From contig JANNXQ010000170.1 in assembly GCA_031409655.1 (NCBI GenBank), positions 24,499-88,498 of the forward strand: DNA of 64,000 nt, read 5' to 3'. Of this stretch, positions 1 to 64,000 are shown piece by piece (positions within the stretch are counted from its first letter, which is position 1; each line of letters starts with the position of its first letter). Under the pieces are notes generated by a model. The model did not search any database. It saw only the letters and a program-made list of their open reading frames with translations, and was not told where the DNA came from. The stretch is from Chthoniobacteraceae bacterium. GTDB lineage: Bacteria; Verrucomicrobiota; Verrucomicrobiia; Chthoniobacterales; Chthoniobacteraceae. Position numbers and translations under genes: made by a program.

Positions 1-278
1 ATGAAGGAAGTATTAACCGTCTTGTAGAGGAGAAACTTCCGGTCTGCCTTCGGGATGAAGTCTACGATGCTGTAGAGATCCGCTTCGGGATACAGCGCGA
101 GAATCTGCTCCAACACTCGCTCTGCTCCTCCGTAGAGCGGCAGCCAATCGTGGACAATAGCGACGCGTCGATTCGGATCGGTCAGGGCTTGCTCGCCGAT
201 GTGCGTGACGCCCCTGATGGAAGCTCGTGGTTCCTCTGATCCTTGCATCAGGCTGGTGATCGTTCGCGGTGTATTCAT
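1..278 (-). CDS. glycosyltransferase family 4, N-terminal fragment (gene runs off the left edge)
   Basis: ATG at 278..276. Hand translation MNTPRTITSLMQGSEEPRASIRGVTHIGEQALTDPNRRVAIVHDWLPLYGGAERVLEQILALYPEADLYSIVDF... stays open to position 1. 'IVHDWL..YGGAERV' is a usual GT4 N-terminus. Absent from the ORF track because it is truncated. Confidence 0.6.
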   Translation of the reverse strand, partial: MNTPRTITSLMQGSEEPRASIRGVTHIGEQALTDPNRRVAIVHDWLPLYGGAERVLEQILALYPEADLYSIVDFIPKADRKFLLYKTVNTSF

Positions 279-288
279 GGATGTCCCC

Positions 289-1545
289 TCAGTTGTTTGC
301 TGCTGCCTTCGGTGCGACCTCTGTCGCATCGCGATTGGTCGGATTTGATCCCGATTCTTCGAACGCAAAGCGCCCGGTTTTCTGTTGAAAGATAGTTCTG
401 TAGACGGCTTCCACTTTGCGGGCGGTCTCCCCGATCGTGAAATGATCAGCGACCCGCTTCTGGCCAGCGGTTCCCATCGCCAGGGCTCTTGCGGGTTCTG
501 AGAGGAGTTCGATCATGGCTGCGGCCATTTCTCCAGCGTCGCCCATTTTCACGAGCAACCCGGTTGCGCCATCCACCACGATCTCCGGCACGCCGCCGCC
601 GCGAGTGGCGATCACCGGTTTCCCCGCAGCCATCCCTTCAATCACTACCTGACCGAAGGGTTCGCCGGTCGTCGAGGCGTGGACGAGGATGGTGAGATGG
701 CGAATGAGATCCTGCACGTCGGTGCGGAAACCCATAAACTCGACACAATTCTCCATTTCGTGATCCACGACTAAGACGCGGAGTTTTGCCTCGTAGGCTT
801 CTTCGCCAAACATCGCGGACCCGATAATCTGAAAGCGCGCCTGCGGAAATTGAGAGCGCACTCGGGACGCAGCCTCGATGAAAATGTGCTGCCCTTTCCA
901 CTCGGTGATCCGGCCGACCAATCCGATCGTGGGTGCGCCCGAAGTAGGCGGTCCGCACCCGCTACAGTCTCCGGGAAAGCCGTCATGCACCACTGCCTGG
1001 ACGGCACGTCCGCGTTTGAGCGGAGTGAGTCTGAGCGTGTCCATGGTGGCTTGGGAGTTGGCGATGACAAAGTTAGGAAGCCATCGGCAGAGCCACTGGA
1101 AAACGCGGACGACGCGGTGCGGGAGGTAGTCGTCGGCGATGCGATCACGGACGTGCCACACGACCGGAACGCGGGCTAGGCGAGCGCCGATACCCCCGAG
1201 TAAGTCCGCTTTCAATGTATTGGTATGCACGAGATCAACGCCCCGCTTTTTCAGCCAGTTCGCGAGGCGGAATACGTAGCCCAGCGAATGCCAGAGAGCG
1301 CTCAGCCGAAGGAGTGATCCGGAGCTGAGCGAATCCTTCCGCGTCTCGATCACCCCAGCGGCCAAGGGTAGGACGTGGCTCTCCACTTCTGCCGCTTCGA
1401 GCTTGTCCCGGAGGGGGCCATCGGAGGCCAGGAGCACCACGGGTTCATAAGATGAACGATCAAGCCGCTGCACCAGATTGAGCAGCGCGATCTCACCACC
1501 ACCGAGCTTTGCCGTGTGGCCAAAGAAGAGGATCGTCTTACGCAC
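289..1545 (-). CDS. glycosyltransferase family 4
   Basis: ORF 289..1731 with GT4 C-terminal signature EPFGQVVIEGMAAGKPVIATRGGGVPEIV. Trimmed to GTG 1545 (VRKTILFFGHTAKLGGGE) because the upstream gene stops at 1538. Start uncertain. Confidence 0.8.
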   Translation of the reverse strand: MRKTILFFGHTAKLGGGEIALLNLVQRLDRSSYEPVVLLASDGPLRDKLEAAEVESHVLPLAAGVIETRKDSLSSGSLLRLSALWHSLGYVFRLANWLKKRGVDLVHTNTLKADLLGGIGARLARVPVVWHVRDRIADDYLPHRVVRVFQWLCRWLPNFVIANSQATMDTLRLTPLKRGRAVQAVVHDGFPGDCSGCGPPTSGAPTIGLVGRITEWKGQHIFIEAASRVRSQFPQARFQIIGSAMFGEEAYEAKLRVLVVDHEMENCVEFMGFRTDVQDLIRHLTILVHASTTGEPFGQVVIEGMAAGKPVIATRGGGVPEIVVDGATGLLVKMGDAGEMAAAMIELLSEPARALAMGTAGQKRVADHFTIGETARKVEAVYRTIFQQKTGRFAFEESGSNPTNRDATEVAPKAAANN

Positions 1546-2707
1546 TGGCAAGTTCCCGTTGCACGGCCCCCGCCCGCCGGTTGAAAGCCCGGTAAATGTC
1601 GCGCATCTGGCTGGCCACCTTCGCCCACGTATAGCTGGCTTCCACTTGTCGCCTCCCAGCTTCACCCAGCTTCTGCCCGAGGGCTGGATCGGCGCGCAAC
1701 TTTCCAATCGCCGCGGCGAGCGCTTCCGCATTTTTCTCCGGGAAGACTAATCCACCCCCACCAACAACCTCCGGGATGGCTCCCGAGTCGGAGCCGATGA
1801 CGGGCGTGCCGCATGCGTGCGCCTCGATGATCACGCGGCCGAATTGCTCTTTCCAACTCTGCACGGTGCGCGAGGGAAGAATGAGTGCATCGAGTCCGTT
1901 CATGACTTCGGGGAGGGCCTCGAGTTGGCGCGCTTCGAGGAAACGTACCTGTTCGCCCTTGCCCAATTCAGTAACGCGGCTTTCAAGAGTAGATCGGTAT
2001 TCGCCAGAGCCCACGAAGACCATCCGCAGGTCAGGTGGGCAGAAAGACAGGGCTTCGATCATCTCCATGAGCCCTTTGCGCTCAACGAGACGGCCCACGT
2101 AACCCACGGTGAAGTGGTCGAAGCCTAGAGCCCGGCGGCAGGCTTCGCGATCAAGCGGACGAAACAACGCGGTGTCGGCGGCGTTACCCACAACCTTCGT
2201 CGGACCTTTGTAACCTTTCTCCCGCAACACCTTGATCACTTCAAGGCTGCGTCCCACGGCATGATCAGCATTGGCGATAACGTAAGATTCCAACCAGCGG
2301 AATGGGGGAGGAAAACGTTTTTGTAAGTTCTGCTCCGACTCCATGACGATCCGTGTCTGGGGCAGCAGACGGTTTCGGAGCCAGCAGGCGTGCGCGCTGA
2401 CAAGAGCCCAAGGTTCTTCCCAGAGGTCGATGACGTCGGGCTGGAAATCGAGCAGTACTTGTTTTAGCGCCGGATACCAATGGAGGTAGTTTTGAGCGGG
2501 ACCCAGCCACAGCCACCGCGCTTTGCGCACGACGTATTCGAAGGCCGCGTGATCGGGGGGCTCGGCGGTCTTCCAGACGCCGTAGTGATTGAAGTGTTCG
2601 GGCGTGAGCACCATCAATTCAACGTCCCCGAGGCGCGCAAGTTGTTCCGCCTTGCGCTGGCCTTCGGCCCGCGACTGGCAAGTGTGCGAAATGAGTAAAA
2701 CCTTCAT
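1538..2707 (-). CDS. glycosyltransferase family 4
   Basis: ORF 1538..2830 trimmed to ATG 2707 (MKVLLISHTCQ), just downstream of the previous stop at 2718. Signature EQFGRVIIEAHACGTPVIGSDSGAIPEVV. Confidence 0.8.
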   Translation of the reverse strand: MKVLLISHTCQSRAEGQRKAEQLARLGDVELMVLTPEHFNHYGVWKTAEPPDHAAFEYVVRKARWLWLGPAQNYLHWYPALKQVLLDFQPDVIDLWEEPWALVSAHACWLRNRLLPQTRIVMESEQNLQKRFPPPFRWLESYVIANADHAVGRSLEVIKVLREKGYKGPTKVVGNAADTALFRPLDREACRRALGFDHFTVGYVGRLVERKGLMEMIEALSFCPPDLRMVFVGSGEYRSTLESRVTELGKGEQVRFLEARQLEALPEVMNGLDALILPSRTVQSWKEQFGRVIIEAHACGTPVIGSDSGAIPEVVGGGGLVFPEKNAEALAAAIGKLRADPALGQKLGEAGRRQVEASYTWAKVASQMRDIYRAFNRRAGAVQRELASA

Positions 2708-2717
2708 CCTTTGCAGG

Positions 2718-3911
2718 TCATCGGGCTGCAGAAACCGTTGAGCGGAGCGCGACTTCATAGGCGGCGAGAGTGCTGCGAGCCATCTCGAGTGCAGTGTAGT
2801 TTGAAGTAAAGCGACGACGGCCTTCCGCACCCATCCTAGCCCGTGCCGTGGGATCTCCGATTAACTGGAGCAAGGCTGCGGCCACTGCGTCTGGGCTCGC
2901 GGGCGGAACGAGCAAGCCGGTCTCGCCGTGTGACACGATCTCCTTTGGGCCACCGGCGTCGGACGCGATCACCGGTTTCCCTAGAGCCATTGCTTCGAGA
3001 ATGACGAGGCCGAATGGTTCCGCAAGACTGGGTAAGATGAAGACATCAGCGGTCGCGATGAAAGCCAGTGAGTCGCGGCGGAATCCGGTGAGCGTGACAT
3101 CCCCTGCCAGACCAAGGTGGGCGACCTGCTGTTCCAAGGCTGCACGGTAAGAACCTTCACCGACAATCAAGCACCGTGCCGTCGGTTTGGTGGCGACCAC
3201 CGTTTTCATCGCCGCGATCAGCGTCGGCACATCCTTTTCCTTCTCGAGGCGAGCGACACAGACGATCAGAGGAGAGTCGGTTCCGACGGCAAATTCCGAG
3301 CGAATACGGGTTGCTTCCAGAGTCGGTTTGATTTCTGGGTCTGAGATTCCGTTCGGCACGACGGCAATCTTCTGCGGTCCAGCATCCCCGCGTGAAAGCA
3401 TCGCTGCCTGGACGGCACCCGAGATCGCGATAAAACGGGTGATCCGTCCGTTGGTCCAACGGTGGGCGAGGGCCCCGAGCATCCTTTTCAGCGTGCGCTG
3501 TTGGAGGCGTCCTGGCTCGATGAAGTGCTGCGTCACCACGCTCGCACCCACACCACTTCGGAGGGTGGCAAGTGCAGCCGAAAGTCCCGTTCGACCATTG
3601 TGCGCGTGGATGATGTTGATCTCTCCTGTTTGTAGCAATTTGGTCAGCGTCTTGACGGCCGCTTGGTCGATGAGGCCACCCTTCTGGATAACCACCACCG
3701 GCAAACGATCTGCATGCGCTCGATCCAAAAGAACGGAGGGGTTCGGGCAGCCAATGGAAACTGCTGCGCCGCAGGCCCGAAGTTCTTTTGCCAATTCCAG
3801 GATATGGCGCTCGGTCCCGGCAAATACATCCGAGTCCGTAAAAAGAAGCACTCGTAGCTGCGGGCCCGTTTTCACGGGTGCGTCGATTCCCATTGTTTCC
3901 GTGATGGTCAT
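2718..3911 (-). CDS. glycosyltransferase family 4
   Basis: 397-aa ORF with ATG start. Signature EPFGLVILEAMALGKPVIASDAGGPKEIV. Confidence 0.85.
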   Translation of the reverse strand: MTITETMGIDAPVKTGPQLRVLLFTDSDVFAGTERHILELAKELRACGAAVSIGCPNPSVLLDRAHADRLPVVVIQKGGLIDQAAVKTLTKLLQTGEINIIHAHNGRTGLSAALATLRSGVGASVVTQHFIEPGRLQQRTLKRMLGALAHRWTNGRITRFIAISGAVQAAMLSRGDAGPQKIAVVPNGISDPEIKPTLEATRIRSEFAVGTDSPLIVCVARLEKEKDVPTLIAAMKTVVATKPTARCLIVGEGSYRAALEQQVAHLGLAGDVTLTGFRRDSLAFIATADVFILPSLAEPFGLVILEAMALGKPVIASDAGGPKEIVSHGETGLLVPPASPDAVAAALLQLIGDPTARARMGAEGRRRFTSNYTALEMARSTLAAYEVALRSTVSAAR

Positions 3912-3941
3912 GCTCTGTGCGGACTCTGTAGCTCGTCCTGG

Positions 3942-4883
3942 TCAGACCTTTTGCGCTAGCACCCGGACGTACCCACCGCTGTTGAGCCGGGAAGCAATGG
4001 CGGCGAGTCCGGCTTTCAACTGATGCAGCGGTCTGCTCGCGCGCTGCACGACCGCTTCATTCATCAATGATGGGTAAGCGCTGCCGGCGTCGAGAACTTG
4101 AAAGCCAACTTTTCGCACGGCAGTGGCAAGAGACTTTGGCGTGAAGAAGTTGATGTGTTCTGGCGGCTTTAACTGGCTCCACTTGGCCCCCTTTACCTTG
4201 CGGCCAATGCTCCCCCAGTTCGGCAATTCAATAAAGAGGAGCCCACCCGGAGCGAGCAAATCACGAGTCCGGTCGAGCGTAGCTACTGGATCAATGACGT
4301 GCTCGAGAACATGCCACATCGTCGAAAGTCCGAAACTCCCGGTTGCGAGATCGGAGTGAAAAACATCGCCCTTCAGCACATTCAGTCCGAACTCGTTTCG
4401 GGCGACATCGATTGCAAAGTCTGAAAATTCCACTCCCACGCATTCCCACTGGTCCGCTTGTGCCTCAGCGAGAAACCCCCCAGTCGCACACCCCACGTCG
4501 AGCAGTCGCCGCGGGCGGATCTTGTGTTTGGAAAGCAGGCTCTTCAACTCGACCCACATCCGGCGTGCGTTGACCTCAGCGACGGAACGGTAGTTCGCGT
4601 AGCCTAGAACGGTGGGCTGGCTGCGTTCGAAGTACGTGGAAGTGTAAAAGCGCTCAAGCTCCTGGGCACTCGGTCGCGGCAAGGCGAAAGCGAAGTCACA
4701 TGTCCGGCACTTCTCGATGCCATAGTCAGTCCAGGTCTTCACTTCATAGACGCGTTGGAGACTCGCCCCCTGGCAGAGCGGGCATATTGACTTTGTGGCC
4801 ATGCCGGGGTCTTCAGCGACATTGCTGAGCTTTGGAGATGTTGCTTCAGTTTCCATGACAATGGGCTGTGAGAGTGCGTTCAT
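3942..4883 (-). CDS. class I SAM-dependent methyltransferase with N-terminal zinc-ribbon
   Basis: CPLCQG...CRTCDF Cys pairs followed by SAM motif LLDVGCATGGFL. The true start may be an internal Met (4856 or 4802), since 4883 overlaps the upstream gene by 38 nt. Confidence 0.75.
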   Translation of the reverse strand: MNALSQPIVMETEATSPKLSNVAEDPGMATKSICPLCQGASLQRVYEVKTWTDYGIEKCRTCDFAFALPRPSAQELERFYTSTYFERSQPTVLGYANYRSVAEVNARRMWVELKSLLSKHKIRPRRLLDVGCATGGFLAEAQADQWECVGVEFSDFAIDVARNEFGLNVLKGDVFHSDLATGSFGLSTMWHVLEHVIDPVATLDRTRDLLAPGGLLFIELPNWGSIGRKVKGAKWSQLKPPEHINFFTPKSLATAVRKVGFQVLDAGSAYPSLMNEAVVQRASRPLHQLKAGLAAIASRLNSGGYVRVLAQKV

Positions 4884-5988
4884 AAATCTCTAGTACTGTA
4901 GGCCATTTATATTGATCCACGGTGGCCGGTGTGGTGGCGCTCAGCGCCGCGCGTCGCTCGTCGTCGAGCAAAGGGGAGAGGGCTGCGGCAAGTTCTTCGC
5001 CACTCTTCGGGTCCGAAATGAGAGCGCCATTGACCCCGGGACGAATGGCGTCGCGGGCACCGGGAACCGTGGTAGTGATAACTGGAACTCCGCTCCCCAA
5101 GGCTTCGAGAATCGCGAGCGAGAAAGCTTCGTATTGGGTAGGTAGAACGAACAAATCCCCAGCGGCGTGGTAGGAGGCGACGTCGCTGGTTTGACCGCAG
5201 GCGAATACTTGCCCGGTGATACCCACTCTCTCGGCCGCCCGGCGAATGGTGCTTACTTCAGGCCTGCCGATCACTAGCACGCGCAGGCGCGGAGAACCGA
5301 CGATTTTCACTGCGTGAAGAACAGTCTCGAACCCTTTGCGATCCAATTCATTCGCAACGAAGAGCAACGCGACGTGGGCTGGCAAAAGTCCGACTTGCTC
5401 CCGCGACTTTAGACGCCGCGCTGCCCGAAGTTCCGGGTTGAATTCCGCAGGCGAGAAGCCGTTTGGAATGATCTCTACGTCCTTGAGAGGCACTTCGTAG
5501 TGCCGGTGCAGATCCTGGCGGACCTGCTCAGTGGTCGCGATGAGTTTCCGATATCGCCGTTCCCGGAAGTGAGTCTCCTCCAGCTTAAGGATCGCCGGGT
5601 GCAGAGGATTCAGTCGTTGCCGAATACGTGCTGCAGAGAAAGGAGGGCGAAACTGAGCGCAGCGTTCAAGCCAGGCGCGATGCACACTTTGCACCCAGTG
5701 TACTCCGCCAGTCGGGCACACCGCACCGTGAGTATTGAGAACATCAAACTGCTCGCGGCCGAGAGCCTTGGAACAGTTGTGATAATAGGAAGTGCCTCGT
5801 AGAAACCCAGGCTGGCTCCGGACCGGCACGCGGCGGTAGTGGACGCCGCGGGTATCAGTTTCATCCCACTCGTTAGCAAAAACAGTGACATCATGTTGAC
5901 GGGACGCGAGGAAGCCCGCGCATTCGAATGCCACGCGTTCGACACCACCACGCTGATGACAGCCGGGAAAAGAAAGTGCGACTTTCAT
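4846..5988 (-). CDS. glycosyltransferase family 4
   Basis: 380-aa ORF with EAFSLAILEALGSGVPVITTTVPGARDAI. Its ATG 5988 forms an ATGA overlap with the upstream stop. Confidence 0.8.
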   Translation of the reverse strand: MKVALSFPGCHQRGGVERVAFECAGFLASRQHDVTVFANEWDETDTRGVHYRRVPVRSQPGFLRGTSYYHNCSKALGREQFDVLNTHGAVCPTGGVHWVQSVHRAWLERCAQFRPPFSAARIRQRLNPLHPAILKLEETHFRERRYRKLIATTEQVRQDLHRHYEVPLKDVEIIPNGFSPAEFNPELRAARRLKSREQVGLLPAHVALLFVANELDRKGFETVLHAVKIVGSPRLRVLVIGRPEVSTIRRAAERVGITGQVFACGQTSDVASYHAAGDLFVLPTQYEAFSLAILEALGSGVPVITTTVPGARDAIRPGVNGALISDPKSGEELAAALSPLLDDERRAALSATTPATVDQYKWPTVLEIYERTLTAHCHGN

Positions 5989-7247
5989 GCGGGTTGCATG
6001 GCGCTGGATTCAATGAGCGAAGCGGACTCCGATCGTTGGCGCCGTGCGATCACCAAGCGGCGTCGGCTTACGAAATAGGCATGAGTCGCCATTCCTGCCG
6101 CAGCCCACGCGACCATGATCGCACCACGGCTCCAGTAGTGGTCAACCAATCCATGGACAAATTTGCTCAGAACGAGCGCGCCTCCCAGGGCCATGATCGA
6201 GAAGAGAGCGTCGTCCTTGCGAATAATCCGCCGTGCTTTCCAGACCATGCGTCCGGTGGCGACGTGGAGGTAAAGGAACGCGGCCATCCCGAGTACTCCG
6301 GTTTCTGCAAGCGTCAAAAGGAACACATTGGTGGCGTCGTATTCTTTCCGCAGCCCGACTCCGACGCCGATGATGGGCGAGCGCTCAAATTGACTCTTTG
6401 CATAGTCCATGGACATGTAACGAAGGCGGATATTCCAATTCTCCTTGTCGAAGCCAGTCGCGTAAGACTTAGACTGTTGCGGCAAAAGAGCCCAACACAC
6501 CGCAATCAGCGGGACCAGAAAAGCACCCATACGAACCATCAGCGCAAACTCACGCCGGAGTGCGAGGAGGAGGAAGATCCCACAGGTAGCGCCGATCCAA
6601 CCGCCACGGGACAGGGAGAAAAACAATCCAGCTACTAATAGTGCCATGATGGCTCCGAGAAGCCATCGGGTGCGTCGTGTCCGAGCACTAAACCAAAGTT
6701 CGGCGCAGACGATTACGGAAGTAGCGAGTGATCCGCCGACCCCGTTTTTGTGCAAGCCGAGGACATATCCCGAGCGCGTAATAAGAACGGCGCTGGCGAG
6801 AACCACCCCAATGACGACTAATCCCTTCAATGCGAGCTGGTAGTCCTCGGCATTTTTCGTAAAAGAGGTAAAGAGGCAAACCGCCACAACCAGGTACATT
6901 CCCATTTGCGTTAAGGATACGAGACTGGAGGGCCGCCAGCTATTCAGTGAAGAAAGCAAACAGACTCCCAGATAGATGAGAACGGGAACGAAAAGCGGCC
7001 CAAAGAGGATCGGACGGCGCCGGAGGAGAAAAAGTGGGACGGAGAGCAGCAGATTGATCTCGGCAATTGAAAAATGAGGACCGGCCGACTGCGCCATATC
7101 CGGACGCTCCGGTTCCATGGCGAGGCTGGCGGAGATGTCATTTTGAAAAGGAGCCAACGCAAAGATCATCATGAGCGGGATTTTTGGCCACTTCCAACCT
7201 ACCCCCCAAAAAAGACACGCATACACGATGGCCGCAATGAACATCAT
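5985..7247 (-). CDS. O-antigen ligase / Wzy_C-family polytopic membrane protein
   Basis: 420 aa and very hydrophobic with about 10 TM segments. The loop FFSLSRGGWIGA resembles the O-antigen-ligase (Wzy_C) signature region. Confidence 0.65.
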   Translation of the reverse strand: MMFIAAIVYACLFWGVGWKWPKIPLMMIFALAPFQNDISASLAMEPERPDMAQSAGPHFSIAEINLLLSVPLFLLRRRPILFGPLFVPVLIYLGVCLLSSLNSWRPSSLVSLTQMGMYLVVAVCLFTSFTKNAEDYQLALKGLVVIGVVLASAVLITRSGYVLGLHKNGVGGSLATSVIVCAELWFSARTRRTRWLLGAIMALLVAGLFFSLSRGGWIGATCGIFLLLALRREFALMVRMGAFLVPLIAVCWALLPQQSKSYATGFDKENWNIRLRYMSMDYAKSQFERSPIIGVGVGLRKEYDATNVFLLTLAETGVLGMAAFLYLHVATGRMVWKARRIIRKDDALFSIMALGGALVLSKFVHGLVDHYWSRGAIMVAWAAAGMATHAYFVSRRRLVIARRQRSESASLIESSAMQPA

Positions 7248-7250
7248 AGA

Positions 7251-8159
7251 TCAGCGCCAGTGAAAGGCTTGGCGGAACACCAGCCATGAGTGAAGGCGCA
7301 CCTTTGCAGTGGCGACTTCTCGTCGCGAGGGCAGGAGGCTCGCGATGCTCCACAGAATTGCGCGCATCGAGCACCCCACAATCATGGCGCCGCGGATCGC
7401 CAGCAGGCCGAGCCGGCCGTGATGTTTCCGGCCATAGTAGTCGAGACTCGTAAAAAAATGTTGAGTGACAGCGGCCTTTTCCGACACCCCGCTCGCTCCG
7501 CCCAAATGGGTCACACGAGCGCTTGGCACGAACATAACCTTCCAACCGCAATCCCACATACGACGCTCCCAATCCGCCTCCTCGCTATACATGAAAAAGT
7601 TCTCGTCGAAGCCACCGACGTCCTGAAAGGCCTTACGCCGGACGAGCATGCACGCTCCGATGACGAACTCTACGGAGCGCACCTCGTCATGCGGCCAGTC
7701 GTTGTAGCCACGCGATAGCCAAAGATTCTCTTTCCACGCATGACTAGGGGACGGAAATTTGTAGCAAGATATCTGGAGTGAACCGTCCTTGTTCAGAATG
7801 CGTGGGCCTGCCACGCCAGTATCTGGGTGTTCCTGAAGAAACGAAAGCATCTCGTTCACTGCGTTGGGCTCAGGAAAGGCGTCGCTATTTAGCAGAAGAA
7901 AATAGTCGCCTGCTGCTGCCCGCAGGCCTTGGTTGTTCGCCGCACCGAAACCGAGATTGGCTGAGTTTTGAAGGACACAAATGCGCGGGTCCGCGCCACG
8001 GATTGCTTCGACGCTGCCGTCATTCGATCCATTGTCGATAACGATTACTTCCGACGAAATGCCTTCAAGTGCGTCCGATAGAGTAGTCAGGCACTCAAGA
8101 GTCAGAGCACGCGTGTTGTAAGACACGATGATGACGGAGAGTAGAGGGGTGGAGTCCAT
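7251..8159 (-). CDS. glycosyltransferase family 2
   Basis: LSVIIVSYNTRALTLECL, VIVIDNGSNDGS and LLLNSDA (DxD region). Confidence 0.85.
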   Translation of the reverse strand: MDSTPLLSVIIVSYNTRALTLECLTTLSDALEGISSEVIVIDNGSNDGSVEAIRGADPRICVLQNSANLGFGAANNQGLRAAAGDYFLLLNSDAFPEPNAVNEMLSFLQEHPDTGVAGPRILNKDGSLQISCYKFPSPSHAWKENLWLSRGYNDWPHDEVRSVEFVIGACMLVRRKAFQDVGGFDENFFMYSEEADWERRMWDCGWKVMFVPSARVTHLGGASGVSEKAAVTQHFFTSLDYYGRKHHGRLGLLAIRGAMIVGCSMRAILWSIASLLPSRREVATAKVRLHSWLVFRQAFHWR

Positions 8160-8171
8160 TCGGACGATTCG

Positions 8172-9395
8172 CTATGCAGCCGGGACACAGGATTCGATGA
8201 CTCGAACTACTTCATCAACCCGACGATCCCATGAGTGCTTGCGAGCTTCCGTGCGCCGCGCCTCGGCAACCTCTCCGCGCTCGCCGAGTGCTTCCTCGAT
8301 TTTGGTGACGAAGGATTCATGGTCGTTCGCAAGATGGACGAGGTTCGGAAAATCGCGAAAGCCAGGAACTGAAGTCGAGACGATGGGTTTCCCAGCTGCG
8401 AGGTATTCCCAAAGCTTGATAGGATTGAGGCTTTCGGTGAATGCGGTCACCCGATGTGGGACGATGCAGACATCAAAGGCGCGCATAAATTCAGGAATCT
8501 GAGAGTAGGGGACGGCTGGAACACGATGGACATTGCCCAACGCATCAAGGCAACCGGCATCCGAAGGAGAGAGGAAGTCCGGGCCAATGAGCACGATGGA
8601 TCCATTGGGGTATCTCTTTGCGATGGCGGCAATGAGCGCGACGTCCACCCGGCTTGAGTGAACGGTGCCGGTGTAGCCGAGGATTGGCCGTTTCCACTGC
8701 GCCGCCTCGGCAGGTAAGCCCATGGCGCGATTCAGGACATGTTGATAGTGGGCCGCATGCACTCCGTTCGGGATCAAGTGAAGCCGCTTGGCTAAGGCGC
8801 GCTTCTTTTCGCGGAGTCGTTCGGAACAGACGATGACGGCATCAGCCCTCAGGCAAAGGGCCGCGTCTTGTTCGGTGATCAATTTTACTTCCCGTCGTCC
8901 TTGATCAAGTTCGGTCCAGTCATCTGTGATGTCGTAAATCACCGCGCACTCGTTGAGCTTTCCAACCATCGAGATGCCGAAATGGGGATTCAGCCAAAGC
9001 AGCGGATGGGTCATGCCGAGGTTTGCAGCGACTTCTCGGAGGTGGCGAACGGCCATTGCTTCATTGAAGTGGCGGCAAGGCGCGAGGGAATTTGGCATCC
9101 ACTTTATGGGGCGGGTGACGACGATGTTCGGGTGCTCCGGAACGGAGCAAGTCGCGCTCGCGCTCAGTTCCGCGAACCGTCCGTGGCGGAGGCTGTTCGA
9201 AATGTCGCGCGGCGGGGCGACAAAGAGAATTTTCGAGCTTTGGAAGCGACGGGAGAGTGCGGCGCAGAGGAATTGATTGCGTCTCCAGACCTCATCCCAG
9301 TTTTCGAGCGAGACGAAGATGATGTCGCAGCCTTGGAAAGCAGGGGCCCCTGGGTTATCCGGAGTCACGATTGCGGCTGAATCCAACACCGTCAC
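8172..9395 (-). CDS. glycosyltransferase (TuaH-like GT1/GT4)
   Basis: 407-aa ORF. The N-terminus DIIFVSLENWDEVWRRNQFL is typical of TuaH-like transferases. The GTG start at 9395 overlaps the downstream stop (GTGA). Confidence 0.6.
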   Translation of the reverse strand: MTVLDSAAIVTPDNPGAPAFQGCDIIFVSLENWDEVWRRNQFLCAALSRRFQSSKILFVAPPRDISNSLRHGRFAELSASATCSVPEHPNIVVTRPIKWMPNSLAPCRHFNEAMAVRHLREVAANLGMTHPLLWLNPHFGISMVGKLNECAVIYDITDDWTELDQGRREVKLITEQDAALCLRADAVIVCSERLREKKRALAKRLHLIPNGVHAAHYQHVLNRAMGLPAEAAQWKRPILGYTGTVHSSRVDVALIAAIAKRYPNGSIVLIGPDFLSPSDAGCLDALGNVHRVPAVPYSQIPEFMRAFDVCIVPHRVTAFTESLNPIKLWEYLAAGKPIVSTSVPGFRDFPNLVHLANDHESFVTKIEEALGERGEVAEARRTEARKHSWDRRVDEVVRVIESCVPAA

Positions 9396-10144
9396 AGGTC
9401 AAGAAAAGCGATGATGTCGATCTCTTTAATTTTTGAATGCTTGTACTTTCGTCCCTTGATTGCGGCAAAGAGTGCGTCGCTACATCCACCCACGTAGCCG
9501 TCGTGCAATTCCATGATCATGAGTCTGACTCTGCGCAACCAGTCGCTTCCGTGTTCAAAGAGTACCTTTTCCGCACCTTCAACATCTAGCTTGAGAATAT
9601 CGATGATTTCCGACCCTTCGCTCAGGATGATATCGGAGAGCGTCACGGCGGGGATACCCCCACGGTCGTCTGCGCCTTCCACGACGCGAAAGAGAAAACT
9701 CGCGTCATCGGGATTTTCAATTTTCATCCAACCAGGGCGGTGCCAAATGGCGGCGTGGATTAGTCGGACGTTTGGATAGCCGGAGCAATTCTTCCGGAAA
9801 ACCTCGCAGTTTTTCGCATCGGGTTCGATCGAGATGATTTTGGCATTCGGAAACCGGTTGGCGAACATCGCTGAGGCAAAGCCAACATTGGCACCGCCGT
9901 CCACGATCAGGCGGGGGTTGCCATTCAGAGCGGGGTCGTAAACCTCACCAAACTTTTTTCCGAAGACTTCGAGGAAGACGTAAAGATCGCCGGAGCGGCA
10001 ATAGAGGGGGTGTTCGATTCCCTCGATACTCAGCGTAATTAGATCGCGGCCACGAAGTTTCTGCGTCGCGATCCCGATGGCGTTTCCGAAACCGAGGTCG
10101 CGCGCATAACGCAGCAAATTGTTGGCCTGTCCGAGTAGTCTCAT
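9392..10144 (-). CDS. FkbM-family methyltransferase
   Basis: VDGGANVGFASAMFA and ILKLDVEGAE motifs. ORF 9392..10324 trimmed to ATG 10144 (MRLLGQANN). Confidence 0.75.
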   Translation of the reverse strand: MRLLGQANNLLRYARDLGFGNAIGIATQKLRGRDLITLSIEGIEHPLYCRSGDLYVFLEVFGKKFGEVYDPALNGNPRLIVDGGANVGFASAMFANRFPNAKIISIEPDAKNCEVFRKNCSGYPNVRLIHAAIWHRPGWMKIENPDDASFLFRVVEGADDRGGIPAVTLSDIILSEGSEIIDILKLDVEGAEKVLFEHGSDWLRRVRLMIMELHDGYVGGCSDALFAAIKGRKYKHSKIKEIDIIAFLDL

Positions 10145-10173
10145 GTGGAGGTGTTCAGCAAAAAGTGCGCGGG

Positions 10174-10646
10174 CTAGAGTCCCTTTAGGATGGGGTAACT
10201 GCGCAGATACCGGTGGAGTGGGACGTAAAATTGCGCAAAGTGGCGCGGCTTTCGGGAAAGTTTTCCGTTTTTCAATTCGTTTCGGAGTGTTCGCCACGTA
10301 TCCCTCGCAAGATAGGGCCGCCACGCGCGCCAGGCCTTCCGTAGGAGTGGCCGCTGCCGGTCGTCGTTTTCGGCGGCGAAAAAGATGGGGTGATGCGTCG
10401 TCCGCACGGCGGCGCGGTTGGCGCAGTGGTTTCTCGAATCATCCCGGCTCTGGCTTTCTGCAAGTTTCGCAGTCCCATCAGTGGATCCGTCATCAACAAT
10501 TTCGCATTTCCAATCCCCAACCGTTTGCCCTGTGATACTTTGTAAAGTCGTAGGGAGAAACTGGGCAGCGTTGTGCGCCAGAATGGCGATCGTGATGGAG
10601 GTAGAGAGGTTCAATTCTCCGAGTGGTGATTCCTCGCGGGTTCCGT
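10174..10646 (-). pseudogene. truncated GT2-like ORF (probable remnant)
   Basis: The GT2 N-terminus ITIAILAHNAAQFLPTTLQSITGQ...EIVDDGSTDGT is followed only ~60 aa later by a C-terminal tail, so the acceptor half is missing. There is no ATG after the upstream stop at 10647. Confidence 0.35.
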
Positions 10647-11633
10647 TTACGAAGGCGCAGACGAGAGGGTGATCTGTTCGATAGGCAGAGGTTGGCGAGG
10701 CATTTCCAAGCGGTCCCGAATTGCTTCGACGACCTCGGCGGTTGCAATCCGTGACATGCACACTCGCTCAAAATCACAGCCGTTGAGGCGCCAGCAGGGA
10801 GCGCAGGGTTCTGGGGAGTAGAGATTGGTATTGGCGCTGTAGCCGGATTGCCATGGCGCTTCACGGCCGCCATAGATGATTATCGACGGGCATTCCACGG
10901 CACGAGCGAGGTGCATAGGAAATCCGACAGTTCCGACAAAAAGCTGGCTGGAAGCGAGGACGGCGGCGGTCTCGCGGCGTCGGAGTTTTCCGCGGCAATC
11001 GATCGCGCCATCAAGTTTAGGGTCCGACGCCGAACCGATCTGGATGAATTCCACGGTCTTTCGCAAGGCATTCACCGTTGCCTGGAAACGCTCTGGGAAC
11101 CATTGTTTGTTGAGCATCGGGAGGCGAGCCGCGAGTCCGCTGCTTTGAATGCAGACTTTGCCGTTCGCCCACTGGGCGGCGGCCGTCTCACCGGAGGAAA
11201 GATGAAGAAAGGGACGCAATGCCACCGGACCATCCAGATCCATACGAAAGCAGAGTTCCGCAATGGCGTGCCTGACCGGAGAAGTCGTGCGGTCGTTGGT
11301 GGGCTCATATTGCGCATACTCCAGATAACGGTAGTTGAGCCGCCATTTTTGGGCGAAACGTTCACACCTCCCTTCGACGGGAAGCACGTGCTGGATGTCG
11401 GGATTGCCGAGGAAGAGGTCCGGATGGTTTGACATCATCCAAATGTTGCGTTGACCGCGTTTGCTCAACTCGCGAATCAATCCGGTGCAGAGTAGGTCGT
11501 CTCCTGGTGACCTTCCGAAGTAAAGCATCAAGTCCGGCAGACCGTGTCGCAACCGGGTGAGGAGACGAAACGGAGTTTCTGAAACGACGCAACACTGGTG
11601 TCTGGACCACTTCCAAAAATCGATCGCATTCAC
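10647..11633 (-). CDS. glycosyltransferase family 9 (heptosyltransferase-like)
   Basis: LFVGTVGFPMHLARAVECPSIIIYGGREAP and GDDLLCTGLIRELSKRG resemble GT9. ORF 10647..11780 trimmed to GTG 11633, which sits in a GTGA overlap with the upstream stop. Confidence 0.65.
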   Translation of the reverse strand: MNAIDFWKWSRHQCCVVSETPFRLLTRLRHGLPDLMLYFGRSPGDDLLCTGLIRELSKRGQRNIWMMSNHPDLFLGNPDIQHVLPVEGRCERFAQKWRLNYRYLEYAQYEPTNDRTTSPVRHAIAELCFRMDLDGPVALRPFLHLSSGETAAAQWANGKVCIQSSGLAARLPMLNKQWFPERFQATVNALRKTVEFIQIGSASDPKLDGAIDCRGKLRRRETAAVLASSQLFVGTVGFPMHLARAVECPSIIIYGGREAPWQSGYSANTNLYSPEPCAPCWRLNGCDFERVCMSRIATAEVVEAIRDRLEMPRQPLPIEQITLSSAPS

Positions 11634-12460
11634 GAAAGCATTGGGGCGGGGAACTGCTTTACAAGCCCGTGAGTGGAGTAATTGCGGGAGTGGCGGCGTT
11701 CCCGGACATATTGCAGGCAGGGGCGGAAATGGCGCGTGTTTTTGAGCAGGTTTTCCAGTGCGGGACCTGTCTGGAACCATGCGGAGATTGCGGTGAGGCG
11801 GCGAATTGCGGCTTTGAAGAAATGCCGCCGTGGAGTTCCCCGAACAGAGTTCTCCCTATGATAGACAAGATCGGCATCGGCTTGGTCCATCTTCCGCGCT
11901 GAATCCAACCATTGGGAGTTTATGAGGCGGGCTTCGTTGAGGTGATGCTCAACTTCCGCGTTAAGGGCCGCAGTGATGCGGTAGCCAGCCTGGTGCAGTT
12001 GCAGAGAGAAGAGAGTGTCGTCTCCGAACCGAATGGCCCCGGGCCCGAGTTCTGGAGCAAAGGTGGGAACTTTGAGAAGGACTCTCCGGGCAAAAGCCAT
12101 ATTAGCGCTGACCATGCGGCCCGGATCCCGTGGGTGGAGCGTAAAGTTTCACTGGCTTGGTTGCGACGGGGATCACGTCATCTTCAGTGAAAACGATGAT
12201 GTCTCCGGTTCCGGCGGCAAGACCGGTATTGCGAGCGGCGGACTGTCCGCCTCGCGGTTCACGCAGATAGCTCACCGGCAGAGTGTTTGCGAGCCGCGGA
12301 CCGTGCGCGACGGCTTCAGCGTTCTCGGTCGAGGCATTGTCCACAATCAGGACTATACTCGGGTCGCCGACGGTATCATGACACGACCGAGGGCCGTTAG
12401 AGTCTGGGCTAGCCTCGGTGCCCGATTGCGCGTGCAGATCATGATGGAGATGCGAGTCAA
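11630..12460 (-). pseudogene. GT2 glycosyltransferase split over three reading frames
   Basis: Frame a: (L)TRISIMICTRNRAPRLAQTLTALGRVMIP..stop at 12353. Frame b: SIVLIVDNASTENAEAV...ARNTGLAAGTGDIIVFTEDDVIP..stop at 12102. Frame c: SANMAFARRVLLKVPTFAPELGPG...GDDTLFSLQLHQAGYRI to 11630. Confidence 0.55.
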
Positions 12461-13455
12461 GCCAAGGGAGTGTTTACGCTGCCACGAAGCGTCTGGCTGA
12501 GATACGCTTTGAGTTCGTGCTTCCAGCCACGGGCGCGGAGGCGAAGATACCGAACGTTCATCGTTTGGGGCCGGGACGCTGCGGGACTCGAGCGTTTCTC
12601 CATGATGTCCTTGCAACTCTCAACCATGCGGTGAAAGAGGACTTCTGGTGAAAACCATTCCTCCCAAGCGAGGCGTGCGGCCTTTGCCATTTCCGGGAAT
12701 CGAGGTTCCTGACTCGCAATAAACTTGGGCAAGTCCCGAATCCGACGCTCCGGGACGGAGAGCGAAAAATCTGACCAAGCAGGACCGATCGGGCGCGTCC
12801 ATGCGTCGCTAATAATCACCGGGACGCGCCCAGCGGCCATGGTCTCGAAGAGACGAAACGAGGAAGGTCCACTACCTACGGGACAAAGTACGAACTTGGA
12901 GCGCTGGATCACCTCCGCGTAACGGCGTTTTTGTCCGGCCACCGCGTCCGTGTTCGCGCCGAAAAAGCTCAAGTGGCTCGTGTCTTCAATGACCGAGCGT
13001 TGCTCCCGGATCTGCATGATCGCTTTCCTCACGGGATGCCCAAGACGTCCCATGTAGGAGAAAAGAATGTTCGGGGCGGGGGCATCGTCGGTTGACTGTG
13101 AAGCGGTGTTGTTGATGAGCACCAGATAAGAACATGGGCGCTGACGCTGCCAATCGAAGGAGTTTTTGGGCATACTGACGTAAAGACCGGGCATCGCGCA
13201 CCAAGGCTGATCCATTTCGTTATAAACGAAGGCACGGTCTCGGTTGCGTCGCACGATGGGGTGCTCACGGATGTCGGTAAGATTGAGGTCCCGGTAGTGC
13301 TGGTGGCCGTCGAGAAAGAGCACGATGTCGGCTGAGTCCGGGTCTTCGACCAGCGTATGAACCCGGAAGCGATCTTGCGCAGCGAGTTTGTGAAAAACCG
13401 GCAGGTATGTTTCCACCTCTTTGGGAGAGATGGCCGTCGTGGCGAAGACTTTCAT
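12457..13455 (-). CDS. exostosin-family (GT47-like) protein
   Basis: RSKFVLCPVGSGPSSFRLFETMAAGRVPVIISDAW matches the exostosin C-terminal signature. Confidence 0.7.
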   Translation of the reverse strand: MKVFATTAISPKEVETYLPVFHKLAAQDRFRVHTLVEDPDSADIVLFLDGHQHYRDLNLTDIREHPIVRRNRDRAFVYNEMDQPWCAMPGLYVSMPKNSFDWQRQRPCSYLVLINNTASQSTDDAPAPNILFSYMGRLGHPVRKAIMQIREQRSVIEDTSHLSFFGANTDAVAGQKRRYAEVIQRSKFVLCPVGSGPSSFRLFETMAAGRVPVIISDAWTRPIGPAWSDFSLSVPERRIRDLPKFIASQEPRFPEMAKAARLAWEEWFSPEVLFHRMVESCKDIMEKRSSPAASRPQTMNVRYLRLRARGWKHELKAYLSQTLRGSVNTPLA

Positions 13456-13500
13456 TGACCGACTTGTTGATCCACGGGCGTGATGCCCGACTCGGGAAAG

Positions 13501-14586
13501 CTAATGCGCAGCGTGAGCCGGTGACGCAGCACTATCGGAAGTATCCGGTCGAAGCTTTCGGGCGATCGAAATGAGCTTCTTCGCGAATTCCTCGCTGGAG
13601 AAGCTCTCGACCCAAGCGGGCGCCTGGCGGCCGATGTGCGCGAACAGCGCGGGATTGTCCAAGTAGGCGCGAATCTTCTGCCGCAAATCCTCCACATCAC
13701 CCGCTGCGTAACCGAGCGCGGATACACCCTCTTCAAAGTAATCGATCATCCCACCGACGCGCGTTGCGATGACCGGCTTTCCGAGCACCATGTTCTCGAG
13801 GACGACGGTGTGCCCAGAGCCATAGGGGGTTTCAGCGAGCGGATTGATGGTCAACTTCGCCTCTTGATACATCTGCTTGAGCCGCGTGATCGGGACCGCT
13901 TGCAAAACCTCTACCGGCATGCCGGGTTCCCGATGTTTCTCGACGATCGCCGCGTTGTAGGGGTCGGTGACGATAATTAGCTTCTCGTCCTTTGGGAAAG
14001 CTTTCATCAAAGTGGGAAAGTCTTTTGCCTCGTTGGTGCCGACGGCGAGGCAGTAGTCGCCTTGCTTAATTTCGGCATCCGGTTTGAAGAACTCCATGTC
14101 GACGAGCATGTGCATGAGATGCTGACGATCTTCACGCAGGCCGAACGTCCTCCAGACACTGGCGAGTTCCATCTTAGTCTGCGAGACCATCGCTTCGGCT
14201 GCAGGCAGCACCCAGTTCCACATTCTTTTCCGCATTCCGGAGAGATTGCGCGGATGCATGAGTGCGGTATTGAAGACAATCACGGGAGTTCGGAGGATGC
14301 CTAGTCGCTTCAAGACGAGGGGAGGGAGAGCCGCTGCCTCATTGACGGCGAAGATCGCGTCCACATTCCGCTGCCGCCAGACCGCCGCCAACGCCTGATA
14401 GATCCGCCAATAGATAGGCTTAGAAAGAAAGCTTCGAAAGAAGCCTGGTCGCTGGATGATCGTCGGCTCGTGACCGGACTTCTTCAGCTCCGCAATCCCG
14501 AAGAGGCGGTGGGATGGCACAGCGCCGCGGGCGTAGTCCGCGACTTCCTTGGACCAATCCACAACAAATAGGAATAATATGCGCAT
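13501..14586 (-). CDS. glycosyltransferase family 4
   Basis: MRILFLFVV... N-terminus and YGSGHTVVLENMVLGKPVIATRVGGMIDYF. Confidence 0.75.
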   Translation of the reverse strand: MRILFLFVVDWSKEVADYARGAVPSHRLFGIAELKKSGHEPTIIQRPGFFRSFLSKPIYWRIYQALAAVWRQRNVDAIFAVNEAAALPPLVLKRLGILRTPVIVFNTALMHPRNLSGMRKRMWNWVLPAAEAMVSQTKMELASVWRTFGLREDRQHLMHMLVDMEFFKPDAEIKQGDYCLAVGTNEAKDFPTLMKAFPKDEKLIIVTDPYNAAIVEKHREPGMPVEVLQAVPITRLKQMYQEAKLTINPLAETPYGSGHTVVLENMVLGKPVIATRVGGMIDYFEEGVSALGYAAGDVEDLRQKIRAYLDNPALFAHIGRQAPAWVESFSSEEFAKKLISIARKLRPDTSDSAASPAHAAH

Positions 14587-14776
14587 GAGTGACGGAGACG
14601 CTTAAAAGACAGTAGAGATGTCGAAAGGCTTCGTTCTGGCGGGAACGGACACATTCCAGGAGGCCTGAGTGCGACCAAGTCTGGAAGGATTTAGAGCCGC
14701 CATAAGTTCGTGAAGCGCGAGCATGCGGTGAAACATCGAAAAGAGGGCCGTCGCGGACCCCAGTTTCTCAAGCGCC

Positions 14777-15970
14777 TTAAACATAGGCGCCGCTGGCGTT
14801 TGTGGTGGAGATGTGGGGGAGTCTGCCCGACTTTCCGGTGACGGCGGATGAATAAATCGAATAAAAGGCTTGGGCAATCTTGGGCCAAGTGAACTCGAGG
14901 GCGCGGCGTCGTCCGTTGTTCGCCAAACGTTCGCGCAAGGGTGCGTCAGTGGTCAATTGACGCAGTGCTGTCGCGAGGGCGGCGACTTCTTCAGGTGGAA
15001 CGAGAATCCCAGTTTCGCCGTCGAGGACCACTTCAGGGACGCCGCCGACTCGCGAGGCGATGATGGCCTTGCCTGCAGCCATGGCTTCGAGGTTCACGAT
15101 GCCAAATGGCTCCATGCGCGACGGAAGCACGAAGAAGGAGCAACCTTTGAAGAGAGCCACCGTCTTTGACCGATCGGTACGCCCGAGGAAATGCACGCGG
15201 TCCTTCATTCCGACGAATTCGGCGAGTTGGCAAAGGGCGGCGTGTTCTGGGCCTTCGCCCGCGAAGAGTAAGTCGTGAGACTGAAGGTCTGCTTCCGCAA
15301 AAGCCCGGATAAGAACATCGAAGCCTTTCTGTTTAACCATTCGGCCGATCGCGAAGACGTAAGGTCGGGGGTGCGAGTAAGGAGCGCTGCACTCGAAGTC
15401 GTCCAGGCGGATGCCGTTGTACATGACCGATGATTTCGATCCGAAGGGTTGCCCCCACCATTGCTCAAGATCCGCGAGGGTGTCTCTGGAACAGGCAGTG
15501 ACGGCTGTTGATTGGGCAACAAGTTCGCGCAGAGTGCGGTTGAACGAAGGCAGGCGGTCGTAGATGCCCTGTGCATCCATGGTTCGTTCCCCTTGGACGG
15601 AAAGCACGAGGGGCAGGCCAAGCGCTTTCTTCGCGGCGAGTGCGTAGTAGCCATTGCTGCTCGCGCACTGTACATGGATAACTTCGGAACGGTGGCGTCG
15701 AAGGATGCGGAGCATCTGCCAGCGGGTGAAGGGATAGGTGAGGGCGTGGACCAAGCGAACTCGCAGATTCCAGTCGGGCATCCGCATGGCCAAGCGATAG
15801 ACAGGGATGCCTTCGTAGAGTTCATAACCGGGGAGTGAGCGCGGCCAACGATTTGTGAGAATGATGGGAGCGATGCCTTGCTGCACATACTCGTGACAGA
15901 GTTGCCGAACGAGTTCTTCGACGCCGCCAGTGTGCGGATAGAAGGCGCTTGCGAAGATCGCTACGTTCAT
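14777..15970 (-). CDS. glycosyltransferase family 4
   Basis: ORF 14777..16141 trimmed to ATG 15970 (MNVAIFASAFYPHTGGVEE). Signature EPFGIVNLEAMAAGKAIIASRVGGVPEVV. Confidence 0.85.
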   Translation of the reverse strand: MNVAIFASAFYPHTGGVEELVRQLCHEYVQQGIAPIILTNRWPRSLPGYELYEGIPVYRLAMRMPDWNLRVRLVHALTYPFTRWQMLRILRRHRSEVIHVQCASSNGYYALAAKKALGLPLVLSVQGERTMDAQGIYDRLPSFNRTLRELVAQSTAVTACSRDTLADLEQWWGQPFGSKSSVMYNGIRLDDFECSAPYSHPRPYVFAIGRMVKQKGFDVLIRAFAEADLQSHDLLFAGEGPEHAALCQLAEFVGMKDRVHFLGRTDRSKTVALFKGCSFFVLPSRMEPFGIVNLEAMAAGKAIIASRVGGVPEVVLDGETGILVPPEEVAALATALRQLTTDAPLRERLANNGRRRALEFTWPKIAQAFYSIYSSAVTGKSGRLPHISTTNASGAYV

Positions 15971-16007
15971 GGATAGAGCCAGGCCAAGGGCCGACGAAGA
16001 CGGCTGG

Positions 16008-17051
16008 TCACGCGATGTGCGGAGCGGCCGTGCTCGGGGCTTCCGAGGCATAGAGCGCTTCGTAGTCGTCGCACACCCGGTCCCAGGCGAAATCGCGAGC
16101 GCGAAGAAGTCCGGCGCGACGCATCCGGTCGCGGAGGACACTATCGGTCAAGACGCGGACGATGGTGGGGGCGAGATCTTCGTCTGCGCAGAGGATGCCG
16201 GCCCGGCCGTCATCGGTCACTTCGCACGCGCCGACATTGGGCGTCGCGACCACCGCAGTGCCAGAGGCCATCGCTTCAATATACGGCACGCCGAAGCCTT
16301 CGTAGCTGCTGGGGAGACAAAAGACCCAGGCGCGCTGATAGAGATCGGTCAGCTTTTCAAGAGCGACACGGCCGAACCACCGCACGCCTACGCCGCTGAC
16401 TTCTTCTTCGCAGACAGCCCAAAACTCCGCGTTGGGAACTCGCGGCCGGATCTCATTCTTAAAAAGATCGAGTAACATTGCTCCCCGTTTCCGGCCGTGC
16501 ATCGTGCCAACAAAGAGGAGGGCGGGATTGGTGGATTTTTCTTCACCCGGACGGAAAACATCGAGGTCCACGCCATTGGGAATAACAAGTTTTGCGAAGG
16601 GATTGTAGCGGCGGGTATTTGCGGAGACTGCGACGACTTCATCGGCAAGGAAGCAGGCCGAAAACTCTCCGATCGCCAGCGCCGCCATGCGAAGTCGCGA
16701 CTTGAAGCCCGTGGCGTGGAGCATCTCGGCCAGGCACGAACCGTGGAGGGTGTGAACGTGGCGGGGTAACTTGCATCCCCAGAGGAACCAATCGTCACCG
16801 TGAGCGTGGAGGAGGTCGAACTTTGAAAAATCATAACGCCGCAAAGCCCAGGCGAATCCAAAGGTGCGCAAACGACGCCCCGAAGGCACGACGACCACCT
16901 CATACTGAGCGTCAGCAGGGGCTGCGGTCTGGCTGAAGACCGTGACGCGATGTCCGCGTGCGACCAGCTTATTGGCAAAGGCATCGACGACGTATCCGAC
17001 GCCGATTTTGCTGCCTGTCGGCAGATACAAGGAGGTGATTGCGATATTCAA
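16008..17051 (-). CDS. glycosyltransferase family 4
   Basis: EGFGVPYIEAMASGTAVVATPNVGACEV. Trimmed to TTG 17051 (NIAITSLYLPTGSKIGVGY), which is in a TTGA overlap. ATG 17081 or 17090 are alternative starts. Confidence 0.8.
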   Translation of the reverse strand: MNIAITSLYLPTGSKIGVGYVVDAFANKLVARGHRVTVFSQTAAPADAQYEVVVVPSGRRLRTFGFAWALRRYDFSKFDLLHAHGDDWFLWGCKLPRHVHTLHGSCLAEMLHATGFKSRLRMAALAIGEFSACFLADEVVAVSANTRRYNPFAKLVIPNGVDLDVFRPGEEKSTNPALLFVGTMHGRKRGAMLLDLFKNEIRPRVPNAEFWAVCEEEVSGVGVRWFGRVALEKLTDLYQRAWVFCLPSSYEGFGVPYIEAMASGTAVVATPNVGACEVTDDGRAGILCADEDLAPTIVRVLTDSVLRDRMRRAGLLRARDFAWDRVCDDYEALYASEAPSTAAPHIA

Positions 17052-18193
17052 GATAGGATTCTTTCGAGTTTCTCCGCACATGCAGACCATGGCGAACGGC
17101 GGGCGCGGGCAACACACTTCTGCTTCTCGCGCTTTAAGAGTTGGGAATCAGTGGCGAGGGAACGAAGCGCAGTGACCACGCTTTCCAAGTCATCCGGATT
17201 CACCGCAAGGCCTGCTCCGCCGCAGGCTTCTGGAAGTCCGCCGCGGGTGGAGGCGATGACGACGCATCCGCTGGCCATGGCTTCGAGCGAGACGAGCGAG
17301 AACGGTTCATTGGACCGGGAGAGCACGGCGACGACATCGTGCTGGCGGCAAAGTTCCGGCACAGCGGCACGCTCGACGTGGCCGAGGTAACGTGCCCCGG
17401 CCTTATCCATCTTCGCCTTTAACTCGCGGAAGTAGGGGTTCTCCATCTCTTTCCCGTGTCCGTAAAACCAGAGGCCACCAGCGACGGTGAGGGAGACGCG
17501 CAAGCCCTCCTCACGAAGGGCAGCGACCGCATCAGCGATGATGTCGGGGCCTTTGTTTGGGTCAATACGACCCAGGAAAAGCACGCGGAGTTCGTCCCGG
17601 GGTTCGAGGAAGTCAGCGCGCGGATGGAATTCGCTCGCGTCCACTCCGTTGTGCGCAGTGGTGATTGATTCTGCGGGAATTCGGTGCGCCTTTGCCGTCC
17701 ATTCCCGGATGTAGTCACTGCACGTCACAAAGGCATCCGTATGGGCGACCGTTTCGGAGATGCAATGGCGGGTGCGCCATTCATTGTGCAGCCAGACGAC
17801 CACCTTCGTGTTCGGTAGGGTGCGCTTGACGCATTTGGAAGAGGCGAGATCGTTAAAAAGCACGACGGCATCTGGGGGAACCACAAATCGCGCCAGCGCC
17901 TCGGTAAAGGAGCGGAGGTAATAGCCAAAGTAGGGCCAATCCCAATCCCTCCACTTGCTCATCGCGGCAGACCAGCGCCGCTGGAGGAAGTGCAGATCAT
18001 TGCGATCCTTGCCTTCAATGGGGACAACTTCGCCGACTTGGTAGCGTTCGTCGGCGTTGATTCTGGTGAGGACGGTGACTTGGTGGCCCCGGCTGAGGAG
18101 TTCCCTGGCGGTCTGCATGATCACGGTGGCGATCGCTCCACCGGAGACGGGAGAGTAAAATTCGATCGGCATATTCACGAAACAGATGTGCAT
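17048..18193 (-). CDS. glycosyltransferase family 4
   Basis: MHICFVNMPIEFYSPVSGGAIATV N-terminus and EPFSLVSLEAMASGCVVIASTRGGLPEAC. Confidence 0.85.
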   Translation of the reverse strand: MHICFVNMPIEFYSPVSGGAIATVIMQTARELLSRGHQVTVLTRINADERYQVGEVVPIEGKDRNDLHFLQRRWSAAMSKWRDWDWPYFGYYLRSFTEALARFVVPPDAVVLFNDLASSKCVKRTLPNTKVVVWLHNEWRTRHCISETVAHTDAFVTCSDYIREWTAKAHRIPAESITTAHNGVDASEFHPRADFLEPRDELRVLFLGRIDPNKGPDIIADAVAALREEGLRVSLTVAGGLWFYGHGKEMENPYFRELKAKMDKAGARYLGHVERAAVPELCRQHDVVAVLSRSNEPFSLVSLEAMASGCVVIASTRGGLPEACGGAGLAVNPDDLESVVTALRSLATDSQLLKREKQKCVARARRSPWSACAEKLERILS

Positions 18194-18202
18194 CAGTCGG
18201 CG

Positions 18203-19765
18203 TTAGGACGCTTCGGGAAGTGGGCAGGGAGAACCAGTTTCAGGAAGGAACGCCGGTTGGGTGCGCAGGACTTGTTGGCTGGCCCAAAGCGCGGTCAAGG
18301 CGAAGCCCGAGGTGAGGAGCAGACCCGCGGCGAGTCCGGCTTTGGACAAACGCATAATGCGGAAAGTCCAGAGATCGGGAAAGGCGACGATCGAATGGAG
18401 CATCGGATCTTGATACCAACTCGGCGGCGCGGGAAGGGGGCGGCCCTGGAGGCCATCGACGAAGCCATGCCAGAGCGCGATCTGCTGACGCGGCGTGGAG
18501 GCCCACTGGTAGCGGATTTGTTCCGGCCAGGGACTGGAAGAGTTGGCCAGGGTGGCTTCGTGCCAATTGACCAATGCAGGAGGGAGACTGGTGAGGAAGG
18601 ACAAGGCCCCGAAGCAGAGGACGAGGCGGCGGTGACGTTGCCAGATCGGAGCGAGGATGAGTGTGAGGAGGAGGAAAAACATCGGCAGGACCGGCACGAC
18701 GTAACGCGATCCCCAGCCGACGACGCCGTGCCAGTTCACGGAACACGAGACCGGCGTCAGATAGACGATCGAAGTCACTCCCCAAATCAGGCACAACTGC
18801 CCGTGACGGGCTGGCAGGCGCTTCCAGATGAAAGGGAGAAGGGCGAGCAGGAGAAACTGCGGGGAGTAAAAGAGGAGGCCCCAATTTGGTGAAAGCAGCA
18901 TGCCGTAGAGGCCATCCGCGGGGCTTCCGGTGAGGGCGTTCATGCCTTGCAGATACTTGGCGTGGACGGTGCCCGGACGGAAAGGGCTGCCCATGCGCGC
19001 GTAGTTGTAGAGAAAGGTGGGTGCCATGAGCACCGCAAAGACCACCGAGGCGATGGCGAAGCCCTTCAGGGAAACATCCTTTCGGCGGAGAAAAAGGATG
19101 ATCACGAGGGCAGGTCCGAGGAAAGGCAGGAGCGAGTAGCGGAAGGAGCCCGCCACCGCGAGGGCCGCAAAAGCGAAGACCAAGTCGCGCGCGCGAACCC
19201 GCTCTGACAAAAAGATCCGGGTCGAAGCGTAGAGTAACATGCAGGCGCCGGCGGCGCCGCCGAGCACGTCGAAAGCACAGCGCGAGAAGGCCCAGAAAGG
19301 AGTGGTGGTCACGAAGGCGAGGCTGAGCAGAAAGGCTGTGCGCGAATTGTGGAAGAGGCCAAAGGTGAGGAAGAGAAAGTAAGCTCCGACTGCGGCGACG
19401 ATGGCGTAAGTGAGCGAGGCCCCCGCTTTCACGATGAAGGGGGGACGCTGCAGCCATTCTTCGACGGAGGTCTTGCGGATCATCGATCCGGCGAAGGTCG
19501 AAGGGAGCATCAGGAGCACGGCGCCGATGTCGTGGGATTCAAAGTAACGTCCGTCCGGTATTTGGACCCAGTTATAACCATCGCCGGGAGGCGCGGCTGC
19601 GCTCGCCAGGGAGTGAGTGCCAGCGAGGAGCATGGAGGCCCGGAGCTGATCGTTCGGGTCGCCGCCGGAGAGCCGTCCACTGGAGAAGAGCAGGAAAAAG
19701 CAGGCGTAAAAGAGCGCGACCATCGAGCGCTCAAACCGGGTGCGATTTGCGCCGGCGGGTTTCAT
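18203..19765 (-). CDS. polytopic membrane protein, GT-C-like (ArnT/PMT-type) glycosyltransferase candidate
   Basis: About 520 aa with more than 10 hydrophobic segments. An acidic first loop (SSGRLSGGDPNDQL) follows TM1. ORF trimmed to ATG 19765 (ATGA overlap). The family call is inference from topology and context. Confidence 0.5.
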   Translation of the reverse strand: MKPAGANRTRFERSMVALFYACFFLLFSSGRLSGGDPNDQLRASMLLAGTHSLASAAAPPGDGYNWVQIPDGRYFESHDIGAVLLMLPSTFAGSMIRKTSVEEWLQRPPFIVKAGASLTYAIVAAVGAYFLFLTFGLFHNSRTAFLLSLAFVTTTPFWAFSRCAFDVLGGAAGACMLLYASTRIFLSERVRARDLVFAFAALAVAGSFRYSLLPFLGPALVIILFLRRKDVSLKGFAIASVVFAVLMAPTFLYNYARMGSPFRPGTVHAKYLQGMNALTGSPADGLYGMLLSPNWGLLFYSPQFLLLALLPFIWKRLPARHGQLCLIWGVTSIVYLTPVSCSVNWHGVVGWGSRYVVPVLPMFFLLLTLILAPIWQRHRRLVLCFGALSFLTSLPPALVNWHEATLANSSSPWPEQIRYQWASTPRQQIALWHGFVDGLQGRPLPAPPSWYQDPMLHSIVAFPDLWTFRIMRLSKAGLAAGLLLTSGFALTALWASQQVLRTQPAFLPETGSPCPLPEAS

Positions 19766-20421
19766 TTCTTCAGGACGAGGGTGAAGTGCGGATACCACCA
19801 CATGCGCCGATGAGATTCGCTGACCACGCGGAAGCCGGTGGCGTGGGCCATTTCACGGAGCCGAGGCGCGGGGAGTTCGCAGCCAATCTCGCCAGCGAGG
19901 AGGAGGTCGTGGAGCTTGTTGCAAAGCGCCAGGGGGCTGGCGCCGTCGATGTCTTTCAAGATGAGTTGCGCGCCGACTTTCATGCTGGCGTGGAGGGCAG
20001 AGAGGAACGGGGCTTGAACGAGGGGTGGGATGTGATGGAGCACGTCCACGAGGAAGATTTTGTCGGCGGTCTGGAGGGTCTCCGGGAAGGTCGAGCCATC
20101 ATAGGTCGCGAACTCATGCGGCACTTTCAGATCGGCATTTTTGAAAAGCTGATGGGCGTTCTTGACCAACTGCTCACTGATCTCGATGCCGCCGATCCAG
20201 GACGGGCGCGTGTAGCGGGCGAGCAGGAGACAAAATTGACCCGAGCCGGAGCCGACATCGAAGACCCGGTCGCCTGCCTTGACCAAACCCAAGAGATCGC
20301 CGAACGGACAGATGTAAGGTCGATAAGTGATCTTTGCGCGACCGAGGAATCCGGCTTCGCTCGGGACGCTCTTGAGGAACTCAACGAGTCCGTTGGCAGT
20401 GAGGCTTTCCACGTTGAACAC
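19762..20421 (-). CDS. class I SAM-dependent methyltransferase
   Basis: Motif I VFDVGSGSGQFCLLLA. 219 aa. Confidence 0.75.
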   Translation of the reverse strand: MFNVESLTANGLVEFLKSVPSEAGFLGRAKITYRPYICPFGDLLGLVKAGDRVFDVGSGSGQFCLLLARYTRPSWIGGIEISEQLVKNAHQLFKNADLKVPHEFATYDGSTFPETLQTADKIFLVDVLHHIPPLVQAPFLSALHASMKVGAQLILKDIDGASPLALCNKLHDLLLAGEIGCELPAPRLREMAHATGFRVVSESHRRMWWYPHFTLVLKK

Positions 20422-20424
20422 GCT

Positions 20425-21894
20425 TTAGATGGAGGCGGCGACGACGATCAAGGTGGCGACACCGACGATGAGGCTGACGCGATCGCTGGTGGCGAAGATC
20501 ACGGGATCATCGAGTAAAGTGCGGCGCCGGGCGAGGAACCACATGCGCGTGATCCAGTAGAGGAAGAGCGGACAAAGCGTCCAGAGGAACATGGGATGGC
20601 GGTAGATGCCGACGACCGCGGTGCTATTCAGGTAAAGGCAGAGCACCATGACGGCGAGGTAGCCGCTGGTGGGGCCGACGGTTTCGATGAGGCCGATGTC
20701 TTCGGTGAGATAACCGCGGCCGGTGGCCTGGCGGTGATTGCGATCCGAGACCATGAGTAACTCGGCGTAACGCTTGAGGTAAGCTAGGCTGAGGAAGAAG
20801 AAGAGTGCGAAGGCGAGGAGCCACGGTGAGATTTCGACATTCGTCGCAGCGCCGCCAGCGATGATGCGCAAGGTGTAAAGTCCCGCGAGAACGAACACAT
20901 CCTGTAACAGGCGACGTTTGACAAAAAACGAGTAGGCAGAGGAGAGCAGGAAATACAGGCCGAGCAGGAGCGTGAAGCGGACGGGCAGCAAAAGGGCCGA
21001 GGCCGCGAAGGCCCCGCCGAGCAAGGCAATGGCCAGGACGATGCCGACAGGGATGGAGACATGGCCGGCGGCGAAAGGGCGGTGGCGTTTGCGGGGGTGT
21101 TGGCGATCGGCCTCGAGATCGAGGAGGTCATTGACGATATAGACGGACGAGGCGCAGGCGCTGAAGCAGGCGATGGCGAGGAGGGCCTGGAGGACCAGCG
21201 CGGCGTCGCCGAACTTGTGGGCGGCGAAGACGGGGACGAGGAGCAGGATGTTTTTCACCCACTGCTGCGGGCGGAGGGCTTTGAGCATCCCGCCCGCACC
21301 GCTGTTTTCCTTTTCAAAGACGCGGCGCGGTTGGCAGACGTGCTCGGCCTGGCGGATGAGCGCGGAATCCTGGGAGACGACGTAGGCATCTTCCGCTTTC
21401 GCCCAGACTGGCAGATCGACGCTCGAGTCGCCGACGTAGCCGAAGGGTTCGCCTGCGCAGGACTCGACGATGGCTTCGAGTTTCCGTTGGCCGGCGAGGT
21501 TGCGTTCTCCGTCGCTGGCCAGCGTTTCGTCGAAGATGCCGAGATGGTCGGCGACGCTCGCGGCGACGCGTTCGTCGGCAGCGGTCGCGAGGATGAGGCG
21601 CCGGCCGTCGCGCTTTTCGGAGCGGAGGAAGGCGAGCACTTCCTCCCGATACGGGAGGGTCGCGGGATCAGGCAGGCAGCGCGCGGCGAGCTGGCGTTTG
21701 AGATTGGGCCGGCCACCGAGCAGCCAGACCGGGATGCGCCAGGCTTCGAGCGGATGTCTCGAGGTGAAGAGCATGGCGGTCTCCCAGAGGAGATCCGTGG
21801 CGACGAGAGTGCCGTCCATGTCCACGAAGAGCGGGCCTTTGGCGCGCGGCTCGGTCGGTAAAGGGGCCACGACGGCCTGGTCTTCGCGGTTCAT
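20425..21894 (-). CDS. HAD phosphatase - UbiA prenyltransferase fusion (decaprenyl-phosphate phosphoribosyltransferase-like)
   Basis: N-terminal HAD motif LFVDMDGTLVATD. The C-terminal polytopic domain carries VNDLLDLEADRQHPRKRHRPFAAG (NDxxDxxxD...HPxKxxRP), as in DPPR-synthase-type UbiA enzymes. Trimmed to ATG 21894 (ATGA overlap). Confidence 0.75.
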   Translation of the reverse strand: MNREDQAVVAPLPTEPRAKGPLFVDMDGTLVATDLLWETAMLFTSRHPLEAWRIPVWLLGGRPNLKRQLAARCLPDPATLPYREEVLAFLRSEKRDGRRLILATAADERVAASVADHLGIFDETLASDGERNLAGQRKLEAIVESCAGEPFGYVGDSSVDLPVWAKAEDAYVVSQDSALIRQAEHVCQPRRVFEKENSGAGGMLKALRPQQWVKNILLLVPVFAAHKFGDAALVLQALLAIACFSACASSVYIVNDLLDLEADRQHPRKRHRPFAAGHVSIPVGIVLAIALLGGAFAASALLLPVRFTLLLGLYFLLSSAYSFFVKRRLLQDVFVLAGLYTLRIIAGGAATNVEISPWLLAFALFFFLSLAYLKRYAELLMVSDRNHRQATGRGYLTEDIGLIETVGPTSGYLAVMVLCLYLNSTAVVGIYRHPMFLWTLCPLFLYWITRMWFLARRRTLLDDPVIFATSDRVSLIVGVATLIVVAASI

Positions 21895-23084
21895 TGGAGG
21901 ACCGTTTGTTTCTCGCTGCGCGCGGCCTTTGGCTCGCTCGTGAGGCGGCTCACGCGGGCCCACGTTTCGTCCCAGGTGAACTTTTCCGCACGCGCGCGGG
22001 CGAGCCGACCGTAGTCGGCACGGAGCCCGGGATCGGCGAGGAGGCGGGCGAGATGGGCGGTGAGGCCGTCCACGTCGTCGCGTTCAAAGAGCAGGCCGGA
22101 GTCGCCGACGACTTCGGCGGTGCCGCCGGTGCGTGAGGCGACGAGCGCGAGTCCGGTCGCCATGCCTTCGACGGTCGTGAGGCCGAAGGGTTCGTCCCAG
22201 CGCGAAGGCACCACGTGGATCTGCGCTTTGCGCAGTTCACCGGGCAGGTCCGGGCGGGCGATCACTCCGGGGCGGCGGACGGTGATGCCGAGGGCGGCGA
22301 GTTGCGCGGAGAGATCGTCGAGCGCGCGTTGATAGTCGTCCGGTTCGGAGCCCCAGTAGAAGCGCGCACCGAGGATTTGCACGCTGAAGTCCTTGGTCGT
22401 CGCCGCGAGTTTGAGCGCAGCTTTTAGGATGAGATCGGGAGCTTTCGTTGCGTCGGTGCGGCCGACGAAATTGATCACGGGCGGACCCGGCGGCGGCTGT
22501 GCGGCGGGGGCGAAGCTCTCGATGTCCACGCCGTTGTAAATTGTCTCCACGCTTCCCGAGCGCATGCCGAAGTAGCCTTCCTGCCAGCGGCTCGTGAAGT
22601 CGCTCACACCAGCCGCGACGGACACGGCTTGCGGATAATCCTGGCGGCATTTTTCGCCGCAGGTGTTGGTGTTGTGGAAGAGGTGGACGATCCGGGCTTG
22701 CGGGAAACAGCGGCGCAGATGTACGGCCATTTCGGGATCATTGTGCAGGACGAAGGGCATCTCGGTGAGGCCGTTCTTGCGGATGGCGCTGATGACTCGC
22801 CGGGCGTAGGCGCCCTGGCGGACGTGACCCCAGTGGCCGAGTTTCCGCTGGATTTCAAAAAGCCGCCCGAGGCCAGTGCCGCGGATCTGCGGGATCCACG
22901 GATAATCGAGCAGGATGGTGCGCTGCCACGGATGCGGTTCGGCATTCGTCGTCCGGGAAATGACCCACGGCTCGACGCCCTGCCTTTGGGCTGCCCGACA
23001 GACCTCCCAATTCCAAGTGCTGATCGCCCCGCTGCGCGTCGGCGTGAAAGTCTCGCCGGTGCAATTGATGAAGACGACGCTCAT
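21891..23084 (-). CDS. glycosyltransferase family 4
   Basis: MSVVFINCTGETFTPTRSGAIST N-terminus and EPFGLTTVEGMATGLALVASRTGGTAEVV. Confidence 0.85.
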   Translation of the reverse strand: MSVVFINCTGETFTPTRSGAISTWNWEVCRAAQRQGVEPWVISRTTNAEPHPWQRTILLDYPWIPQIRGTGLGRLFEIQRKLGHWGHVRQGAYARRVISAIRKNGLTEMPFVLHNDPEMAVHLRRCFPQARIVHLFHNTNTCGEKCRQDYPQAVSVAAGVSDFTSRWQEGYFGMRSGSVETIYNGVDIESFAPAAQPPPGPPVINFVGRTDATKAPDLILKAALKLAATTKDFSVQILGARFYWGSEPDDYQRALDDLSAQLAALGITVRRPGVIARPDLPGELRKAQIHVVPSRWDEPFGLTTVEGMATGLALVASRTGGTAEVVGDSGLLFERDDVDGLTAHLARLLADPGLRADYGRLARARAEKFTWDETWARVSRLTSEPKAARSEKQTVLQ

Positions 23085-24262
23085 GCGGCGGGTTGGAGTT
23101 CCCGGTGCGGGATCGGCAGGGCGGCGGCGGCGTGAAATCCGCGCCAGGTTTCGTCCCAGGTGAATTGCTCGGCGCGGGCGCGGGCTTTCCGGGAATAGTC
23201 AGCGCGCAGGGTGGCGTCGGAGATCAGTCGCGCGAGAATTTCCGCGAGGCCTTCCACGGAGTCGCGTTCGAAAAGCAGGCCAGCAGTGCCGACCACTTCC
23301 GGGGCGCCGCCGGTTCGCGAAACGACGGTGGCGAGTCCGCAAGCCATGCCTTCGAGGATCGTCAGGGCGAAGGGCTCATCCCAGCGCGAAGGGACGACGT
23401 GGAGGTGCGCTTTGCGCAGCTCGGACGGAAGTGCGGTGCGCGAGATGTGGCCGGGGCAGCGCACCGGGATGCCGGCGTTCTGGAGTTGGTCCACGAGGGC
23501 CTGGAGCTGCTGCTGGTAGGCATCGAGCTCGAATTTGTGCCAGTGATTCGAGCCGAGGATTTGGACTCCGAATTTCAGTCCCTTCTGGGCAAGGAGCACG
23601 GCGGCCTTGAGGAGAAGATCCGGTGCTTTTTCGATGCCGGTGCGGCCGAGGAAGTTGATCACCGGCACGCCATCGGTCGCGCTTTCAGCGGGTGCGAAAT
23701 GCGCGCTGTCCACGCCGTTAAAGATGGTGCGCACGCTCTCCGGCGGGAGGCCGTAGCACTGCTCGATCCAGCGCCCGGTGAAGTCGCTCACGGCAGTGAC
23801 GACATTCGCTGCTGCGGGAAAGCTGCGGCGGAAGTTTGGCGCGGAGTCGATCTGATTATGGAAGTGATGGACGATGAAGGCGCGCGGAAATTTTCGGCGC
23901 AGGAGCACCGCCATCTCGGGGTCGTTGTGGAGGATGAAGGGTTGCGTTTCGAGACCGCCATCATGGATGGCGGCGGCGACTTTTTCCGCATATGCCTGCT
24001 GCCCGAGATGCCGCCAGCCGGTGAGCTTGCGCTGGAGGCGGAGGAGCTTGAAGGCGGCGCCTTTCTCCGGGACTTTCGGGTAGTCGAGCAGGATGAGTTT
24101 CACTCCGGGAAATGGCGCGGCTGCGCAGCGGATCGAGATCACGGTGGGCTCGGCGCCGTGGCGCTGGGCGGCGTGGTAGGTTTCGCAGACGTGTGTGGCG
24201 ATGGCCCCGCTCCGCGTCGGCGTGAAGGTTTCGAGCGACTGATTGATGAAGACCACGCTCAT
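23081..24262 (-). CDS. glycosyltransferase family 4 (tandem paralogue of 21891..23084)
   Basis: ORF 23081..24358 trimmed to Met33 (MSVVFINQSLETFTPTRSGAIAT), which is in an ATGA overlap. Signature EPFALTILEGMACGLATVVSRTGGAPEVV. Confidence 0.85.
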   Translation of the reverse strand: MSVVFINQSLETFTPTRSGAIATHVCETYHAAQRHGAEPTVISIRCAAAPFPGVKLILLDYPKVPEKGAAFKLLRLQRKLTGWRHLGQQAYAEKVAAAIHDGGLETQPFILHNDPEMAVLLRRKFPRAFIVHHFHNQIDSAPNFRRSFPAAANVVTAVSDFTGRWIEQCYGLPPESVRTIFNGVDSAHFAPAESATDGVPVINFLGRTGIEKAPDLLLKAAVLLAQKGLKFGVQILGSNHWHKFELDAYQQQLQALVDQLQNAGIPVRCPGHISRTALPSELRKAHLHVVPSRWDEPFALTILEGMACGLATVVSRTGGAPEVVGTAGLLFERDSVEGLAEILARLISDATLRADYSRKARARAEQFTWDETWRGFHAAAALPIPHRELQPAA

Positions 24263-25257
24263 GGGGTGGGCTCCGCGGTTTTCACCGTGGCGGATCGGTA
24301 GGGGCCGTAACGTCCGGAGAGATGATCGAAGACGGCGTGAAAAACTGAACGGAAACATTCAAGCCGGATGCCGGGCTCGGAGCGGGCGCGCAGGGAGCGC
24401 CAGAGATAAGTGGCGATGAGCTGCGGGCCAGAGCGGAAGTAAGCGAGACCGCTATGCTTGCGCAGCAGGAGCAGGGTATTGCGGACGGTGTAGTAGAAGT
24501 GGATGCCCGACATCCGCAGGCCAGAGCGGCCACCTTTGTGGTAGATGCGTGCGGCGGGGACGGCCATGACGCGGAGTCCGGATTTGCGCACGCGCACGCA
24601 GAGGTCCACGTCTTCGGAGCTCAAGTAGTAGCGGTCGTCGAAGCCCCCGAGTTCCTGCATGAGCTTGGTGCCGATGAGCATCGCGCAACCGGTCGCCCAA
24701 GGGAGTTCGTAGGGGATTTCGGTCGGCTCGGGCACATGGGAATTGTCGTGCCAGGCGGCACCGCGCTTGATGTCCATCTTCGAACCGGCGAACCAGATCG
24801 GCCGCGGCGGGTAGTATTCGAAAATGATCGGCGCGAGCAGTCCGGCGGTGGGCTGCGACTCGGCGGCGGCGACCAGGGCTTCGAGGGCGTCGGGTTCCAC
24901 GGTGGTGTCGTTGTTCAGCAGGTAAACGTAGTCCGCACCGAGCTTGATGGCGTGCTGGATGCCGACGTTGTTCCCGCCGGTGAAGCCAAGATTCTTTCCG
25001 GTCTTGAGGACGATCGTGTTGGGAAAGGCGCGCGCGATTTCGTCGCTCGAGCCATCGGTGGAGCCATTGTCCACGACGATGATTTTGCGGTTTGGGTAAC
25101 TGTCGTGGCTCAGCGAATCGAGGCACTCGAGGGTGTCTGCTTTGCCGTTCCAGACGACGATGACGATCGCGACCGAGGGGGGCACGGGTTTCGTATCCGG
25201 CCCGACCGCGGAGTAACTCGTGGGCGAAGCGATCGACTTAGCGGTGATCTTGCTCAT
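24259..25257 (-). CDS. glycosyltransferase family 2
   Basis: VAIVIVVWNGKADTLECL, IIVVDNGSTDGS and YLLNNDT. Confidence 0.85.
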   Translation of the reverse strand: MSKITAKSIASPTSYSAVGPDTKPVPPSVAIVIVVWNGKADTLECLDSLSHDSYPNRKIIVVDNGSTDGSSDEIARAFPNTIVLKTGKNLGFTGGNNVGIQHAIKLGADYVYLLNNDTTVEPDALEALVAAAESQPTAGLLAPIIFEYYPPRPIWFAGSKMDIKRGAAWHDNSHVPEPTEIPYELPWATGCAMLIGTKLMQELGGFDDRYYLSSEDVDLCVRVRKSGLRVMAVPAARIYHKGGRSGLRMSGIHFYYTVRNTLLLLRKHSGLAYFRSGPQLIATYLWRSLRARSEPGIRLECFRSVFHAVFDHLSGRYGPYRSATVKTAEPTP

Positions 25258-25306
25258 TACTCAAACACCGCGGCCGTGGAGGCGCGGGCGGGGAAAGGCG
25301 GCGCGT

Positions 25307-26104
25307 CTAAAAGAACGCCAGGAAGCTCGAGAGCATCCGGCCTAGCCGACGCTTAATTTTCCCGAACGTCGTGATCGCCCGGTTACTTTCGAGGCTTTTG
25401 GCCACGAGGAGCAGGCCTTCCGTTGATTTGCGGCTCTCGCTCACCACGATGGAGTCCAGGTTGGCAAATTTCCCGACGTTCGGGATGCGGTTCAAGGTCG
25501 CGCGGATGTCTTTCAAAAGGCTGCCGTTGGTCGCATTCATCGGCAGTTCTGTGGCGATAAAGCCGAGGTTGAGCGCGTGCTTTTCGCCGGGGTAGGCGTA
25601 GTTGAAAATGATCGATTGGAAGCCACACTCGGCGAGCAGTTCGCGCAGGTAACTGGCGTCGAAGAGGGATTTGTGAAGTTGCGGAATCCATCCCTTGGGC
25701 GCTTTGCCGTTCGTGGCCCGCCAGACCGGCCACACTGGCTGGGTCGCATGCTCGGGTTCGCCATGCGTGTAGCGGTACACGTTGTGGAGATCGAAGCGTT
25801 CGCCCATGACGCCGGAAGCCCCATTCAAGTAAAGACGCGCGATCGCCTCGAAGTCCGGGATGGCGAGCATGATCAGCAATCCATCGCGGGCGATCACCCG
25901 TTTCCACTCGCGCAGGGCGGCGAGTTGGTGGCCGAGGAAGAAGTGTTCGAAAACAGCGTGGCCGAAGAGGATCTCCACCTCGCCGGTCTTGATCGTGTCC
26001 AGCTCGCAGGCATCGGCGACGATATCGACTCCCGGGACATCGCGGATGTCCACATTCTTGAAGCCCTCGATCAGCACACCGCCTGCGCCTACTTGGATGT
26101 TCAT
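25307..26104 (-). CDS. SAM-dependent methyltransferase (type 11-like)
   Basis: [20 protein letters not shown]...FGHAVFEHF...[10 protein letters not shown] has the layout of Methyltransf_11-like proteins. This is a weaker motif match than the other methyltransferases. Confidence 0.6.
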
Positions 26105-26772
26105 TGGAATTTCTTCGCGTAACCTAGTTTGTAGCGGAGGTCGTGCGAACGCTCGCGGATCACTTTCGCCGGGACTCCTCCGACGAGCATGTAGGGAGCC
26201 ACGTCCTTTGTCACTACCGCACCTGAGGCCACTACGGCACCCGTGCCGATGCGCACTCCGGGCATAATCGTCACGCGCGTACCGATATACGCATAATCCT
26301 CGATGGTCACGGGTCCGCCGGTTTCGGCAAAGAAGGGATCGTCGATGTCATGTTCGCGGGTGTAAATGCGGACTTCGGCGGCGATATTGACGCAGGCGCC
26401 GATGGTGATGGTGTCGCGGGCATCGTAGAAGCCGTCGTTGCCGAGGGTGCAGTGTTCGCCGATCGAGAGGCCTTCGGGTTTGAAAAAGCGGGCGTGCCAG
26501 TGGAGGGAGCTGGTCGGCGCGAGGCGCAGGCCGGCGCGGCGGTAGAAGAAATTGCGAATCCGGTGCGAGGGTACGTAGCCGAGCATGGTCAGCCAGTAGA
26601 GCCGGAGATCCTGGTAGATGTTGTTATAATACCACCGGCGCGCCTTGCGCAGCGGGGTGATCTTTTTCCCGAAGCGGACCCAGGCGGACTCGGGCGGCGG
26701 TTCGGACACGGCTTCAGGATTCACGGAGAGCGAGGGTCGCGGGCCGCAAGGCAGGCCAGAGGCCGCGGGCAA
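26101..26772 (-). CDS. hexapeptide-repeat (LbH) O-acetyltransferase
   Basis: [29 protein letters not shown] hexapeptide repeats. The start is uncertain (ATG 26772 or GTG 26724), and both overlap the upstream gene end at 26714. Confidence 0.8.
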
Positions 26773-27568
26773 AGGGATGGAAGTCGCGGAGCCAGCGCCA
26801 GACGAGCGGGGCGCTTTTCCAGGTCACATGATAGAAGCGCCACGAACGCCAGCCTTCATAGTGGCCCCAGGAGGCGATCTTCGAGCGGATCTCGGCGGGC
26901 GTGCGGACCCAGGAGAAATGCACGATGGCTTCGTCCTCGGCGCAGAATTCGAGGCGCTGTTCCCCGGGCTCGTTTGGCCGGCTGACTTGCAGGCTCTTTT
27001 TGTCGCCGCAGACGACGGCGCGGAGGAAAGGGCCGCCCGTCCGTCGCGCGCTGTCGAGCTTGGTGCCGGGCCGGATGGCGATCGGACCGGGATATTCGTA
27101 GTGGCCGCCGGTTTCGCGCTGGCAGACTTCGAGGAAGCGGCCATCGGGCAGGCGCTGAAAAAAGACGCGCATCGGCCACTCGACGGCGGGGATGCCTTCG
27201 CGGCCGGCGTGTTCGAGCAGTTCGATGAGGCGCGCGGGTTTCGGGAGAAGCTCGTCGGTGTCGAGTTGCAGGACCCAATCCGCGTCCTGGCCGGCCTCGG
27301 CGATGGCGCACTGGCGCTGGTGGGTCTCGCCTTTGAGCGGCTGATTGTCGTGCCGGACGTAATCGCCGGGGCAGAGGCGCATCTTTTTGTCGCGGTCGAT
27401 CGCCGCGAGCCGGCGCAGACATTCCTCCACATTGATCGGCGCGCCGGTCCAGCCGCGGTGATTCTGGTCGTATGACACGATGATCTCTTCGACGGCATCG
27501 TAGTAGGAAAGGACGCCTTCTTCGATCCAGGCGGGGTCGGCGGCGAGGACGTAGGCTTTCAGTCTCAT
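26714..27568 (-). CDS. GT-A-fold (GT2-like) protein candidate
   Basis: ORF 26714..28006 trimmed to ATG 27568 ([12 protein letters not shown]; ATGA overlap). [14 protein letters not shown] looks like a GT2 DxD region. No other strong motif was seen. Confidence 0.4.
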
Positions 27569-28725
27569 GGCAGGCTGGGCGCGGCGGCGGGAAGGTTGCG
27601 GACGCGGCGCGTGAGGAAGGGCTTCTCGCAGAGGTGATGGAAGCCGAGCGCCGCGAGCAGCGAGAGCGGGACACCGAGGCCGACCAGCACGAAAAGCGTC
27701 GGCAGCGACGGCCACTGGAGACTGCGCGTGACGACGTGGAGCGAGGCGAGCACCGGTGCGTGGATGAGATACAGACTGTAAGAGATCGCGCCGAGCCACA
27801 TGGTCGCTGGCGCTTCGAGGAAGCTGAGCACAGGACTGGCGGCCTTTTCCTCCCGCCGCGTGCAATGGGCTCCATAGATGAGCAGGGCCATCGTGGCGAA
27901 GCCAACGGTGAAATCCATGGCGATCCGATAAAGCACGAAGACCTCGTGGCGGAACTGCATCGCGAGCAGCAGCGGAATCCAGGCGACCGCGGCGATCGCG
28001 CCCCAAGGAATCCGCCGCGGCTCGTGCGTGGTGCCGATCACCGCACCCGCTGCGCCAATCGCGAAAAGGCCGAGGAAGTGGGGATAGGCGACGTCATATT
28101 TTCCGTGAAAGAGAAAGTGCGGCAGCAGACCGACGAGGCACGCGGCCGCCACGGCAACAGCGATGCCGAGGCGCCGCCAGAGCGGGAGGATGAGCAGCGG
28201 GAGGAAGAAGTAGATCTGCCATTCCGTGGCCACGCTCCAGAGCGGGTAGTTGATCTTCGACGACCAATCCGGGCTGACATTGTGGAAGACAAAAAGATGC
28301 GAAAGCAGCACATCCGGCGTGAAAGCCGGGAGCGCGGAGTCCCAGTAAACGTCGGCCTTTTTCCCCAGCGCGGGAACCAGGGCGATGAGGGCGAGGGACA
28401 GGAGCACGACGGCGAAGTAAGGCGGCAGGATGCGCCGGGCGCGGCGCGCGACGTAGCGGGCGATGCCGCCTTCGAGCTGACGCTGGGGATGGGTGGCGAC
28501 CGGGAGCATCAGGCAAAAGCCGGAGAGGACGATGAAGATGTCCACGCCCACGTTTCCGTGGAGGAGCCAGCGGAGGAGTTTTTCGAGCAAAGGCGGGAGG
28601 GTGTGCCGCCAGCCGAGAGTCGAGCAATCCGAGGTGCAGTAGGCGTGATAGAAGACGACATACAAGGCGGCGAGTCCGCGGACGCCATCGAGGAAGGGCA
28701 GGCGGAGTGCAGGGCGTGGAGTCAT
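27565..28725 (-). CDS. acyltransferase family 3 (OafA-type O-acyltransferase)
   Basis: LPFLDGVRGLAALYVVFYH N-terminal signature and about 10 TM segments. Confidence 0.8.
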   Translation of the reverse strand: MTPRPALRLPFLDGVRGLAALYVVFYHAYCTSDCSTLGWRHTLPPLLEKLLRWLLHGNVGVDIFIVLSGFCLMLPVATHPQRQLEGGIARYVARRARRILPPYFAVVLLSLALIALVPALGKKADVYWDSALPAFTPDVLLSHLFVFHNVSPDWSSKINYPLWSVATEWQIYFFLPLLILPLWRRLGIAVAVAAACLVGLLPHFLFHGKYDVAYPHFLGLFAIGAAGAVIGTTHEPRRIPWGAIAAVAWIPLLLAMQFRHEVFVLYRIAMDFTVGFATMALLIYGAHCTRREEKAASPVLSFLEAPATMWLGAISYSLYLIHAPVLASLHVVTRSLQWPSLPTLFVLVGLGVPLSLLAALGFHHLCEKPFLTRRVRNLPAAAPSLP

Positions 28726-28763
28726 CGCGGCCGCGCAGGCCAGGCGGGTGGATTGGTACTCAC

Positions 28764-28821
28764 CCTCATCCTCATCATCTTCATCCTCCCGCCGCTGATG
28801 ATGAAGATGAAGAGGATGAGG
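28764..28821. repeat. triplet-built imperfect palindrome (21 of 22 bp stem, 14-nt loop)
   Basis: 28764-28773 pairs with 28812-28821 and 28775-28785 (TCATCTTCATC) pairs with 28800-28810 (GATGAAGATGA). The only mismatch is 28774/28811. It lies in the 123-nt gap between two minus-strand genes. Confidence 0.7.
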
Positions 28822-28848
28822 ATGAGGATGAGCGTGCGGGACGTAGGC

Positions 28849-29721
28849 TCACTGGCTCTTCGTCAGCGAGCGCGCGGCGCGCCAGAGGACCGGCGGGACG
28901 AGATCCTTGCCGAGTTGCTTGAGGCGTTCACCGAGCGGCGGCGGCGGCACGTCCGCGCTGGTGCCGAGACTCTTCGTGGCGATGACGCCGGCTTCCAGAT
29001 CGCGGGTAAGTTCCGGCGGGAGCTTGATCTCGCGGCCGTAAAAAACGAAGTCGCCCCGGCCCTGGACTTTCTGGGTCACGTCGTCCGGGAGGCGGATGGG
29101 ATCGAGGCCGTAAAACGCAAAAAGGTTCAGCCAGAATTTTTCCGGCTGCTCGTTGCAATGATGGTAGTGGGCGTCATTGGTCGAAGGTTCCTCGAAGGAG
29201 AACCAGGCGACCCGGGCGTGATTGACGATATTGGCGACGAGCACGCCGGAGAGCGGACATTCGATGTGCTCGGCGACTTCCGTGCAGATCACCATGTCGA
29301 AGGTGCGGTTCAGATTCAGCGGCAGGCGGAGATCGTGCTGCAGCAGACGCTCCTGCGGAACGCCGCGGGCGAGGGTGCGGCGGTTGCCGGCGTGGGTGCC
29401 TTCGACGGCGAAAATGTCGATGCCCGCCTTGAGAAAGCCCTCGGTGAAAAAGCCGCTCGCGCAGCCAAGTTCGAGGATCGATTTCACCGGACGCCCCAGC
29501 ACCATGCGGCCGTAATCGAGGACGTGGGTGACGTAACTCTCGACGATGTGCGGCGGCACATGGTCGGCCTCGTAGTAGGTGTCTTCGTAGAAGCCATCGA
29601 GGTCGAAGTAGCAAAAGGCGTGTTCAAATTTCGGATCGAACCACCACCGCTGGTTATCCCCGAGCCACCCGGTGTCTTTCTTGTCGTCGTAGATGGTTAC
29701 TTTGCTGGTCGTCGGTTTCAC
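28849..29721 (-). CDS. class I SAM-dependent methyltransferase
   Basis: Motif I ILELGCASGFFTEGF. 290 aa. Confidence 0.75.
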   Translation of the reverse strand: MKPTTSKVTIYDDKKDTGWLGDNQRWWFDPKFEHAFCYFDLDGFYEDTYYEADHVPPHIVESYVTHVLDYGRMVLGRPVKSILELGCASGFFTEGFLKAGIDIFAVEGTHAGNRRTLARGVPQERLLQHDLRLPLNLNRTFDMVICTEVAEHIECPLSGVLVANIVNHARVAWFSFEEPSTNDAHYHHCNEQPEKFWLNLFAFYGLDPIRLPDDVTQKVQGRGDFVFYGREIKLPPELTRDLEAGVIATKSLGTSADVPPPPLGERLKQLGKDLVPPVLWRAARSLTKSQ

Positions 29722-29778
29722 GTGAGTCGATTTGTTGTTTCCAGTTTTGGGCGGTCGGATTGAAATTTTCCCTGCTGC

Positions 29779-31050
29779 TCAGGCGGGCTGCGCAGCGCTT
29801 GCGCCAGCGGTGAGGGCATCGGGCGCACTGCCCTGGGCGGTGGTCGCAAAGGCGAAGTCGGCAAAGACCACGCCGGCAGCCGTGGCCTCGGTATTTCCCG
29901 CGGCGGGATAGGGGAGCAGCGGGAGGATTTCGAGCTGCAGCGCGTGCTCGAAGGCGTCGATGACGCCGGCGCTGCAGATGAAAATGCTCACCCGATACGT
30001 GTCCGGCCGGAGCCACGGCGTCCGCAGCGTGAACTCGCCTTCGTAGCGATCGCTCGCATCGACCCAGTGGCCGACCATGCGCGAATCGCACTGGAGCAGG
30101 ATGACGCCGTAGTGATCGACGATGTGGCAGGAGAGAAAATAGCGGCCGTTGTAAGGGGCGAAACGCTCGATGGTGAACCGGATGGTCTTGTCCCCGGCGC
30201 ACTCGTAAAACTCCTTCGTGGTGGTGATCGAGGTGACGCGGAGTTCGCCACTGCCGGCGCGCTGGCGGGGGTCGCCCATTTTCGTCGCCGGACGCTCGAA
30301 GCTGCGCACGTAGTAGTCGATCGCCTGCGGCACGCCGCCGTAGCAAACGAGCCGTCCCTTTTCCAGATACATGGCCCGGGTGCACAGTACTTGAACAGAT
30401 TGCATGTGATGGCTGACGAAAAGCACGGTGCGTCCGCCGTGGGCCACGTCCTTGATCTTGCCCAGGCATTTTCGCTGAAACTCGGCATCGCCCACGGCGA
30501 GCACTTCATCCACGAGCAGGATGTCCGAGCTGAGGTGCGCGGCGACGGCAAAGGCGAGCCGGACGTACATGCCGCTCGAGTAGCGCTTCACCGGGGTATC
30601 GAGGAACTGCTCGACGCCGGAGAAATCAACGATGGCGTCGAACTGGCGATCGATGTCGCGCCGCGACATGCCGATGATCGCGCCATTTAAGTACACATTC
30701 TCGCGCCCGGTCAGTTCGGGATGAAAGCCGGTGCCGACTTCGAGCAGGCTGCCGACGCTGCCGTAGAGGTCGATCTCGCCGCTGGTCGGTTCGGTGATGC
30801 GGCTGAGGATTTTCAGGAGCGTGCTTTTGCCCGCGCCATTGCGTCCGACGACGCCGACGACGTCGCCCGCCATGATGTCGAAGGAAACATCTTTCAACGC
30901 CCAAAACGTCTCCGACTCGGTGCGCCGGAAGCCGCGTTTCGCTTTGTGGATGAGCTGTTCGGCGAGCGTGGTCTGCTTCTCGCCCTGGTGCTGGATGGTG
31001 TAGGACTTCGAGAGGCCGCGTACACCGATGGCTACTTCACTGTTGGACAT
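29779..31050 (-). CDS. wzt: polysaccharide-export ABC transporter ATP-binding protein with C-terminal Wzt_C-like domain
   Basis: Walker A GRNGAGKSTLLK, signature YSSGMYVRLAFA and Walker B ILLVDEVLAVGD. A roughly 170-aa beta-rich extension follows the NBD. Confidence 0.85.
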   Translation of the reverse strand: MSNSEVAIGVRGLSKSYTIQHQGEKQTTLAEQLIHKAKRGFRRTESETFWALKDVSFDIMAGDVVGVVGRNGAGKSTLLKILSRITEPTSGEIDLYGSVGSLLEVGTGFHPELTGRENVYLNGAIIGMSRRDIDRQFDAIVDFSGVEQFLDTPVKRYSSGMYVRLAFAVAAHLSSDILLVDEVLAVGDAEFQRKCLGKIKDVAHGGRTVLFVSHHMQSVQVLCTRAMYLEKGRLVCYGGVPQAIDYYVRSFERPATKMGDPRQRAGSGELRVTSITTTKEFYECAGDKTIRFTIERFAPYNGRYFLSCHIVDHYGVILLQCDSRMVGHWVDASDRYEGEFTLRTPWLRPDTYRVSIFICSAGVIDAFEHALQLEILPLLPYPAAGNTEATAAGVVFADFAFATTAQGSAPDALTAGASAAQPA

Positions 31051-31059
31051 GAGAACGGT

Positions 31060-31956
31060 TCAGGTTCCGAAAAGGCTGCGGCCGAGGACGCGCTTCAACG
31101 CGGGCGGATATTGCCGGAAGGCGCGCACGGACTCGGCGGCGGCAGTGAAATAGCGCCCGGCGGACCAGGCCGCGTAGGCGCGGCCTTTGAAATGCCCGTA
31201 GTAGTCTTCCTGCAAAATGTCCCGGCTTTTGGCAATTGCCGCGCGGCACTGCGCACAGCCGGGATGCAGGTTGGCGTGTTTGTCGAGCACGCGCATGGCG
31301 TTGAGGAACATCCGCGGGGCATTGCGGCCCTGCTGTTTCCCGTGCAGGCCGACGCGGCCGAGGATTTCGTTCACGCCCACCAGGCGAAACTCGGCGGCCA
31401 TGCGGATGCCGATGTCCCAGTCGTCGGTGCCGCCGAGCGAGGCGTCGAAGGGGCCGATCTGATCGAGCGCCGAGCGCCGGAAGAGCATGGTCTGGACGGG
31501 CAGGACCATGTGGCCGAGCAGGTCGTGTACGTCGAGTTCGTCGGCTGGGAAATAAGTCGCCGTGGCCTCGCCGGAGTGGATGTGGAAGAACTCGATGGTC
31601 GCATAGACCAGCCCGATCTTCGGATCTTCGCTGAAGCGGGGAATCTGGCGCTCGAGCTTGTGCGGCAGCCAGAGATCGTCCTGATCGAGCACCGCAAAAA
31701 ATTCCCCCTGCGCGTGCAGCAATCCGAGATTGCGCGCGGCCGCGGTCCCCGAGTTTTTCTGCTCGAAAAATCGGATCCGATCTCCGAACCGGCGCACGAT
31801 GTCCGGGGTGCCGTCGGTCGAGCCGTCGTCCACGACGAGCAGTTCCACCGCCGGCCAGGTCTGGGCGAAGATGCTCTCGATGGTCTTGCCGATGAAGTCC
31901 GCGCCGTTGAAGGCAGGGATCACCACGCTGACCAGAGGTTTGTCGGAATCTGTCAT
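31060..31956 (-). CDS. glycosyltransferase family 2
   Basis: ORF trimmed to ATG 31956 (MTDSDKPLVSVVIPAFNGADFIGKTIESI). ELLVVDDGSTDGT and AVLDQDD motifs. Confidence 0.85.
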   Translation of the reverse strand: MTDSDKPLVSVVIPAFNGADFIGKTIESIFAQTWPAVELLVVDDGSTDGTPDIVRRFGDRIRFFEQKNSGTAAARNLGLLHAQGEFFAVLDQDDLWLPHKLERQIPRFSEDPKIGLVYATIEFFHIHSGEATATYFPADELDVHDLLGHMVLPVQTMLFRRSALDQIGPFDASLGGTDDWDIGIRMAAEFRLVGVNEILGRVGLHGKQQGRNAPRMFLNAMRVLDKHANLHPGCAQCRAAIAKSRDILQEDYYGHFKGRAYAAWSAGRYFTAAAESVRAFRQYPPALKRVLGRSLFGT

Positions 31957-31957
31957 T

Positions 31958-32845
31958 TTAGATGATGTCTGCAAAACGGCGCTCCATGCGTTTGAACGAG
32001 AAAAGCCCGATCGCCATGACGACCAGTGACGCGCCCGCCGCGTAGCCGAGCAAAGTCCAATCCAGCGAGCCGCGACCGAGGATCGAGAAACGCATCGCTT
32101 CGAGGAGGCTCGAGAGAGGGTTGAAATTATACCAAAAACGCAAGTGCTCCGGCACTGCCGAAACCGCATAGGCGATGGGGCTCGCGTAGAGGAGGATCTG
32201 GAGGGCGACGGGGAGGATGTAGGAGACGTCGCGATAGCTCACGGTGAGCGAAGCGGCGCAGAGGCCGATCCCGGTCGCGAAAAGCAGGAGAACCATGAGC
32301 AGCGCCGGAAGGAGAACCAGCCCCCAACCCGGCACGACACCGTAGATGATCATGAGGACGGCCATCATCCCGGTGGCCACGCTGAAATCGATGAGGACTG
32401 ATGGGATCGAAGACAACGGCAGCACCAGCCTTGGAAAGAAGACCTTCGAGATGAGGTGGGCATTGCCCACGAGGGAGCCACTGACCTTCGCGACGGTCGC
32501 GCTGAAAAGATTCCAGCCCATGAGGCCGGCATAGGAGAAGAGAAAGTATGGCAGCCCGTCGCTGGGCATTTGCGCCACTTTCCCAAAGACAAAGGAGAAG
32601 ATGCCCGCTGCCATGAGCGGCTGCAGGACCACCCAAACGACGCCGAGGGCCGTCTGCTTGTAGCGCAGGCGCAGGTCGCGGAGGGCGAGCGAGAGGAGGA
32701 GATCCCGGAACTTCCAAATCTCCGGGAGATTCAGCGGCACCCAGCCAGAGCTGGCCCGCAGGGTCATCGTGGGACGGCGCGGGTCTCCAGGCGGCGGAGG
32801 TGCCGGGGTCGCGGGTGCGGACAGGGTCGATTGCAAAGATGGCAT
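31958..32845 (-). CDS. wzm: ABC-2 type polysaccharide-export permease
   Basis: LRLRYKQTALGVVWVVLQPL ABC-2 entry motif and about 6 TM segments. ORF trimmed to ATG 32845; ATG 32767 is an alternative. Confidence 0.8.
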   Translation of the reverse strand: MPSLQSTLSAPATPAPPPPGDPRRPTMTLRASSGWVPLNLPEIWKFRDLLLSLALRDLRLRYKQTALGVVWVVLQPLMAAGIFSFVFGKVAQMPSDGLPYFLFSYAGLMGWNLFSATVAKVSGSLVGNAHLISKVFFPRLVLPLSSIPSVLIDFSVATGMMAVLMIIYGVVPGWGLVLLPALLMVLLLFATGIGLCAASLTVSYRDVSYILPVALQILLYASPIAYAVSAVPEHLRFWYNFNPLSSLLEAMRFSILGRGSLDWTLLGYAAGASLVVMAIGLFSFKRMERRFADII

Positions 32846-32904
32846 TTTTTGATTCAGAGATGATTCACATCCGGACGGGCGCACGATGTCGCACCCACCA
32901 GGCG

Positions 32905-33612
32905 TCAGCCCGCGAGTTGCTCTTCTTCGCGACCCAAACGCTCGACGAGCATCGGAAGCATGGCGCCCGCCTTTTTCCGCCAAATCTGGAGGGATTGAAT
33001 GCGTTCCTCCATCAGGCCGCGATTTGAGGCTGGAAGCTCGCTGAGCAACTCCACGAGTCGGGCAAGGCGATCGTCCTGATCCGAGAGTTGCGGAACGATC
33101 CGTTCGCGGACCACGCCCGCCGCGATCGTCCGGAGGTGAGTCTCCGCCACATAGAAGTCCCGGCGCTCTCCTGGGACGTAGGTCACCTTCACCGCTCCTA
33201 CAGTGCGGAGTAGCCGCAAGCCCTGGCTTGCCGATCCGCTGCTGATCCGCAGCTTTTCCCGCACGTAGTCGGCTGAGACGGGCTGTGGTGAGGCAAAAAG
33301 GAGTCCATAAATCTCGCCGATTGACCGCGAGATGTGGAAGAGATTGGCGAGGCGGACGAAGAAATCGATGGTGTCGATTTCGATTGGGGAAAGGATCTTT
33401 CCCGGTTCGCCCGAGGGCAGCACCGAAGCTTGGGATGGGTTCACGTCAGTGGTTGTATTTGGTTGTGGATCAATGGCTTCACTCCGTTCATTAGGGAGTG
33501 AAAACTCAGCGCAAAAAGGGGGCTCGAAGGGGCTCAGTGCCGGGCCGGCGGGCCAGAAGATGCTGCCGCACTTGGTCTTGTTCCCTCGGCGAGGGGCAGG
33601 ACCATTGTTCAT
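32905..33612 (-). CDS. GbsR/MarR-family transcriptional regulator
   Basis: FFVRLANLFHISRSIGEIYGLLFASPQPVSADYVREKLRISSGSASQGLRLLRTVGAVKVTYVPGERRDFY is the GbsR-type winged-helix layout. The low-complexity N-terminal ~70 aa makes the start uncertain; ATG 33612 was chosen. Confidence 0.7.
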   Translation of the reverse strand: MNNGPAPRRGNKTKCGSIFWPAGPALSPFEPPFCAEFSLPNERSEAIDPQPNTTTDVNPSQASVLPSGEPGKILSPIEIDTIDFFVRLANLFHISRSIGEIYGLLFASPQPVSADYVREKLRISSGSASQGLRLLRTVGAVKVTYVPGERRDFYVAETHLRTIAAGVVRERIVPQLSDQDDRLARLVELLSELPASNRGLMEERIQSLQIWRKKAGAMLPMLVERLGREEEQLAG

Positions 33613-33946
33613 TTCGTGAACGGGATATTCCAACTTTCATCCGAGAGAGCGCATCTTGCGCCACGGCACGACTACCTCTTCCTTTTTTATCGAAACGCGG
33701 CCGCCAAGGCCATCTTTCAGCGACCAAATCGCACATCGGAATCGCTGAGATATGCCAGTAAGACTTCGTCCTACGTAATTTTGCCAATCACGCACCCGGC
33801 TTTGAACCTTTTCAGCCCGATATGTTTACGGGTCCATCAACGACTAGATCTCCCATTTGGAGGGAACTCTTGTTTTTTCAAAAGGATTTCTGAATAAATG
33901 CGAAGGTTTTTATCAAAAACCCCGCGACTTGTGTTAAAGACCCGTG

Positions 33947-33958
33947 TTTATCTTCACG
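33947..33958 (+). promoter_or_regulatory. conserved leader motif TTTATCTTCACG upstream of giant gene 1
   Basis: An identical 12-mer lies at 42690-42701 upstream of giant gene 2. Both are followed by a C-rich run and preceded by a TGTT(A/G)AA element. Confidence 0.4.
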
Positions 33959-33993
33959 TTCCCCGGCCTGCTCCACTTCCCTTCCCGAAACCT

Positions 33994-36900
33994 ATGAGAC
34001 GCTCCTTCCTATTTCCCGCCTTACTCTCTGCGCTTGCGGCCCTGCACGTCCCGGCCCGTGCCGCGCTCGATATTGGGCCCGGTGGTGGTCCCGGCGACGG
34101 CGTACCGGACGTTTGGGCAGCCGTCACCGGCTACACTGGCGACGGTGCATCTTTATCCGCCGACAGCGATGGGGACGGGCAGACCAATGGAGCCGAGGCG
34201 GCTGCGGGGACGAATCCCAACGCTTCGGGAGACGTCATCGCCATCAAGAGCCTGACCCCCGCCGGGGCCAACCTGAAAATCGATTTCCCGGGAATCGGTG
34301 GAAAAAAGTATCAGATGCAAAGCTCGCCGACCCTTTCCCCTGCGAATTTTACCAACGTGCCGCAAGCTGCGGGGACGGTAGTCGCCACCGCAGATGCAAA
34401 TATCCAAGTGACCTTACCAATGGGCGCCGGGTCCAAATACTACCGGGTCGTGGTCTCGGACATCGACACCGACAGTGATGGCCTGACCGATTACGAAGAA
34501 CGCAAAATCGGACTGAATCCTCTCTTGCCAGATATCATCGGCGGTTTGAGCGGTGTCGCCTACGTGAGCGGCCAACTCGCTCTCCCGGATGTGGTGACAG
34601 TTGTCGCCACGGATGCCACGGCGTCGGAGGATGGTTCTGATTTCGGAAGCTTCATGGTGGAGCGGACCCGCAACCTCTTTACCATCGATGTCCCCTACAC
34701 GGTTTCAGGAACCGCTACACCTGGCGTGGATTACCAGTCTCTGGGAGGATCGGTGCATCTGATGTTGGGTGAAAACACCGCTTCATTCAACATTGTGCCA
34801 ACGTCCGAGCCGACGAATGTCGTTGAAAGTGGAGAGTCCGTGACGGTCACCCTTGCAAATCCATCACTGGTCTATTCACTTGGCACGCCTAGTTCGGCAA
34901 CCGTGATCATTGGCGAAACCACCGCCACGAGTGGGACTGGTCTGATGGCTCGTTACTACGACACCGCGAGCGGCAACTACAGCCGACCGGAAAACTTCGG
35001 CACCGTTTCGAGTTATACCTACACAAGGCTAACCGCGGCCACCGGGACGGCAACGATCGCCTACACCGCGACGCCCGCACTTTCTGTGGGACACCAGGTG
35101 AACGTGGCCTTTACAGCCGGCAACCTCAATAACGTGCTCTACAGCCCGCTGCTCTACACCGTGACGGGAGTTACTCCGACGAATTTCACGGTGGCGATTG
35201 CCGGCACCGCCTTGCCGACCAACCAAACTACGGCGTCGTCCTGCGTCATTAGCATCACCAGCTTCCCGCACCCGGCGGTCATCACTCAGGTGGATCCGAC
35301 GGTGAATTTTGATTGGCAGCACGGGACGCCAAATGGCGTGGTGATCCTGCCAAACAATTCTCCGGACAATTACTCCGCGTCTTGGGATGCGTATCTCCAA
35401 CCGACGACTGCTGGGAACTATATTTTCCAGCTTGATGCGGATGACAAAGCGCGGGTGCTGCTCGATACCGGGGCGGGTTTGGTGCAGATCCTCGAGCACG
35501 GTTGGGATGGCCCGGCCACAATTGGAACCTTTAAGCAGAGTGCGCCGATCGCCCTCTCGGTGCCGGGATCTCCATCCGCGCGCTACCACATTCGGGTGGA
35601 GCATGTGGAAACCACGGGTAATGCACGGTGCAGGCTGCAGTGGAGCGCGAACGGTGGCACCACTTTCGCCAATATCGCGCAGGCAAATCAGTTCACTCAT
35701 ACCCAGGCAATAACTTATAGCTATACGCAAGCCACGGGTGATGTGGTCGTCACTCCTACGGGCGGACATCTTTTCGTGGGTGGCGAAGTCGTCAATCTGA
35801 CGATGTCATCAGGAAACCTGTTCCTCCCGATCAGCTACAGTGGACCGTACACGATCACGGCCGTCAGCGGAACCAGCACTTTCACCGTGAATATCACCGG
35901 GACTGGCTTGCCAGCCACTGGCACAGGTTCAGGCTTTCTGGAAAACGCGGCCAGCACCACGACGGGTCTATTCAACCGCACCTATGCAAACACGGCCTTC
36001 ACCAGTCCTCCGGGACGCGTTGGCGTGGACGCTGCAGTTACTACTGGGAATAATGGCATCTGGAATACCGGAACGCCCGACGTGAATCTCATCCGGCCGG
36101 AGACCTTTTCAGTTCGGTGGACCGGTCAGGTGCAACCTCAATTCTCCGAGGAGTACACCCTCGTGGTGGGGGCCGATGATGGTTGCGCCTTGCGGATCAA
36201 CGGGCAGTCGCAAATCCTTAGGACGATTCCTTCCGCGAGCACCAGTGGTAGCACCTACCTCTATGACGCCGGCTCCGGAAATGCGGTGGTCTCCTACCCG
36301 GCTTTGATCGTATCTCCTGGCAGCTTTATCGTAGGGGAGTCCGTGCGGCTTGATCCCAGCAGCGGCAGTCTTTCCCATGCCCCCGCCAGTCCGCCCACCT
36401 ACCGCTTCGATGACGTTACTGGGGACGTCGTTATTAACTACGCGAACCTGACGAACGTGACGCCGGGCGGCTTTGTCGTTGGAGAAACGATCGAACTGGA
36501 CCCTACCAGCGGCAGTCTCAGCGCTCTGGGTCTCCTCCCGTATACCATTACTGCCGCCACGGCGAACACCATCACGGTCAACTCCGGCGGGCTGGGTTTT
36601 AATCCGAGGATGAGCGTCGCGGCCATCTCCGTTGGACCTGCTTGTGAGATCACCACTGTGCAGAATCACGGCTTGAGCGTCGGCAGCGAGCTGAGGATTT
36701 CCTCGGTCGCCACCGGGATTTTCTCACCGGATATCAACAGCCTTTATACGGTGGTCGCGGTTGTCAGTCCGACTAAGTTCACCGTGGCTTCAAACTGCAC
36801 GGTCGCTCCCACTGCTGGCACCGGAGTGGTAATCGTATCGGGCAATATCGCTATCAGCGACAATCGGAATGCGGTCATCACCGCGGCCACGCCCACCACC

Positions 36901-39900
36901 TTCACGGTCAATATGGGCGCGAACAAGTATGCCAATGCCAGCGCGGGCAACGTAAGCATTGATATTGTCAATAAGCCGCTCAAGGACTGGTCTTCGAGCG
37001 CCAACGAACGTTTCGTCCATGTTCCGATGATTGGCGGGGTGCGTTACGACATTCAACTCGATTACTACGAGAGCACGAGTGCCGCGAAGTGCCAGCTCTC
37101 GTGGTATAGCCCCAGCCAGCCCCGGCAGATTATCCCGAGCAATCGGCTCTACCCAACATCCACGCCTGCCTCCCCGCTCGCTCCACCAATTCTCCTCAGT
37201 CCGACTTCGGCGGTGGCCTTGGTTGGCGGTGCGTTCTCCTATGCAGTGGTCGGCAGTAATGGCGCTACGGTCACGGTCAGTGGTAACCCGGCTTGGTTGA
37301 CCTACAGCGGTGGCGTCCTCAGTGGCACGCCGCCTCCTGGAACGGCTGGGCACTACCAGATCGTGGTCACAACTACCGGACCAGCAGGGACTGGGATGTC
37401 GGTCATCGAACTCGACGTTCAGGATACCGGTGGGGTGATTGCGCGGGAATATTGGAATGGTGTCGAGGGAACGACCATCGCGACGATCCCGACCGGTGCG
37501 GTCCCGACGGGCTCCGGGGATCTTTCACAGCTTGCTGCTCCGACCGACTTCGGAGACAACTATGGCGCGCGGATCCGCGGCTATATCACCGCGCCCGTCA
37601 CGGGAAATTACTACTTCTGGATCTCCGCCAGCAACGCTGCGGAACTCTGGATCGCCAATGATGATGAACCGATCAACACCTTCAAGCGCGCGTCGGTGAC
37701 GACCGGTAACACCACTCCACAAACGTGGGTTGGTGAAGCAAATCAGAAGTCCGCCTGGCTGGCTCTGGAAGCCGGTCAAAGATATTATATCGAGATCCTC
37801 CACAAAGCCGGCTCCGGTGCTGGGGACAATCTCGCAGTCGGCTGGCTCAAACCTGGCGAATCCGGCGCCCTCCCGAGTGAAGTGGTGCCTGGCTATGTGC
37901 TCTCGCCGTATGTCGCGCCGTCGTTGCAATCGATCCCCGGGACGCTCTACGTGGCGACCATGCTCTCGCAGAACGGTGCGGCGACCAGCGGTGTGGGCAC
38001 GTCCACCCTTCGCCTGAGTGCGGACGAGACGACGGTCATCATGGGCTACAGTTACAGGGGCCTGACGGGTCCGATCACCTCGCAGCACATTCACACTGAT
38101 CCCTACCTCTTAAAGCCATCGGAGATCGTCTTCGACATCGATACGCCCGAGACGGCGGGGGATGGCTTGATCCTCACGGGTCCTGACGCTGGAAAGTATA
38201 AATGGACGATCAAAGATCGAGGAAGCCTCACCGCCCCGGAGATCCGCGAGATCATCAAGCAGGGCAAAGCCTACATCAATTTGCATACCGCAATGTTTCC
38301 GGCAGGCGAAATACGCGGTAACTATACGTTAGCGAACGGCTCGCGCCTGTTCACCCCGCCGCCGGCGCCTCCGGCTCTCGCCGACGATCATGCGACCAAC
38401 AACGGAGCCTCCCGCTTCCTCACGCAGGCGACGTTTGGGCCAAATCCTGCCGATATCGCGGCGCTGAAAGCGATGGCCAGTTACGATGCCTGGATCAATG
38501 ACCAGTTCACGAGGCCAGTGAGCTACACCTTGCCCGAAGTCATCAGGACCGAAAATGCGAGCGCCCAAGGTGCCGCGTTCGATGAAACGCTGGCTTTCAA
38601 TGCGTGGTGGAAGAGTGCCGTTTCTGCCCCGGACCAGCTCCGGCAGCGAATCGCTTATGCATTAAGCCAGATCCACGTCGTATCAGCGCAGGGACCACTC
38701 GACAACCGTGCAGAAGCCTTGGCCTATTACTACGACCATCTCGTCAATCACGCTTTCGGCAACTTCCGCGACCTCCTCCAAGCGACGACGCTCACGCCGG
38801 CCATGGGGCGTTACCTTGACATGAAGGAAAACGACAAGCCTGACCTAACGGTGGGGCGCATTCCGAACGAAAACTATGCTCGTGAGATCCTGCAGTTGTT
38901 CGACCTCGGACTTTTCCGGCTGTGGCCAGATGGCACGTTGATGCTGAATTCGAAGGACGAATTGATCCCCACCTACACCCAGCGTGAGATCGTCGGTTTT
39001 GCCCACCTCTTCACTGGCTGGGACGACGGATACGATGGAGCCTTCCGGACGACGCTCGGTGCAGCGACCAATTACACCCGCCCGATGCGGGAGGTGCCCG
39101 CCCGCCATTTCACCGGACCGAAGCGCGTGCTGAACAATGAAGTCCTGCCCGGACTTCAGCAGTTGGGCGGTCAGCCGCTCGACCCTTACGCCACTCATAA
39201 CGCGACGCAATTCAACGATCCATCCTACCAGGCACTTCCTGGGTTGGAACTCGCCGTTTCCCATCAGCAGCTTTTCGAGCACCCGAATGTTGGTCCCTTC
39301 ATCTGTCGCCAGCTCATTCAGAGGATGGTGATGAGCAATCCTTCCCGCGACTACTTGTACCGGGTCGTCCAAAAATTCAACAATAACGGCGCGGGGGTGC
39401 GCGGCGATCTGAAAGCAGTCATCAAGGCGATCCTCCTCGACTACGAAGCCCGCAGTAGCTCGGAAACAACGAAGCCGATCTATGGAAAGCAGCGGGAACC
39501 GGTGCTCCGCGTCGCCGCAGCGGGACGGGCTTTCCGGCAGGCCGCTTGGACCGGAACCTACACGCAGAGCGCCTCACCGAGCAGCACGTCACGGACGATT
39601 ACGGTCAGCACCTCGACGGCCCACAAACTAGTCACCGGTAACAATGTGTTTCTCGACTTTTCCGACACTACGGGAGACGTCGCCAAACCCGCGCCGTGGA
39701 TCGGTACTTACTCGGCAACCGTCACGGGAAACAATACGTTCACGGTTCAGGCGAACGGATGGGCCACCGGAACTTATAACATCCCGGCGAATTCCACTGT
39801 GTGTACCGTAAGTATGGGCAGCCATTGGCTCGAAGCGACTGAACAGGCGTACTTCGACTTTACCAGCGGACCCGCGGACGGCCTCGCCGGTTTCGATAAC

Positions 39901-40944
39901 ACCGTGCATCCGGCGGTCACGTCGAACGCCAGTAATACTGTTGCCGGTACGACTTTCACGATCACCGTTCCGACGTCAGCTAGCGCGCGGTCCGGCAACG
40001 TGATGATCCCGCGATTCGCACCGGGCAGCTACACCACCTCGGCTTCGGGTCTCGCGGCACCGCGAGACCGCCGTGTGACGATGGATACCAATTTCGACCA
40101 TCACCTCAAAGTCGGTGATCAGGTGCAAATTAACTTCTTCCAAGGTAATCCCCTGCCTGTTGACATGGTAGCTACCGTAGAATCCGTCGTGGACATGAAC
40201 ACTTGGACTTTCCTCGCGCCATCGCTCGGAACGAATCTCGGAACCAACCAAGGGAACAACAATGTCTATCAGTTCCCGCTGCTCGCTCAACCGTTGACTC
40301 GGAGTGGGACCGTGGGTTCACGCCCGAGCACGTTCAACATGGGCAACACTGAAGGGGATATGGACCAGGCTCCGTTGAACTCTCCGACCGTGTTTAACTT
40401 CTATCTGCCGGACTACAAGTTCCCTGGAGCGCTTGCCTCGCAGGGCATCACGACTCCCGAGTTCCAGGAAACGGCTGAGACTTCGGTCATCCGCCAGGCG
40501 AACTTCTTAGAGCGCGGCATCTACGCACTGGGAAACACCAATGGCGTAAGCAGCTTCAAGAACGGCACCAATGCATTGGTCATGGATTTGAGCCCGTGGA
40601 TGGCGAACGCGGTCGGTACCGTTTCGCCAGGTCTGGAGCTTGGAGCCGGCACCAGCACCACGCGGCCTTGGACGCACGATCAAAACCTCAGCGTTCTCAT
40701 CGACCGTTTCAGTACGGTGCTTCTTGGTGCGGCTTTGCCCGCGGCTGTGAAGACCCAAATCACAACCTTCGTCCAGACACGCACAAATATGGGTTCTGCC
40801 TATAATCAATTCACTAATCCTTACACCAATATTCCCTACAATAACTCGGGCACAACGACTGCGACCGATCCCGAGAAGACTAATCGCATCCGGGCAATTC
40901 TGCACCTCATCCTCACCTCCCCCGACTTCACCATCCAGCGCTAA
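33994..40944 (+). CDS. giant secreted multidomain protein 1: Ca-binding motifs / Calx-beta / 3x PA14-like / Ig-like / CHRD / C-terminal DUF1800
   Basis: ORF 33898..40944 trimmed to ATG 33994, where a Sec-type signal peptide starts (MRRSFLFPALLSALAALHVPARA|AL). 2316 aa. Domain order recognised by eye; see the domain features. Confidence 0.9.
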   Translation: MRRSFLFPALLSALAALHVPARAALDIGPGGGPGDGVPDVWAAVTGYTGDGASLSADSDGDGQTNGAEAAAGTNPNASGDVIAIKSLTPAGANLKIDFPGIGGKKYQMQSSPTLSPANFTNVPQAAGTVVATADANIQVTLPMGAGSKYYRVVVSDIDTDSDGLTDYEERKIGLNPLLPDIIGGLSGVAYVSGQLALPDVVTVVATDATASEDGSDFGSFMVERTRNLFTIDVPYTVSGTATPGVDYQSLGGSVHLMLGENTASFNIVPTSEPTNVVESGESVTVTLANPSLVYSLGTPSSATVIIGETTATSGTGLMARYYDTASGNYSRPENFGTVSSYTYTRLTAATGTATIAYTATPALSVGHQVNVAFTAGNLNNVLYSPLLYTVTGVTPTNFTVAIAGTALPTNQTTASSCVISITSFPHPAVITQVDPTVNFDWQHGTPNGVVILPNNSPDNYSASWDAYLQPTTAGNYIFQLDADDKARVLLDTGAGLVQILEHGWDGPATIGTFKQSAPIALSVPGSPSARYHIRVEHVETTGNARCRLQWSANGGTTFANIAQANQFTHTQAITYSYTQATGDVVVTPTGGHLFVGGEVVNLTMSSGNLFLPISYSGPYTITAVSGTSTFTVNITGTGLPATGTGSGFLENAASTTTGLFNRTYANTAFTSPPGRVGVDAAVTTGNNGIWNTGTPDVNLIRPETFSVRWTGQVQPQFSEEYTLVVGADDGCALRINGQSQILRTIPSASTSGSTYLYDAGSGNAVVSYPALIVSPGSFIVGESVRLDPSSGSLSHAPASPPTYRFDDVTGDVVINYANLTNVTPGGFVVGETIELDPTSGSLSALGLLPYTITAATANTITVNSGGLGFNPRMSVAAISVGPACEITTVQNHGLSVGSELRISSVATGIFSPDINSLYTVVAVVSPTKFTVASNCTVAPTAGTGVVIVSGNIAISDNRNAVITAATPTTFTVNMGANKYANASAGNVSIDIVNKPLKDWSSSANERFVHVPMIGGVRYDIQLDYYESTSAAKCQLSWYSPSQPRQIIPSNRLYPTSTPASPLAPPILLSPTSAVALVGGAFSYAVVGSNGATVTVSGNPAWLTYSGGVLSGTPPPGTAGHYQIVVTTTGPAGTGMSVIELDVQDTGGVIAREYWNGVEGTTIATIPTGAVPTGSGDLSQLAAPTDFGDNYGARIRGYITAPVTGNYYFWISASNAAELWIANDDEPINTFKRASVTTGNTTPQTWVGEANQKSAWLALEAGQRYYIEILHKAGSGAGDNLAVGWLKPGESGALPSEVVPGYVLSPYVAPSLQSIPGTLYVATMLSQNGAATSGVGTSTLRLSADETTVIMGYSYRGLTGPITSQHIHTDPYLLKPSEIVFDIDTPETAGDGLILTGPDAGKYKWTIKDRGSLTAPEIREIIKQGKAYINLHTAMFPAGEIRGNYTLANGSRLFTPPPAPPALADDHATNNGASRFLTQATFGPNPADIAALKAMASYDAWINDQFTRPVSYTLPEVIRTENASAQGAAFDETLAFNAWWKSAVSAPDQLRQRIAYALSQIHVVSAQGPLDNRAEALAYYYDHLVNHAFGNFRDLLQATTLTPAMGRYLDMKENDKPDLTVGRIPNENYAREILQLFDLGLFRLWPDGTLMLNSKDELIPTYTQREIVGFAHLFTGWDDGYDGAFRTTLGAATNYTRPMREVPARHFTGPKRVLNNEVLPGLQQLGGQPLDPYATHNATQFNDPSYQALPGLELAVSHQQLFEHPNVGPFICRQLIQRMVMSNPSRDYLYRVVQKFNNNGAGVRGDLKAVIKAILLDYEARSSSETTKPIYGKQREPVLRVAAAGRAFRQAAWTGTYTQSASPSSTSRTITVSTSTAHKLVTGNNVFLDFSDTTGDVAKPAPWIGTYSATVTGNNTFTVQANGWATGTYNIPANSTVCTVSMGSHWLEATEQAYFDFTSGPADGLAGFDNTVHPAVTSNASNTVAGTTFTITVPTSASARSGNVMIPRFAPGSYTTSASGLAAPRDRRVTMDTNFDHHLKVGDQVQINFFQGNPLPVDMVATVESVVDMNTWTFLAPSLGTNLGTNQGNNNVYQFPLLAQPLTRSGTVGSRPSTFNMGNTEGDMDQAPLNSPTVFNFYLPDYKFPGALASQGITTPEFQETAETSVIRQANFLERGIYALGNTNGVSSFKNGTNALVMDLSPWMANAVGTVSPGLELGAGTSTTRPWTHDQNLSVLIDRFSTVLLGAALPAAVKTQITTFVQTRTNMGSAYNQFTNPYTNIPYNNSGTTTATDPEKTNRIRAILHLILTSPDFTIQR
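34588..34863 (+). other. Calx-beta domain (giant protein 1)
   Basis: VVTVVATDATASEDGSDFGSFMVERT...YTVSGTATPGVDYQSLGGSVHLMLGENTASFNIVP...ESVTVTL is the canonical Calx-beta pattern. Confidence 0.75.
34933..35658 (+). other. PA14-like domain 1, interrupted near its N-terminus by a ~65-aa module
   Basis: GLMARYYD...[insert]...VDPTVNFDW...DNYSASWDAYLQPTTAGNYIFQLDADDKARVLLD...YHIRVEHVETTGNARCRLQWS. Confidence 0.7.
35965..37116 (+). other. PA14-like domain 2, split by a ~247-aa insertion (about 36226-36966)
   Basis: The N-part is GLFNRTYANTAF...FSVRWTGQVQPQFSEEYTLVVGADDGCALRINGQ. The C-part is ERFVHVPMIGGVRYDIQLDYYESTSAAKCQLSWYSPS. Confidence 0.7.
37435..37860 (+). other. PA14/GLEYA-like domain 3
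   Basis: VIAREYWNGVEG...DNYGARIRGYITAPVTGNYYFWISASNAAELWIANDD...GQRYYIEILHKAGSGAGDNLAVGWLKPGE. Confidence 0.65.
37939..38331 (+). other. CHRD domain
   Basis: LYVATMLSQNGAATSGVGTSTLRLSADETTVIMGYSYRGLTGPITSQHIH...GKAYINLHTAMFPAGEIRGN is the CHRD pattern (AHIH ... YVNVHT..P.GEIRG). Confidence 0.7.
38404..40941 (+). other. DUF1800 domain carrying a ~258-aa internal insertion (about 39547-40320)
   Basis: ASRFLTQATFGP, LRQRIAYALSQIHVVS, FGNFRDLL..TLTPAMGRYLD, PNENYAREILQLFDLGL, YTQREIVGFAHLFTGW, HPNVGPFICRQLIQRMV and terminal LILTSPDFTIQR. Confidence 0.75.
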
Positions 40945-40949
40945 GCCCT

Positions 40950-42443
40950 ATGAGCTCCGAACAAGATCCCAAAGTCTCCACACGCCGCGATTTCATCCGC
41001 CAGGCTTCGTGCGCTGCCGTCGGCACGTGGGCGATCACCAGCACGATCCGCGACCTGCGGCTCATCAATGCCGCCGTCGCGCAGACCGGCCTGACAGGAT
41101 ACAAGGCCCTGGTCTGTCTTTTCCTGTCGGGCGGCAATGACGCGAACAACTGGATCGTTCCGACCGATACCGCAACTTACAATGAGTATGCGGGATTGCG
41201 CGGAATCCTGGCGATCCCGAAGACATCGCTCCGGCCGCTTTGGAGTAACGCAGCCGGAACGACGCCCTATACCGACACCGACGGGCATACTCACGGTTTC
41301 CATCCCGCTTGCACCGAACTCGAGACGCTCTTCAAGGAAGATAAGCTCGCGGTGATTTTCAATGTCGGGACATTGGTTCGTCCAACCAGCCGCGAGCAAT
41401 ACCTCTCAGCCAATCCCTTTTACCGGCCACCTCAACTCTTCTCCCATAGCGATCAAGTGACCCAATGGCAGACGTCCATTCCAGACCAACCACCCGCCAC
41501 CGGATGGGGAGGGCGTTGCGCGGATCTATTGGACGCGACCGCAAACCCGACAGGAGCCATTTCTATGTCGGTCTCGCTGAACGGAGCGAATACTTTTGAG
41601 GTTGGGAATATCATCTCGCAATACCACGTCTCCAGTGCTGGGGCCGTGACTTTATCGAACCTAAGTTCGGCCAAGATTGCGACGATGAGGGCGATCTTTA
41701 ATCCGACGATCCCGATTTCAACCGCCAGCAACGCCGTGAACCTTCAGCGCGCGGCCTACGCGGAGGTATTGGATCGTGCGGTGGAAACCGGGAATTTGCT
41801 GAATACGAGCATTGAGGGCACGGCCATGGCAACCGACACTCCTCTAGGAACCTGGGTGTGGACTGCGCCGTTCCCGAATACTGGCTTGGGCAACCAAATG
41901 AAGATGATCGCGCGTTTGATTGCCGCCCGCGGCCCGACCGGATTCAACATGAAGCGCCAGATCTTTTTCTGCTCGGTGGGTGGTTACGACACCCACACCA
42001 ACCAAATCACCTTCAATAACAACGGAACAACCGATCCGACCACGGGCACCCACGCCAATCTCCTCGGTGAGGTGAGCGACTGCGTCTTCGCTTTTCAGCG
42101 CGCGATGGAGCAACTCGGTGTTTCCGATCAAGTCACAACCTTCACCGCGAGCGACTTTGCCCGCACCTTCCCAACGAACTCGCAGGGAAGCGATCACGGT
42201 TGGGGTAGCCACCACATCATGGTGGGCGGGGCCGTTAAAGGCGGCCAGACCTATGGTCATCTTCCTACCCTTGTCATCAATGGACCAACCGACACTGGCT
42301 TGGGTCGCTGGATACCCACGACCTCTGTCGACCAGCACGCCGCCACGCTCGCGCGCTGGTTTGGAGTTGACTCATCAAATCTCGCGTCGATCTTCCCAAA
42401 CTTGAGCCGTTTCCCCACATCGAATCTCGGGTTCATGCTTTGA
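40950..42443 (+). CDS. Tat-exported DUF1501 protein (alkaline-phosphatase/sulfatase-superfamily fold), partner of giant protein 1
   Basis: Twin-arginine motif TRRDFIR. Motifs FLSGGNDANN, LFSHSDQ, VGGYDTHTNQ and GSDHGWGSHH. The ATG is 5 nt after the giant-gene stop. Confidence 0.85.
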   Translation: MSSEQDPKVSTRRDFIRQASCAAVGTWAITSTIRDLRLINAAVAQTGLTGYKALVCLFLSGGNDANNWIVPTDTATYNEYAGLRGILAIPKTSLRPLWSNAAGTTPYTDTDGHTHGFHPACTELETLFKEDKLAVIFNVGTLVRPTSREQYLSANPFYRPPQLFSHSDQVTQWQTSIPDQPPATGWGGRCADLLDATANPTGAISMSVSLNGANTFEVGNIISQYHVSSAGAVTLSNLSSAKIATMRAIFNPTIPISTASNAVNLQRAAYAEVLDRAVETGNLLNTSIEGTAMATDTPLGTWVWTAPFPNTGLGNQMKMIARLIAARGPTGFNMKRQIFFCSVGGYDTHTNQITFNNNGTTDPTTGTHANLLGEVSDCVFAFQRAMEQLGVSDQVTTFTASDFARTFPTNSQGSDHGWGSHHIMVGGAVKGGQTYGHLPTLVINGPTDTGLGRWIPTTSVDQHAATLARWFGVDSSNLASIFPNLSRFPTSNLGFML

Positions 42444-42471
42444 ATCAGCTATGCACTGAGGTGCATTGATT
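42443..42471 (+). terminator. weak hairpin directly after the DUF1501-1 stop
   Basis: ATGCAC-TGAG-GTGCAT is a 6-bp stem, extended by AATCA/TGATT across a 3-nt bulge and followed by a single extra T. It is AT-rich and has no clear U-tract. Confidence 0.3.
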
Positions 42472-42689
42472 TCCCTGGGGGAGATTCCTTGATCGTCTGT
42501 AGCCAAAGCAGTTGGGGAAAAGGCTTGGGTTCTTAGTTGCACGTTGGGCGATCACACGTACCAAAAAAAGTCCGCGGTGACACGACTTTTGCAGGAGAAT
42601 TAGTCCGGGCCAGCGTTTTTCGTAGATGAGTCCAAATGTCACGATTTCAAGGGATTCTTCTTGCTTAAGGACACGAAAATGTTGAAATA

Positions 42690-42701
42690 TTTATCTTCAC
42701 G
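42690..42701 (+). promoter_or_regulatory. conserved leader motif TTTATCTTCACG upstream of giant gene 2
   Basis: 12/12 identical to 33947-33958. A second shared block, TTCAA(A/G)..GGATT.CT, lies at 42646-42661 and 33877-33891. Confidence 0.4.
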
Positions 42702-42761
42702 CAAAGTCCCCCCTTGGGAGATCGGACCGTGAATCGCCCTTTCCGAAGTTACCCCAGTTCC

Positions 42762-45700
42762 ATGAGCCGATTCACTCGCTTCCTTGCCGCACTTGCGGCT
42801 TCTTTTGCGTTAATTCCAACCGGCCGGGCCGCTCTGGACGTATCGCCAGCCGACGGAATCCCCGATATCTGGGCGCTCGTCCAGGGTGTCAGCGTGCTCA
42901 CCCCAGCAGGAGATGACGACGGCGATGGGCAGACGAATGTGGCCGAGGCTGCCGCCGGTACCAATCCGAAGAACGCCACCGAAGTTCTCAAGATCAAGAG
43001 CATCACGAAAAGCGGGAGCAATGTGACGCTGATCTTCCCGGCGATCTTATCGAAGAAATATGAGGTGCAAGGGGCGACAACTCTCACGACGACTCCCCCA
43101 ACGAATTTCGTGACGATCGGTTCCCCATTTGTTCCCGGGGCCGACGGTGATTACACGGCTGTCGTTGCTGCCGGTAGCGCCAAATTCTTCAGGGTTCTGG
43201 TCTCCGATTTGGATACCGATAACGATGGTCTTTCAAATTACGAGGAGCGGATGATCGGCCTGAATCCGCTCCTCGCTGATAGCGATGGCGACACGGTCAG
43301 CGACCTGAATTATGTTACCGCGCAGCTTGCCCTGGCAGATACGCTCTCCATCCGCGCCTTGGAGTCGATCGCCTCGGAGGACGGTCCGACTTCCGGCGAA
43401 TTCGAGGTTTACCGCAGTCGTAGTCTCTTCACCATCAACGTGCCTTACGACGTTGGTGGCACGGCTACGGTCTCCACGGATTACGCAGCATTGGCGGGTT
43501 CGGTTACGCTCGCCCGCACCTTCACGTCAGCGAAGTTTAACGTAAATCCAAACCCCGATAGCATCGTGGAAGGAAGTGAGTCCGTGCAGGTCACGCTGAC
43601 GCCGCCGCCGGGGGGCCTCAGCAGCCAGTACCTGCTGGGTAGCCCAAGTGTCGCAACGGTTATTATTACCGACAAGACGACGCCCGTTGGGACGGGCCTC
43701 ACCGCGCGGTACTATGACCATGCCAACACCATCTACGCGCACGCCGCCAACTTTGGTGACGCTGCGAGCTACGCTTACACCCGGTCCGGCACGACGCCGA
43801 ACTTCACCGGCTCTGTCGTCATTACGCCGACCGGATTGACGCCGGACCGGCTGACCACGGTCCTGGCGGCGGTCACGGTGAACGGCCAGGTGAAGCTCTC
43901 TTTCAACGGAGGCAACCTGAATACTGCCGTTTACAACCACCAGAACTACACTGTGACGGCGAAGAACGCGACGAGCTTCACGTGCACGGTGCCTCCTGGC
44001 GCATCTCTCCCGGGAAGCAGCAGCAGCACCTGCAATTTCAGTATCCAACCCCTCCACCCAGCGGTGATCGACCGCATCGATACGGTGGTCAACAATGACT
44101 GGGCCTACGGTACACCGAATGGAGTGACGTTGGCGACTCACGGCGCTCCTCGCCTGGCCAATTTCCCGGACGATTACTCCGCGTCGTTTGAGACTTATCT
44201 GGTGCCAACTACGACAGGTTCTTACCGTTTCCAGTTCGATGCGGATGACAAAGCCAGGGTCTTGCTCGATACCGGGAGCGGCTTGGTGGAGATCCTCGAG
44301 CACGGCTGGGACGGCGCCACCACGCCGGAGACCATCGGTGTTTTCAAGGTGAGCGCCGCGTCCTATACCCTCACCGCAGGTCAGCGCTACAAGATGCGCG
44401 TGGAGCATGTCGAGACGACCGGCGATGCGCGTTGCCGTCTGCAATGGAGCCGGGACTTGGGCGGTTTTGTCAACATCCCTCAGGCCGAGCAGATCACGCA
44501 AACGCAGGCGGCCACTTATGTGTTTAACAAGCTGACGACGACTACCGGCACGGCCGTCATCACCCTCACGTCGCATGGCTTGAACAATGGCGACCCTGTC
44601 ACGCTCGCGTTCTCCACAAGCAACCTCTTCACGCCGGCAAGCTATAGTGGCAATTACACCGTCGCCAATGCCACGACGAATACCTTCGAGGTGGCGATTG
44701 CGGATCCCGTTGCGGTGCCGAACACGGTCGCGGCGGGCCAGGGTTGTTTTCTCGAAAATCGGCCCCTGAGCACCACGACCGGCGTGTTCAATAGGACTTA
44801 CGCGGGCACCGCATTTGCCGGATTCCCGCTGCGAGTTGGTGTCGATGGCGCGGTCACGACCGGAAACAACGGCATTTGGGGTTCAGGCACGCCTGATGTG
44901 GGCCTTGTTTCCCCCAGCACGTACATCAATCCCGACACCTTCTCGATTCGCTGGACGGGCCAGGTGCAGCCACAGTTCACGGAAGAGTACACCTTCGTGG
45001 TTCATGCGGATGAAGGCAGCACCCTCAAGATCAACGGCCAGACGCAGGAGATGCAGGCGGCTCCGTCCTCGATCGTGGGCGGCAGCACCTACCTCTATGA
45101 CAACGCGACCGGCAATACGGTCATCAACTACTCTGGGAATGCGGTCAAGCCGGGCGGGTTTATCGTTGGTGAAACGATCAGGCTTGATCCCAGCACCGGC
45201 AACCTGACCCATCCCAATGGCAGCACCTACAGCTACGACTCCGTCACGGGCCTGGCCGTGATTGACTTCTCCAATCTGACATCTGTCCTGCCGAACGGCT
45301 TCGGCGTCGGACGGATTGTGGAAATCGACCCGACTGGGGGCACCGCTTCGGCCTTGGCGAATGCGCGCTACACGATTACCGCGGCGACTGCGACCACCTT
45401 CACGGTGAGCTTTGGCGTTGGCGCGTTTGCGCCGCAGGCTGTGGCACCCACGGCCACCATCAATGTGACTGACAACAGGAATGCAGTCATCACGGCAGTT
45501 CACGCCACCGGCACCGGCACGTACGCCTACAGTTCCACCACGGGCGATGCTGTCATCGACTACACGGGCCTGGGCATTCCCAATAATACCGTCACCGTCG
45601 GCCAGAGCGTGGCGCTCGACCCTAGCAGCGGCAATCTGAGTACCTTGCCCAACGCATTTGCGACGGTCACCGCTGCGACGGCGACTACGTTCACCGTGAA

Positions 45701-48700
45701 CTACGGCACCAGTTTCACGACCGGCAACGGCAACGTCGTTATCATTGCGCCATCCAACGGTTTGGTCGATCCGGCCGTGACTACGGCTTTCACCGTCAAT
45801 TTTGAACCGGCCAAGTATGCCAACGCTAGCATTGGCACTATGAACGTGGAGGTCATCAATAAGCCGCTCAAAGAGTGGTCCTCGATGGGCAATGAGCGTT
45901 ACGTGCGCATCCCTGTCGTCGGCGGCACGCGGTATGACATCCAGCTCGATACGTATGAGAATACGAGCTATGCGCGGGCCATTCTTTATTGGTACAGCCC
46001 CAGCCAGACGAAACAGGTCATCCCGACGGAGCGTCTTTATCCCACCTCAGTGCCACAGGCTCCGGTGGCACACGCTGGTGCGACAGAGGCTGCCGCAGTC
46101 GTCGGCTCGGCCTTCAACTATTTGGTGGGCGGAACCAATGGCAGCTCGGTCACCGTCTCCGGGCTCCCGGCCGGGCTGACCTACAACGCCGGGGTCATCA
46201 GTGGCACGGCGACAACCGCAGGCGATTATCAAGTCCTGCTCACGATCACGAACGGTGTGGGTACGAGCACCTCGGTTCTCAATCTGCATGTGGAAGCGCC
46301 GGCCGGCTCCATCGTGCGCGAACATTGGAACGGCGTCGCGGGAACGGCAGTGGCGAATCTTTCCACGGAAATTGCGGCTGGCACACCGCCGACGGGCACG
46401 ACGAACCTTAGCTCTTTGGAAGGACCGACCGACTTCGGCGACAATTATGGCGCTCGCATTCGCGGTTACATCACCGCTCCGGTCACCGGCAATTACTACT
46501 TCTGGATCGCGGCCAGCAATGCCGCCGAGCTTTGGATTTCCAATGATGACGAGCCGGTCAGCGCGCTGAAGCGGGCTTCGGTGGCGACTGGTAACACGAC
46601 GCCTCGTACGTGGAGCGGCGAAGTGAAACAGAAATCGCCGTGGCTCGCTCTGGAGGCCGGGCAAAGGTATTACGTCGAAATCCTGCACAAGGCCGGAACA
46701 GGCGCAGGCGACAACCTCGCGGTCGGCTGGCGCAAGCCGGGCGAGACCGGCACCGCGCCGAGCGAAGTCGTGCCTGGGAATGTGCTCTCTCCGTATGTGG
46801 CACCGGCACCGGGCTCGACCCCTGGCACCCTCTACGTAGCCACGATGCTGGCGCAGAACGGCGCGGTGACCAAGGGCGTGGGAGTGGCCACTTTCCGCCT
46901 GAGCGACGATGACAATGTGGCCTACATCAAGTTTGACCGGCAGGGATTCCTGAACCCGCCTTATAATGGCCTGACGGGAATAATGACGGATTGGCACGTG
47001 CATAACGATCCGTATCTCACCCGCCCTTCGAGCATTATGTTCGATCCGAATGCCCCGCCCGCCAACAGTGGCTTGCAGCCGGACGGCAGCTTTAAGTGGA
47101 CGATACCCAACCTGGTTGGAACGATTCCCAAGGCCGAAGTCGTGGAACTGATCAAGCAGGGTAAGGCTTACATCAATATCCATACTACGGCTTATCTGAA
47201 TGGAGAAATCCGCGGCAACTTCACCTTGGCCAGCGGCACCCGCACCTTCACCCCGCCGCCGGCGCCGCCGGCGTGGACCGACGACAGCAGCACTAATGAC
47301 GGAGCCTCCCGCTTCCTTGCGCAGGCTTCCTTTGGGGCTAACATCGCCGACATCACCGCTTTGAAGGCACTGGCAGCGACTGGCGCTGTTCCCACTGCGG
47401 GGATCCCGGCCAGCCGCTACGACAAGTGGATCGACAATCAGTTCCTCGTTGGCGCTACCCAGCATCTGCCGGAAGTTCTGGCGCGTGAGTATGGGAATGT
47501 GTTCGGCCCTTTTGATGTCTCGTTGAGTTTCAACGCTTGGTGGAAGGCATCGATGACCGCCCCGGATCAGCTCCGGCAGCGCGTGGCTTTCGCCTTGAGT
47601 GAGATTCACGTGGTCTCCGGTCAGGGGCCGCTGGAGGATAATGCCCGCGCCATTTCGGACTTTTACGACACGCTGGCTACCAATGCCTTCGGCAACTTCC
47701 GGGACATCGTGGTCGGCACCACTCTCACTCCGGGAATGGGTCGCTATCTGGATATGCTGCGCAACGACAAGCCCGATATCTCGGTCGGACGCAGCCCCAA
47801 TGAAAACTACGCCCGCGAGATCAAACAGCTTTTCACCATCGGACTCTACGAGATGTGGCCGGATGGCAGCTTGAAGCTCACCTCCAAGGATGCACCGATC
47901 GATACCTACACCCAGCGGGAGATTGTCGGCCTTTCGCATGTCTTCACCGGATGGGACTACGCGTACGACGGTGCTTACCGCACGGCGTTCGGTGCTACGG
48001 CGGACTGGACCCGGCCGATGCGCGAGATTCCCGCCCGGCACTTCACGGGTCAGAAGCGCGTCTTGAACAACGAGGTGCTGCCGGGGCTTTCTACGGTGGG
48101 TGGCCAGCCGTTGGATCCGAATGCGACCCATATCACCACGCATTTCAACGACCCCGCGTATCAGGCGCTCGCCGCGCAGGAACTCACCGCCGCGCATGAC
48201 ATGCTCTTCAATCATCCGAACGTCGGCCCGTTTATCTGCCGGCAGCTCATTCAGCGTCTGGTGACGGCCAACCCGTCGCGCGACTATCTCTATCGTGTAG
48301 TCCAGAAGTTCAATGACAATGGGTCGGGCGTGCGCGGGGACATGAAGGCAGTGATCAAAGCCATTCTGCTGGATTACGAAGCGCGGAGCACCGGTCAATT
48401 CGCGATCCCGGCTTACGGCAAACAGCGTGAACCGATCATGCGCGTCGCCCAAGCGGCCCGTGCGCTCCGGCCGAACAACGTGACCGGAACGTATACTCAG
48501 AATAACTCGAACCTGATCACCATCGCCACGAGCACTTCGCATCTGCTTACCGATGGGGAAAGCGTCTTCCTGGAGTTCGCCGATGCCACGGCGGCCGGAG
48601 CGCAACCCGCGCCGACCACTGGCTCGTACATTGTGAACGTCATCAATGCGACTTCCTACACCATCGACGCCCCGGGCTGGATGGTCGGATCCTACAATCA

Positions 48701-50177
48701 GTCGGCGGGCTCCAATGTGATGACCATCACGATGTCTGGGCATTATTTGCCCGGGAATAATGCCAACGTGATCCCGTCGGTCCAGGTGCTGCCAACTGCA
48801 AACAAGGGACAAGCCTATTTCGATTTCACCAGTGGCACAGCCAATGGCCTGGCTGGTTTCGACCAAACGGTCCGATCGGTCGCCACTTCCACGTCGTATG
48901 ATATCCCCAGCGCGGTAGGTAATACGGCAACGGCGCCCAACATCAATGGGAATGCCTCCGGGACGACCTTCACGATCACCGCGCCGGATACCACGGCGCG
49001 CAGTGGAAACCTGAGGGTCTCGCGCTTCCCCAGTAGCTACCAGAGCACGGGCCGGGCTGGCGTCATCACGATCGACACTTCATATGGTGGGTCCGGTACG
49101 TTCGGACAGCAGGCAGATCATGGACTGTCCGTTGGGGACGCCATGTTCCTCAATTTCTACGGATCGCGGGATACGACTTCGTTTAACGAAACCTCCACGG
49201 AGAACGATCTCGTCTATACCGTTGCGAGCGTTCCCGATGCGAATACCTTCACGGTCGCGGCACGGGATGCAGCCAATGCGGCGATGAACAGTGGCAACGA
49301 AGTCATCGTGTTCCCGCTCGAGGCGCAGCCTTTGGTTCGCAACGGGACAATCTCCGCGCGTCCCTCCACCTTTGCGATGAGCAACACGGACGGGGACCTT
49401 CAGCAGACGCCACTGAACTCGACGACGGTGTTCAACTTCTTCCTGCCCGACTACAAGTACGCCGGGACGCTGGCTTCGCAGGGCATCACCACTCCGGAGT
49501 TCCAGATCACGTCAGAGACCACGGCCATGCGTCAGGCAAACTTCCTCTTCAATGGTGTTTTCAATCCTTCAGGGAGCACCACCGGGGTCAGTAGCTTTAA
49601 GTCTGGAACTCACGCGTTGGTCATGGACCTGAGCCGTTGGATGAACGGCAACGCGGCAAACTTGGGCCTCGGCGTCCCAACCAGCACCTTGGTGCCGTGG
49701 ACGCAGAATCAAAACCTCGCTGAACTTATCAACCAGCTCAGTACGCTGCTGATGGCCGGGCGCCTGCCGCAACCGGCCAAGGATATCATCAAGAACTTCA
49801 TCGCCACGCCGATCACCTCCATCGGCACCGGCAATCCATGCTTGGTGACGACGACTGTTGCGCACGGGTTGAAGACTGGTGATGTCGTACTTGTCAGCGG
49901 CGTCGCGGACGGAACGTTTGGTGGTGTCGCAAACAGCTTGAATAACACGAACACCACGCGGGCCGTGACGGTGACGGGACCGACCGACGGAACCTCGACA
50001 ACGTTCACGATTCCGTTGAGTTGCACGATTGCCCCGACTGGTCTGACCAACGCCCATGTCTCGGTGATTCCCTACAATCAGGGTGACACGACTCCTAACG
50101 TCACCGACAAGCTCGGTCGCTTGCGCACCATCATCCATCTTATCCTCACCAGCCCCGATTACACCATCCAGCGATAG
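42762..50177 (+). CDS. giant secreted multidomain protein 2 (paralogue of protein 1, same domain order)
   Basis: ORF 42714..50177 (TTG) trimmed to ATG 42762, where the signal peptide starts (MSRFTRFLAALAASFALIPTGRA|AL). 2471 aa and collinear with protein 1. Confidence 0.9.
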   Translation: MSRFTRFLAALAASFALIPTGRAALDVSPADGIPDIWALVQGVSVLTPAGDDDGDGQTNVAEAAAGTNPKNATEVLKIKSITKSGSNVTLIFPAILSKKYEVQGATTLTTTPPTNFVTIGSPFVPGADGDYTAVVAAGSAKFFRVLVSDLDTDNDGLSNYEERMIGLNPLLADSDGDTVSDLNYVTAQLALADTLSIRALESIASEDGPTSGEFEVYRSRSLFTINVPYDVGGTATVSTDYAALAGSVTLARTFTSAKFNVNPNPDSIVEGSESVQVTLTPPPGGLSSQYLLGSPSVATVIITDKTTPVGTGLTARYYDHANTIYAHAANFGDAASYAYTRSGTTPNFTGSVVITPTGLTPDRLTTVLAAVTVNGQVKLSFNGGNLNTAVYNHQNYTVTAKNATSFTCTVPPGASLPGSSSSTCNFSIQPLHPAVIDRIDTVVNNDWAYGTPNGVTLATHGAPRLANFPDDYSASFETYLVPTTTGSYRFQFDADDKARVLLDTGSGLVEILEHGWDGATTPETIGVFKVSAASYTLTAGQRYKMRVEHVETTGDARCRLQWSRDLGGFVNIPQAEQITQTQAATYVFNKLTTTTGTAVITLTSHGLNNGDPVTLAFSTSNLFTPASYSGNYTVANATTNTFEVAIADPVAVPNTVAAGQGCFLENRPLSTTTGVFNRTYAGTAFAGFPLRVGVDGAVTTGNNGIWGSGTPDVGLVSPSTYINPDTFSIRWTGQVQPQFTEEYTFVVHADEGSTLKINGQTQEMQAAPSSIVGGSTYLYDNATGNTVINYSGNAVKPGGFIVGETIRLDPSTGNLTHPNGSTYSYDSVTGLAVIDFSNLTSVLPNGFGVGRIVEIDPTGGTASALANARYTITAATATTFTVSFGVGAFAPQAVAPTATINVTDNRNAVITAVHATGTGTYAYSSTTGDAVIDYTGLGIPNNTVTVGQSVALDPSSGNLSTLPNAFATVTAATATTFTVNYGTSFTTGNGNVVIIAPSNGLVDPAVTTAFTVNFEPAKYANASIGTMNVEVINKPLKEWSSMGNERYVRIPVVGGTRYDIQLDTYENTSYARAILYWYSPSQTKQVIPTERLYPTSVPQAPVAHAGATEAAAVVGSAFNYLVGGTNGSSVTVSGLPAGLTYNAGVISGTATTAGDYQVLLTITNGVGTSTSVLNLHVEAPAGSIVREHWNGVAGTAVANLSTEIAAGTPPTGTTNLSSLEGPTDFGDNYGARIRGYITAPVTGNYYFWIAASNAAELWISNDDEPVSALKRASVATGNTTPRTWSGEVKQKSPWLALEAGQRYYVEILHKAGTGAGDNLAVGWRKPGETGTAPSEVVPGNVLSPYVAPAPGSTPGTLYVATMLAQNGAVTKGVGVATFRLSDDDNVAYIKFDRQGFLNPPYNGLTGIMTDWHVHNDPYLTRPSSIMFDPNAPPANSGLQPDGSFKWTIPNLVGTIPKAEVVELIKQGKAYINIHTTAYLNGEIRGNFTLASGTRTFTPPPAPPAWTDDSSTNDGASRFLAQASFGANIADITALKALAATGAVPTAGIPASRYDKWIDNQFLVGATQHLPEVLAREYGNVFGPFDVSLSFNAWWKASMTAPDQLRQRVAFALSEIHVVSGQGPLEDNARAISDFYDTLATNAFGNFRDIVVGTTLTPGMGRYLDMLRNDKPDISVGRSPNENYAREIKQLFTIGLYEMWPDGSLKLTSKDAPIDTYTQREIVGLSHVFTGWDYAYDGAYRTAFGATADWTRPMREIPARHFTGQKRVLNNEVLPGLSTVGGQPLDPNATHITTHFNDPAYQALAAQELTAAHDMLFNHPNVGPFICRQLIQRLVTANPSRDYLYRVVQKFNDNGSGVRGDMKAVIKAILLDYEARSTGQFAIPAYGKQREPIMRVAQAARALRPNNVTGTYTQNNSNLITIATSTSHLLTDGESVFLEFADATAAGAQPAPTTGSYIVNVINATSYTIDAPGWMVGSYNQSAGSNVMTITMSGHYLPGNNANVIPSVQVLPTANKGQAYFDFTSGTANGLAGFDQTVRSVATSTSYDIPSAVGNTATAPNINGNASGTTFTITAPDTTARSGNLRVSRFPSSYQSTGRAGVITIDTSYGGSGTFGQQADHGLSVGDAMFLNFYGSRDTTSFNETSTENDLVYTVASVPDANTFTVAARDAANAAMNSGNEVIVFPLEAQPLVRNGTISARPSTFAMSNTDGDLQQTPLNSTTVFNFFLPDYKYAGTLASQGITTPEFQITSETTAMRQANFLFNGVFNPSGSTTGVSSFKSGTHALVMDLSRWMNGNAANLGLGVPTSTLVPWTQNQNLAELINQLSTLLMAGRLPQPAKDIIKNFIATPITSIGTGNPCLVTTTVAHGLKTGDVVLVSGVADGTFGGVANSLNNTNTTRAVTVTGPTDGTSTTFTIPLSCTIAPTGLTNAHVSVIPYNQGDTTPNVTDKLGRLRTIIHLILTSPDYTIQR
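43341..43605 (+). other. Calx-beta domain (giant protein 2)
   Basis: LSIRALESIASEDGPTSGEFEVYRS...YDVGGTATVSTDYAALAGSVTLARTFTSAKFNVNP...ESVQVTL. Confidence 0.75.
43689..44466 (+). other. PA14-like domain 1 with nested module
   Basis: GLTARYYDHAN...[insert]...IDTVVNNDW...DDYSASFETYLVPTTTGSYRFQFDADDKARVLLD...YKMRVEHVETTGDARCRLQWS. Confidence 0.7.
44781..46004 (+). other. PA14-like domain 2 split by a ~265-aa insertion (about 45059-45852)
   Basis: The N-part is GVFNRTYAGTAF...FSIRWTGQVQPQFTEEYTFVVHADEGSTLKINGQ. The C-part is ERYVRIPVVGGTRYDIQLDTYENTSYARAILYWYSPS. Confidence 0.7.
46308..46745 (+). other. PA14/GLEYA-like domain 3
   Basis: SIVREHWNGVAG...DNYGARIRGYITAPVTGNYYFWIAASNAAELWISNDD...GQRYYVEILHKAGTGAGDNLAVGWRKPGE. 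Confidence 0.65.
46824..47228 (+). other. CHRD domain
   Basis: LYVATMLAQNGAVTKGVGVATFRLSDDDNVAYIKF...TDWHVHNDP...GKAYINIHTTAYLNGEIRGN. Confidence 0.65.
47301..50174 (+). other. DUF1800 domain with a ~297-aa internal insertion (about 48478-49370) and an extra C-terminal module (49839-50024)
   Basis: ASRFLAQASFGA, LRQRVAFALSEIHVVS, FGNFRDIV..TLTPGMGRYLD, PNENYAREIKQLFTIGL, YTQREIVGLSHVFTGW, HPNVGPFICRQLIQRLV and terminal LILTSPDYTIQR. Confidence 0.75.
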
Positions 50178-50182
50178 CCCGT

Positions 50183-51670
50183 ATGAGAACCGACCAAGAT
50201 CCCAAACTTACGAATCGCAGAGATTTCATCCGGCAGGCCTCCTGTGCCGCAGTCGGCTCGCTGGCGCTCAAGAGCACCATCCGGGATCTGCGCCTGATCA
50301 ATTCCGCGCTCGCCGTGCAGCCCGCATTGACTGGCTACAAAGCACTGGTCTGCGTGTTTCTCAGTGGGGGAAATGACTCGAACAACTGGATCGTCCCGAC
50401 CGATCCTACGACGTTCGCGGATTACACCTCCATCCGCGGCAATCTCGCGCTCGCGCAGCCGTCTTTGCTCCCCTTGTGGGCGAACGCGGCTGGCACCATA
50501 CCCTACACGGACTCTGATGGTCACACGTATGGCTTCCATCCCAGTTGTCCGGAACTCCAGACCCTCTTTAAGGAAGACAAGCTGGCCGTAGTCCTCAATG
50601 TGGGAACCATCGTGCGCCCGACCACTCGCACACAGTATCTGTCCGGCCTCCAAGCGTATCGGCCGCCACAGCTTTTTTCGCACAGTGATCAGGTCACGCA
50701 GTGGCAAACCTCGATCCCCGACGTTCCCCCGACCACGGGGTGGGGCGGTCGTGTCGCCGATCTCGTCAATGCCGCAGCGTCGAATCCGTCGAATAGCATC
50801 TCCATGTCCGTCTCCGTCAGCGGGGCGAACACCTTCGAGATCGGAAACCTCATCTCACAATACCAAGTCTCCACCACCGGGGCAGTGGTCCTGACGGGAG
50901 ACACGCTGATGACGAGCGGCGGTCCACGTTCGCGCGCTTTCCAGGCGATCGCCCGTCTTTCCGACATCAATTTGCAGCGGACGGCAGTGGCCGATGTGAC
51001 CAAGAATGCGATCGCAAAGGGCGATCTGCTCAACGCCAACATTTCTGACACAGCGCTCGATACGTATTGGAATGTTCCATTCCCCAATACGACCCTTGGC
51101 AATGAATTGAAGATGGTCGCCCGCCTGATCCAGGCGCGCGGATCGACGAAATTCAACATGAAGCGTCAGATCTTCTTCACGTCGGTCGGCGGGTACGACA
51201 CGCATACTTCGCAGGTCTCGGTGAATGGACAAGACCAGCCGGAGAGCCCGCAGGGCGCACATTACCGGCTCCTCGATGAGGTGAGCTCCTGTATGTTCGC
51301 GTTCCAGCGCGCGATGGAACAACTTGGCGAGTCGAACAATGTCACGGCATTCACGGCCAGCGATTTTGCCCGCACCCTTCCGACCAACAGCCAGGGCAGC
51401 GATCATGGCTGGGGCGGTCATCACATCATCGTGGGTGGCGCAGGCGGTGCCACAGGCGCAGTGAAGGGCGGGAAGACCTACGGCCAACTGCCCGTGTTGG
51501 CGATCAATGGCCCGAATGACACCGGCCTGGGCCGCTGGATCCCGACCATTGCGGTCGATCAACATGCGGCCACGCTGGCGAAATGGTTCGGCGTGGATTC
51601 AACGGAGATGGATGCCATTTTCCCGAATCTAAATCGTTTCTCGACTCGAGATCTGCTCTTCATGGCCTGA
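50183..51670 (+). CDS. Tat-exported DUF1501 protein, partner of giant protein 2
   Basis: Twin-arginine motif NRRDFIR. Motifs FLSGGNDSNN, LFSHSDQ, VGGYDTHTSQ and GSDHGWGGHH. The ATG is 5 nt after the giant-gene stop. Confidence 0.85.
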   Translation: MRTDQDPKLTNRRDFIRQASCAAVGSLALKSTIRDLRLINSALAVQPALTGYKALVCVFLSGGNDSNNWIVPTDPTTFADYTSIRGNLALAQPSLLPLWANAAGTIPYTDSDGHTYGFHPSCPELQTLFKEDKLAVVLNVGTIVRPTTRTQYLSGLQAYRPPQLFSHSDQVTQWQTSIPDVPPTTGWGGRVADLVNAAASNPSNSISMSVSVSGANTFEIGNLISQYQVSTTGAVVLTGDTLMTSGGPRSRAFQAIARLSDINLQRTAVADVTKNAIAKGDLLNANISDTALDTYWNVPFPNTTLGNELKMVARLIQARGSTKFNMKRQIFFTSVGGYDTHTSQVSVNGQDQPESPQGAHYRLLDEVSSCMFAFQRAMEQLGESNNVTAFTASDFARTLPTNSQGSDHGWGGHHIIVGGAGGATGAVKGGKTYGQLPVLAINGPNDTGLGRWIPTIAVDQHAATLAKWFGVDSTEMDAIFPNLNRFSTRDLLFMA

Positions 51671-51816
51671 GCTGGGAAAATCTCTTTTATCGGGAGCGCT
51701 GAGGCCGGACAGTTCCGGGGCTCGGCAATTCGCCGAGGAAAACGCAGTAGTTTTAAGGTCGGGTACTTTCTTTCTTTGCCTGGCAACGGCTGCTAAGGTT
51801 TGAACCTCTGTAACAT

Positions 51817-52422
51817 ATGAAAGCAAAAGTCATCCTCCTCGTTTTGGTCCTCGGTGGAATTGTTCTGTGGCGCATGAATCGTCCGGCCCCGAGCGGATCG
51901 ACTGAAGTAGTCCCCGCGGCTCCATCCGAGCATCAGGCTGGGGCGTCGAAGCCTGGATCTGTCCCGAACGCTGCCCCGGCACCTGCCATTCCTTCGGCTC
52001 CCGGTAGTACTCCTTCGCCGCAGGGTGCGGCGGTTCCTCCGCCTGCTCCTGCTCCGATGGCGAACGGGGGCGGAGCGATCACAGTTCCGCCGCCTTTGCC
52101 TGGTGCGGAGAACGTTGACGAACGGGAGGTTGCGGCCTCGGATGGAGAAAATGTGCGGCTGATGTTGCGCGATTTCCGCACGGTGATGGGAGAGAACCCA
52201 GTGGGTAGCAACGCGGAGATCATGAAGGCGGTGATGGGCGGGAATCCGAAGCAGGCGAGACTGGGACCGCCGGCGGGGCAAAATCTGAACGGTGCGGGTG
52301 AACTCGTGGATCGCTGGGGCACGGCGTATTTCTTCCACCAGATGTCAGGAACCGAAATGGAGATCCGGTCCGCGGGAGCGGATCGGAAGTTGTTCACGAG
52401 CGACGACGTGATCAGTCGCTAG
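51817..52422 (+). CDS. membrane-anchored Pro/Ala-rich protein with GspG-like (pseudopilin C-terminal-like) domain
   Basis: N-terminal TM MKAKVILLVLVLGGIVLW, then a ~80-aa P/A/S-rich linker. The C-terminus GELVDRWGTAYFFHQMSGTEMEIRSAGADRKLFTSDDV resembles the GspG core (DPWG..Y......SAGPDG..T.DDI). No prepilin cleavage motif was seen. Confidence 0.55.
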   Translation: MKAKVILLVLVLGGIVLWRMNRPAPSGSTEVVPAAPSEHQAGASKPGSVPNAAPAPAIPSAPGSTPSPQGAAVPPPAPAPMANGGGAITVPPPLPGAENVDEREVAASDGENVRLMLRDFRTVMGENPVGSNAEIMKAVMGGNPKQARLGPPAGQNLNGAGELVDRWGTAYFFHQMSGTEMEIRSAGADRKLFTSDDVISR

Positions 52423-52491
52423 CGGGCGGCGCGGCCCGGGGCAGCCACACAGAAATTGCGGCGCGTGGGCAAACCTGCCACGCTCGACTTC

Positions 52492-54021
52492 ATGCCCCGC
52501 AAATCCCCCAGTGCGCTCAAGCCCGCGATCGTTCATCCAGTAGTTTTCACGAAGCCCGTTTCCGTCCGCGAGCGGACGCTCACTTTCGGCACAAAGTGGA
52601 GTTACGCGCCGGCCCCGGAGTCGGTGCCGGTGAAGATCGCGGCGCGATTCGAACTCTTCATCGACGGTAAATTTGTCGCCCCGCGGAGCGGACGCTATTT
52701 CCCGTCCATCAATCCCTCGACGGAAAAGCCGCTGGCGGAAATCGCGGAAGCGGATGCGAGTGATGTGAATGCTGCGGTGCTCGCCGCGCGGCGCGCGTTC
52801 AAGGACTGGAGCGGGTTGCCGGGCCGCGAGCGGGGGAAGTATCTCTACCGCATTGCTCGTATCCTTCAGGAAAAAGCGCGCGAACTGGCGGTGGCCGAGA
52901 CGATGGATGGTGGCAAGCCGATCAAAGAATCGCGCGACTTCGACCTGCCGCAGTGCGCAGCGCATTTCTTCTACTACGCGGGATGGGCGGACAAACTCGA
53001 CTACGCCTTCCCCGGTCGAAAGGCCGCGCCGGTTGGGGTGTGTGGACAGATCATCCCGTGGAATTTTCCGCTGCTCATGGCGGCGTGGAAACTTGCGCCG
53101 GCGCTGGCTTGCGGAAATACCTGCGTGCTCAAGCCAGCCGAGACCACGAGCATCACGGCGCTGCTGCTCGCGCAGATCTTGCAGGAAGCGGAGTTGCCGC
53201 CGGGCGTGGTGAATATCATCACCGGCGCGGGCGAGACTGGGCGGGCGCTTGTCGAGCATCCCGATGTGGACAAGATCGCCTTCACGGGTTCCACGGATGT
53301 CGGCAAGCTCATCGCGAAATCCACGGCGGCCACGCACAAGAAGCTCACGCTCGAGCTCGGTGGAAAAGCGGCGCATCTGGTTTTCGAAGACGCGCCGATC
53401 GACCAGGCGGTGGAAGGAGTTATCGGCGGCATCTTCTTCAATCAAGGCCACGTCTGCTGCGCCGGCTCGCGCCTGCTCGTGCAGGAGGGCATCTACCGGA
53501 CCGTGCTGCGCAAATTGCGTGATCGCATCGCCGCGCTGCGCGTCGGCGATCCGATGGACAAGAACACCGACATCGGCGCGATCAATTCGCGTCCGCAGCT
53601 TGAGAAGATTCAATCACTCGTGGACGCGGGCGTGGCCGAGGGCGGCGAACTCATCCAGTCTGCATGTGCGCTGCCGAAGCGCGGCTACTGGTTCCCGCCG
53701 AGCCTCATCACCGGCGTCACCGCGAGCCACCGCGTCGCGCAGGAGGAAATCTTCGGACCCGTGCTGAGTGTGATGACCTTTCGCACGCCGGAGGAAGCGA
53801 TCGAGCGCGCAAACAATACGCCCTTCGGTCTCAGTGCCGGGGTCTGGACGGACAAGGGCTCGAAGATTTTCAAGATGGTCTCAAAGCTCCGGGCCGGAGT
53901 GGTGTGGGCGAACACTTACAACAAGTTCGATCCCACGAGCCCCTTCGGCGGCTACAAGGAAAGCGGCTTCGGCCGGGAAGGCGGCGTCCACGGGCTGCTG
54001 CCGTATGTGCGGCTGAGCTGA
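52492..54021 (+). CDS. NAD(P)-dependent aldehyde dehydrogenase
   Basis: Catalytic region LELGGKAA (Glu) and FFNQGHVCCAGSRL (Cys). ORF 52456 (TTG) trimmed to ATG 52492. Retains a ~45-aa N-terminal extension. Confidence 0.85.
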   Translation: MPRKSPSALKPAIVHPVVFTKPVSVRERTLTFGTKWSYAPAPESVPVKIAARFELFIDGKFVAPRSGRYFPSINPSTEKPLAEIAEADASDVNAAVLAARRAFKDWSGLPGRERGKYLYRIARILQEKARELAVAETMDGGKPIKESRDFDLPQCAAHFFYYAGWADKLDYAFPGRKAAPVGVCGQIIPWNFPLLMAAWKLAPALACGNTCVLKPAETTSITALLLAQILQEAELPPGVVNIITGAGETGRALVEHPDVDKIAFTGSTDVGKLIAKSTAATHKKLTLELGGKAAHLVFEDAPIDQAVEGVIGGIFFNQGHVCCAGSRLLVQEGIYRTVLRKLRDRIAALRVGDPMDKNTDIGAINSRPQLEKIQSLVDAGVAEGGELIQSACALPKRGYWFPPSLITGVTASHRVAQEEIFGPVLSVMTFRTPEEAIERANNTPFGLSAGVWTDKGSKIFKMVSKLRAGVVWANTYNKFDPTSPFGGYKESGFGREGGVHGLLPYVRLS

Positions 54022-54097
54022 GGGAGGAGCGGCGATCATCCTGGCGCGGGTGCAAGCTGGTGCGGGAGGGAGAGTGGCGCTGCGCGCGAAGGTCGAA

Positions 54098-54117
54098 CGG
54101 CGACAAAAATGTCGCCG
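54098..54117. terminator. hairpin between convergent ALDH and Aas-like genes
   Basis: CGGCGAC-AAAAAT-GTCGCCG (7-bp stem, 6-nt loop) followed by CTCTT. A candidate bidirectional terminator. Confidence 0.4.
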
Positions 54118-54125
54118 CTCTTGGG

Positions 54126-56402
54126 TCAAGCGAGCGCGAGTTTCTTGCACTTTGCGAGGTCGAGTTTGCCGCTTCCGAGCACCGGGATTTGCTCGATGCG
54201 TTTGATCTTTCTCGGGATCCAGAGATTCGGGAGTCCGGCGGCCGTGAGTTTTTCACGCAGTTCGGCGGCGTCGATGTCGCGCGTCGTGAGGACGACGAGC
54301 GCCTCGCCTTTCGCTTCGTCAGGGATGCCAGCGATGGCAATGGTGCGCTCGTCTTTCGGGAGCGCGAGCACTTCGCCGATCTTCTGCTCCACGGTTTCGT
54401 GCGGGACCATTTCGCCGCCGATTTTCGAGAAGCGCGAGAGCCGACCTTCGATGATGCAGAAGCCGTCGTCGTCGAAGCGCGCGAGGTCGCCGGTCTTGAA
54501 CCAGCGATCGACGAGCACGTCGGCGGTGCGTTTGGGATCGTCGAGGTAGCCCTCGAAAATGTTTGGCCCGCGCAGCCAGAGCATGCCGGTTTCGTGCAGG
54601 GAAAGTTTTTCGTCGGTCTCGGGATGGCGGATTTGCGCGGCGATGCCGGGCGCGAGCTTGCCGACGGTGCCGCGCCGATTCGATGGCTGGACAGTGTCCG
54701 TAGGACGGCTGGCCTTCGGCTCGGGGAGGTTCACGGCGGCGACGGGCGCCGTCTCGGTGAGGCCGTAGCCTTGCAGGAGTTCCTTGCCGAAGCGCTCCTC
54801 GAAGGCGACGGCGAGATCGTTGGGCAGCTTCTCTGCACCAGTGACGATGAAGACGAGCGATTGCAATTTCGCCGGCTCCACTTTCCGCAGATAGCCGCGG
54901 AGGAAAGTGGGCGTGCTGCAAAAGAAGGTGACGCCGTAACGTTGGATGAGGTCAGCGTTTTTGGTGATCTCCAGCGGGTTCGGATACGTGACCGAGCGGA
55001 CGCCTTCGATGAGCGGATACCAGAGCGTGACGGTGCAGCCGAAGCTGTGGAAGAAAGGCAGGCACGCGAGCACGGTGTCGCTGCGCTTGAGATCGAGCAT
55101 GAGGGCGAATTGCGAGACGTTGCTGAGCACATTGCGATGGCTGAGCACCACCCCCTTGGGCTCGCCGCTCGAGCCGCTGGTGAAAAGGACGGTCGCTTCT
55201 TCGCGGTCGCCAGTGCGCGGCAGGCCAAGCACTGCGGCGAGCAATGACGCCGGCAGCAGCGCCACCACGCAGCGCCAGCCAATGATCTGCGGCTTGAGCG
55301 CGGGCATCACGGCTTCGAGATGGAGCAGATGCATCGGCCAGGGGAATTCGGCGAGCTTCTTCACCACGGCGTGCGCAGTGATGCAGTCGTGGACCTGCCC
55401 GATACGGAGCGCAGCCTCCACGGAACTCCGGCCGGCGGTGAAGTTCAGATTCACCGGCACCTTGCCGGCGAGCGTCACCGCGAGGTTGGCGATCACCGCG
55501 GCCTTGCCGGGCGGCAGCACGATGCCGATGCGTCGCGCGCTGCATTTCTCCTTAACATGCCGTGAAAGGGCGATGGCGGCGGCGAGCAGGGAGCCGCCGC
55601 TGAGCGCGCTGTGGTCGGTGCCGTCGATGACGGCGGTGTGCCACTGATTCTTCTTCAGTCCGCGCAGGCAGGCGCGCGCGAGGTGGCCTCCGAGATCGGG
55701 CCGCTGCTGGTAGCAAAATTCCCCGAGTGCCAGGAAATGCTCCCGCACCGTGGCGATGTCCGCCTGCTCCGCCGCGATCGGTTCTCCGAAGGCGACCGTG
55801 ACCGGATAGGGCAGCCGGCGCGGCCACTTGAAGAAATATTTCCCCTCTACGAAGGAGAAGACCGAGCCCCAGAGCCGATCCAGCCAGACCGGAACGACGG
55901 GGCAGTCTGCCGTGCGCGCGATGAGTTCGTAGCCACGTTTGAGCTTGAGCAGCATCCCGGTGCGGGAGAGTTCGCCTTCGGGAAAAATGCAGACGATTTC
56001 GCCCGCCTTGATGGCGTCCGCAGCATCGCGCACGGCGTCCTTGGCGCGCTTCGCAGAGATCGGCAGCGCGCCCACTGCGCGGAAGACCGGATTGAGCCAG
56101 CGCGTCTTGAAAATCTCCGCATCGATGACGAAGCGGATCGGGCGCGGGCAGGCGATCTGGAGCATCGCGGCGTCGATCCAGGAGAGATGATTTGGCAGCA
56201 GCAGGAAGCCGCCGGGCGGCAGCCAGTGCTGGCCAAATGGAGTGACGCGATAGAACAGCGAAGCCACGAGCCTCCCGAGCCCGCGGACGAAGCCGCCGGC
56301 GACGGAAGAGGATGGGGAAGGATTTTCCACGGGCGGCAACCTAGTCGGGAATGTCGCGGGAGCGCAACGCAGCGTGGAATGAAGATCGGGGGCGCTGCGC
56401 AT
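54126..56402 (-). CDS. bifunctional lysophospholipid acyltransferase / acyl-ACP (AMP-forming) synthetase, Aas-like
   Basis: N-terminal PlsC-type HX4D motif (NHLSWIDA). C-terminal AMP-binding motif TSGSSGEPKGVVLSH. ORF 54126..56492 trimmed to ATG 56402 so that it does not overlap the divergent MFS gene. Confidence 0.75.
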   Translation of the reverse strand: MRSAPDLHSTLRCAPATFPTRLPPVENPSPSSSVAGGFVRGLGRLVASLFYRVTPFGQHWLPPGGFLLLPNHLSWIDAAMLQIACPRPIRFVIDAEIFKTRWLNPVFRAVGALPISAKRAKDAVRDAADAIKAGEIVCIFPEGELSRTGMLLKLKRGYELIARTADCPVVPVWLDRLWGSVFSFVEGKYFFKWPRRLPYPVTVAFGEPIAAEQADIATVREHFLALGEFCYQQRPDLGGHLARACLRGLKKNQWHTAVIDGTDHSALSGGSLLAAAIALSRHVKEKCSARRIGIVLPPGKAAVIANLAVTLAGKVPVNLNFTAGRSSVEAALRIGQVHDCITAHAVVKKLAEFPWPMHLLHLEAVMPALKPQIIGWRCVVALLPASLLAAVLGLPRTGDREEATVLFTSGSSGEPKGVVLSHRNVLSNVSQFALMLDLKRSDTVLACLPFFHSFGCTVTLWYPLIEGVRSVTYPNPLEITKNADLIQRYGVTFFCSTPTFLRGYLRKVEPAKLQSLVFIVTGAEKLPNDLAVAFEERFGKELLQGYGLTETAPVAAVNLPEPKASRPTDTVQPSNRRGTVGKLAPGIAAQIRHPETDEKLSLHETGMLWLRGPNIFEGYLDDPKRTADVLVDRWFKTGDLARFDDDGFCIIEGRLSRFSKIGGEMVPHETVEQKIGEVLALPKDERTIAIAGIPDEAKGEALVVLTTRDIDAAELREKLTAAGLPNLWIPRKIKRIEQIPVLGSGKLDLAKCKKLALA

Positions 56403-56439
56403 TGGACTAAAGCCCAAACTACTTTCAGACTTTCGACCC

Positions 56440-57717
56440 ATGTCCGCCGCCACTCGCGCGCTTGCGCTGCTGCTTGCGATCAATCTTTTCAATTACCTCG
56501 ACCGCTACATCCTCGCGGCGGTGGAGCCGCTCATCGCGGATCACTTTTTTGCCGCGACCGATGAGACGGCGATGGCCAAGACGGGCGCACTCGCGACCGC
56601 ATTCCTCGTCAGCTACATGCTGCTCGCGCCGGTCTTTGGTTGGATGGCGGATCGCTTCTCGCGCTGGTGGATCGTCGGCGGTGGTGTGGCGCTGTGGAGT
56701 CTGGCGAGTGGATGCTCGGGGCTGGCGGGCACGTTCGCGGTGCTGATTCTCACGCGGGTCTTTGTCGGCATCGGCGAGGCGGCCTACGGGCCGGCGGCAC
56801 CGACGATCATCGCCGATCTCTACCCGGTCGCGAAACGCGGGCGGATGCTCTCCTACTTCTATCTCGCGATCCCGGTCGGCAGCGCACTCGGCTACGCGTT
56901 TGGCGGGAGTATCGGACAACACTACGGCTGGCGCTGGCCCTTCTACCTCGTGACGATCCCCGGGCTCGTGCTCGGCGGCCTGTGCCTGCTCATGCGCGAC
57001 CCGCGATCCGCGGCGCGTGCGGCGGAGAAAAAGGCACCGATGAAAATGGACGATGTACTCGCGCTCTTCCGCATCCGCTCCTACGTCTTCAATACGGCGG
57101 CGATGACGGCGATGACTTTCGCGATCGGCGGCATTTCGTTCTGGCTGCCGCGCTATCTGTACAAAGACCGCGCCGCGGACTTTGGCGGCGCCCCGAGCCT
57201 GGGGCAGATCAATCTCACCTTCGGCGGCATCATGGTCGTGGCAGGCTTGCTCGCGACGCTGACCGGTGGCTGGGCTGGCGATCGGTTGCGGGCGCGTTTC
57301 CCGAGCGCCTATTTCCTCGTCTCGGGAAGCGGCATGTTGCTCGCATTTCCTTTCACGGTGCTGATGCTCTACACGCCATTTCCGGGGGCCTGGGTGCTGG
57401 TCTTCTTCGCGATCTTCTTCCTCTTCTTCAACACTGGCCCCGCCAACGCCGCGCTGGCCAACGTCACGCCACCCTCCAACCGCGCGACGGCGTTTGCGCT
57501 CAATATCCTGATGATCCACGCCCTCGGTGACGCCATCTCGCCGCCGCTGGTGGGCTGGATCGCCGGGAAGACGAGCATGCAGACGGGCTTCCTGCTGGTA
57601 TCAGCGACGATGGTGCTGGCGAGCGGGTTTTGGTTTATGGGCGCGCGGTACTTGGGGCGGGATACGGCGGCGGTGGAGGCGCTGGGGGAACATCGAACAT
57701 CGAACGTCGAACACTGA
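56440..57717 (+). CDS. MFS transporter (Spinster-like)
   Basis: 12-TM layout. N-terminus LLAINLFNYLDRYILAAVEPLI is typical of Spns-like MFS proteins. Confidence 0.75.
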   Translation: MSAATRALALLLAINLFNYLDRYILAAVEPLIADHFFAATDETAMAKTGALATAFLVSYMLLAPVFGWMADRFSRWWIVGGGVALWSLASGCSGLAGTFAVLILTRVFVGIGEAAYGPAAPTIIADLYPVAKRGRMLSYFYLAIPVGSALGYAFGGSIGQHYGWRWPFYLVTIPGLVLGGLCLLMRDPRSAARAAEKKAPMKMDDVLALFRIRSYVFNTAAMTAMTFAIGGISFWLPRYLYKDRAADFGGAPSLGQINLTFGGIMVVAGLLATLTGGWAGDRLRARFPSAYFLVSGSGMLLAFPFTVLMLYTPFPGAWVLVFFAIFFLFFNTGPANAALANVTPPSNRATAFALNILMIHALGDAISPPLVGWIAGKTSMQTGFLLVSATMVLASGFWFMGARYLGRDTAAVEALGEHRTSNVEH

Positions 57718-57786
57718 ACATCGAACGAAGAGGCAGCGCCCTCCTTGTTCGATGTTGGGTGTTGGATGTTCGACGTTCGATGTTTC
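57688..57786. repeat. heptamer-built long imperfect palindrome (GAACATC-like x6 / GATGTTC-like x6)
   Basis: The left arm 57688-57730 (gaacatc gaacatc gaacgtc gaacact gaacatc gaacgaag) pairs with the right arm 57744-57786 over about 42 positions, with a few mismatches and one bulge. The loop is 13 nt. It contains the MFS stop codon and ends 13 nt before the mutS ATG. Confidence 0.75.
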
Positions 57787-57798
57787 ATACTCCCTGAA

Positions 57799-60354
57799 AT
57801 GTCCGAAGCCCTGACCCCCATGATGCAGCAATACCAGAGCATCCGGAGGTCATTGCCTGCGGATACGCTGCTGCTCTTCCGGCTCGGGGATTTCTACGAG
57901 ATGTTTTTCGACGATGCGAAGGAGGCGTCGGCCCTGCTCAACGTCGCGCTCACGAAGCGGAATCTCGTGCCGATGTGCGGCGTGCCTTTTCACGCGGCGG
58001 AGAACTACATCCGGCGGCTCATCAAGGCCGGGAAACGCGTGGCGGTTTGCGACCAGGTATCCGAGCCGAAGCCGGGGAAGATCGTCGAACGCGAGATCAC
58101 CCACATCGTCAGCCCCGGCACGATCTCCGATCTGCACATGCTCGATGCGAAGCGGAACAACTTCCTCGCCTCCATCTACCAGGGCGCGAAGGGCGGGTTT
58201 GGATTCGCATTCATCGATGTGACCACGGGCGATCTGCGGCTCACGGAACTCGCCGACGAAAAGGAACTCGCGGATGAACTGGCGCGCGTGCAACCGAGCG
58301 AAGTGCTCGTGAGCGAAGAGCAGGCAGGAGTTTACAAAGACATCCGCGGGCTGGTGCTGCGCGACGGCTACACCTTTCTGCTCGATCAGGCCTATTTCAC
58401 CCTGCGCGAGCATTTCAAAGTGCAGTCGCTCGATGGCTTCGGTTGCAGTGATCTGCCGACGGCGATCGGGGCGGCGGGCGCGGTCGTGCATTACCTGAAG
58501 AATGAGCTGCGCCGCTCGCTCAGCCATCTCACCCGGATGCAGGTTTATCGTAATGCGCAGTACATGGTGCTCGACGCGGTGACGCAGGCAAATCTGGAAC
58601 TCGTGCAGGCGCGCGGCGGCGGGCGCGATACGTCGCTGCTCGGGGCGCTGGATCGCACGGCGACGCCAATGGGCGCGCGGAAAATGCGCGACTGGATCCT
58701 CCACCCACTCTGCGACCTGGCGGCGCTGAATCAGCGCCAGCAGATGATCGGGGAGCTGCTCGCAGAGCCTTTCGTGTTGGGAAATGTGCGCGAGACTTTG
58801 AAGTCGATCCGCGACATGGAGCGAACGGTGGGGCGGTTGACGCAGACGGGTGGGAATGCACGCGACCTCCTCGTGCTGCGCACGGCGCTGGAGCAAATCC
58901 CGCAGCTCCGCGCGGACCTCGAAGCACTGCATTGTAGGGCAAGCGCTCCGCTTGCCGCGGGAGTGACGGCAAGCGGAGCGCTTGCCCTACAAAACCAGAT
59001 CCAACGCGATCTCCAGCCGCTGCCGCACGTCGTCGAACTGCTCGCGAAAGCGATCATCGATGAGCCGCCGGCCTTGACCAAGGAGGGCGGGATGTTTCGC
59101 GATGGCTACCACGCGCCGCTCGACGAACTGCGGCGCGCGTCCACGGACGGCAAGGAGTGGATCGCGCAACTCCAGCAGCGGGCGATCGAGGAGACGGGGA
59201 TCAAGTCTTTGAAGGTCCGTTTCACTTCGGTCTTCGGCTACTTCTTGGAGGTCACAAAATCGAACCTCGATAAGGTGCCGCCGAGCTGGCACCGCAAGCA
59301 GACCGTCGCGACCGGCGAGCGTTTCATCACGCCAGAGCTGAAGGAAGTGGAAGGCAAAATCCTCGGTGCGGATGAAAAGGGAAAAGCCCTCGAGCACGAA
59401 CTCTTCCTCCAACTCCGCGACGAAGTGCTGCAAGACCTGCCGTCCCTGCAATCCACCGCGCACGCCGTGGCTACGCTCGACGTGATCTGTTCCCTCGCTG
59501 AGACCGCGCGTCTCTACAACTACTGTCGTCCCGTGCTTTCGGAAGAGCTCGCCATCTCCGTGGTGGATGGCCGCCACCCGGTGCTCGATCAATCACTCGT
59601 GGAGGAAAAATTCGTCCCGAATGACGTGACCCTCGACGCCGAGAAGAACCGGCTGCTCATCCTGACTGGCCCAAACATGGCGGGCAAATCGACCTACATC
59701 CGCCAGGTCGCGCTGCTCGTGCTCATGGCGCAGATCGGTTCGTGGGTGCCGGCGAAGAGCGCGGAGATCGGGCTGGCGGATCGCATCTTCACCCGCGTCG
59801 GCGCGAACGACGACCTCTCGCGCGGGCAATCCACTTTCATGGTGGAGATGAACGAAACCGCGAACATTACCAACAACGCGACGGCACGTTCGCTCGTGAT
59901 CCTGGATGAGATCGGGCGCGGCACCTCGACTTTTGACGGCCTCTCGATCGCCTGGAGCGTCGCCGAGTATCTGCACGATGAAGTGAAGGCGCGGACGCTT
60001 TTCGCCACGCACTACCACGAACTCACCGAACTCGAGATGACTCGCGGCGGCGTGCGCAACTACAACGTCGCGGTGCGCGAATGGAACGATCAGATCATCT
60101 TCCTGCGCAAAATCGTCAAAGGCGGCGCGGACAAGAGCTACGGCATCCAGGTCGCGCGGCTCGCAGGCCTCCCGCCGTCGATCATCGCGCGCGCGAAGGA
60201 AATCCTGAGCAACCTCGAACAGCACGAACTCAACGCCGAAGGCAAACCGGCACTTGCCGAGGCCCCGCCACCCCAGAAGCACGGCAAGCCGCGCGGGAAG
60301 AAGAAAGCCGAGAAGGCGCTCGCGGAGATGAAGCCGCAGATGACGCTGTTCTGA
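57799..60354 (+). CDS. mutS: DNA mismatch repair protein MutS
   Basis: TPMMQQYQSIR...FYEMFFDDA N-terminus and Walker A GPNMAGKSTYIRQ; STFMVEM. ORF 57745 trimmed to ATG 57799 (MSEALTPMMQQY). Confidence 0.95.
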   Translation: MSEALTPMMQQYQSIRRSLPADTLLLFRLGDFYEMFFDDAKEASALLNVALTKRNLVPMCGVPFHAAENYIRRLIKAGKRVAVCDQVSEPKPGKIVEREITHIVSPGTISDLHMLDAKRNNFLASIYQGAKGGFGFAFIDVTTGDLRLTELADEKELADELARVQPSEVLVSEEQAGVYKDIRGLVLRDGYTFLLDQAYFTLREHFKVQSLDGFGCSDLPTAIGAAGAVVHYLKNELRRSLSHLTRMQVYRNAQYMVLDAVTQANLELVQARGGGRDTSLLGALDRTATPMGARKMRDWILHPLCDLAALNQRQQMIGELLAEPFVLGNVRETLKSIRDMERTVGRLTQTGGNARDLLVLRTALEQIPQLRADLEALHCRASAPLAAGVTASGALALQNQIQRDLQPLPHVVELLAKAIIDEPPALTKEGGMFRDGYHAPLDELRRASTDGKEWIAQLQQRAIEETGIKSLKVRFTSVFGYFLEVTKSNLDKVPPSWHRKQTVATGERFITPELKEVEGKILGADEKGKALEHELFLQLRDEVLQDLPSLQSTAHAVATLDVICSLAETARLYNYCRPVLSEELAISVVDGRHPVLDQSLVEEKFVPNDVTLDAEKNRLLILTGPNMAGKSTYIRQVALLVLMAQIGSWVPAKSAEIGLADRIFTRVGANDDLSRGQSTFMVEMNETANITNNATARSLVILDEIGRGTSTFDGLSIAWSVAEYLHDEVKARTLFATHYHELTELEMTRGGVRNYNVAVREWNDQIIFLRKIVKGGADKSYGIQVARLAGLPPSIIARAKEILSNLEQHELNAEGKPALAEAPPPQKHGKPRGKKKAEKALAEMKPQMTLF
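58932..58992. repeat. perfect 26-bp inverted repeat (9-nt loop) inside the mutS coding sequence, each arm itself a hairpin
   Basis: 58932-58957 TTGTAGGGCAAGCGCTCCGCTTGCCG is the exact reverse complement of 58967-58992. Each arm contains GCAAGCG-CTC-CGCTTGC. It is translated in frame as CRASAPLAAGVTASGALALQ. Confidence 0.9.
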
Positions 60355-60372
60355 GGCTGCGGTTGGGAGCGG

Positions 60373-61614
60373 TTACGCGACCGGCAGAGATTTTCCGACC
60401 GTCGCCATGCTTTCACTCTGGCGCTGCTGGACGAAGTCGCGCGCTTTCATGGCCTTTGCTTTCGCGGTGGCGGGATCTTTCGCCAGTGCGAGCACGGCAG
60501 GGACGATGCCGGGGATTTCGGCTTCGTTGTCCATATCGAAGAGCCATTCGCCGAGCCCAATGTCGCGCCACATCAGGCCCTTGCTAGTCTGCTCTTGCCA
60601 GCGGCAGACGATCGCGGGGATGCCATTGCCGATGCACATGATGGGGCTGTGCATCTCCGCGCCGAAAAGGCCGGCGCTGCGCACGTAGGTGCTGAGGGCT
60701 TCGTCGGTGAGCCAGTAATTTGGCCGCCAGACGACCTTCGACTTCGCGTCGTCGGGCAGTTTGTCCACGAGCATTTCCTTGCCGATTTCCATCTGGCTGG
60801 AGTCCTCGGGGCAGACGAGCACCTTCATCCCGGTCTGCCGGACCACGGCGACGATGGCCTCGCGCAGCGGCCCGAGATCGTGCTCTTTCATCGCCTCGTT
60901 GCGGGCGTGCTTTCTTTCGTCGAAGGCCACGCCGGGCTTCATCTTCCAGTAAGGCGTGTTGCGGAAGCGCGGGATGCAGCAGAGGAATTTTCCGGGCTCA
61001 AGCTGATTGGATTTTAGGAACGTGTCCGCGGCGGCGTCATTGCGCAGATCCACGGCGAAGGATCCTTCGGGGCAAAACTCCATGATGGGTGAGGAGACGC
61101 CGTGATCCTTGGCGAACTGGAGCGAGACGGAGTCGCGGAAGTAAACAAACCTTGCGCCGCTGAGGAGATCGATCGTCGGCTGGTCTGTGTATGAAGCGGT
61201 GATCCCGTAGATGCCGTAGGGTTTGCCGGTTTCGTCGCGCCACTTGGCGACATCCTTCTGGGCAACCAGGCTTGGTCCGGAGCCGTGCAGCAGGAAGTCG
61301 CACTCCGCGAGTGCGGCCAGGATGTCTTCGCGGGTCTGGATGATTTTCACTTTCGGAAAGCGCTTAGTGAGTATCGCGTCCACGCCATTGGACACGCTGC
61401 TGGGCCAGAGGCGCACCTCCACATCGGGAAGATGCTGCTCGAGCAGGTGCAGGACCCCGGGCGTGTGCGCGATGTCGCCGATATTCACCGTCTGCCAGGA
61501 AGAGCGGAGGACGATGCGCCGCGGGCGCGTGGCGGCGTGGGTGAGACGGGGAGCGAGGCTGGCGGCGAGGGCGGTGGTGAGGAAGGTGCGGCGGGAGAGG
61601 TGCGGTGAGGACAT
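60373..61614 (-). CDS. polysaccharide pyruvyl transferase-fold protein with Tat signal peptide
   Basis: ORF trimmed to ATG 61614 (MSSPHLSRRTFLTTALAASLAPRLTHAA). VNIGDIAHTPG, LLHGSGPSLV, GKPYGIYGIT, VYFRDSVS and EGSFAVDL match the PS_pyruv_trans layout. Confidence 0.6.
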   Translation of the reverse strand: MSSPHLSRRTFLTTALAASLAPRLTHAATRPRRIVLRSSWQTVNIGDIAHTPGVLHLLEQHLPDVEVRLWPSSVSNGVDAILTKRFPKVKIIQTREDILAALAECDFLLHGSGPSLVAQKDVAKWRDETGKPYGIYGITASYTDQPTIDLLSGARFVYFRDSVSLQFAKDHGVSSPIMEFCPEGSFAVDLRNDAAADTFLKSNQLEPGKFLCCIPRFRNTPYWKMKPGVAFDERKHARNEAMKEHDLGPLREAIVAVVRQTGMKVLVCPEDSSQMEIGKEMLVDKLPDDAKSKVVWRPNYWLTDEALSTYVRSAGLFGAEMHSPIMCIGNGIPAIVCRWQEQTSKGLMWRDIGLGEWLFDMDNEAEIPGIVPAVLALAKDPATAKAKAMKARDFVQQRQSESMATVGKSLPVA

Positions 61615-61645
61615 GGGAAAGGTTGGGAATCTGGGCGGGATCGGC

Positions 61646-61680
61646 GGCGCAGGAGAAACGCTAAACTTCAAACGCCAAAC
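61646..61680. repeat. five tandem AAACGNN-type heptamers
   Basis: aaacgct aaacttc aaacgcc aaacgct aaacggg. A partial complement TTTGGCGTTTT lies at 61704-61714. It is in the divergent spacer between the pyruvyl-transferase-like gene and hisG. Confidence 0.7.
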
Positions 61681-61835
61681 GCTAAACGGGAGGACACGCG
61701 CCAGGGCGGGAACTTTGGCGTTTTCTTCGCCGCGCCGCCCTTTAGACTTCAGAACAGATATCCGACTCCACACGCCCCGCTATTTTCCTCGCTCCGCCGG
61801 GAAAGCGCCGCATAGCCTCGCGGTCCGTTTTTGCC

Positions 61836-62720
61836 ATGGAATCACCTAACCCTGTGCTCCGCGTCGGTCTGCCTTCGGGCAGCTTGCAGGAGCCGACTTT
61901 CGCCCTTTTCGCCAAGGCCGGCTTCCACATTTCCGGCGCCAGTCGCTCGTACAAGCCGCAGGTGGACGACTCGGAAATCGTGATCCGCCTGCTGCGTGCG
62001 CAGGAGATTTCCCGCTACGTCGAACACGGCTTTCTGGATTGCGGGCTTACCGGCGCGGATTGGATCGCGAACAACAGCTCCGACGTGGAGGTGCTCGCGG
62101 AGATGACCTTTTCCAAAGTGAGTAGCAAGCCGACGCGCTGGGTCATTGCCGTGCCGGAGGATTCAGACATTCGGACCGTGAAGGATCTGCAAGGCAAAGT
62201 AATTGCCACGGAAGCCGTGGAACTTACGCGCAATTTCCTGGCGAAACATGGCGTCACGGCCGAGGTGGAATTCTCGTGGGGGGCGACCGAGGTGAAGGTG
62301 CCGGATCTCGTGGATGCGATCGCCGATGTGACGGAAACAGGCTCGTCGCTGCGGGCGAATAATCTGCGCATCCTGGAGACGATGATGGAGTCCTCCCCGC
62401 AGTTCATCGCGAACCATCGGGCAATGGAAGACGCTTGGAAAAAGGCGAAGATCGAAATGGTGGTGCTGCTGCTCAAAGGCGCCTTTGCCGCGCGCAACAA
62501 GGTGGGGCTGAAAATGAATCTGCCCGAGGACAAGCTCGCCGCCTTGCTCACGGCGCTCCCCGCCTTGCGCAATCCGACGATCTCGAAGCTCGCCTTCGAT
62601 GGCTGGATCGCCGTCGAGACGATCACGGACGAAAGCGTCGTCCGCGAAATCATCCCGAAGCTCAAAGTGCTCGGCGCCGAGGGCATCATCGAGTATCCGC
62701 TGAACAAGGTGGTGTACTAA
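61836..62720 (+). CDS. hisG: ATP phosphoribosyltransferase, long form
   Basis: LRVGLPSGSLQEPTFALFAKAG, RAQEISRYVEHGFLDCGLTGADW and DAIADVTETGSSLRAN, plus a C-terminal regulatory domain. 294 aa. Confidence 0.9.
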   Translation: MESPNPVLRVGLPSGSLQEPTFALFAKAGFHISGASRSYKPQVDDSEIVIRLLRAQEISRYVEHGFLDCGLTGADWIANNSSDVEVLAEMTFSKVSSKPTRWVIAVPEDSDIRTVKDLQGKVIATEAVELTRNFLAKHGVTAEVEFSWGATEVKVPDLVDAIADVTETGSSLRANNLRILETMMESSPQFIANHRAMEDAWKKAKIEMVVLLLKGAFAARNKVGLKMNLPEDKLAALLTALPALRNPTISKLAFDGWIAVETITDESVVREIIPKLKVLGAEGIIEYPLNKVVY

Positions 62721-62738
62721 GCGACCGAGGCGTCGGTG

Positions 62739-63449
62739 TCAGCCCATAGGCGTGAGGCGCACGGCCATCGAGGTGGCGAAGGCGCGGAAGCCGAGGCGTT
62801 CGGCGATGCACATCGAGGCGTGATTTGCGGCGAGCGTTCGATATTGCGGGAGCAACCCGGCAGCGAGCGCGCGGGCGGTGAGATGGGCGACCGCACTTTG
62901 CCCAAAGTCGCGGCCGCGAAAGGACGGATGGGTGACGATAGAAATGTGCGCGATAGTTCCACCCCAGACTTCGTAACCCGCCAAAGCGACAAGCTGGCCG
63001 CCCGAGAATACCCCGGAGCACGGATGGGCGATGTCGCTGCCACCGTGCTCCCATTCGTTGACGTCGCAGGCGCCCCGCAAAGCTTCGAGTGCGGGCGCGT
63101 CGGCGGCGTCGAGCGCACGCGTCGGCTGCAAGGCAGGTGCAACTTTTTCGGCGTAGCCGATGAAGGCTGGGCCGATGACCTTTGCGGCCACGGAACCCAG
63201 GGCGTTGGCAAATGAAGCGGGCGTGACCGGTCGCTGACGGAGGAGGTGCGAAAGGGTCTCCATGCGTTCCGGTGGGAGTGACGCAATCGCGTTTCCTTCC
63301 CGAAAGAGGCTGAAGGCTCCGGCGTAGCCTGCGAGTTCGCCACCATGTGGGACGATCCGCAGCGGTGCGGAAAAGAGGTCTCCCGGTTCGCAGCCCAGAT
63401 GTTCCGCCCAGTAGCGGAGCGCGATGGCCGCGGCGCGTTTGCTCAGCAT
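62739..63449 (-). CDS. GNAT-family N-acetyltransferase
   Basis: The C-terminal half IAHISIVTHPSFRGRDFGQSAVAHLTARALAAGLLPQYRTLAANHASMCIAERLGF matches the GNAT motif A/B region. Confidence 0.75.
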   Translation of the reverse strand: MLSKRAAAIALRYWAEHLGCEPGDLFSAPLRIVPHGGELAGYAGAFSLFREGNAIASLPPERMETLSHLLRQRPVTPASFANALGSVAAKVIGPAFIGYAEKVAPALQPTRALDAADAPALEALRGACDVNEWEHGGSDIAHPCSGVFSGGQLVALAGYEVWGGTIAHISIVTHPSFRGRDFGQSAVAHLTARALAAGLLPQYRTLAANHASMCIAERLGFRAFATSMAVRLTPMG

Positions 63450-63606
63450 GATTCGCGATTGCTACTGGCACGCGAGCGGGGCGGCAATCGCGATTCGCCA
63501 GGAGCCTCCGGCGCGCTCAATCGTGAAATGGCCAAAATTGTCGTTGCCCCCCCGGGGGAATAGTGATTCCCTCCCCGCCCCTAACCGAACATTTACCACC
63601 ACCTCA

Positions 63607-63711
63607 ATGGGTTCACTCAAAAAGCGCCGGAAGGCGAAAATCGCCAAACACAAACGCAGGAAGCGGATGAAGGAGAACCGCCACAAGAAGCGTTTGCGCT
63701 ACAAGAGCTAG
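63607..63711 (+). CDS. 34-aa highly basic protein, bS22 / AURKAIP1-COX24-like
   Basis: Internal ATG of ORF 63424..63711 gives MGSLKKRRKAKIAKHKRRKRMKENRHKKRLRYKS. Compare the actinobacterial bS22 pattern MGSVIKKRRKRM.KKKHRKLL... Confidence 0.55.
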   Translation: MGSLKKRRKAKIAKHKRRKRMKENRHKKRLRYKS

Positions 63712-63727
63712 CCGCTAAAATGCGGCC

Positions 63728-64000
63728 ATGAAAATGTCCCGTTCGGCAAGACCTTCATGGTGGCCGCGGGCGCTTTTCTTCGCGGTGCTCACCGCGGTCT
63801 TCGTTCCGGCTTACGGCGCTCCGCCGACGGGAACACCTGCGCGGATTCGCGAACCCAAACCGGCGGCTAAACCCGCTGCTGAGTCTGCCTCCAAGCCCGC
63901 CAAAGGCGCGCGCGCGACAGTCCCCGAGGTGCGACGCAAGGACGCCGAGCCGAAAATTTCCACCAAGCCGGTGACTGGCGTACCCCCTGTGGCGGGCGGC
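63728..64000 (+). CDS. secreted protein, N-terminal fragment (runs off the right edge)
   Basis: The frame from ATG 63728 is open to the window end: MKMSRSARPSWWPRALFFAVLTAVFVPAYGAPP... (signal-peptide-like), then a Pro/Ala/Lys-rich stretch. Not in the ORF track because it is truncated. Confidence 0.45.
   Translation, partial: MKMSRSARPSWWPRALFFAVLTAVFVPAYGAPPTGTPARIREPKPAAKPAAESASKPAKGARATVPEVRRKDAEPKISTKPVTGVPPVAGG

Follow-up and report, generated by a model that had tools for sequence, protein, structure and literature searches.

Tandem DUF1800-DUF1501 modules with a GspG-like third gene in Verrucomicrobiota, a possible glycan-targeting system of the cell envelope

The tandem module and its giant first protein

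The window, by which we mean the whole 64-kb stretch of DNA that was analyzed, carries five module genes in the order A1-B1-A2-B2-C, all on the plus strand, and A1, B1, A2, and B2 are intact open reading frames. The initial annotation described two consecutive A-B units of the same architecture; the open reading frames and their coordinates agree with this, and Pfam finds the same domain set in both copies. The start codon of B follows the stop codon of A by 5 nt in both units (A1-B1 and A2-B2). Database entries P0001 and P0087 are identical to A1 and A2, respectively.

33994-40944, +, gene A1 (open reading frame and translation; 2316 aa counted from the Met preceding the Sec-type signal MRRSFLFPALLSALAALHVPARA)
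40950-42443, +, gene B1 (497 aa; DUF1501, Tat-type leader)
42762-50177, +, gene A2 (2471 aa; A1 paralog with the domain order of A1; Pfam)
50183-51670, +, gene B2 (495 aa; B1 paralog, DUF1501, Tat-type leader)
51817-52422, +, gene C (201 aa; follows A-B in every related locus)

The features of A1 are as follows.

33994-34062, +, predicted Sec-type signal peptide (read from the translation; N terminus conserved in A2 and homologs)
34162-34221, +, first TSP3-type repeat (DSDGDGQTN...), putatively Ca-binding (Pfam TSP3_bac, motif positions)
34600-34917, +, Calx-beta-like domain (Pfam 22.6 bits, under the 27-bit cutoff)
34939-35661, +, PA14 domain 1 (Pfam PA14 at residues 423-556; one nested small beta module of ~50 aa at residues 353-402)
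36061-37143, +, PA14 domain 2, limits approximate (Pfam PA14 in two stretches; split by an insert)
37183-37389, +, He_PIG-type Ig-like domain, borderline (23.1 bits against a 24-bit cutoff, E 1e-4)
37519-37866, +, PA14 domain 3 overlapping GLEYA (PA14 1e-10, GLEYA 9.1e-7, piece scan)
37972-38322, +, CHRD, immediately N-terminal of DUF1800 (Pfam CHRD 9e-12 and 1.5e-13)
38413-39543, +, DUF1800 N-terminal helical part, profile positions 1-310 (Pfam 229.5 bits; AlphaFold2 model helical)
39544-40338, +, all-beta insert within DUF1800, with small beta-barrel modules (AlphaFold2 model, module HMM)
40357-40932, +, DUF1800 C-terminal helical part, profile positions 323-418 (Pfam 23.3 bits as an isolated piece; second stretch of the whole-protein match)

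A Pfam scan of the whole A1 protein recovered DUF1800 (7.7e-72), PA14 (2.5e-32, three stretches), CHRD (9e-12), TSP3_bac (2.8e-10, two stretches), and GLEYA (1.5e-6), so that the three PA14 domains and the CHRD domain originally proposed all lie over the Pfam cutoffs. The proposed opening of gene A, a Sec signal followed by two D-x-D-x-D-G motifs, also holds: a motif scan finds these motifs in A, and the second TSP3-type repeat runs from residue 158 (DTDSDGLTDYEE). Two of the domain calls hold in part. Calx-beta passes its cutoff in A2 (28.7 bits), which otherwise has the domain set of A1, but not in A1, and the He_PIG-type domain (PF05345) falls just short in A1, yet it is annotated in many A homologs.

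Thr, Ser, Gly, Ala, and Asn are abundant in A and Cys is very scarce. The CHRD domain has nearly invariant His residues (HxH...NxHT) in the alignment of homologs. Inspection of the translation and of the homologs showed no recognized surface-anchor signal at the C terminus, which ends in the conserved DUF1800 domain, and a motif scan found no CxxCH heme motif in A or B. PA14/GLEYA, Calx-beta, TSP3, and CHRD do bind glycans or Ca in other proteins, as the initial annotation held for PA14 and Calx-beta. A is predicted to be a Sec-exported string of modules of kinds that bind glycans or Ca elsewhere, with DUF1800 as its helical end.

That end had been described as a complete DUF1800 domain. All of it is present, but it is interrupted by a beta-rich insert of ~270-300 aa, modeled by AlphaFold2 as strands alone over model residues 403-660, with a pLDDT of about 90 for most of them. 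The insert weakly matches End_beta_barrel (endosialidase beta-barrel; E 0.015) and E1_FCCH. No solved structure is related to DUF1800 itself. A small beta module of ~50 aa, positioned with a self-trained HMM, occurs in ~8 copies per A protein. Both PA14-1 and PA14-2 carry nested inserts, that of PA14-2 (A1 residues 773-973) containing four matches to the small module, two full and two partial. A2 has an additional copy near its C terminus (residues 2362-2417).

The DUF1501 protein and its conserved partners

DUF1501 is matched by B1 at 1.6e-25 and by B2 at 8.5e-20. The open reading frames and the alignment bear out the earlier description of gene B as starting 5 nt after A, with a twin-arginine signal and all DUF1501 motifs in both copies.

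40950-41084, +, predicted B1 twin-arginine leader (..STRRDFIRQASCAAVGTWAITS..AVA; read from sequence)

The RR of the Tat motif (R12, R13) is invariant among 66 homologs, as are GGND, SHSDQ, GGYDTH, and SDHGWG. Paralogs of 44-52% identity also keep the motifs. The conserved motifs of B are GGND, SHSDQ, GG[YF]DTH, and GSDH[GA]WG.H. From its translation, B is a soluble-type protein without a membrane domain. A search of the literature returned no function, biochemistry, or genetics for DUF1800 or DUF1501.

The placement of DUF1501 in the alkaline-phosphatase/sulfatase fold superfamily finds qualified support. When an AlphaFold2 model of B was compared with the PDB by Foldseek, the best 50 matches all belonged to that superfamily: GALNS and other sulfatases, LtaS, GacH, NPP/autotaxin, and alkaline phosphatase. 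The matches are weak (best E 2.9e-3, TM 0.13-0.33), and only LtaS and GacH align over nearly the full length (~490 columns, TM 0.27-0.33). Searching the PDB with B by sequence and by profile gave no match, nor did hhalign against a sulfatase, and a motif scan found no sulfatase C/SxPxR (formylglycine) motif. B is also set apart from type I sulfatases, NPP/autotaxin, alkaline phosphatase, and the LtaS/GacH phosphoglycerol transferases by always having a DUF1800 partner. Its Asp/His-rich motifs (GGND ... GGYDTH ... SDHG) presumably follow the expected order of the superfamily metal ligands. Residues 151-200, which hold the invariant SHSDQ and the putative nucleophile, are modeled at a pLDDT of 33-57. 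The superfamily also includes transferases and mutases, and so membership does not imply hydrolysis by B.

Gene C encodes an N-terminal membrane helix, a Pro-rich linker of ~90 aa, and a conserved, divergent GspG-like domain.

52120-52419, +, GspG-like domain of gene C, ~90-100 aa (family profile comparison)

Pfam T2SSG (PF08334) is matched by 17 of 45 C-family members at E<=1 (best 6e-4), with no Pfam match for the window copy, and hhalign of the family against a real T2SSG protein gives a probability of 70% (E 4e-5). A family search returned 1442 clusters at 50% identity (E<=1e-3). The ~90-aa C-terminal domain aligns with the globular domain of GspG, the major pseudopilin of type II secretion, and shares its W-G-x-x-Y ... 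S-A-G-P-D ... D-D end. Unlike GspG, C has a plain membrane helix and the Pro-rich linker in place of a prepilin leader or G-F-T-L-x-E motif, and its gene lies within the A-B operon, outside any secretion cluster. C follows A-B in 13 of 13 independent related loci. As a third conserved component of the module, it is predicted from its sequence to be held by one membrane helix and to carry a divergent pseudopilin (GspG)-like domain.

A tblastn scan of 12 non-window loci placed a further gene, D, beside the module in 9 of them; D was not found within the 64-kb window. Its product has an invariant Cys motif, CPxHP...CxxC; a few members match the heavy-metal-binding domain (HMBD) PF19335, those of L001 and L002 only at E about 1. 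With C in all related loci and D often nearby, the initial picture of a two-gene module, or two-component machine, no longer fits.

Paralogy, related loci, and known systems

A1 and A2 are 53% identical over ~2,390 aligned positions and B1 and B2 are 65% identical, both far above chance. Each of the four is nearer to proteins in other genomes than to its own paralog in the window, and the duplication is therefore old. The duplicated A-B unit first noted here is real, but besides being old it is not peculiar to this locus, second modules standing in tandem at five others (L003, L004, L005, L014, and L015). Nor is the fusion of the modules to DUF1800 special to the window: a survey found the A architecture in at least 199 clusters at 90% identity, every named one from Verrucomicrobiota.

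The pairing of DUF1800 and DUF1501 genes noted at the outset proves constant, with A and B adjacent in the window and in 13 of 13 independent related loci, at spacers of 5-30 nt. Across 17 modules, identity to the window DUF1800 core correlates with identity to B1 (Pearson 0.88, Spearman 0.60), although shared phylogeny confounds this and two divergent modules drive it. The A' proteins that have diverged most adjoin the B' proteins that have diverged most. In the second module of L015, a 1227-aa protein keeps CHRD and DUF1800 and is missing the PA14 arrays.

The genes flanking the module vary between loci, and so genomic context points to no substrate. Type II secretion genes adjoin two related loci, and MbnP, CCP_MauG, and YHYH genes flank another (1 of 13 independent loci). 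In the window, a 33-kb glycan locus (biosynthesis and ABC export) lies on the opposite strand, divergent from the module. Its placement had been thought meaningful, which the comparison does not support: it is a module neighbor at none of the related loci examined.

A two-gene operon of DUF1800 (PF08811) and DUF1501 (PF07394) is known beside horizontally transferred bacterial chitin-synthase genes (Goncalves et al. 2016, PMC5122149). Both families, their order, the tight spacing, and the twin-arginine leader of DUF1501 are shared with the window, where the DUF1800 protein differs in its length of ~2,300-2,500 aa, with ~1,450 aa of TSP3/Calx-beta/PA14/Ig/CHRD before DUF1800 and the beta insert inside it. 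The present family further differs in its conserved partners C and, at other loci, D, and in its recurrent tandem modules. Other DUF1501 genes of PVC bacteria stand beside large exported partners with carbohydrate-binding modules, including PA14. These PSCyt/PSD (DUF1549/DUF1553)-DUF1501 modules occur in Planctomycetota and Verrucomicrobiota (Kamneva et al. 2012, PMC3542564; He et al. 2017, 10.1101/150078). Their DUF1501 protein likewise has a Tat or signal peptide, and a genome has many paralogous copies; the window partner differs in having DUF1800 in place of the PSCyt/PSD domains and no CxxCH cytochrome motif.

A possible role at the cell envelope

PA14/GLEYA lectin domains serve as glycan binders in the yeast Flo/Epa adhesins, and A resembles such lectins and chordin through its single CHRD and its three PA14 domains, of which one matches GLEYA as well; it differs in that small beta modules are nested with these domains and DUF1800 is fused to them, and their binding is putative. 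Human chordin CHRD domains bind sulfated glycosaminoglycans (PMC13382577).

We tentatively favor, at somewhat short of an even chance, a single joint reading: the module may be a conserved Verrucomicrobiota cell-envelope operon, here in two old tandem paralogous copies sharing one downstream C, that provides an exported glycan-targeting scaffold and a metalloenzyme-type system of putative chemistry. B would fold in the cytoplasm, possibly with metals, be exported by Tat, and then act jointly with its cognate A at the CHRD-DUF1800 end. A polymeric or particulate glycan of anionic character, e.g., a phospho- or sulfo-substituted polysaccharide, would be caught by the lectin-type arrays of A, and B would cleave or transfer an ester-linked group of this glycan. 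The docking of B on DUF1800 and the cleavage of phospho- or sulfo-esters put forward in the initial annotation are likewise putative. C, with D where present, might anchor the complex to the inner membrane or help to put it together there, or connect it to secretion or metal supply.

Support comes from the domain content of A, the constant A-B adjacency and co-divergence, the CHRD-DUF1800 retention in L015, the invariant motifs and RR of B together with its fold matches, the glycosaminoglycan binding of chordin CHRD and the weak resemblance of the insert to an endosialidase beta-barrel, the carbohydrate-binding partners of PVC DUF1501 genes, and the conservation of C and D with the GspG-likeness of the one and the Cys motif of the other. 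Against it stand the weak fold evidence for B, the confounding of the co-divergence by phylogeny, the variable flanking genes, and the presence of PA14, Calx-beta, and Ig modules in adhesins as well, where they can bind proteins.

B might instead be a transferase in the manner of LtaS, GacH, OpgB, or BcsG, adding a phospho-substituent (e.g., phosphoglycerol or phosphoethanolamine) to the organism's own periplasmic or surface polysaccharide while A holds the polymer. Known transferases of this type reach their lipid donor through N-terminal membrane domains, which the soluble B lacks. We regard this role as unlikely, even though LtaS and GacH give the sole near full-length alignments, Proteobacteria DUF1800-DUF1501 pairs accompany chitin-synthase operons (PMC5122149), and the glycan locus adjoins the module, since those alignments are weak and that locus is divergent and adjoins the module at no related locus examined.

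Similarly improbable is that A is mainly a surface lectin or adhesin attaching to algae, particles, or other cells, anchored or processed by DUF1800 and matured by B. Large adhesins typically have TSP3, Calx-beta, PA14/GLEYA, and Ig-like domains and numerous small beta modules, as A does, its composition is consistent with this, and C is pseudopilin-like, with type II secretion genes beside two related loci; yet A shows no known anchor signal, it is strictly paired with an enzyme-like Tat substrate, and in L015 CHRD-DUF1800 is kept where the PA14 arrays are missing; the last two points argue that the C-terminal end of A, not its lectin arrays, is the core.

Uptake or processing of a metal such as copper, or a redox reaction, by analogy with the PSCyt/PSD-DUF1501 modules, is the most doubtful: the CHRD fold resembles Cu,Zn-superoxide dismutase (PMC13382577), the CHRD of A has its nearly invariant His, D has its Cys motif and few PF19335 matches, one locus has MbnP, CCP_MauG, and YHYH neighbors, and Kamneva et al. 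(PMC3542564) suggested electron transport for DUF1501 modules, but A and B have no CxxCH, copper-related neighbors are confined to that locus, D is missing from the window and is barely HMBD-like in L001 and L002, and the metal-binding His of superoxide dismutase is not conserved in chordin CHRD domains (PMC13382577).

The module is best read as a variation on the known DUF1800-DUF1501 pair, and on the reading favored above its two paralogous copies most likely handle different substrates.

Gene layout and domains of protein A

The tandem units lie on the forward strand of the window in the order A1-B1-A2-B2-C, with a spacer of 5 nt between the A stop and the B start in each unit.

Genes of the tandem units (window coordinates, strand, description)
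33994-40944, + strand: A1, giant PA14/CHRD/DUF1800 gene, intact, 2316 aa
40950-42443, + strand: B1, DUF1501 partner, intact, 497 aa
42762-50177, + strand: A2, giant PA14/CHRD/DUF1800 gene, intact, 2471 aa
50183-51670, + strand: B2, DUF1501 partner, intact, 495 aa
51817-52422, + strand: gene C, 201 aa, directly after B2, with no counterpart after B1

Open reading frames and translations agree with the positions that the initial annotation had assigned to the four A and B genes, all of which are intact, and every motif quoted there is present. Open frames also occur in antisense, one of 939 aa within A2 (46047-48866, - strand) and several of 150 to 350 aa opposite A1, A2, B1, and B2; these are almost certainly non-coding shadows of long GC-rich genes. 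Promoter and terminator scans of positions 33400-53000 gave scores at or below the shuffle expectation, none of them convincing, and Rfam returned nothing at E≤1 between 33000 and 53000.

The domain composition proposed earlier held for the most part in a Pfam scan. DUF1800 (PF08811; 243.2 bits in A1 and 204.7 in A2, cut-off 26.1), PA14 (PF07691; 112.1 and 122.5 bits in three stretches each, cut-off 24), and CHRD (PF07452; 46.3 and 36.4 bits, cut-off 24.1) score well above threshold, as does DUF1501 in the B proteins, but Calx-beta (PF03160, cut-off 27) passes only in A2, with 28.7 bits compared to 22.6 for A1, and the Ig-like He_PIG domain (PF05345) is borderline in A1 at 23.1 bits against a cut-off of 24, although it is recorded in many homologues. 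A1 also matches TSP3_bac (two stretches) and GLEYA, and A2 has the same set. NCBIfam gave no match for A1, A2, B1, or B2.

The DUF1800 domain of A1, which was scanned piecewise, is complete but split: profile positions 1-310 correspond to residues 1474-1845, and positions 323-418 fall within the last 197 residues. The best matches of the intervening insert are weak (End_beta_barrel at E=0.015, with E1_FCCH and DUF5666 weaker still), and none makes a convincing family assignment. An AlphaFold2 model of A1 residues 1451-2316, built with 50 homologues (mean pLDDT 78, pTM 0.80), shows a helical part, an all-beta insert (model residues 403-660, pLDDT mostly about 90), and a helical C-terminal part. 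Foldseek detected no PDB relative of the helical DUF1800 domain (TM≤0.12), and its partial matches to the model involve beta modules only, namely the beta-barrel of a phage endosialidase, phage depolymerases, and E1 FCCH. When the DUF1800 region, B, and C were searched against the PDB by sequence and by profile, all matches were at chance level. Conserved residues of DUF1800 lie in the motifs NENYARE, R-H-F-T-G, and HPNVGPFICRQ.

A small beta module of ~50 aa with the pattern ..hGxxVxh...Y.V..h....FTV appears to recur in each A protein, where an HMM trained on six A1 copies picked out about eight complete or partial examples; E-values from such a self-trained model do not amount to an independent test. 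No Pfam family reaches its cut-off on this module, which has a weak likeness to the endosialidase beta-barrel, E1 FCCH, and DUF5666. Copies are nested in the first PA14 stretch, between the first and second, inside the second, and inside DUF1800, and A2 has one more near its C terminus.

Small beta modules located with the self-trained HMM (protein residues)
A1: 353-402, 584-634, 773-973, 1869-1920, 2028-2075
A2: 370-409, 599-646, 795-980, 1919-1970, 2117-2167, 2362-2417

The DUF1501 partner

The DUF1501 profile (PF07394, cut-off 27) matches B1 with 90.5 bits and B2 with 71.7 bits, covering profile positions 2-342 of 390. Both proteins begin with a twin-arginine motif (TRRDFIRQ in B1, NRRDFIRQ in B2) in which R12 and R13 are invariant across 66 homologues, and on this motif reading B is a predicted Tat-exported protein. 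All of the 50 best PDB matches that Foldseek returned for the B model (mean pLDDT 68, pTM 0.74) belong to the alkaline-phosphatase superfamily, and all are weak (best E=2.9e-3, TM 0.13-0.33); they include GALNS and other sulfatases, LtaS, GacH, NPP/autotaxin, and alkaline phosphatase. For B, nothing was detected by sequence or profile searches or by hhalign.

The invariant motifs of B are GGND, PPQLFSHSDQVTQW, GG[YF]DTHT, SDF.RT, and GSDH[GA]WG.H, and they are kept even in paralogues that are only 44-52% identical. D64, S165/S167, D347, H349, D415, H416, and H421 are invariant and are candidate active-site residues, and the order of the motifs is consistent with the Asp/His metal ligands of a two-metal site as known from this superfamily. 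The SHSDQ segment, with the putative nucleophile, was modeled at a pLDDT of 33-57.

The most conserved DUF1501 stretch, almost all of it invariant, is B1 residues 159-193 (window ~41424-41528; PPQLFSHSDQVTQWQTSIPD..GWGGR). The same stretch is the least confident in the AlphaFold2 model, where means over 10-residue blocks run from 33 to 57 across residues 151-200, as would suit a loop whose ordering depends on metal or on the DUF1800 partner.

Two known types of system were considered and set aside. Neither B1 nor B2 has the C/S-x-P-x-R formylglycine motif or a match to PF00884, and therefore B is not a classical type I sulfatase; an hhalign comparison of the B profile with a sulfatase of one of the related loci (L001) found nothing. 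Two earlier reports describe PVC bacteria as having DUF1501 beside large PSCyt/PSD partners that bear carbohydrate-binding modules, among them PA14 (PMC3542564; 10.1101/150078). The marks of a PSCyt-type (planctomycete cytochrome) partner are a CxxCH heme-binding motif and PSCyt/PSD domains; A1, A2, B1, and B2 have no CxxCH and no Pfam match to a PSCyt or PSD domain was found, and so the module is not cytochrome-type.

Partner genes, surroundings, and history of the units

We compared the window with 14 related loci (L001-L015 without L013). Since L007 and L009 are near-duplicates that share the same coordinates, about 13 of these are independent. A and B are adjacent in all 14. The initial annotation had described a two-gene module, and this description is too narrow, since gene C consistently follows A-B in the related loci and a further gene, D, adjoins the module in 9 of the 12 scanned.

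Gene C (~180-220 aa) stands directly after A-B, the exception being L014, where the fetched stretch ends just past the second B. Its product combines a membrane helix at the N terminus with a Pro-rich linker and a C-terminal domain rich in invariant residues, and it forms a family of 1,442 clusters at 50% identity (E≤1e-3). A distant member of this family, P0505, sits on a 1.8-kb contig that was uninformative about gene context. The window copy has no Pfam match, and no C gene called in the related loci carries a Pfam annotation either. T2SSG (PF08334) is matched at E≤1 by 17 of 45 family members (best E=6e-4), and hhalign of C against a genuine T2SSG protein from L010 gave a probability of 70% and E=4e-5, in an alignment that takes in the W-G-x-x-Y...S-A-G-P-D...D-D end. 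The G-F-T-L-x-E cleavage and methylation motif of a prepilin leader is absent from all 12 aligned copies of C, in which the N termini are plain hydrophobic helices (MKAKVILLVLVLGGIVLW...).

Gene D was located by tblastn in nine of the 12 non-window loci L001-L012, with both near-duplicates counted, and it can lie on either strand.

Gene D, examples (locus coordinates)
L001:19493-20773
L002:19247-20521
Seven further loci

The D protein, annotated as hypothetical protein only, has ~425 aa, a signal peptide, and invariant C69, C145-P-x-H148, C160-x-x-C163, and C407; its CPxHP...CxxC motif is HMBD-like. Gene D is absent throughout the 64-kb window.

Upstream of the tandem units, divergent and on the opposite strand, is a locus for glycan synthesis and ABC export (ABC-2 permease and ATPase, GT2, GT4, acyltransferase, HAD-UbiA fusion). 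The initial annotation had attached meaning to placement beside this 33-kb locus; the glycan locus is a neighbor of A-B in no related locus, and on this ground and that of its strand we rejected a functional link. Within it, a HAD-hydrolase/UbiA-prenyltransferase fusion (20425-21963, - strand) sits beside two GT4 genes, an Acyl_transf_3 gene, and the ABC-2 exporter, a set suggestive of a lipid-linked glycan pathway, with no apparent relation to the A-B module.

Downstream are genes for an aldehyde dehydrogenase, an Aas-like acyltransferase/AMP-ligase, an MFS transporter, MutS, a pyruvyl transferase, and HisG. The Aas-like acyltransferase/AMP-binding fusion (- strand, 788 aa) and the MFS transporter (+ strand, 425 aa) form a divergent pair at 54126-57717; we take this pair to resemble the lysophospholipid transporter/acyl-ACP synthetase pair of Gram-negative bacteria, and it is housekeeping, outside the module. 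The flanks of the related loci vary: L001 has sulfatases and GSDH as well as two-component systems, which also occur in L011, whereas T2SS genes flank L002 and L010, and L002 has MbnP/MauG/YHYH in addition. Among flanking genes, sharing was seen only for the aldehyde dehydrogenase after gene C (window 52456-54021, + strand; L015:21787-23310), and the first A protein of L015 is 63% identical to A2.

A1 has relatives in at least 199 clusters at 90% identity (E≤1e-10). The best 120 of these, with A1's own entry left out, are 1,978-2,824 aa long, share 47-63% identity with A1, and all have CHRD, PA14, and DUF1800. Named matches are all from Verrucomicrobiota (Prosthecobacter, Verrucomicrobiaceae, Chthoniobacteraceae), where they are called just "DUF1800 family protein," and Verrucomicrobiota MAGs likewise account for all seven loci from GTDB species genomes. 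The initial annotation had counted the fusion among the features that make the unit the most novel element of the window; with the same architecture in at least 199 clusters, it is a family trait and not peculiar to the window.

The units themselves are old paralogous lineages. A1 and A2 are 53% identical over ~2,390 aligned positions, and B1 and B2 are 65% identical; the nearest relatives of A1, A2, B1, and B2 (database proteins P0002 at 63%, P0105 at 84%, P0121 at 92%, and P0223 at 96%, respectively) are each closer than the within-window paralogue, and we rejected a recent tandem duplication. Second modules in tandem, with their genes primed, are found as A-B-C-A' in L004 and L005, as A-B-C-D-A' in L003, as A-B-A'-B' in L014, the closest relative of A1, and as A-B-A'-B'-C'-C-Aldedh in L015. 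The A' of L015 (1227 aa) retains just CHRD and DUF1800, marking these two domains as the core. In a set of 17 modules, the higher the identity of the DUF1800 core to A1, the higher that of its cognate B to B1 tends to be (Pearson 0.88, Spearman 0.60), a correlation that is confounded by phylogeny and fits inheritance of A and B as units.

One further contig, L013 (Logan SRR20217191, 18.6 kb), is the same DNA as window ~32850-50400, with A1, B1, and A2 100% identical, and so the organism was also sampled in run SRR20217191. Its gene call starts A1 32 codons earlier, giving 2348 aa compared to 2316 aa in the NCBI call.

A possible exported system and its meaning

The A-B module is real, and it is a lineage-wide variant of a known DUF1800-DUF1501 pair rather than a unique element. 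That pair was already described as an operon, and left unexplained, in PMC5122149. Among literature naming the families or their accession numbers, no title or abstract deals with the giant fusion or a function for DUF1800 or DUF1501, and the passages on DUF1800/DUF1501 that we examined describe neither. In chordin, the CHRD domains adopt an SOD-like barrel and bind sulfated glycosaminoglycans, as was shown in 2026 (PMC13382577).

The domain content, export signals, conservation, and co-inheritance are documented here; a contact between A and B, a substrate class, and a type of reaction are inferred. With a likelihood that we place a little short of even, the module is an exported, multicomponent system in which A, through its lectin-type arrays and CHRD, would capture an anionic polymer, and the Tat-exported metalloenzyme B, partnered by the DUF1800 end of A, would act on this polymer. 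C may anchor the complex at the membrane or assemble it there, or couple it to secretion; elsewhere, D may have that same role or supply metal.

Among rival readings is a polymer-decorating transferase, which we consider unlikely, and an adhesin with a maturation enzyme, to which we give the same small chance. A metal or redox role is less probable still.

The exported polymer-processing system that we prefer has a more far-reaching form, which we offer as speculation with a low chance of being right. DUF1800 and DUF1501 would together be an obligate two-subunit extracytoplasmic enzyme of an undescribed kind, in which the helical DUF1800 completes or gates the active site of the alkaline-phosphatase-fold subunit. 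In Verrucomicrobiota this enzyme would be part of a four-part envelope machine, with A as multivalent glycan-capturing scaffold, B as catalytic subunit, C as inner-membrane pseudopilin-like tether, and D as Cys-motif metal protein, by which anionic polysaccharides would be processed independently of classical sulfatases and glycoside hydrolases.

The main value added here is a clue to two large families that have no assigned function, along with two partner genes not remarked on before, C and D, whose conservation widens the system. In Planctomycetota and Verrucomicrobiota, phyla of importance for the turnover of polysaccharides in soil and water, DUF1501 ranks among the most expanded families, and the giant fusion offers unusually direct clues to the target of the pair, with PA14 arrays and CHRD fused to DUF1800 and CHRD-DUF1800 as the minimal core. 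Three homologues bear non-MAG Prosthecobacter names in NCBI/UniRef, which suggests isolate genomes and, if true, would make direct testing possible. A functional result on A-B would carry over to thousands of unannotated DUF1800/DUF1501 pairs.

Follow-up and report, generated by a model that had tools for sequence, protein, structure and literature searches.

Two anciently diverged DUF1800/DUF1501 cassettes in tandem in a Chthoniobacteraceae genome, very probably both kept functional by purifying selection

Genes of the locus and the sampled stretch of PA14 domain 3

The window, by which we mean the whole stretch of 64,000 nucleotides of Chthoniobacteraceae DNA that was analysed, carries two tandem gene cassettes, each consisting of a gene for a giant DUF1800 protein (A1 and A2) and a gene for a DUF1501 protein (B1 and B2), with a small third gene, C, behind the second cassette only (Table 1). 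The source genome is a 6.85-Mb MAG with 94.9% completeness and 5.3% contamination; its other paralogues of the family could in principle derive from co-binned strains, and A1 and A2 share one contig.

Table 1. Positions of the two cassettes and of the features discussed in the text, in window coordinates
Feature	Position	Strand	Description
Gene A1	33994..40944	+	2316-residue giant protein, predicted secreted; TSP3 repeat, Calx-beta, three PA14/GLEYA, CHRD, DUF1800
PA14/GLEYA domain 3 of A1	37525..37866	+	ORF residues ~1210-1323; Pfam PA14 at residues 29-142 of a fragment starting at 37441
Sampled 45 codons, copy 1	37540..37674	+	inside PA14-like domain 3 of gene A1
Gene B1	40950..42443	+	497-residue DUF1501 protein with twin-arginine (TRRDFIRQ) leader; start 5 nt past the A1 stop
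Gene A2	42762..50177	+	2471-residue paralogue of A1 with identical domain order; ORF open from 42714
Sampled 45 codons, copy 2	46425..46559	+	gene A2
Gene B2	50183..51670	+	495-residue DUF1501 partner of A2, 5 nt downstream of A2
Gene C	51817..52422	+	201 residues, without family match

The open reading frame of A1 extends from 33898. A start at 33994 agrees with both a signal peptide and the gene call in the database (P0001, 2316 aa), and the protein beginning there (MRRSF...) carries a hydrophobic, signal-like stretch at its N-terminus. Positions 33994 and 42762 are likely the true starts of A1 and A2, giving both proteins signal-peptide-like N-termini. Both frames are open from end to end (2348 and 2487 codons), without internal stop or disabling mutation, as the first-pass annotation of this DNA had stated.

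The family assignments are well above the Pfam cut-offs, with A1 scoring 243.1 and A2 204.7 bits for DUF1800 (PF08811, cut-off 26.1) and B1 scoring 90.5 and B2 71.7 bits for DUF1501 (PF07394, cut-off 27); A1 further scores 112 bits for PA14 and 46 bits for CHRD. The A proteins are 57% identical over 2267 aligned residues and the B proteins 69%, the latter sharing a twin-arginine motif (T/N-R-R-D-F-I-R-Q) at residues 11-18. Neither Pfam nor NCBIfam returned a match for gene C, and NCBIfam holds no model matching the A, B or C proteins. The C-terminal ~90 residues of gene C, however, are found again at six other loci, immediately behind cassettes of the A2 type (matches 50-75% identical in G001:C169, G013:C30, G002:C18, G016:C10, G012:C304, L046 and L047).

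The first-pass annotation had aligned by hand 45 codons of the third PA14-like domain (PA14-3) of the two copies. Both stretches lie in frame (offset 0 from the ORF starts at 33898 and 42714) and differ at 23 of 135 nucleotides. Recounting reproduces the earlier figures exactly: 22 of the 45 codons differ, 19 of them synonymously, and the remaining three exchange the residue (TCC/GCG, S/A, at codon 29; GCC/TCC, A/S, at codon 39; ATC/GTC, I/V, at codon 45). Among the 42 identical residues 19 are encoded by different codons, as against 23.1 at complete codon randomisation, and the NG86 method gives a pS of 0.66, a dS of ~1.6 and a dN of 0.029 for the stretch. It belongs to the third PA14 match of the A1 protein, directly upstream of CHRD, and the fragment that contains it (37441-38334) matches Pfam PA14 (PF07691) with 41.8 bits (cut-off 24) as well as GLEYA with 29.7 bits (cut-off 26.2). 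Having passed both cut-offs, this part of the protein would resemble lectin domains of the PA14/GLEYA type known from fungal adhesins and bacterial glycosidases.

Divergence between the copies and selection on each of them

Extended to the full codon alignment that the first-pass annotation had proposed, the comparison of A1 and A2 yields a pS of 0.69, a dS of ~1.9, a dN of 0.36 and an omega of at most 0.2 (NG86, 2267 codons). Divided into eight segments, the genes give omega values of 0.09-0.27 (NG86 and LWL85), so that dN/dS stays at or below 0.27 in every segment and nowhere comes near 1; the same holds for 60-codon windows wherever dS is estimable, pS exceeding 0.75 and yielding no ratio in about a third of them. 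Pairwise maximum-likelihood estimates of dS ranged from 2 to 29, values that reflect saturation and are not interpretable, and counting methods were used as bounds, complemented by multi-sequence GY94 fits. As dS is saturated between A1 and A2 and also within the A1 clade, the omega values given for these comparisons are to be read as bounds or rough maximum-likelihood estimates, not as measurements.

Synonymous change had been described in the earlier annotation as saturated. It is indeed high and nearly complete, but the term proves slightly too strong, with about 90% randomisation: at 1301 identical residues 53.3% of the codons differ, as compared with 59.6% expected from independent draws on the codon usage of each gene, and at four-fold sites the corresponding figures are 61.9% and 68.2%. 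For the whole PA14-3 block, 65 codon differences at identical residues are found against 81.7 expected; by our estimate, silent divergence in this block is not significantly below the gene-wide ratio.

Conservation varies widely along the protein. In 60-codon windows over A1 residues 1213-1332, which cover PA14-3, residue identity is 0.78-0.85 and dN 0.07-0.11, the lowest of the gene and equalled only by a DUF1800 window at 1791-1850 (dN 0.10); as against 0.07-0.12 in PA14-3, dN in the inserted modules amounts to 0.65-1.04 at residues 885-1006 and ~0.5-0.7 at 1881-2140. The contrast between a strongly conserved PA14-3 and much more divergent inserts, drawn earlier from the 45 codons, is therefore real. 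Between A1 and A2, conservation is highest in PA14-3, yet this block is not uniquely conserved in the family as a whole. Across 12 close family members the share of the majority residue is 0.78-0.91 in the DUF1800 core and 0.76-0.81 in PA14-3, and in an unsaturated comparison of A2 with its orthologue no part is under stronger constraint than the DUF1800 core (omega 0.02-0.04, as against 0.10-0.14 for PA14-3).

Because a pairwise ratio averages over both lineages, each lineage was tested separately. In Tajima relative-rate tests with six family members as outgroups, A1 shows 89-110 changes of its own and A2 95-112 (chi-square no higher than 1.8); there is no acceleration in either copy. On codon alignments of the shared C-terminal 1150-1250 codons, omega from GY94+F3X4 fits is 0.058 in the clade of A1, 0.070 in that of A2 and 0.067 in a third; 15 sequences fitted jointly give 0.092. 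For the N-terminal halves the GY94 estimates are 0.036 and 0.028, which are rough only, the branches being very long. The most direct view is offered by the orthologue of A2 in a genome of the same genus (G001:C169; G001 is JANPIS01), 94% identical in residues over the global codon alignment and 96% over the tree columns. This pair is unsaturated, with 245 synonymous and 101 non-synonymous differences (dS 0.25, dN 0.030, omega 0.12), and omega is at most 0.29 in every 150-codon window; B2 and its G001 orthologue give a dS of 0.38 and an omega of 0.076. The A1 counterpart in G001 is saturated (pS 0.73). Since the best match to A1 among the 5.8 billion proteins searched is 70% identical, the recent history of A1 is judged only by its open frame of 2316 codons and by its terminal branch, which measures 0.18-0.19, compared with 0.18-0.21 for the sister branches. 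A recent relaxation confined to this branch might escape dS-based tests; what argues against it are the open frame and the symmetric branch lengths.

These data bear on two readings under which the pair would be of little biological consequence. The adjacency of the two units, their common orientation and architecture, and the fact that PA14-3 is far more alike than the remainder of the genes could be taken as signs of recent similarity, be it through a young duplication, through gene conversion homogenising PA14-3 or through an assembly artefact. However, even the sampled stretch is only 83% identical at the nucleotide level, with its 19 silent differences; pS in PA14-3 (0.57-0.72) is like that of the whole gene, overall protein identity is the 57% given above, and the longest nucleotide run identical between A1 and A2 measures 20 nt, within the range expected from shuffled codon columns (95th percentile 23 nt). 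As this run does not exceed the null range, gene conversion, recent duplication and assembly artefact are ruled out, and we attach practically no probability to recent similarity; together with the dS of ~1.9, it bears out the earlier statement that the duplication is old and is no recent assembly artefact. Very improbable, although of somewhat greater weight, is the reading in which the function resides in one copy alone, the other being a duplicate in decay or under relaxed constraint. It could draw on the averaging inherent in pairwise dN/dS, the missing gene C in cassette 1, the distance of A1 from all its relatives and an A2-type cassette in genome G002 that is split over at least six frames, suggesting that decay may occur in the family. 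Against it stand two frames that have stayed open for more than 2300 codons despite a dS of ~2, the equal rates, the low omega within each clade and an A1 terminal branch no longer than those of its sisters.

We therefore consider it very likely that the locus holds two paralogous cassettes of ancient divergence and that purifying selection keeps both of them functional. The earlier claim that selection maintains both copies is upheld by equal rates, low omega in either clade and between A2 and its orthologue, and open frames, and both types of copy are found intact in other genomes. The unit of duplication would have been the whole cassette, the gene for the giant exported A protein together with the Tat-exported DUF1501 gene 5 nt downstream of it, rather than a single gene. 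Since the split between the two types, synonymous sites have become almost fully randomised, with the protein held at 57% identity overall and ~80-85% in PA14-3.

Subfamily structure and origin of the tandem arrangement

The genome carries 11 genes of the DUF1800 family and about 43 of the DUF1501 family. Five of the 11 DUF1800 genes are closely related, namely A1, A2 and three genes on other contigs (C4, C127 and C294), each of which is ~60-62% identical over the C-terminal 1300 residues; these three paralogues are related to A1 just as closely as A2. In a maximum-likelihood tree of 25 rows, A1 groups with full support with an A-type gene of G001 (G001:C520) and with P0002 from another MAG. 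The A2 clade, equally with full support, comprises G001:C169, G013:C30, P0111, the second gene of the P0002 contig and the fragmented gene of G002, and thus takes in G013, a genome from another genus. In a tree extended by 119 database relatives, 103 of the 141 rows fell within the smallest clade uniting A1 with A2. A simple tandem pair, in which A1 and A2 would be sister duplicates, was rejected on these grounds. The separate clades and the size of the smallest joint clade place the split before the genus, so that the claim of an old duplication stands as far as its age is concerned, but not in its implied form of a simple pair: the two copies belong to separate subfamilies, both of them old.

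The clades of the A-protein tree reappear in that of the DUF1501 partners, B1 grouping with the partners of A1-type genes. It follows that the cassette diverged as a unit and that its two proteins co-evolve. At least 1200 relatives with PA14, CHRD and DUF1800 are present in the protein database, and the 80 loci kept for analysis come from MAGs labelled Verrucomicrobiaceae, Prosthecobacter, Chthoniobacteraceae, Pedosphaera and Limisphaerales. The architecture of the cassette is common in Verrucomicrobiota.

How the two cassettes came to lie side by side is a question apart from the selection acting on them. They may be old subfamilies, A1-B1 on the one hand and A2-B2-C on the other, that were brought together later by rearrangement or transfer; no duplication would then have taken place at this locus, the tandem layout would say nothing about a duplication event, and the cassettes would still be selected paralogues. 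We regard such a later juxtaposition as a serious possibility whose chances fall somewhat short of even. It agrees with A1 and A2 not being sisters and with the variable order elsewhere: in L046 (JANPHH01) an A2-type cassette and gene C precede the A1-type cassette, and behind the A1-type cassette of G001 lies one of the C294 type, not of the A2 type. The point at which synteny with G001 and G003 is lost moreover lies exactly upstream of A1, and genes found beyond it in those two genomes sit on other contigs here, although much of the synteny is hidden by contig breaks in the MAGs. Divergence from G001 is uneven as well, with A1-B1 saturated (pS 0.73), the flanking genes at a dS of 0.54-1.15 and A2-B2 at 0.25-0.38; from these differences it follows that the cassettes do not follow the history of the species. 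On the other side, cassettes of the A1 and A2 types lie next to each other in two genomes, the one sampled by the window and L046, where both are intact, and tandem arrays are typical of the family, some of them true local duplicates such as the copies in G012:C304, which are sisters with a support of 100/99.

The same comparison invites a further reading, in which the cassettes are exchangeable specificity modules. A constrained engine of PA14-3, CHRD, DUF1800 and DUF1501 would be combined with diversifying inserts and a diversifying N-terminal half, and A-B cassettes would be exchanged between species through recombination. A hint of such exchange is that the divergence of A2-B2 from its G001 counterpart is three times lower than that of the flanking genes; the step in divergence lies between the B2 stop and gene C, itself saturated (pS 0.74). 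We put this reading forward tentatively and think it rather less likely than not.

Predicted function and comparison with known systems

Judged from the domain families only, the A protein would be a Ca-dependent glycan- or polymer-binding protein of the surface or periplasm, whose conserved PA14-3/CHRD/DUF1800 core may work together with an exported, hydrolase-like DUF1501 enzyme. The paralogues differ from each other in their variable inserts and in the N-terminal half, which would fit different substrates. DUF1501 would, following the Pfam classification, belong to the alkaline-phosphatase/sulfatase superfamily, and the motifs GGND, SHSDQ, GGYDTH and GSDHGW, invariant in the B proteins, resemble metal-site motifs of that superfamily and may correspond to them. 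Sequence searches of solved structures added little: a profile of 13 B partner sequences retrieved no PDB sequence at E up to 1, and a search with B1 alone returned a single match that we judged to be due to chance. For DUF1800, a literature search found no paper assigning a function. An AlphaFold2 model of A1 residues 1480-2348 (pLDDT 72.7, pTM 0.75) predicts the DUF1800 part to be helical with a beta-rich insert at residues ~1880-2145. Compared with PDB folds, the model gave no match at E 0.001 or better; the top rows, hyaluronate lyases with a TM-score of ~0.1 and an rmsd of 28, were treated as meaningless.

The constraint map narrows down where function may reside. Candidates for a shared activity are the conserved parts, namely PA14-3, the DUF1800 core and the partner enzyme; candidates for specificity are the inserted modules and the N-terminal half, which are free to vary. 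The tandem pair is real biology, neither an assembly error nor a dying copy. By itself this result matters little, as this is what ordinarily becomes of paralogues retained in a large and widespread multigene family that is already known; the genes are two further members of that family, and new here are the measured selective regime and the subfamily structure. Verrucomicrobia, it appears, keep several diverged versions of a large and costly cassette under strong selection (omega ~0.06-0.12), which argues that the uncharacterised DUF1800/DUF1501 system is important and that its paralogues are not redundant.

Three groups of systems are suited for comparison. The PSCyt/PSD proteins of Planctomycetes and Verrucomicrobia are paired with DUF1501 proteins and occur in multiple copies per genome. 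These giant exported proteins (DUF1549/DUF1553) can carry carbohydrate-binding modules including PA14 (PMC5615132, in the main text of which the word DUF1501 is absent). The A proteins of the window are likewise large, multidomain and, by prediction, exported, but the large partner here has DUF1800 and is without the cytochrome-like PSCyt/PSD domains. Closer is the two-gene DUF1800/DUF1501 operon, which is widespread and of unknown function, has been described beside bacterial chitin synthase genes, and forms tandem pairs in Agrobacterium vitis, the conserved operon having been transferred together (PMC5122149). The window shares with it the families, their order with DUF1501 immediately downstream, and the tandem pairs; its DUF1501 genes carry the twin-arginine leader. 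In contrast to that operon, the proteins here have 2300-2500 residues, of which DUF1800 makes up the C-terminal third; it is preceded by ~1500 residues of TSP3, Calx-beta, PA14 and CHRD, and contains the beta-rich insert within the domain. From the lectin-decorated DUF1800/DUF1501 cassettes of other Verrucomicrobiota, which public annotation lists only as 'DUF1800 family protein', the pair in the window shows no essential difference, having the same architecture and the same small third gene. The partner DUF1501 proteins form a subgroup of their own, scoring 70-119 bits against the Pfam model, compared with 300-530 bits for the other DUF1501 genes of the genome.

Divergence of the second cassette from its same-genus counterpart

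The 3' two-thirds of A2, the giant gene of cassette 2, together with its DUF1501 partner gene B2 (45548-51679) share 88-99% nucleotide identity with contig C169 of the same-genus genome G001 (loci L029 and L039). The dS to this counterpart is 0.25 for A2 and 0.38 for B2, running unevenly along A2 from 0.07 to 0.69; for the flanking genes of the window compared with G001 (six upstream, two downstream) it is 0.54-1.15 or more. Past the stop codon of B2 the identity falls, before gene C, the next gene after the cassette, is reached; gene C itself is saturated at synonymous sites relative to the G001 counterpart (pS 0.74). Judged from these sequence comparisons, the A2-B2 cassette looks like the product of recent recombination or transfer between species; alternatively, its low divergence from G001 would reflect a chimeric MAG contig.

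Cassette 1 and the upstream synteny break

For cassette 1 (A1-B1, 33994-42443) the nearest same-genus counterpart lies on G001 contig C520 (L028). Here synonymous sites are saturated (pS 0.73), exceeding the flanking genes, and in G001 the counterpart is followed by a cassette from a different subfamily; for both reasons it is probably not a simple orthologue of A1-B1. Synteny of the window with G001 (C385; L040, L044) and with the other same-genus genome, G003 (C532; L128), stops within 33385-33994, in both cases exactly between a regulator-like gene and A1. Past the break, G001 and G003 go on to the same gene, the copy of which in the window's own genome (G000) is located on contig C148.

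Gene C and the extent of the unit

Genes of the gene C type encode approximately 200 residues without a family match, of which the C-terminal 90 are conserved. They were found after A2-type and more distant cassettes at seven other loci, and the unit therefore often comprises a third gene in addition to the DUF1800 and DUF1501 genes. In the window, cassette 1 is without gene C.

Location of the regulator-like gene and of gene C-type genes
Feature	Sequence	Coordinates	Strand	Remark
Regulator-like gene	window	32905-33633	minus	last syntenic gene before A1
Gene C-type	window	51817-52422	plus	after cassette 2
Gene C-type	L029	6566-6859
Gene C-type	L033	3841-4113
Gene C-type	L034	10258-10563
Gene C-type	L036	9056-9325
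Gene C-type	L037	10373-10645
Gene C-type	L046	8984-9622
Gene C-type	L047	18957-19580

At L034 (G002, a relative's genome, C18:5000-24999) an A2-type gene plus the adjoining DUF1501 partner gene (approximately 2287-9835) are readable only with at least six frame switches, so that this copy has either decayed or been affected by sequencing errors at this site; the cassette that follows it on the contig is intact.

Downstream of the array lies an aldehyde dehydrogenase gene (52456-54021), 89% identical to its G001 orthologue, with top NCBIfam matches that are StyD/BADH-like and under the equivalog cut-offs.

DUF1501 partners across the genome

The whole G000 genome encodes approximately 43 DUF1501 genes. 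Those adjoining DUF1800 genes (approximately 11) score just 50-119 bits against the Pfam model and the remainder 240-530 bits, a gap that sets the DUF1800-linked partners apart as a distinct subgroup. The partner of the paralogue on G000 contig C127 (L042, 14395-15492), truncated by the contig end, clusters with those of a distant clade (G012) and not with the DUF1501 proteins linked to the A clade of this paralogue, suggesting a possible partner swap.
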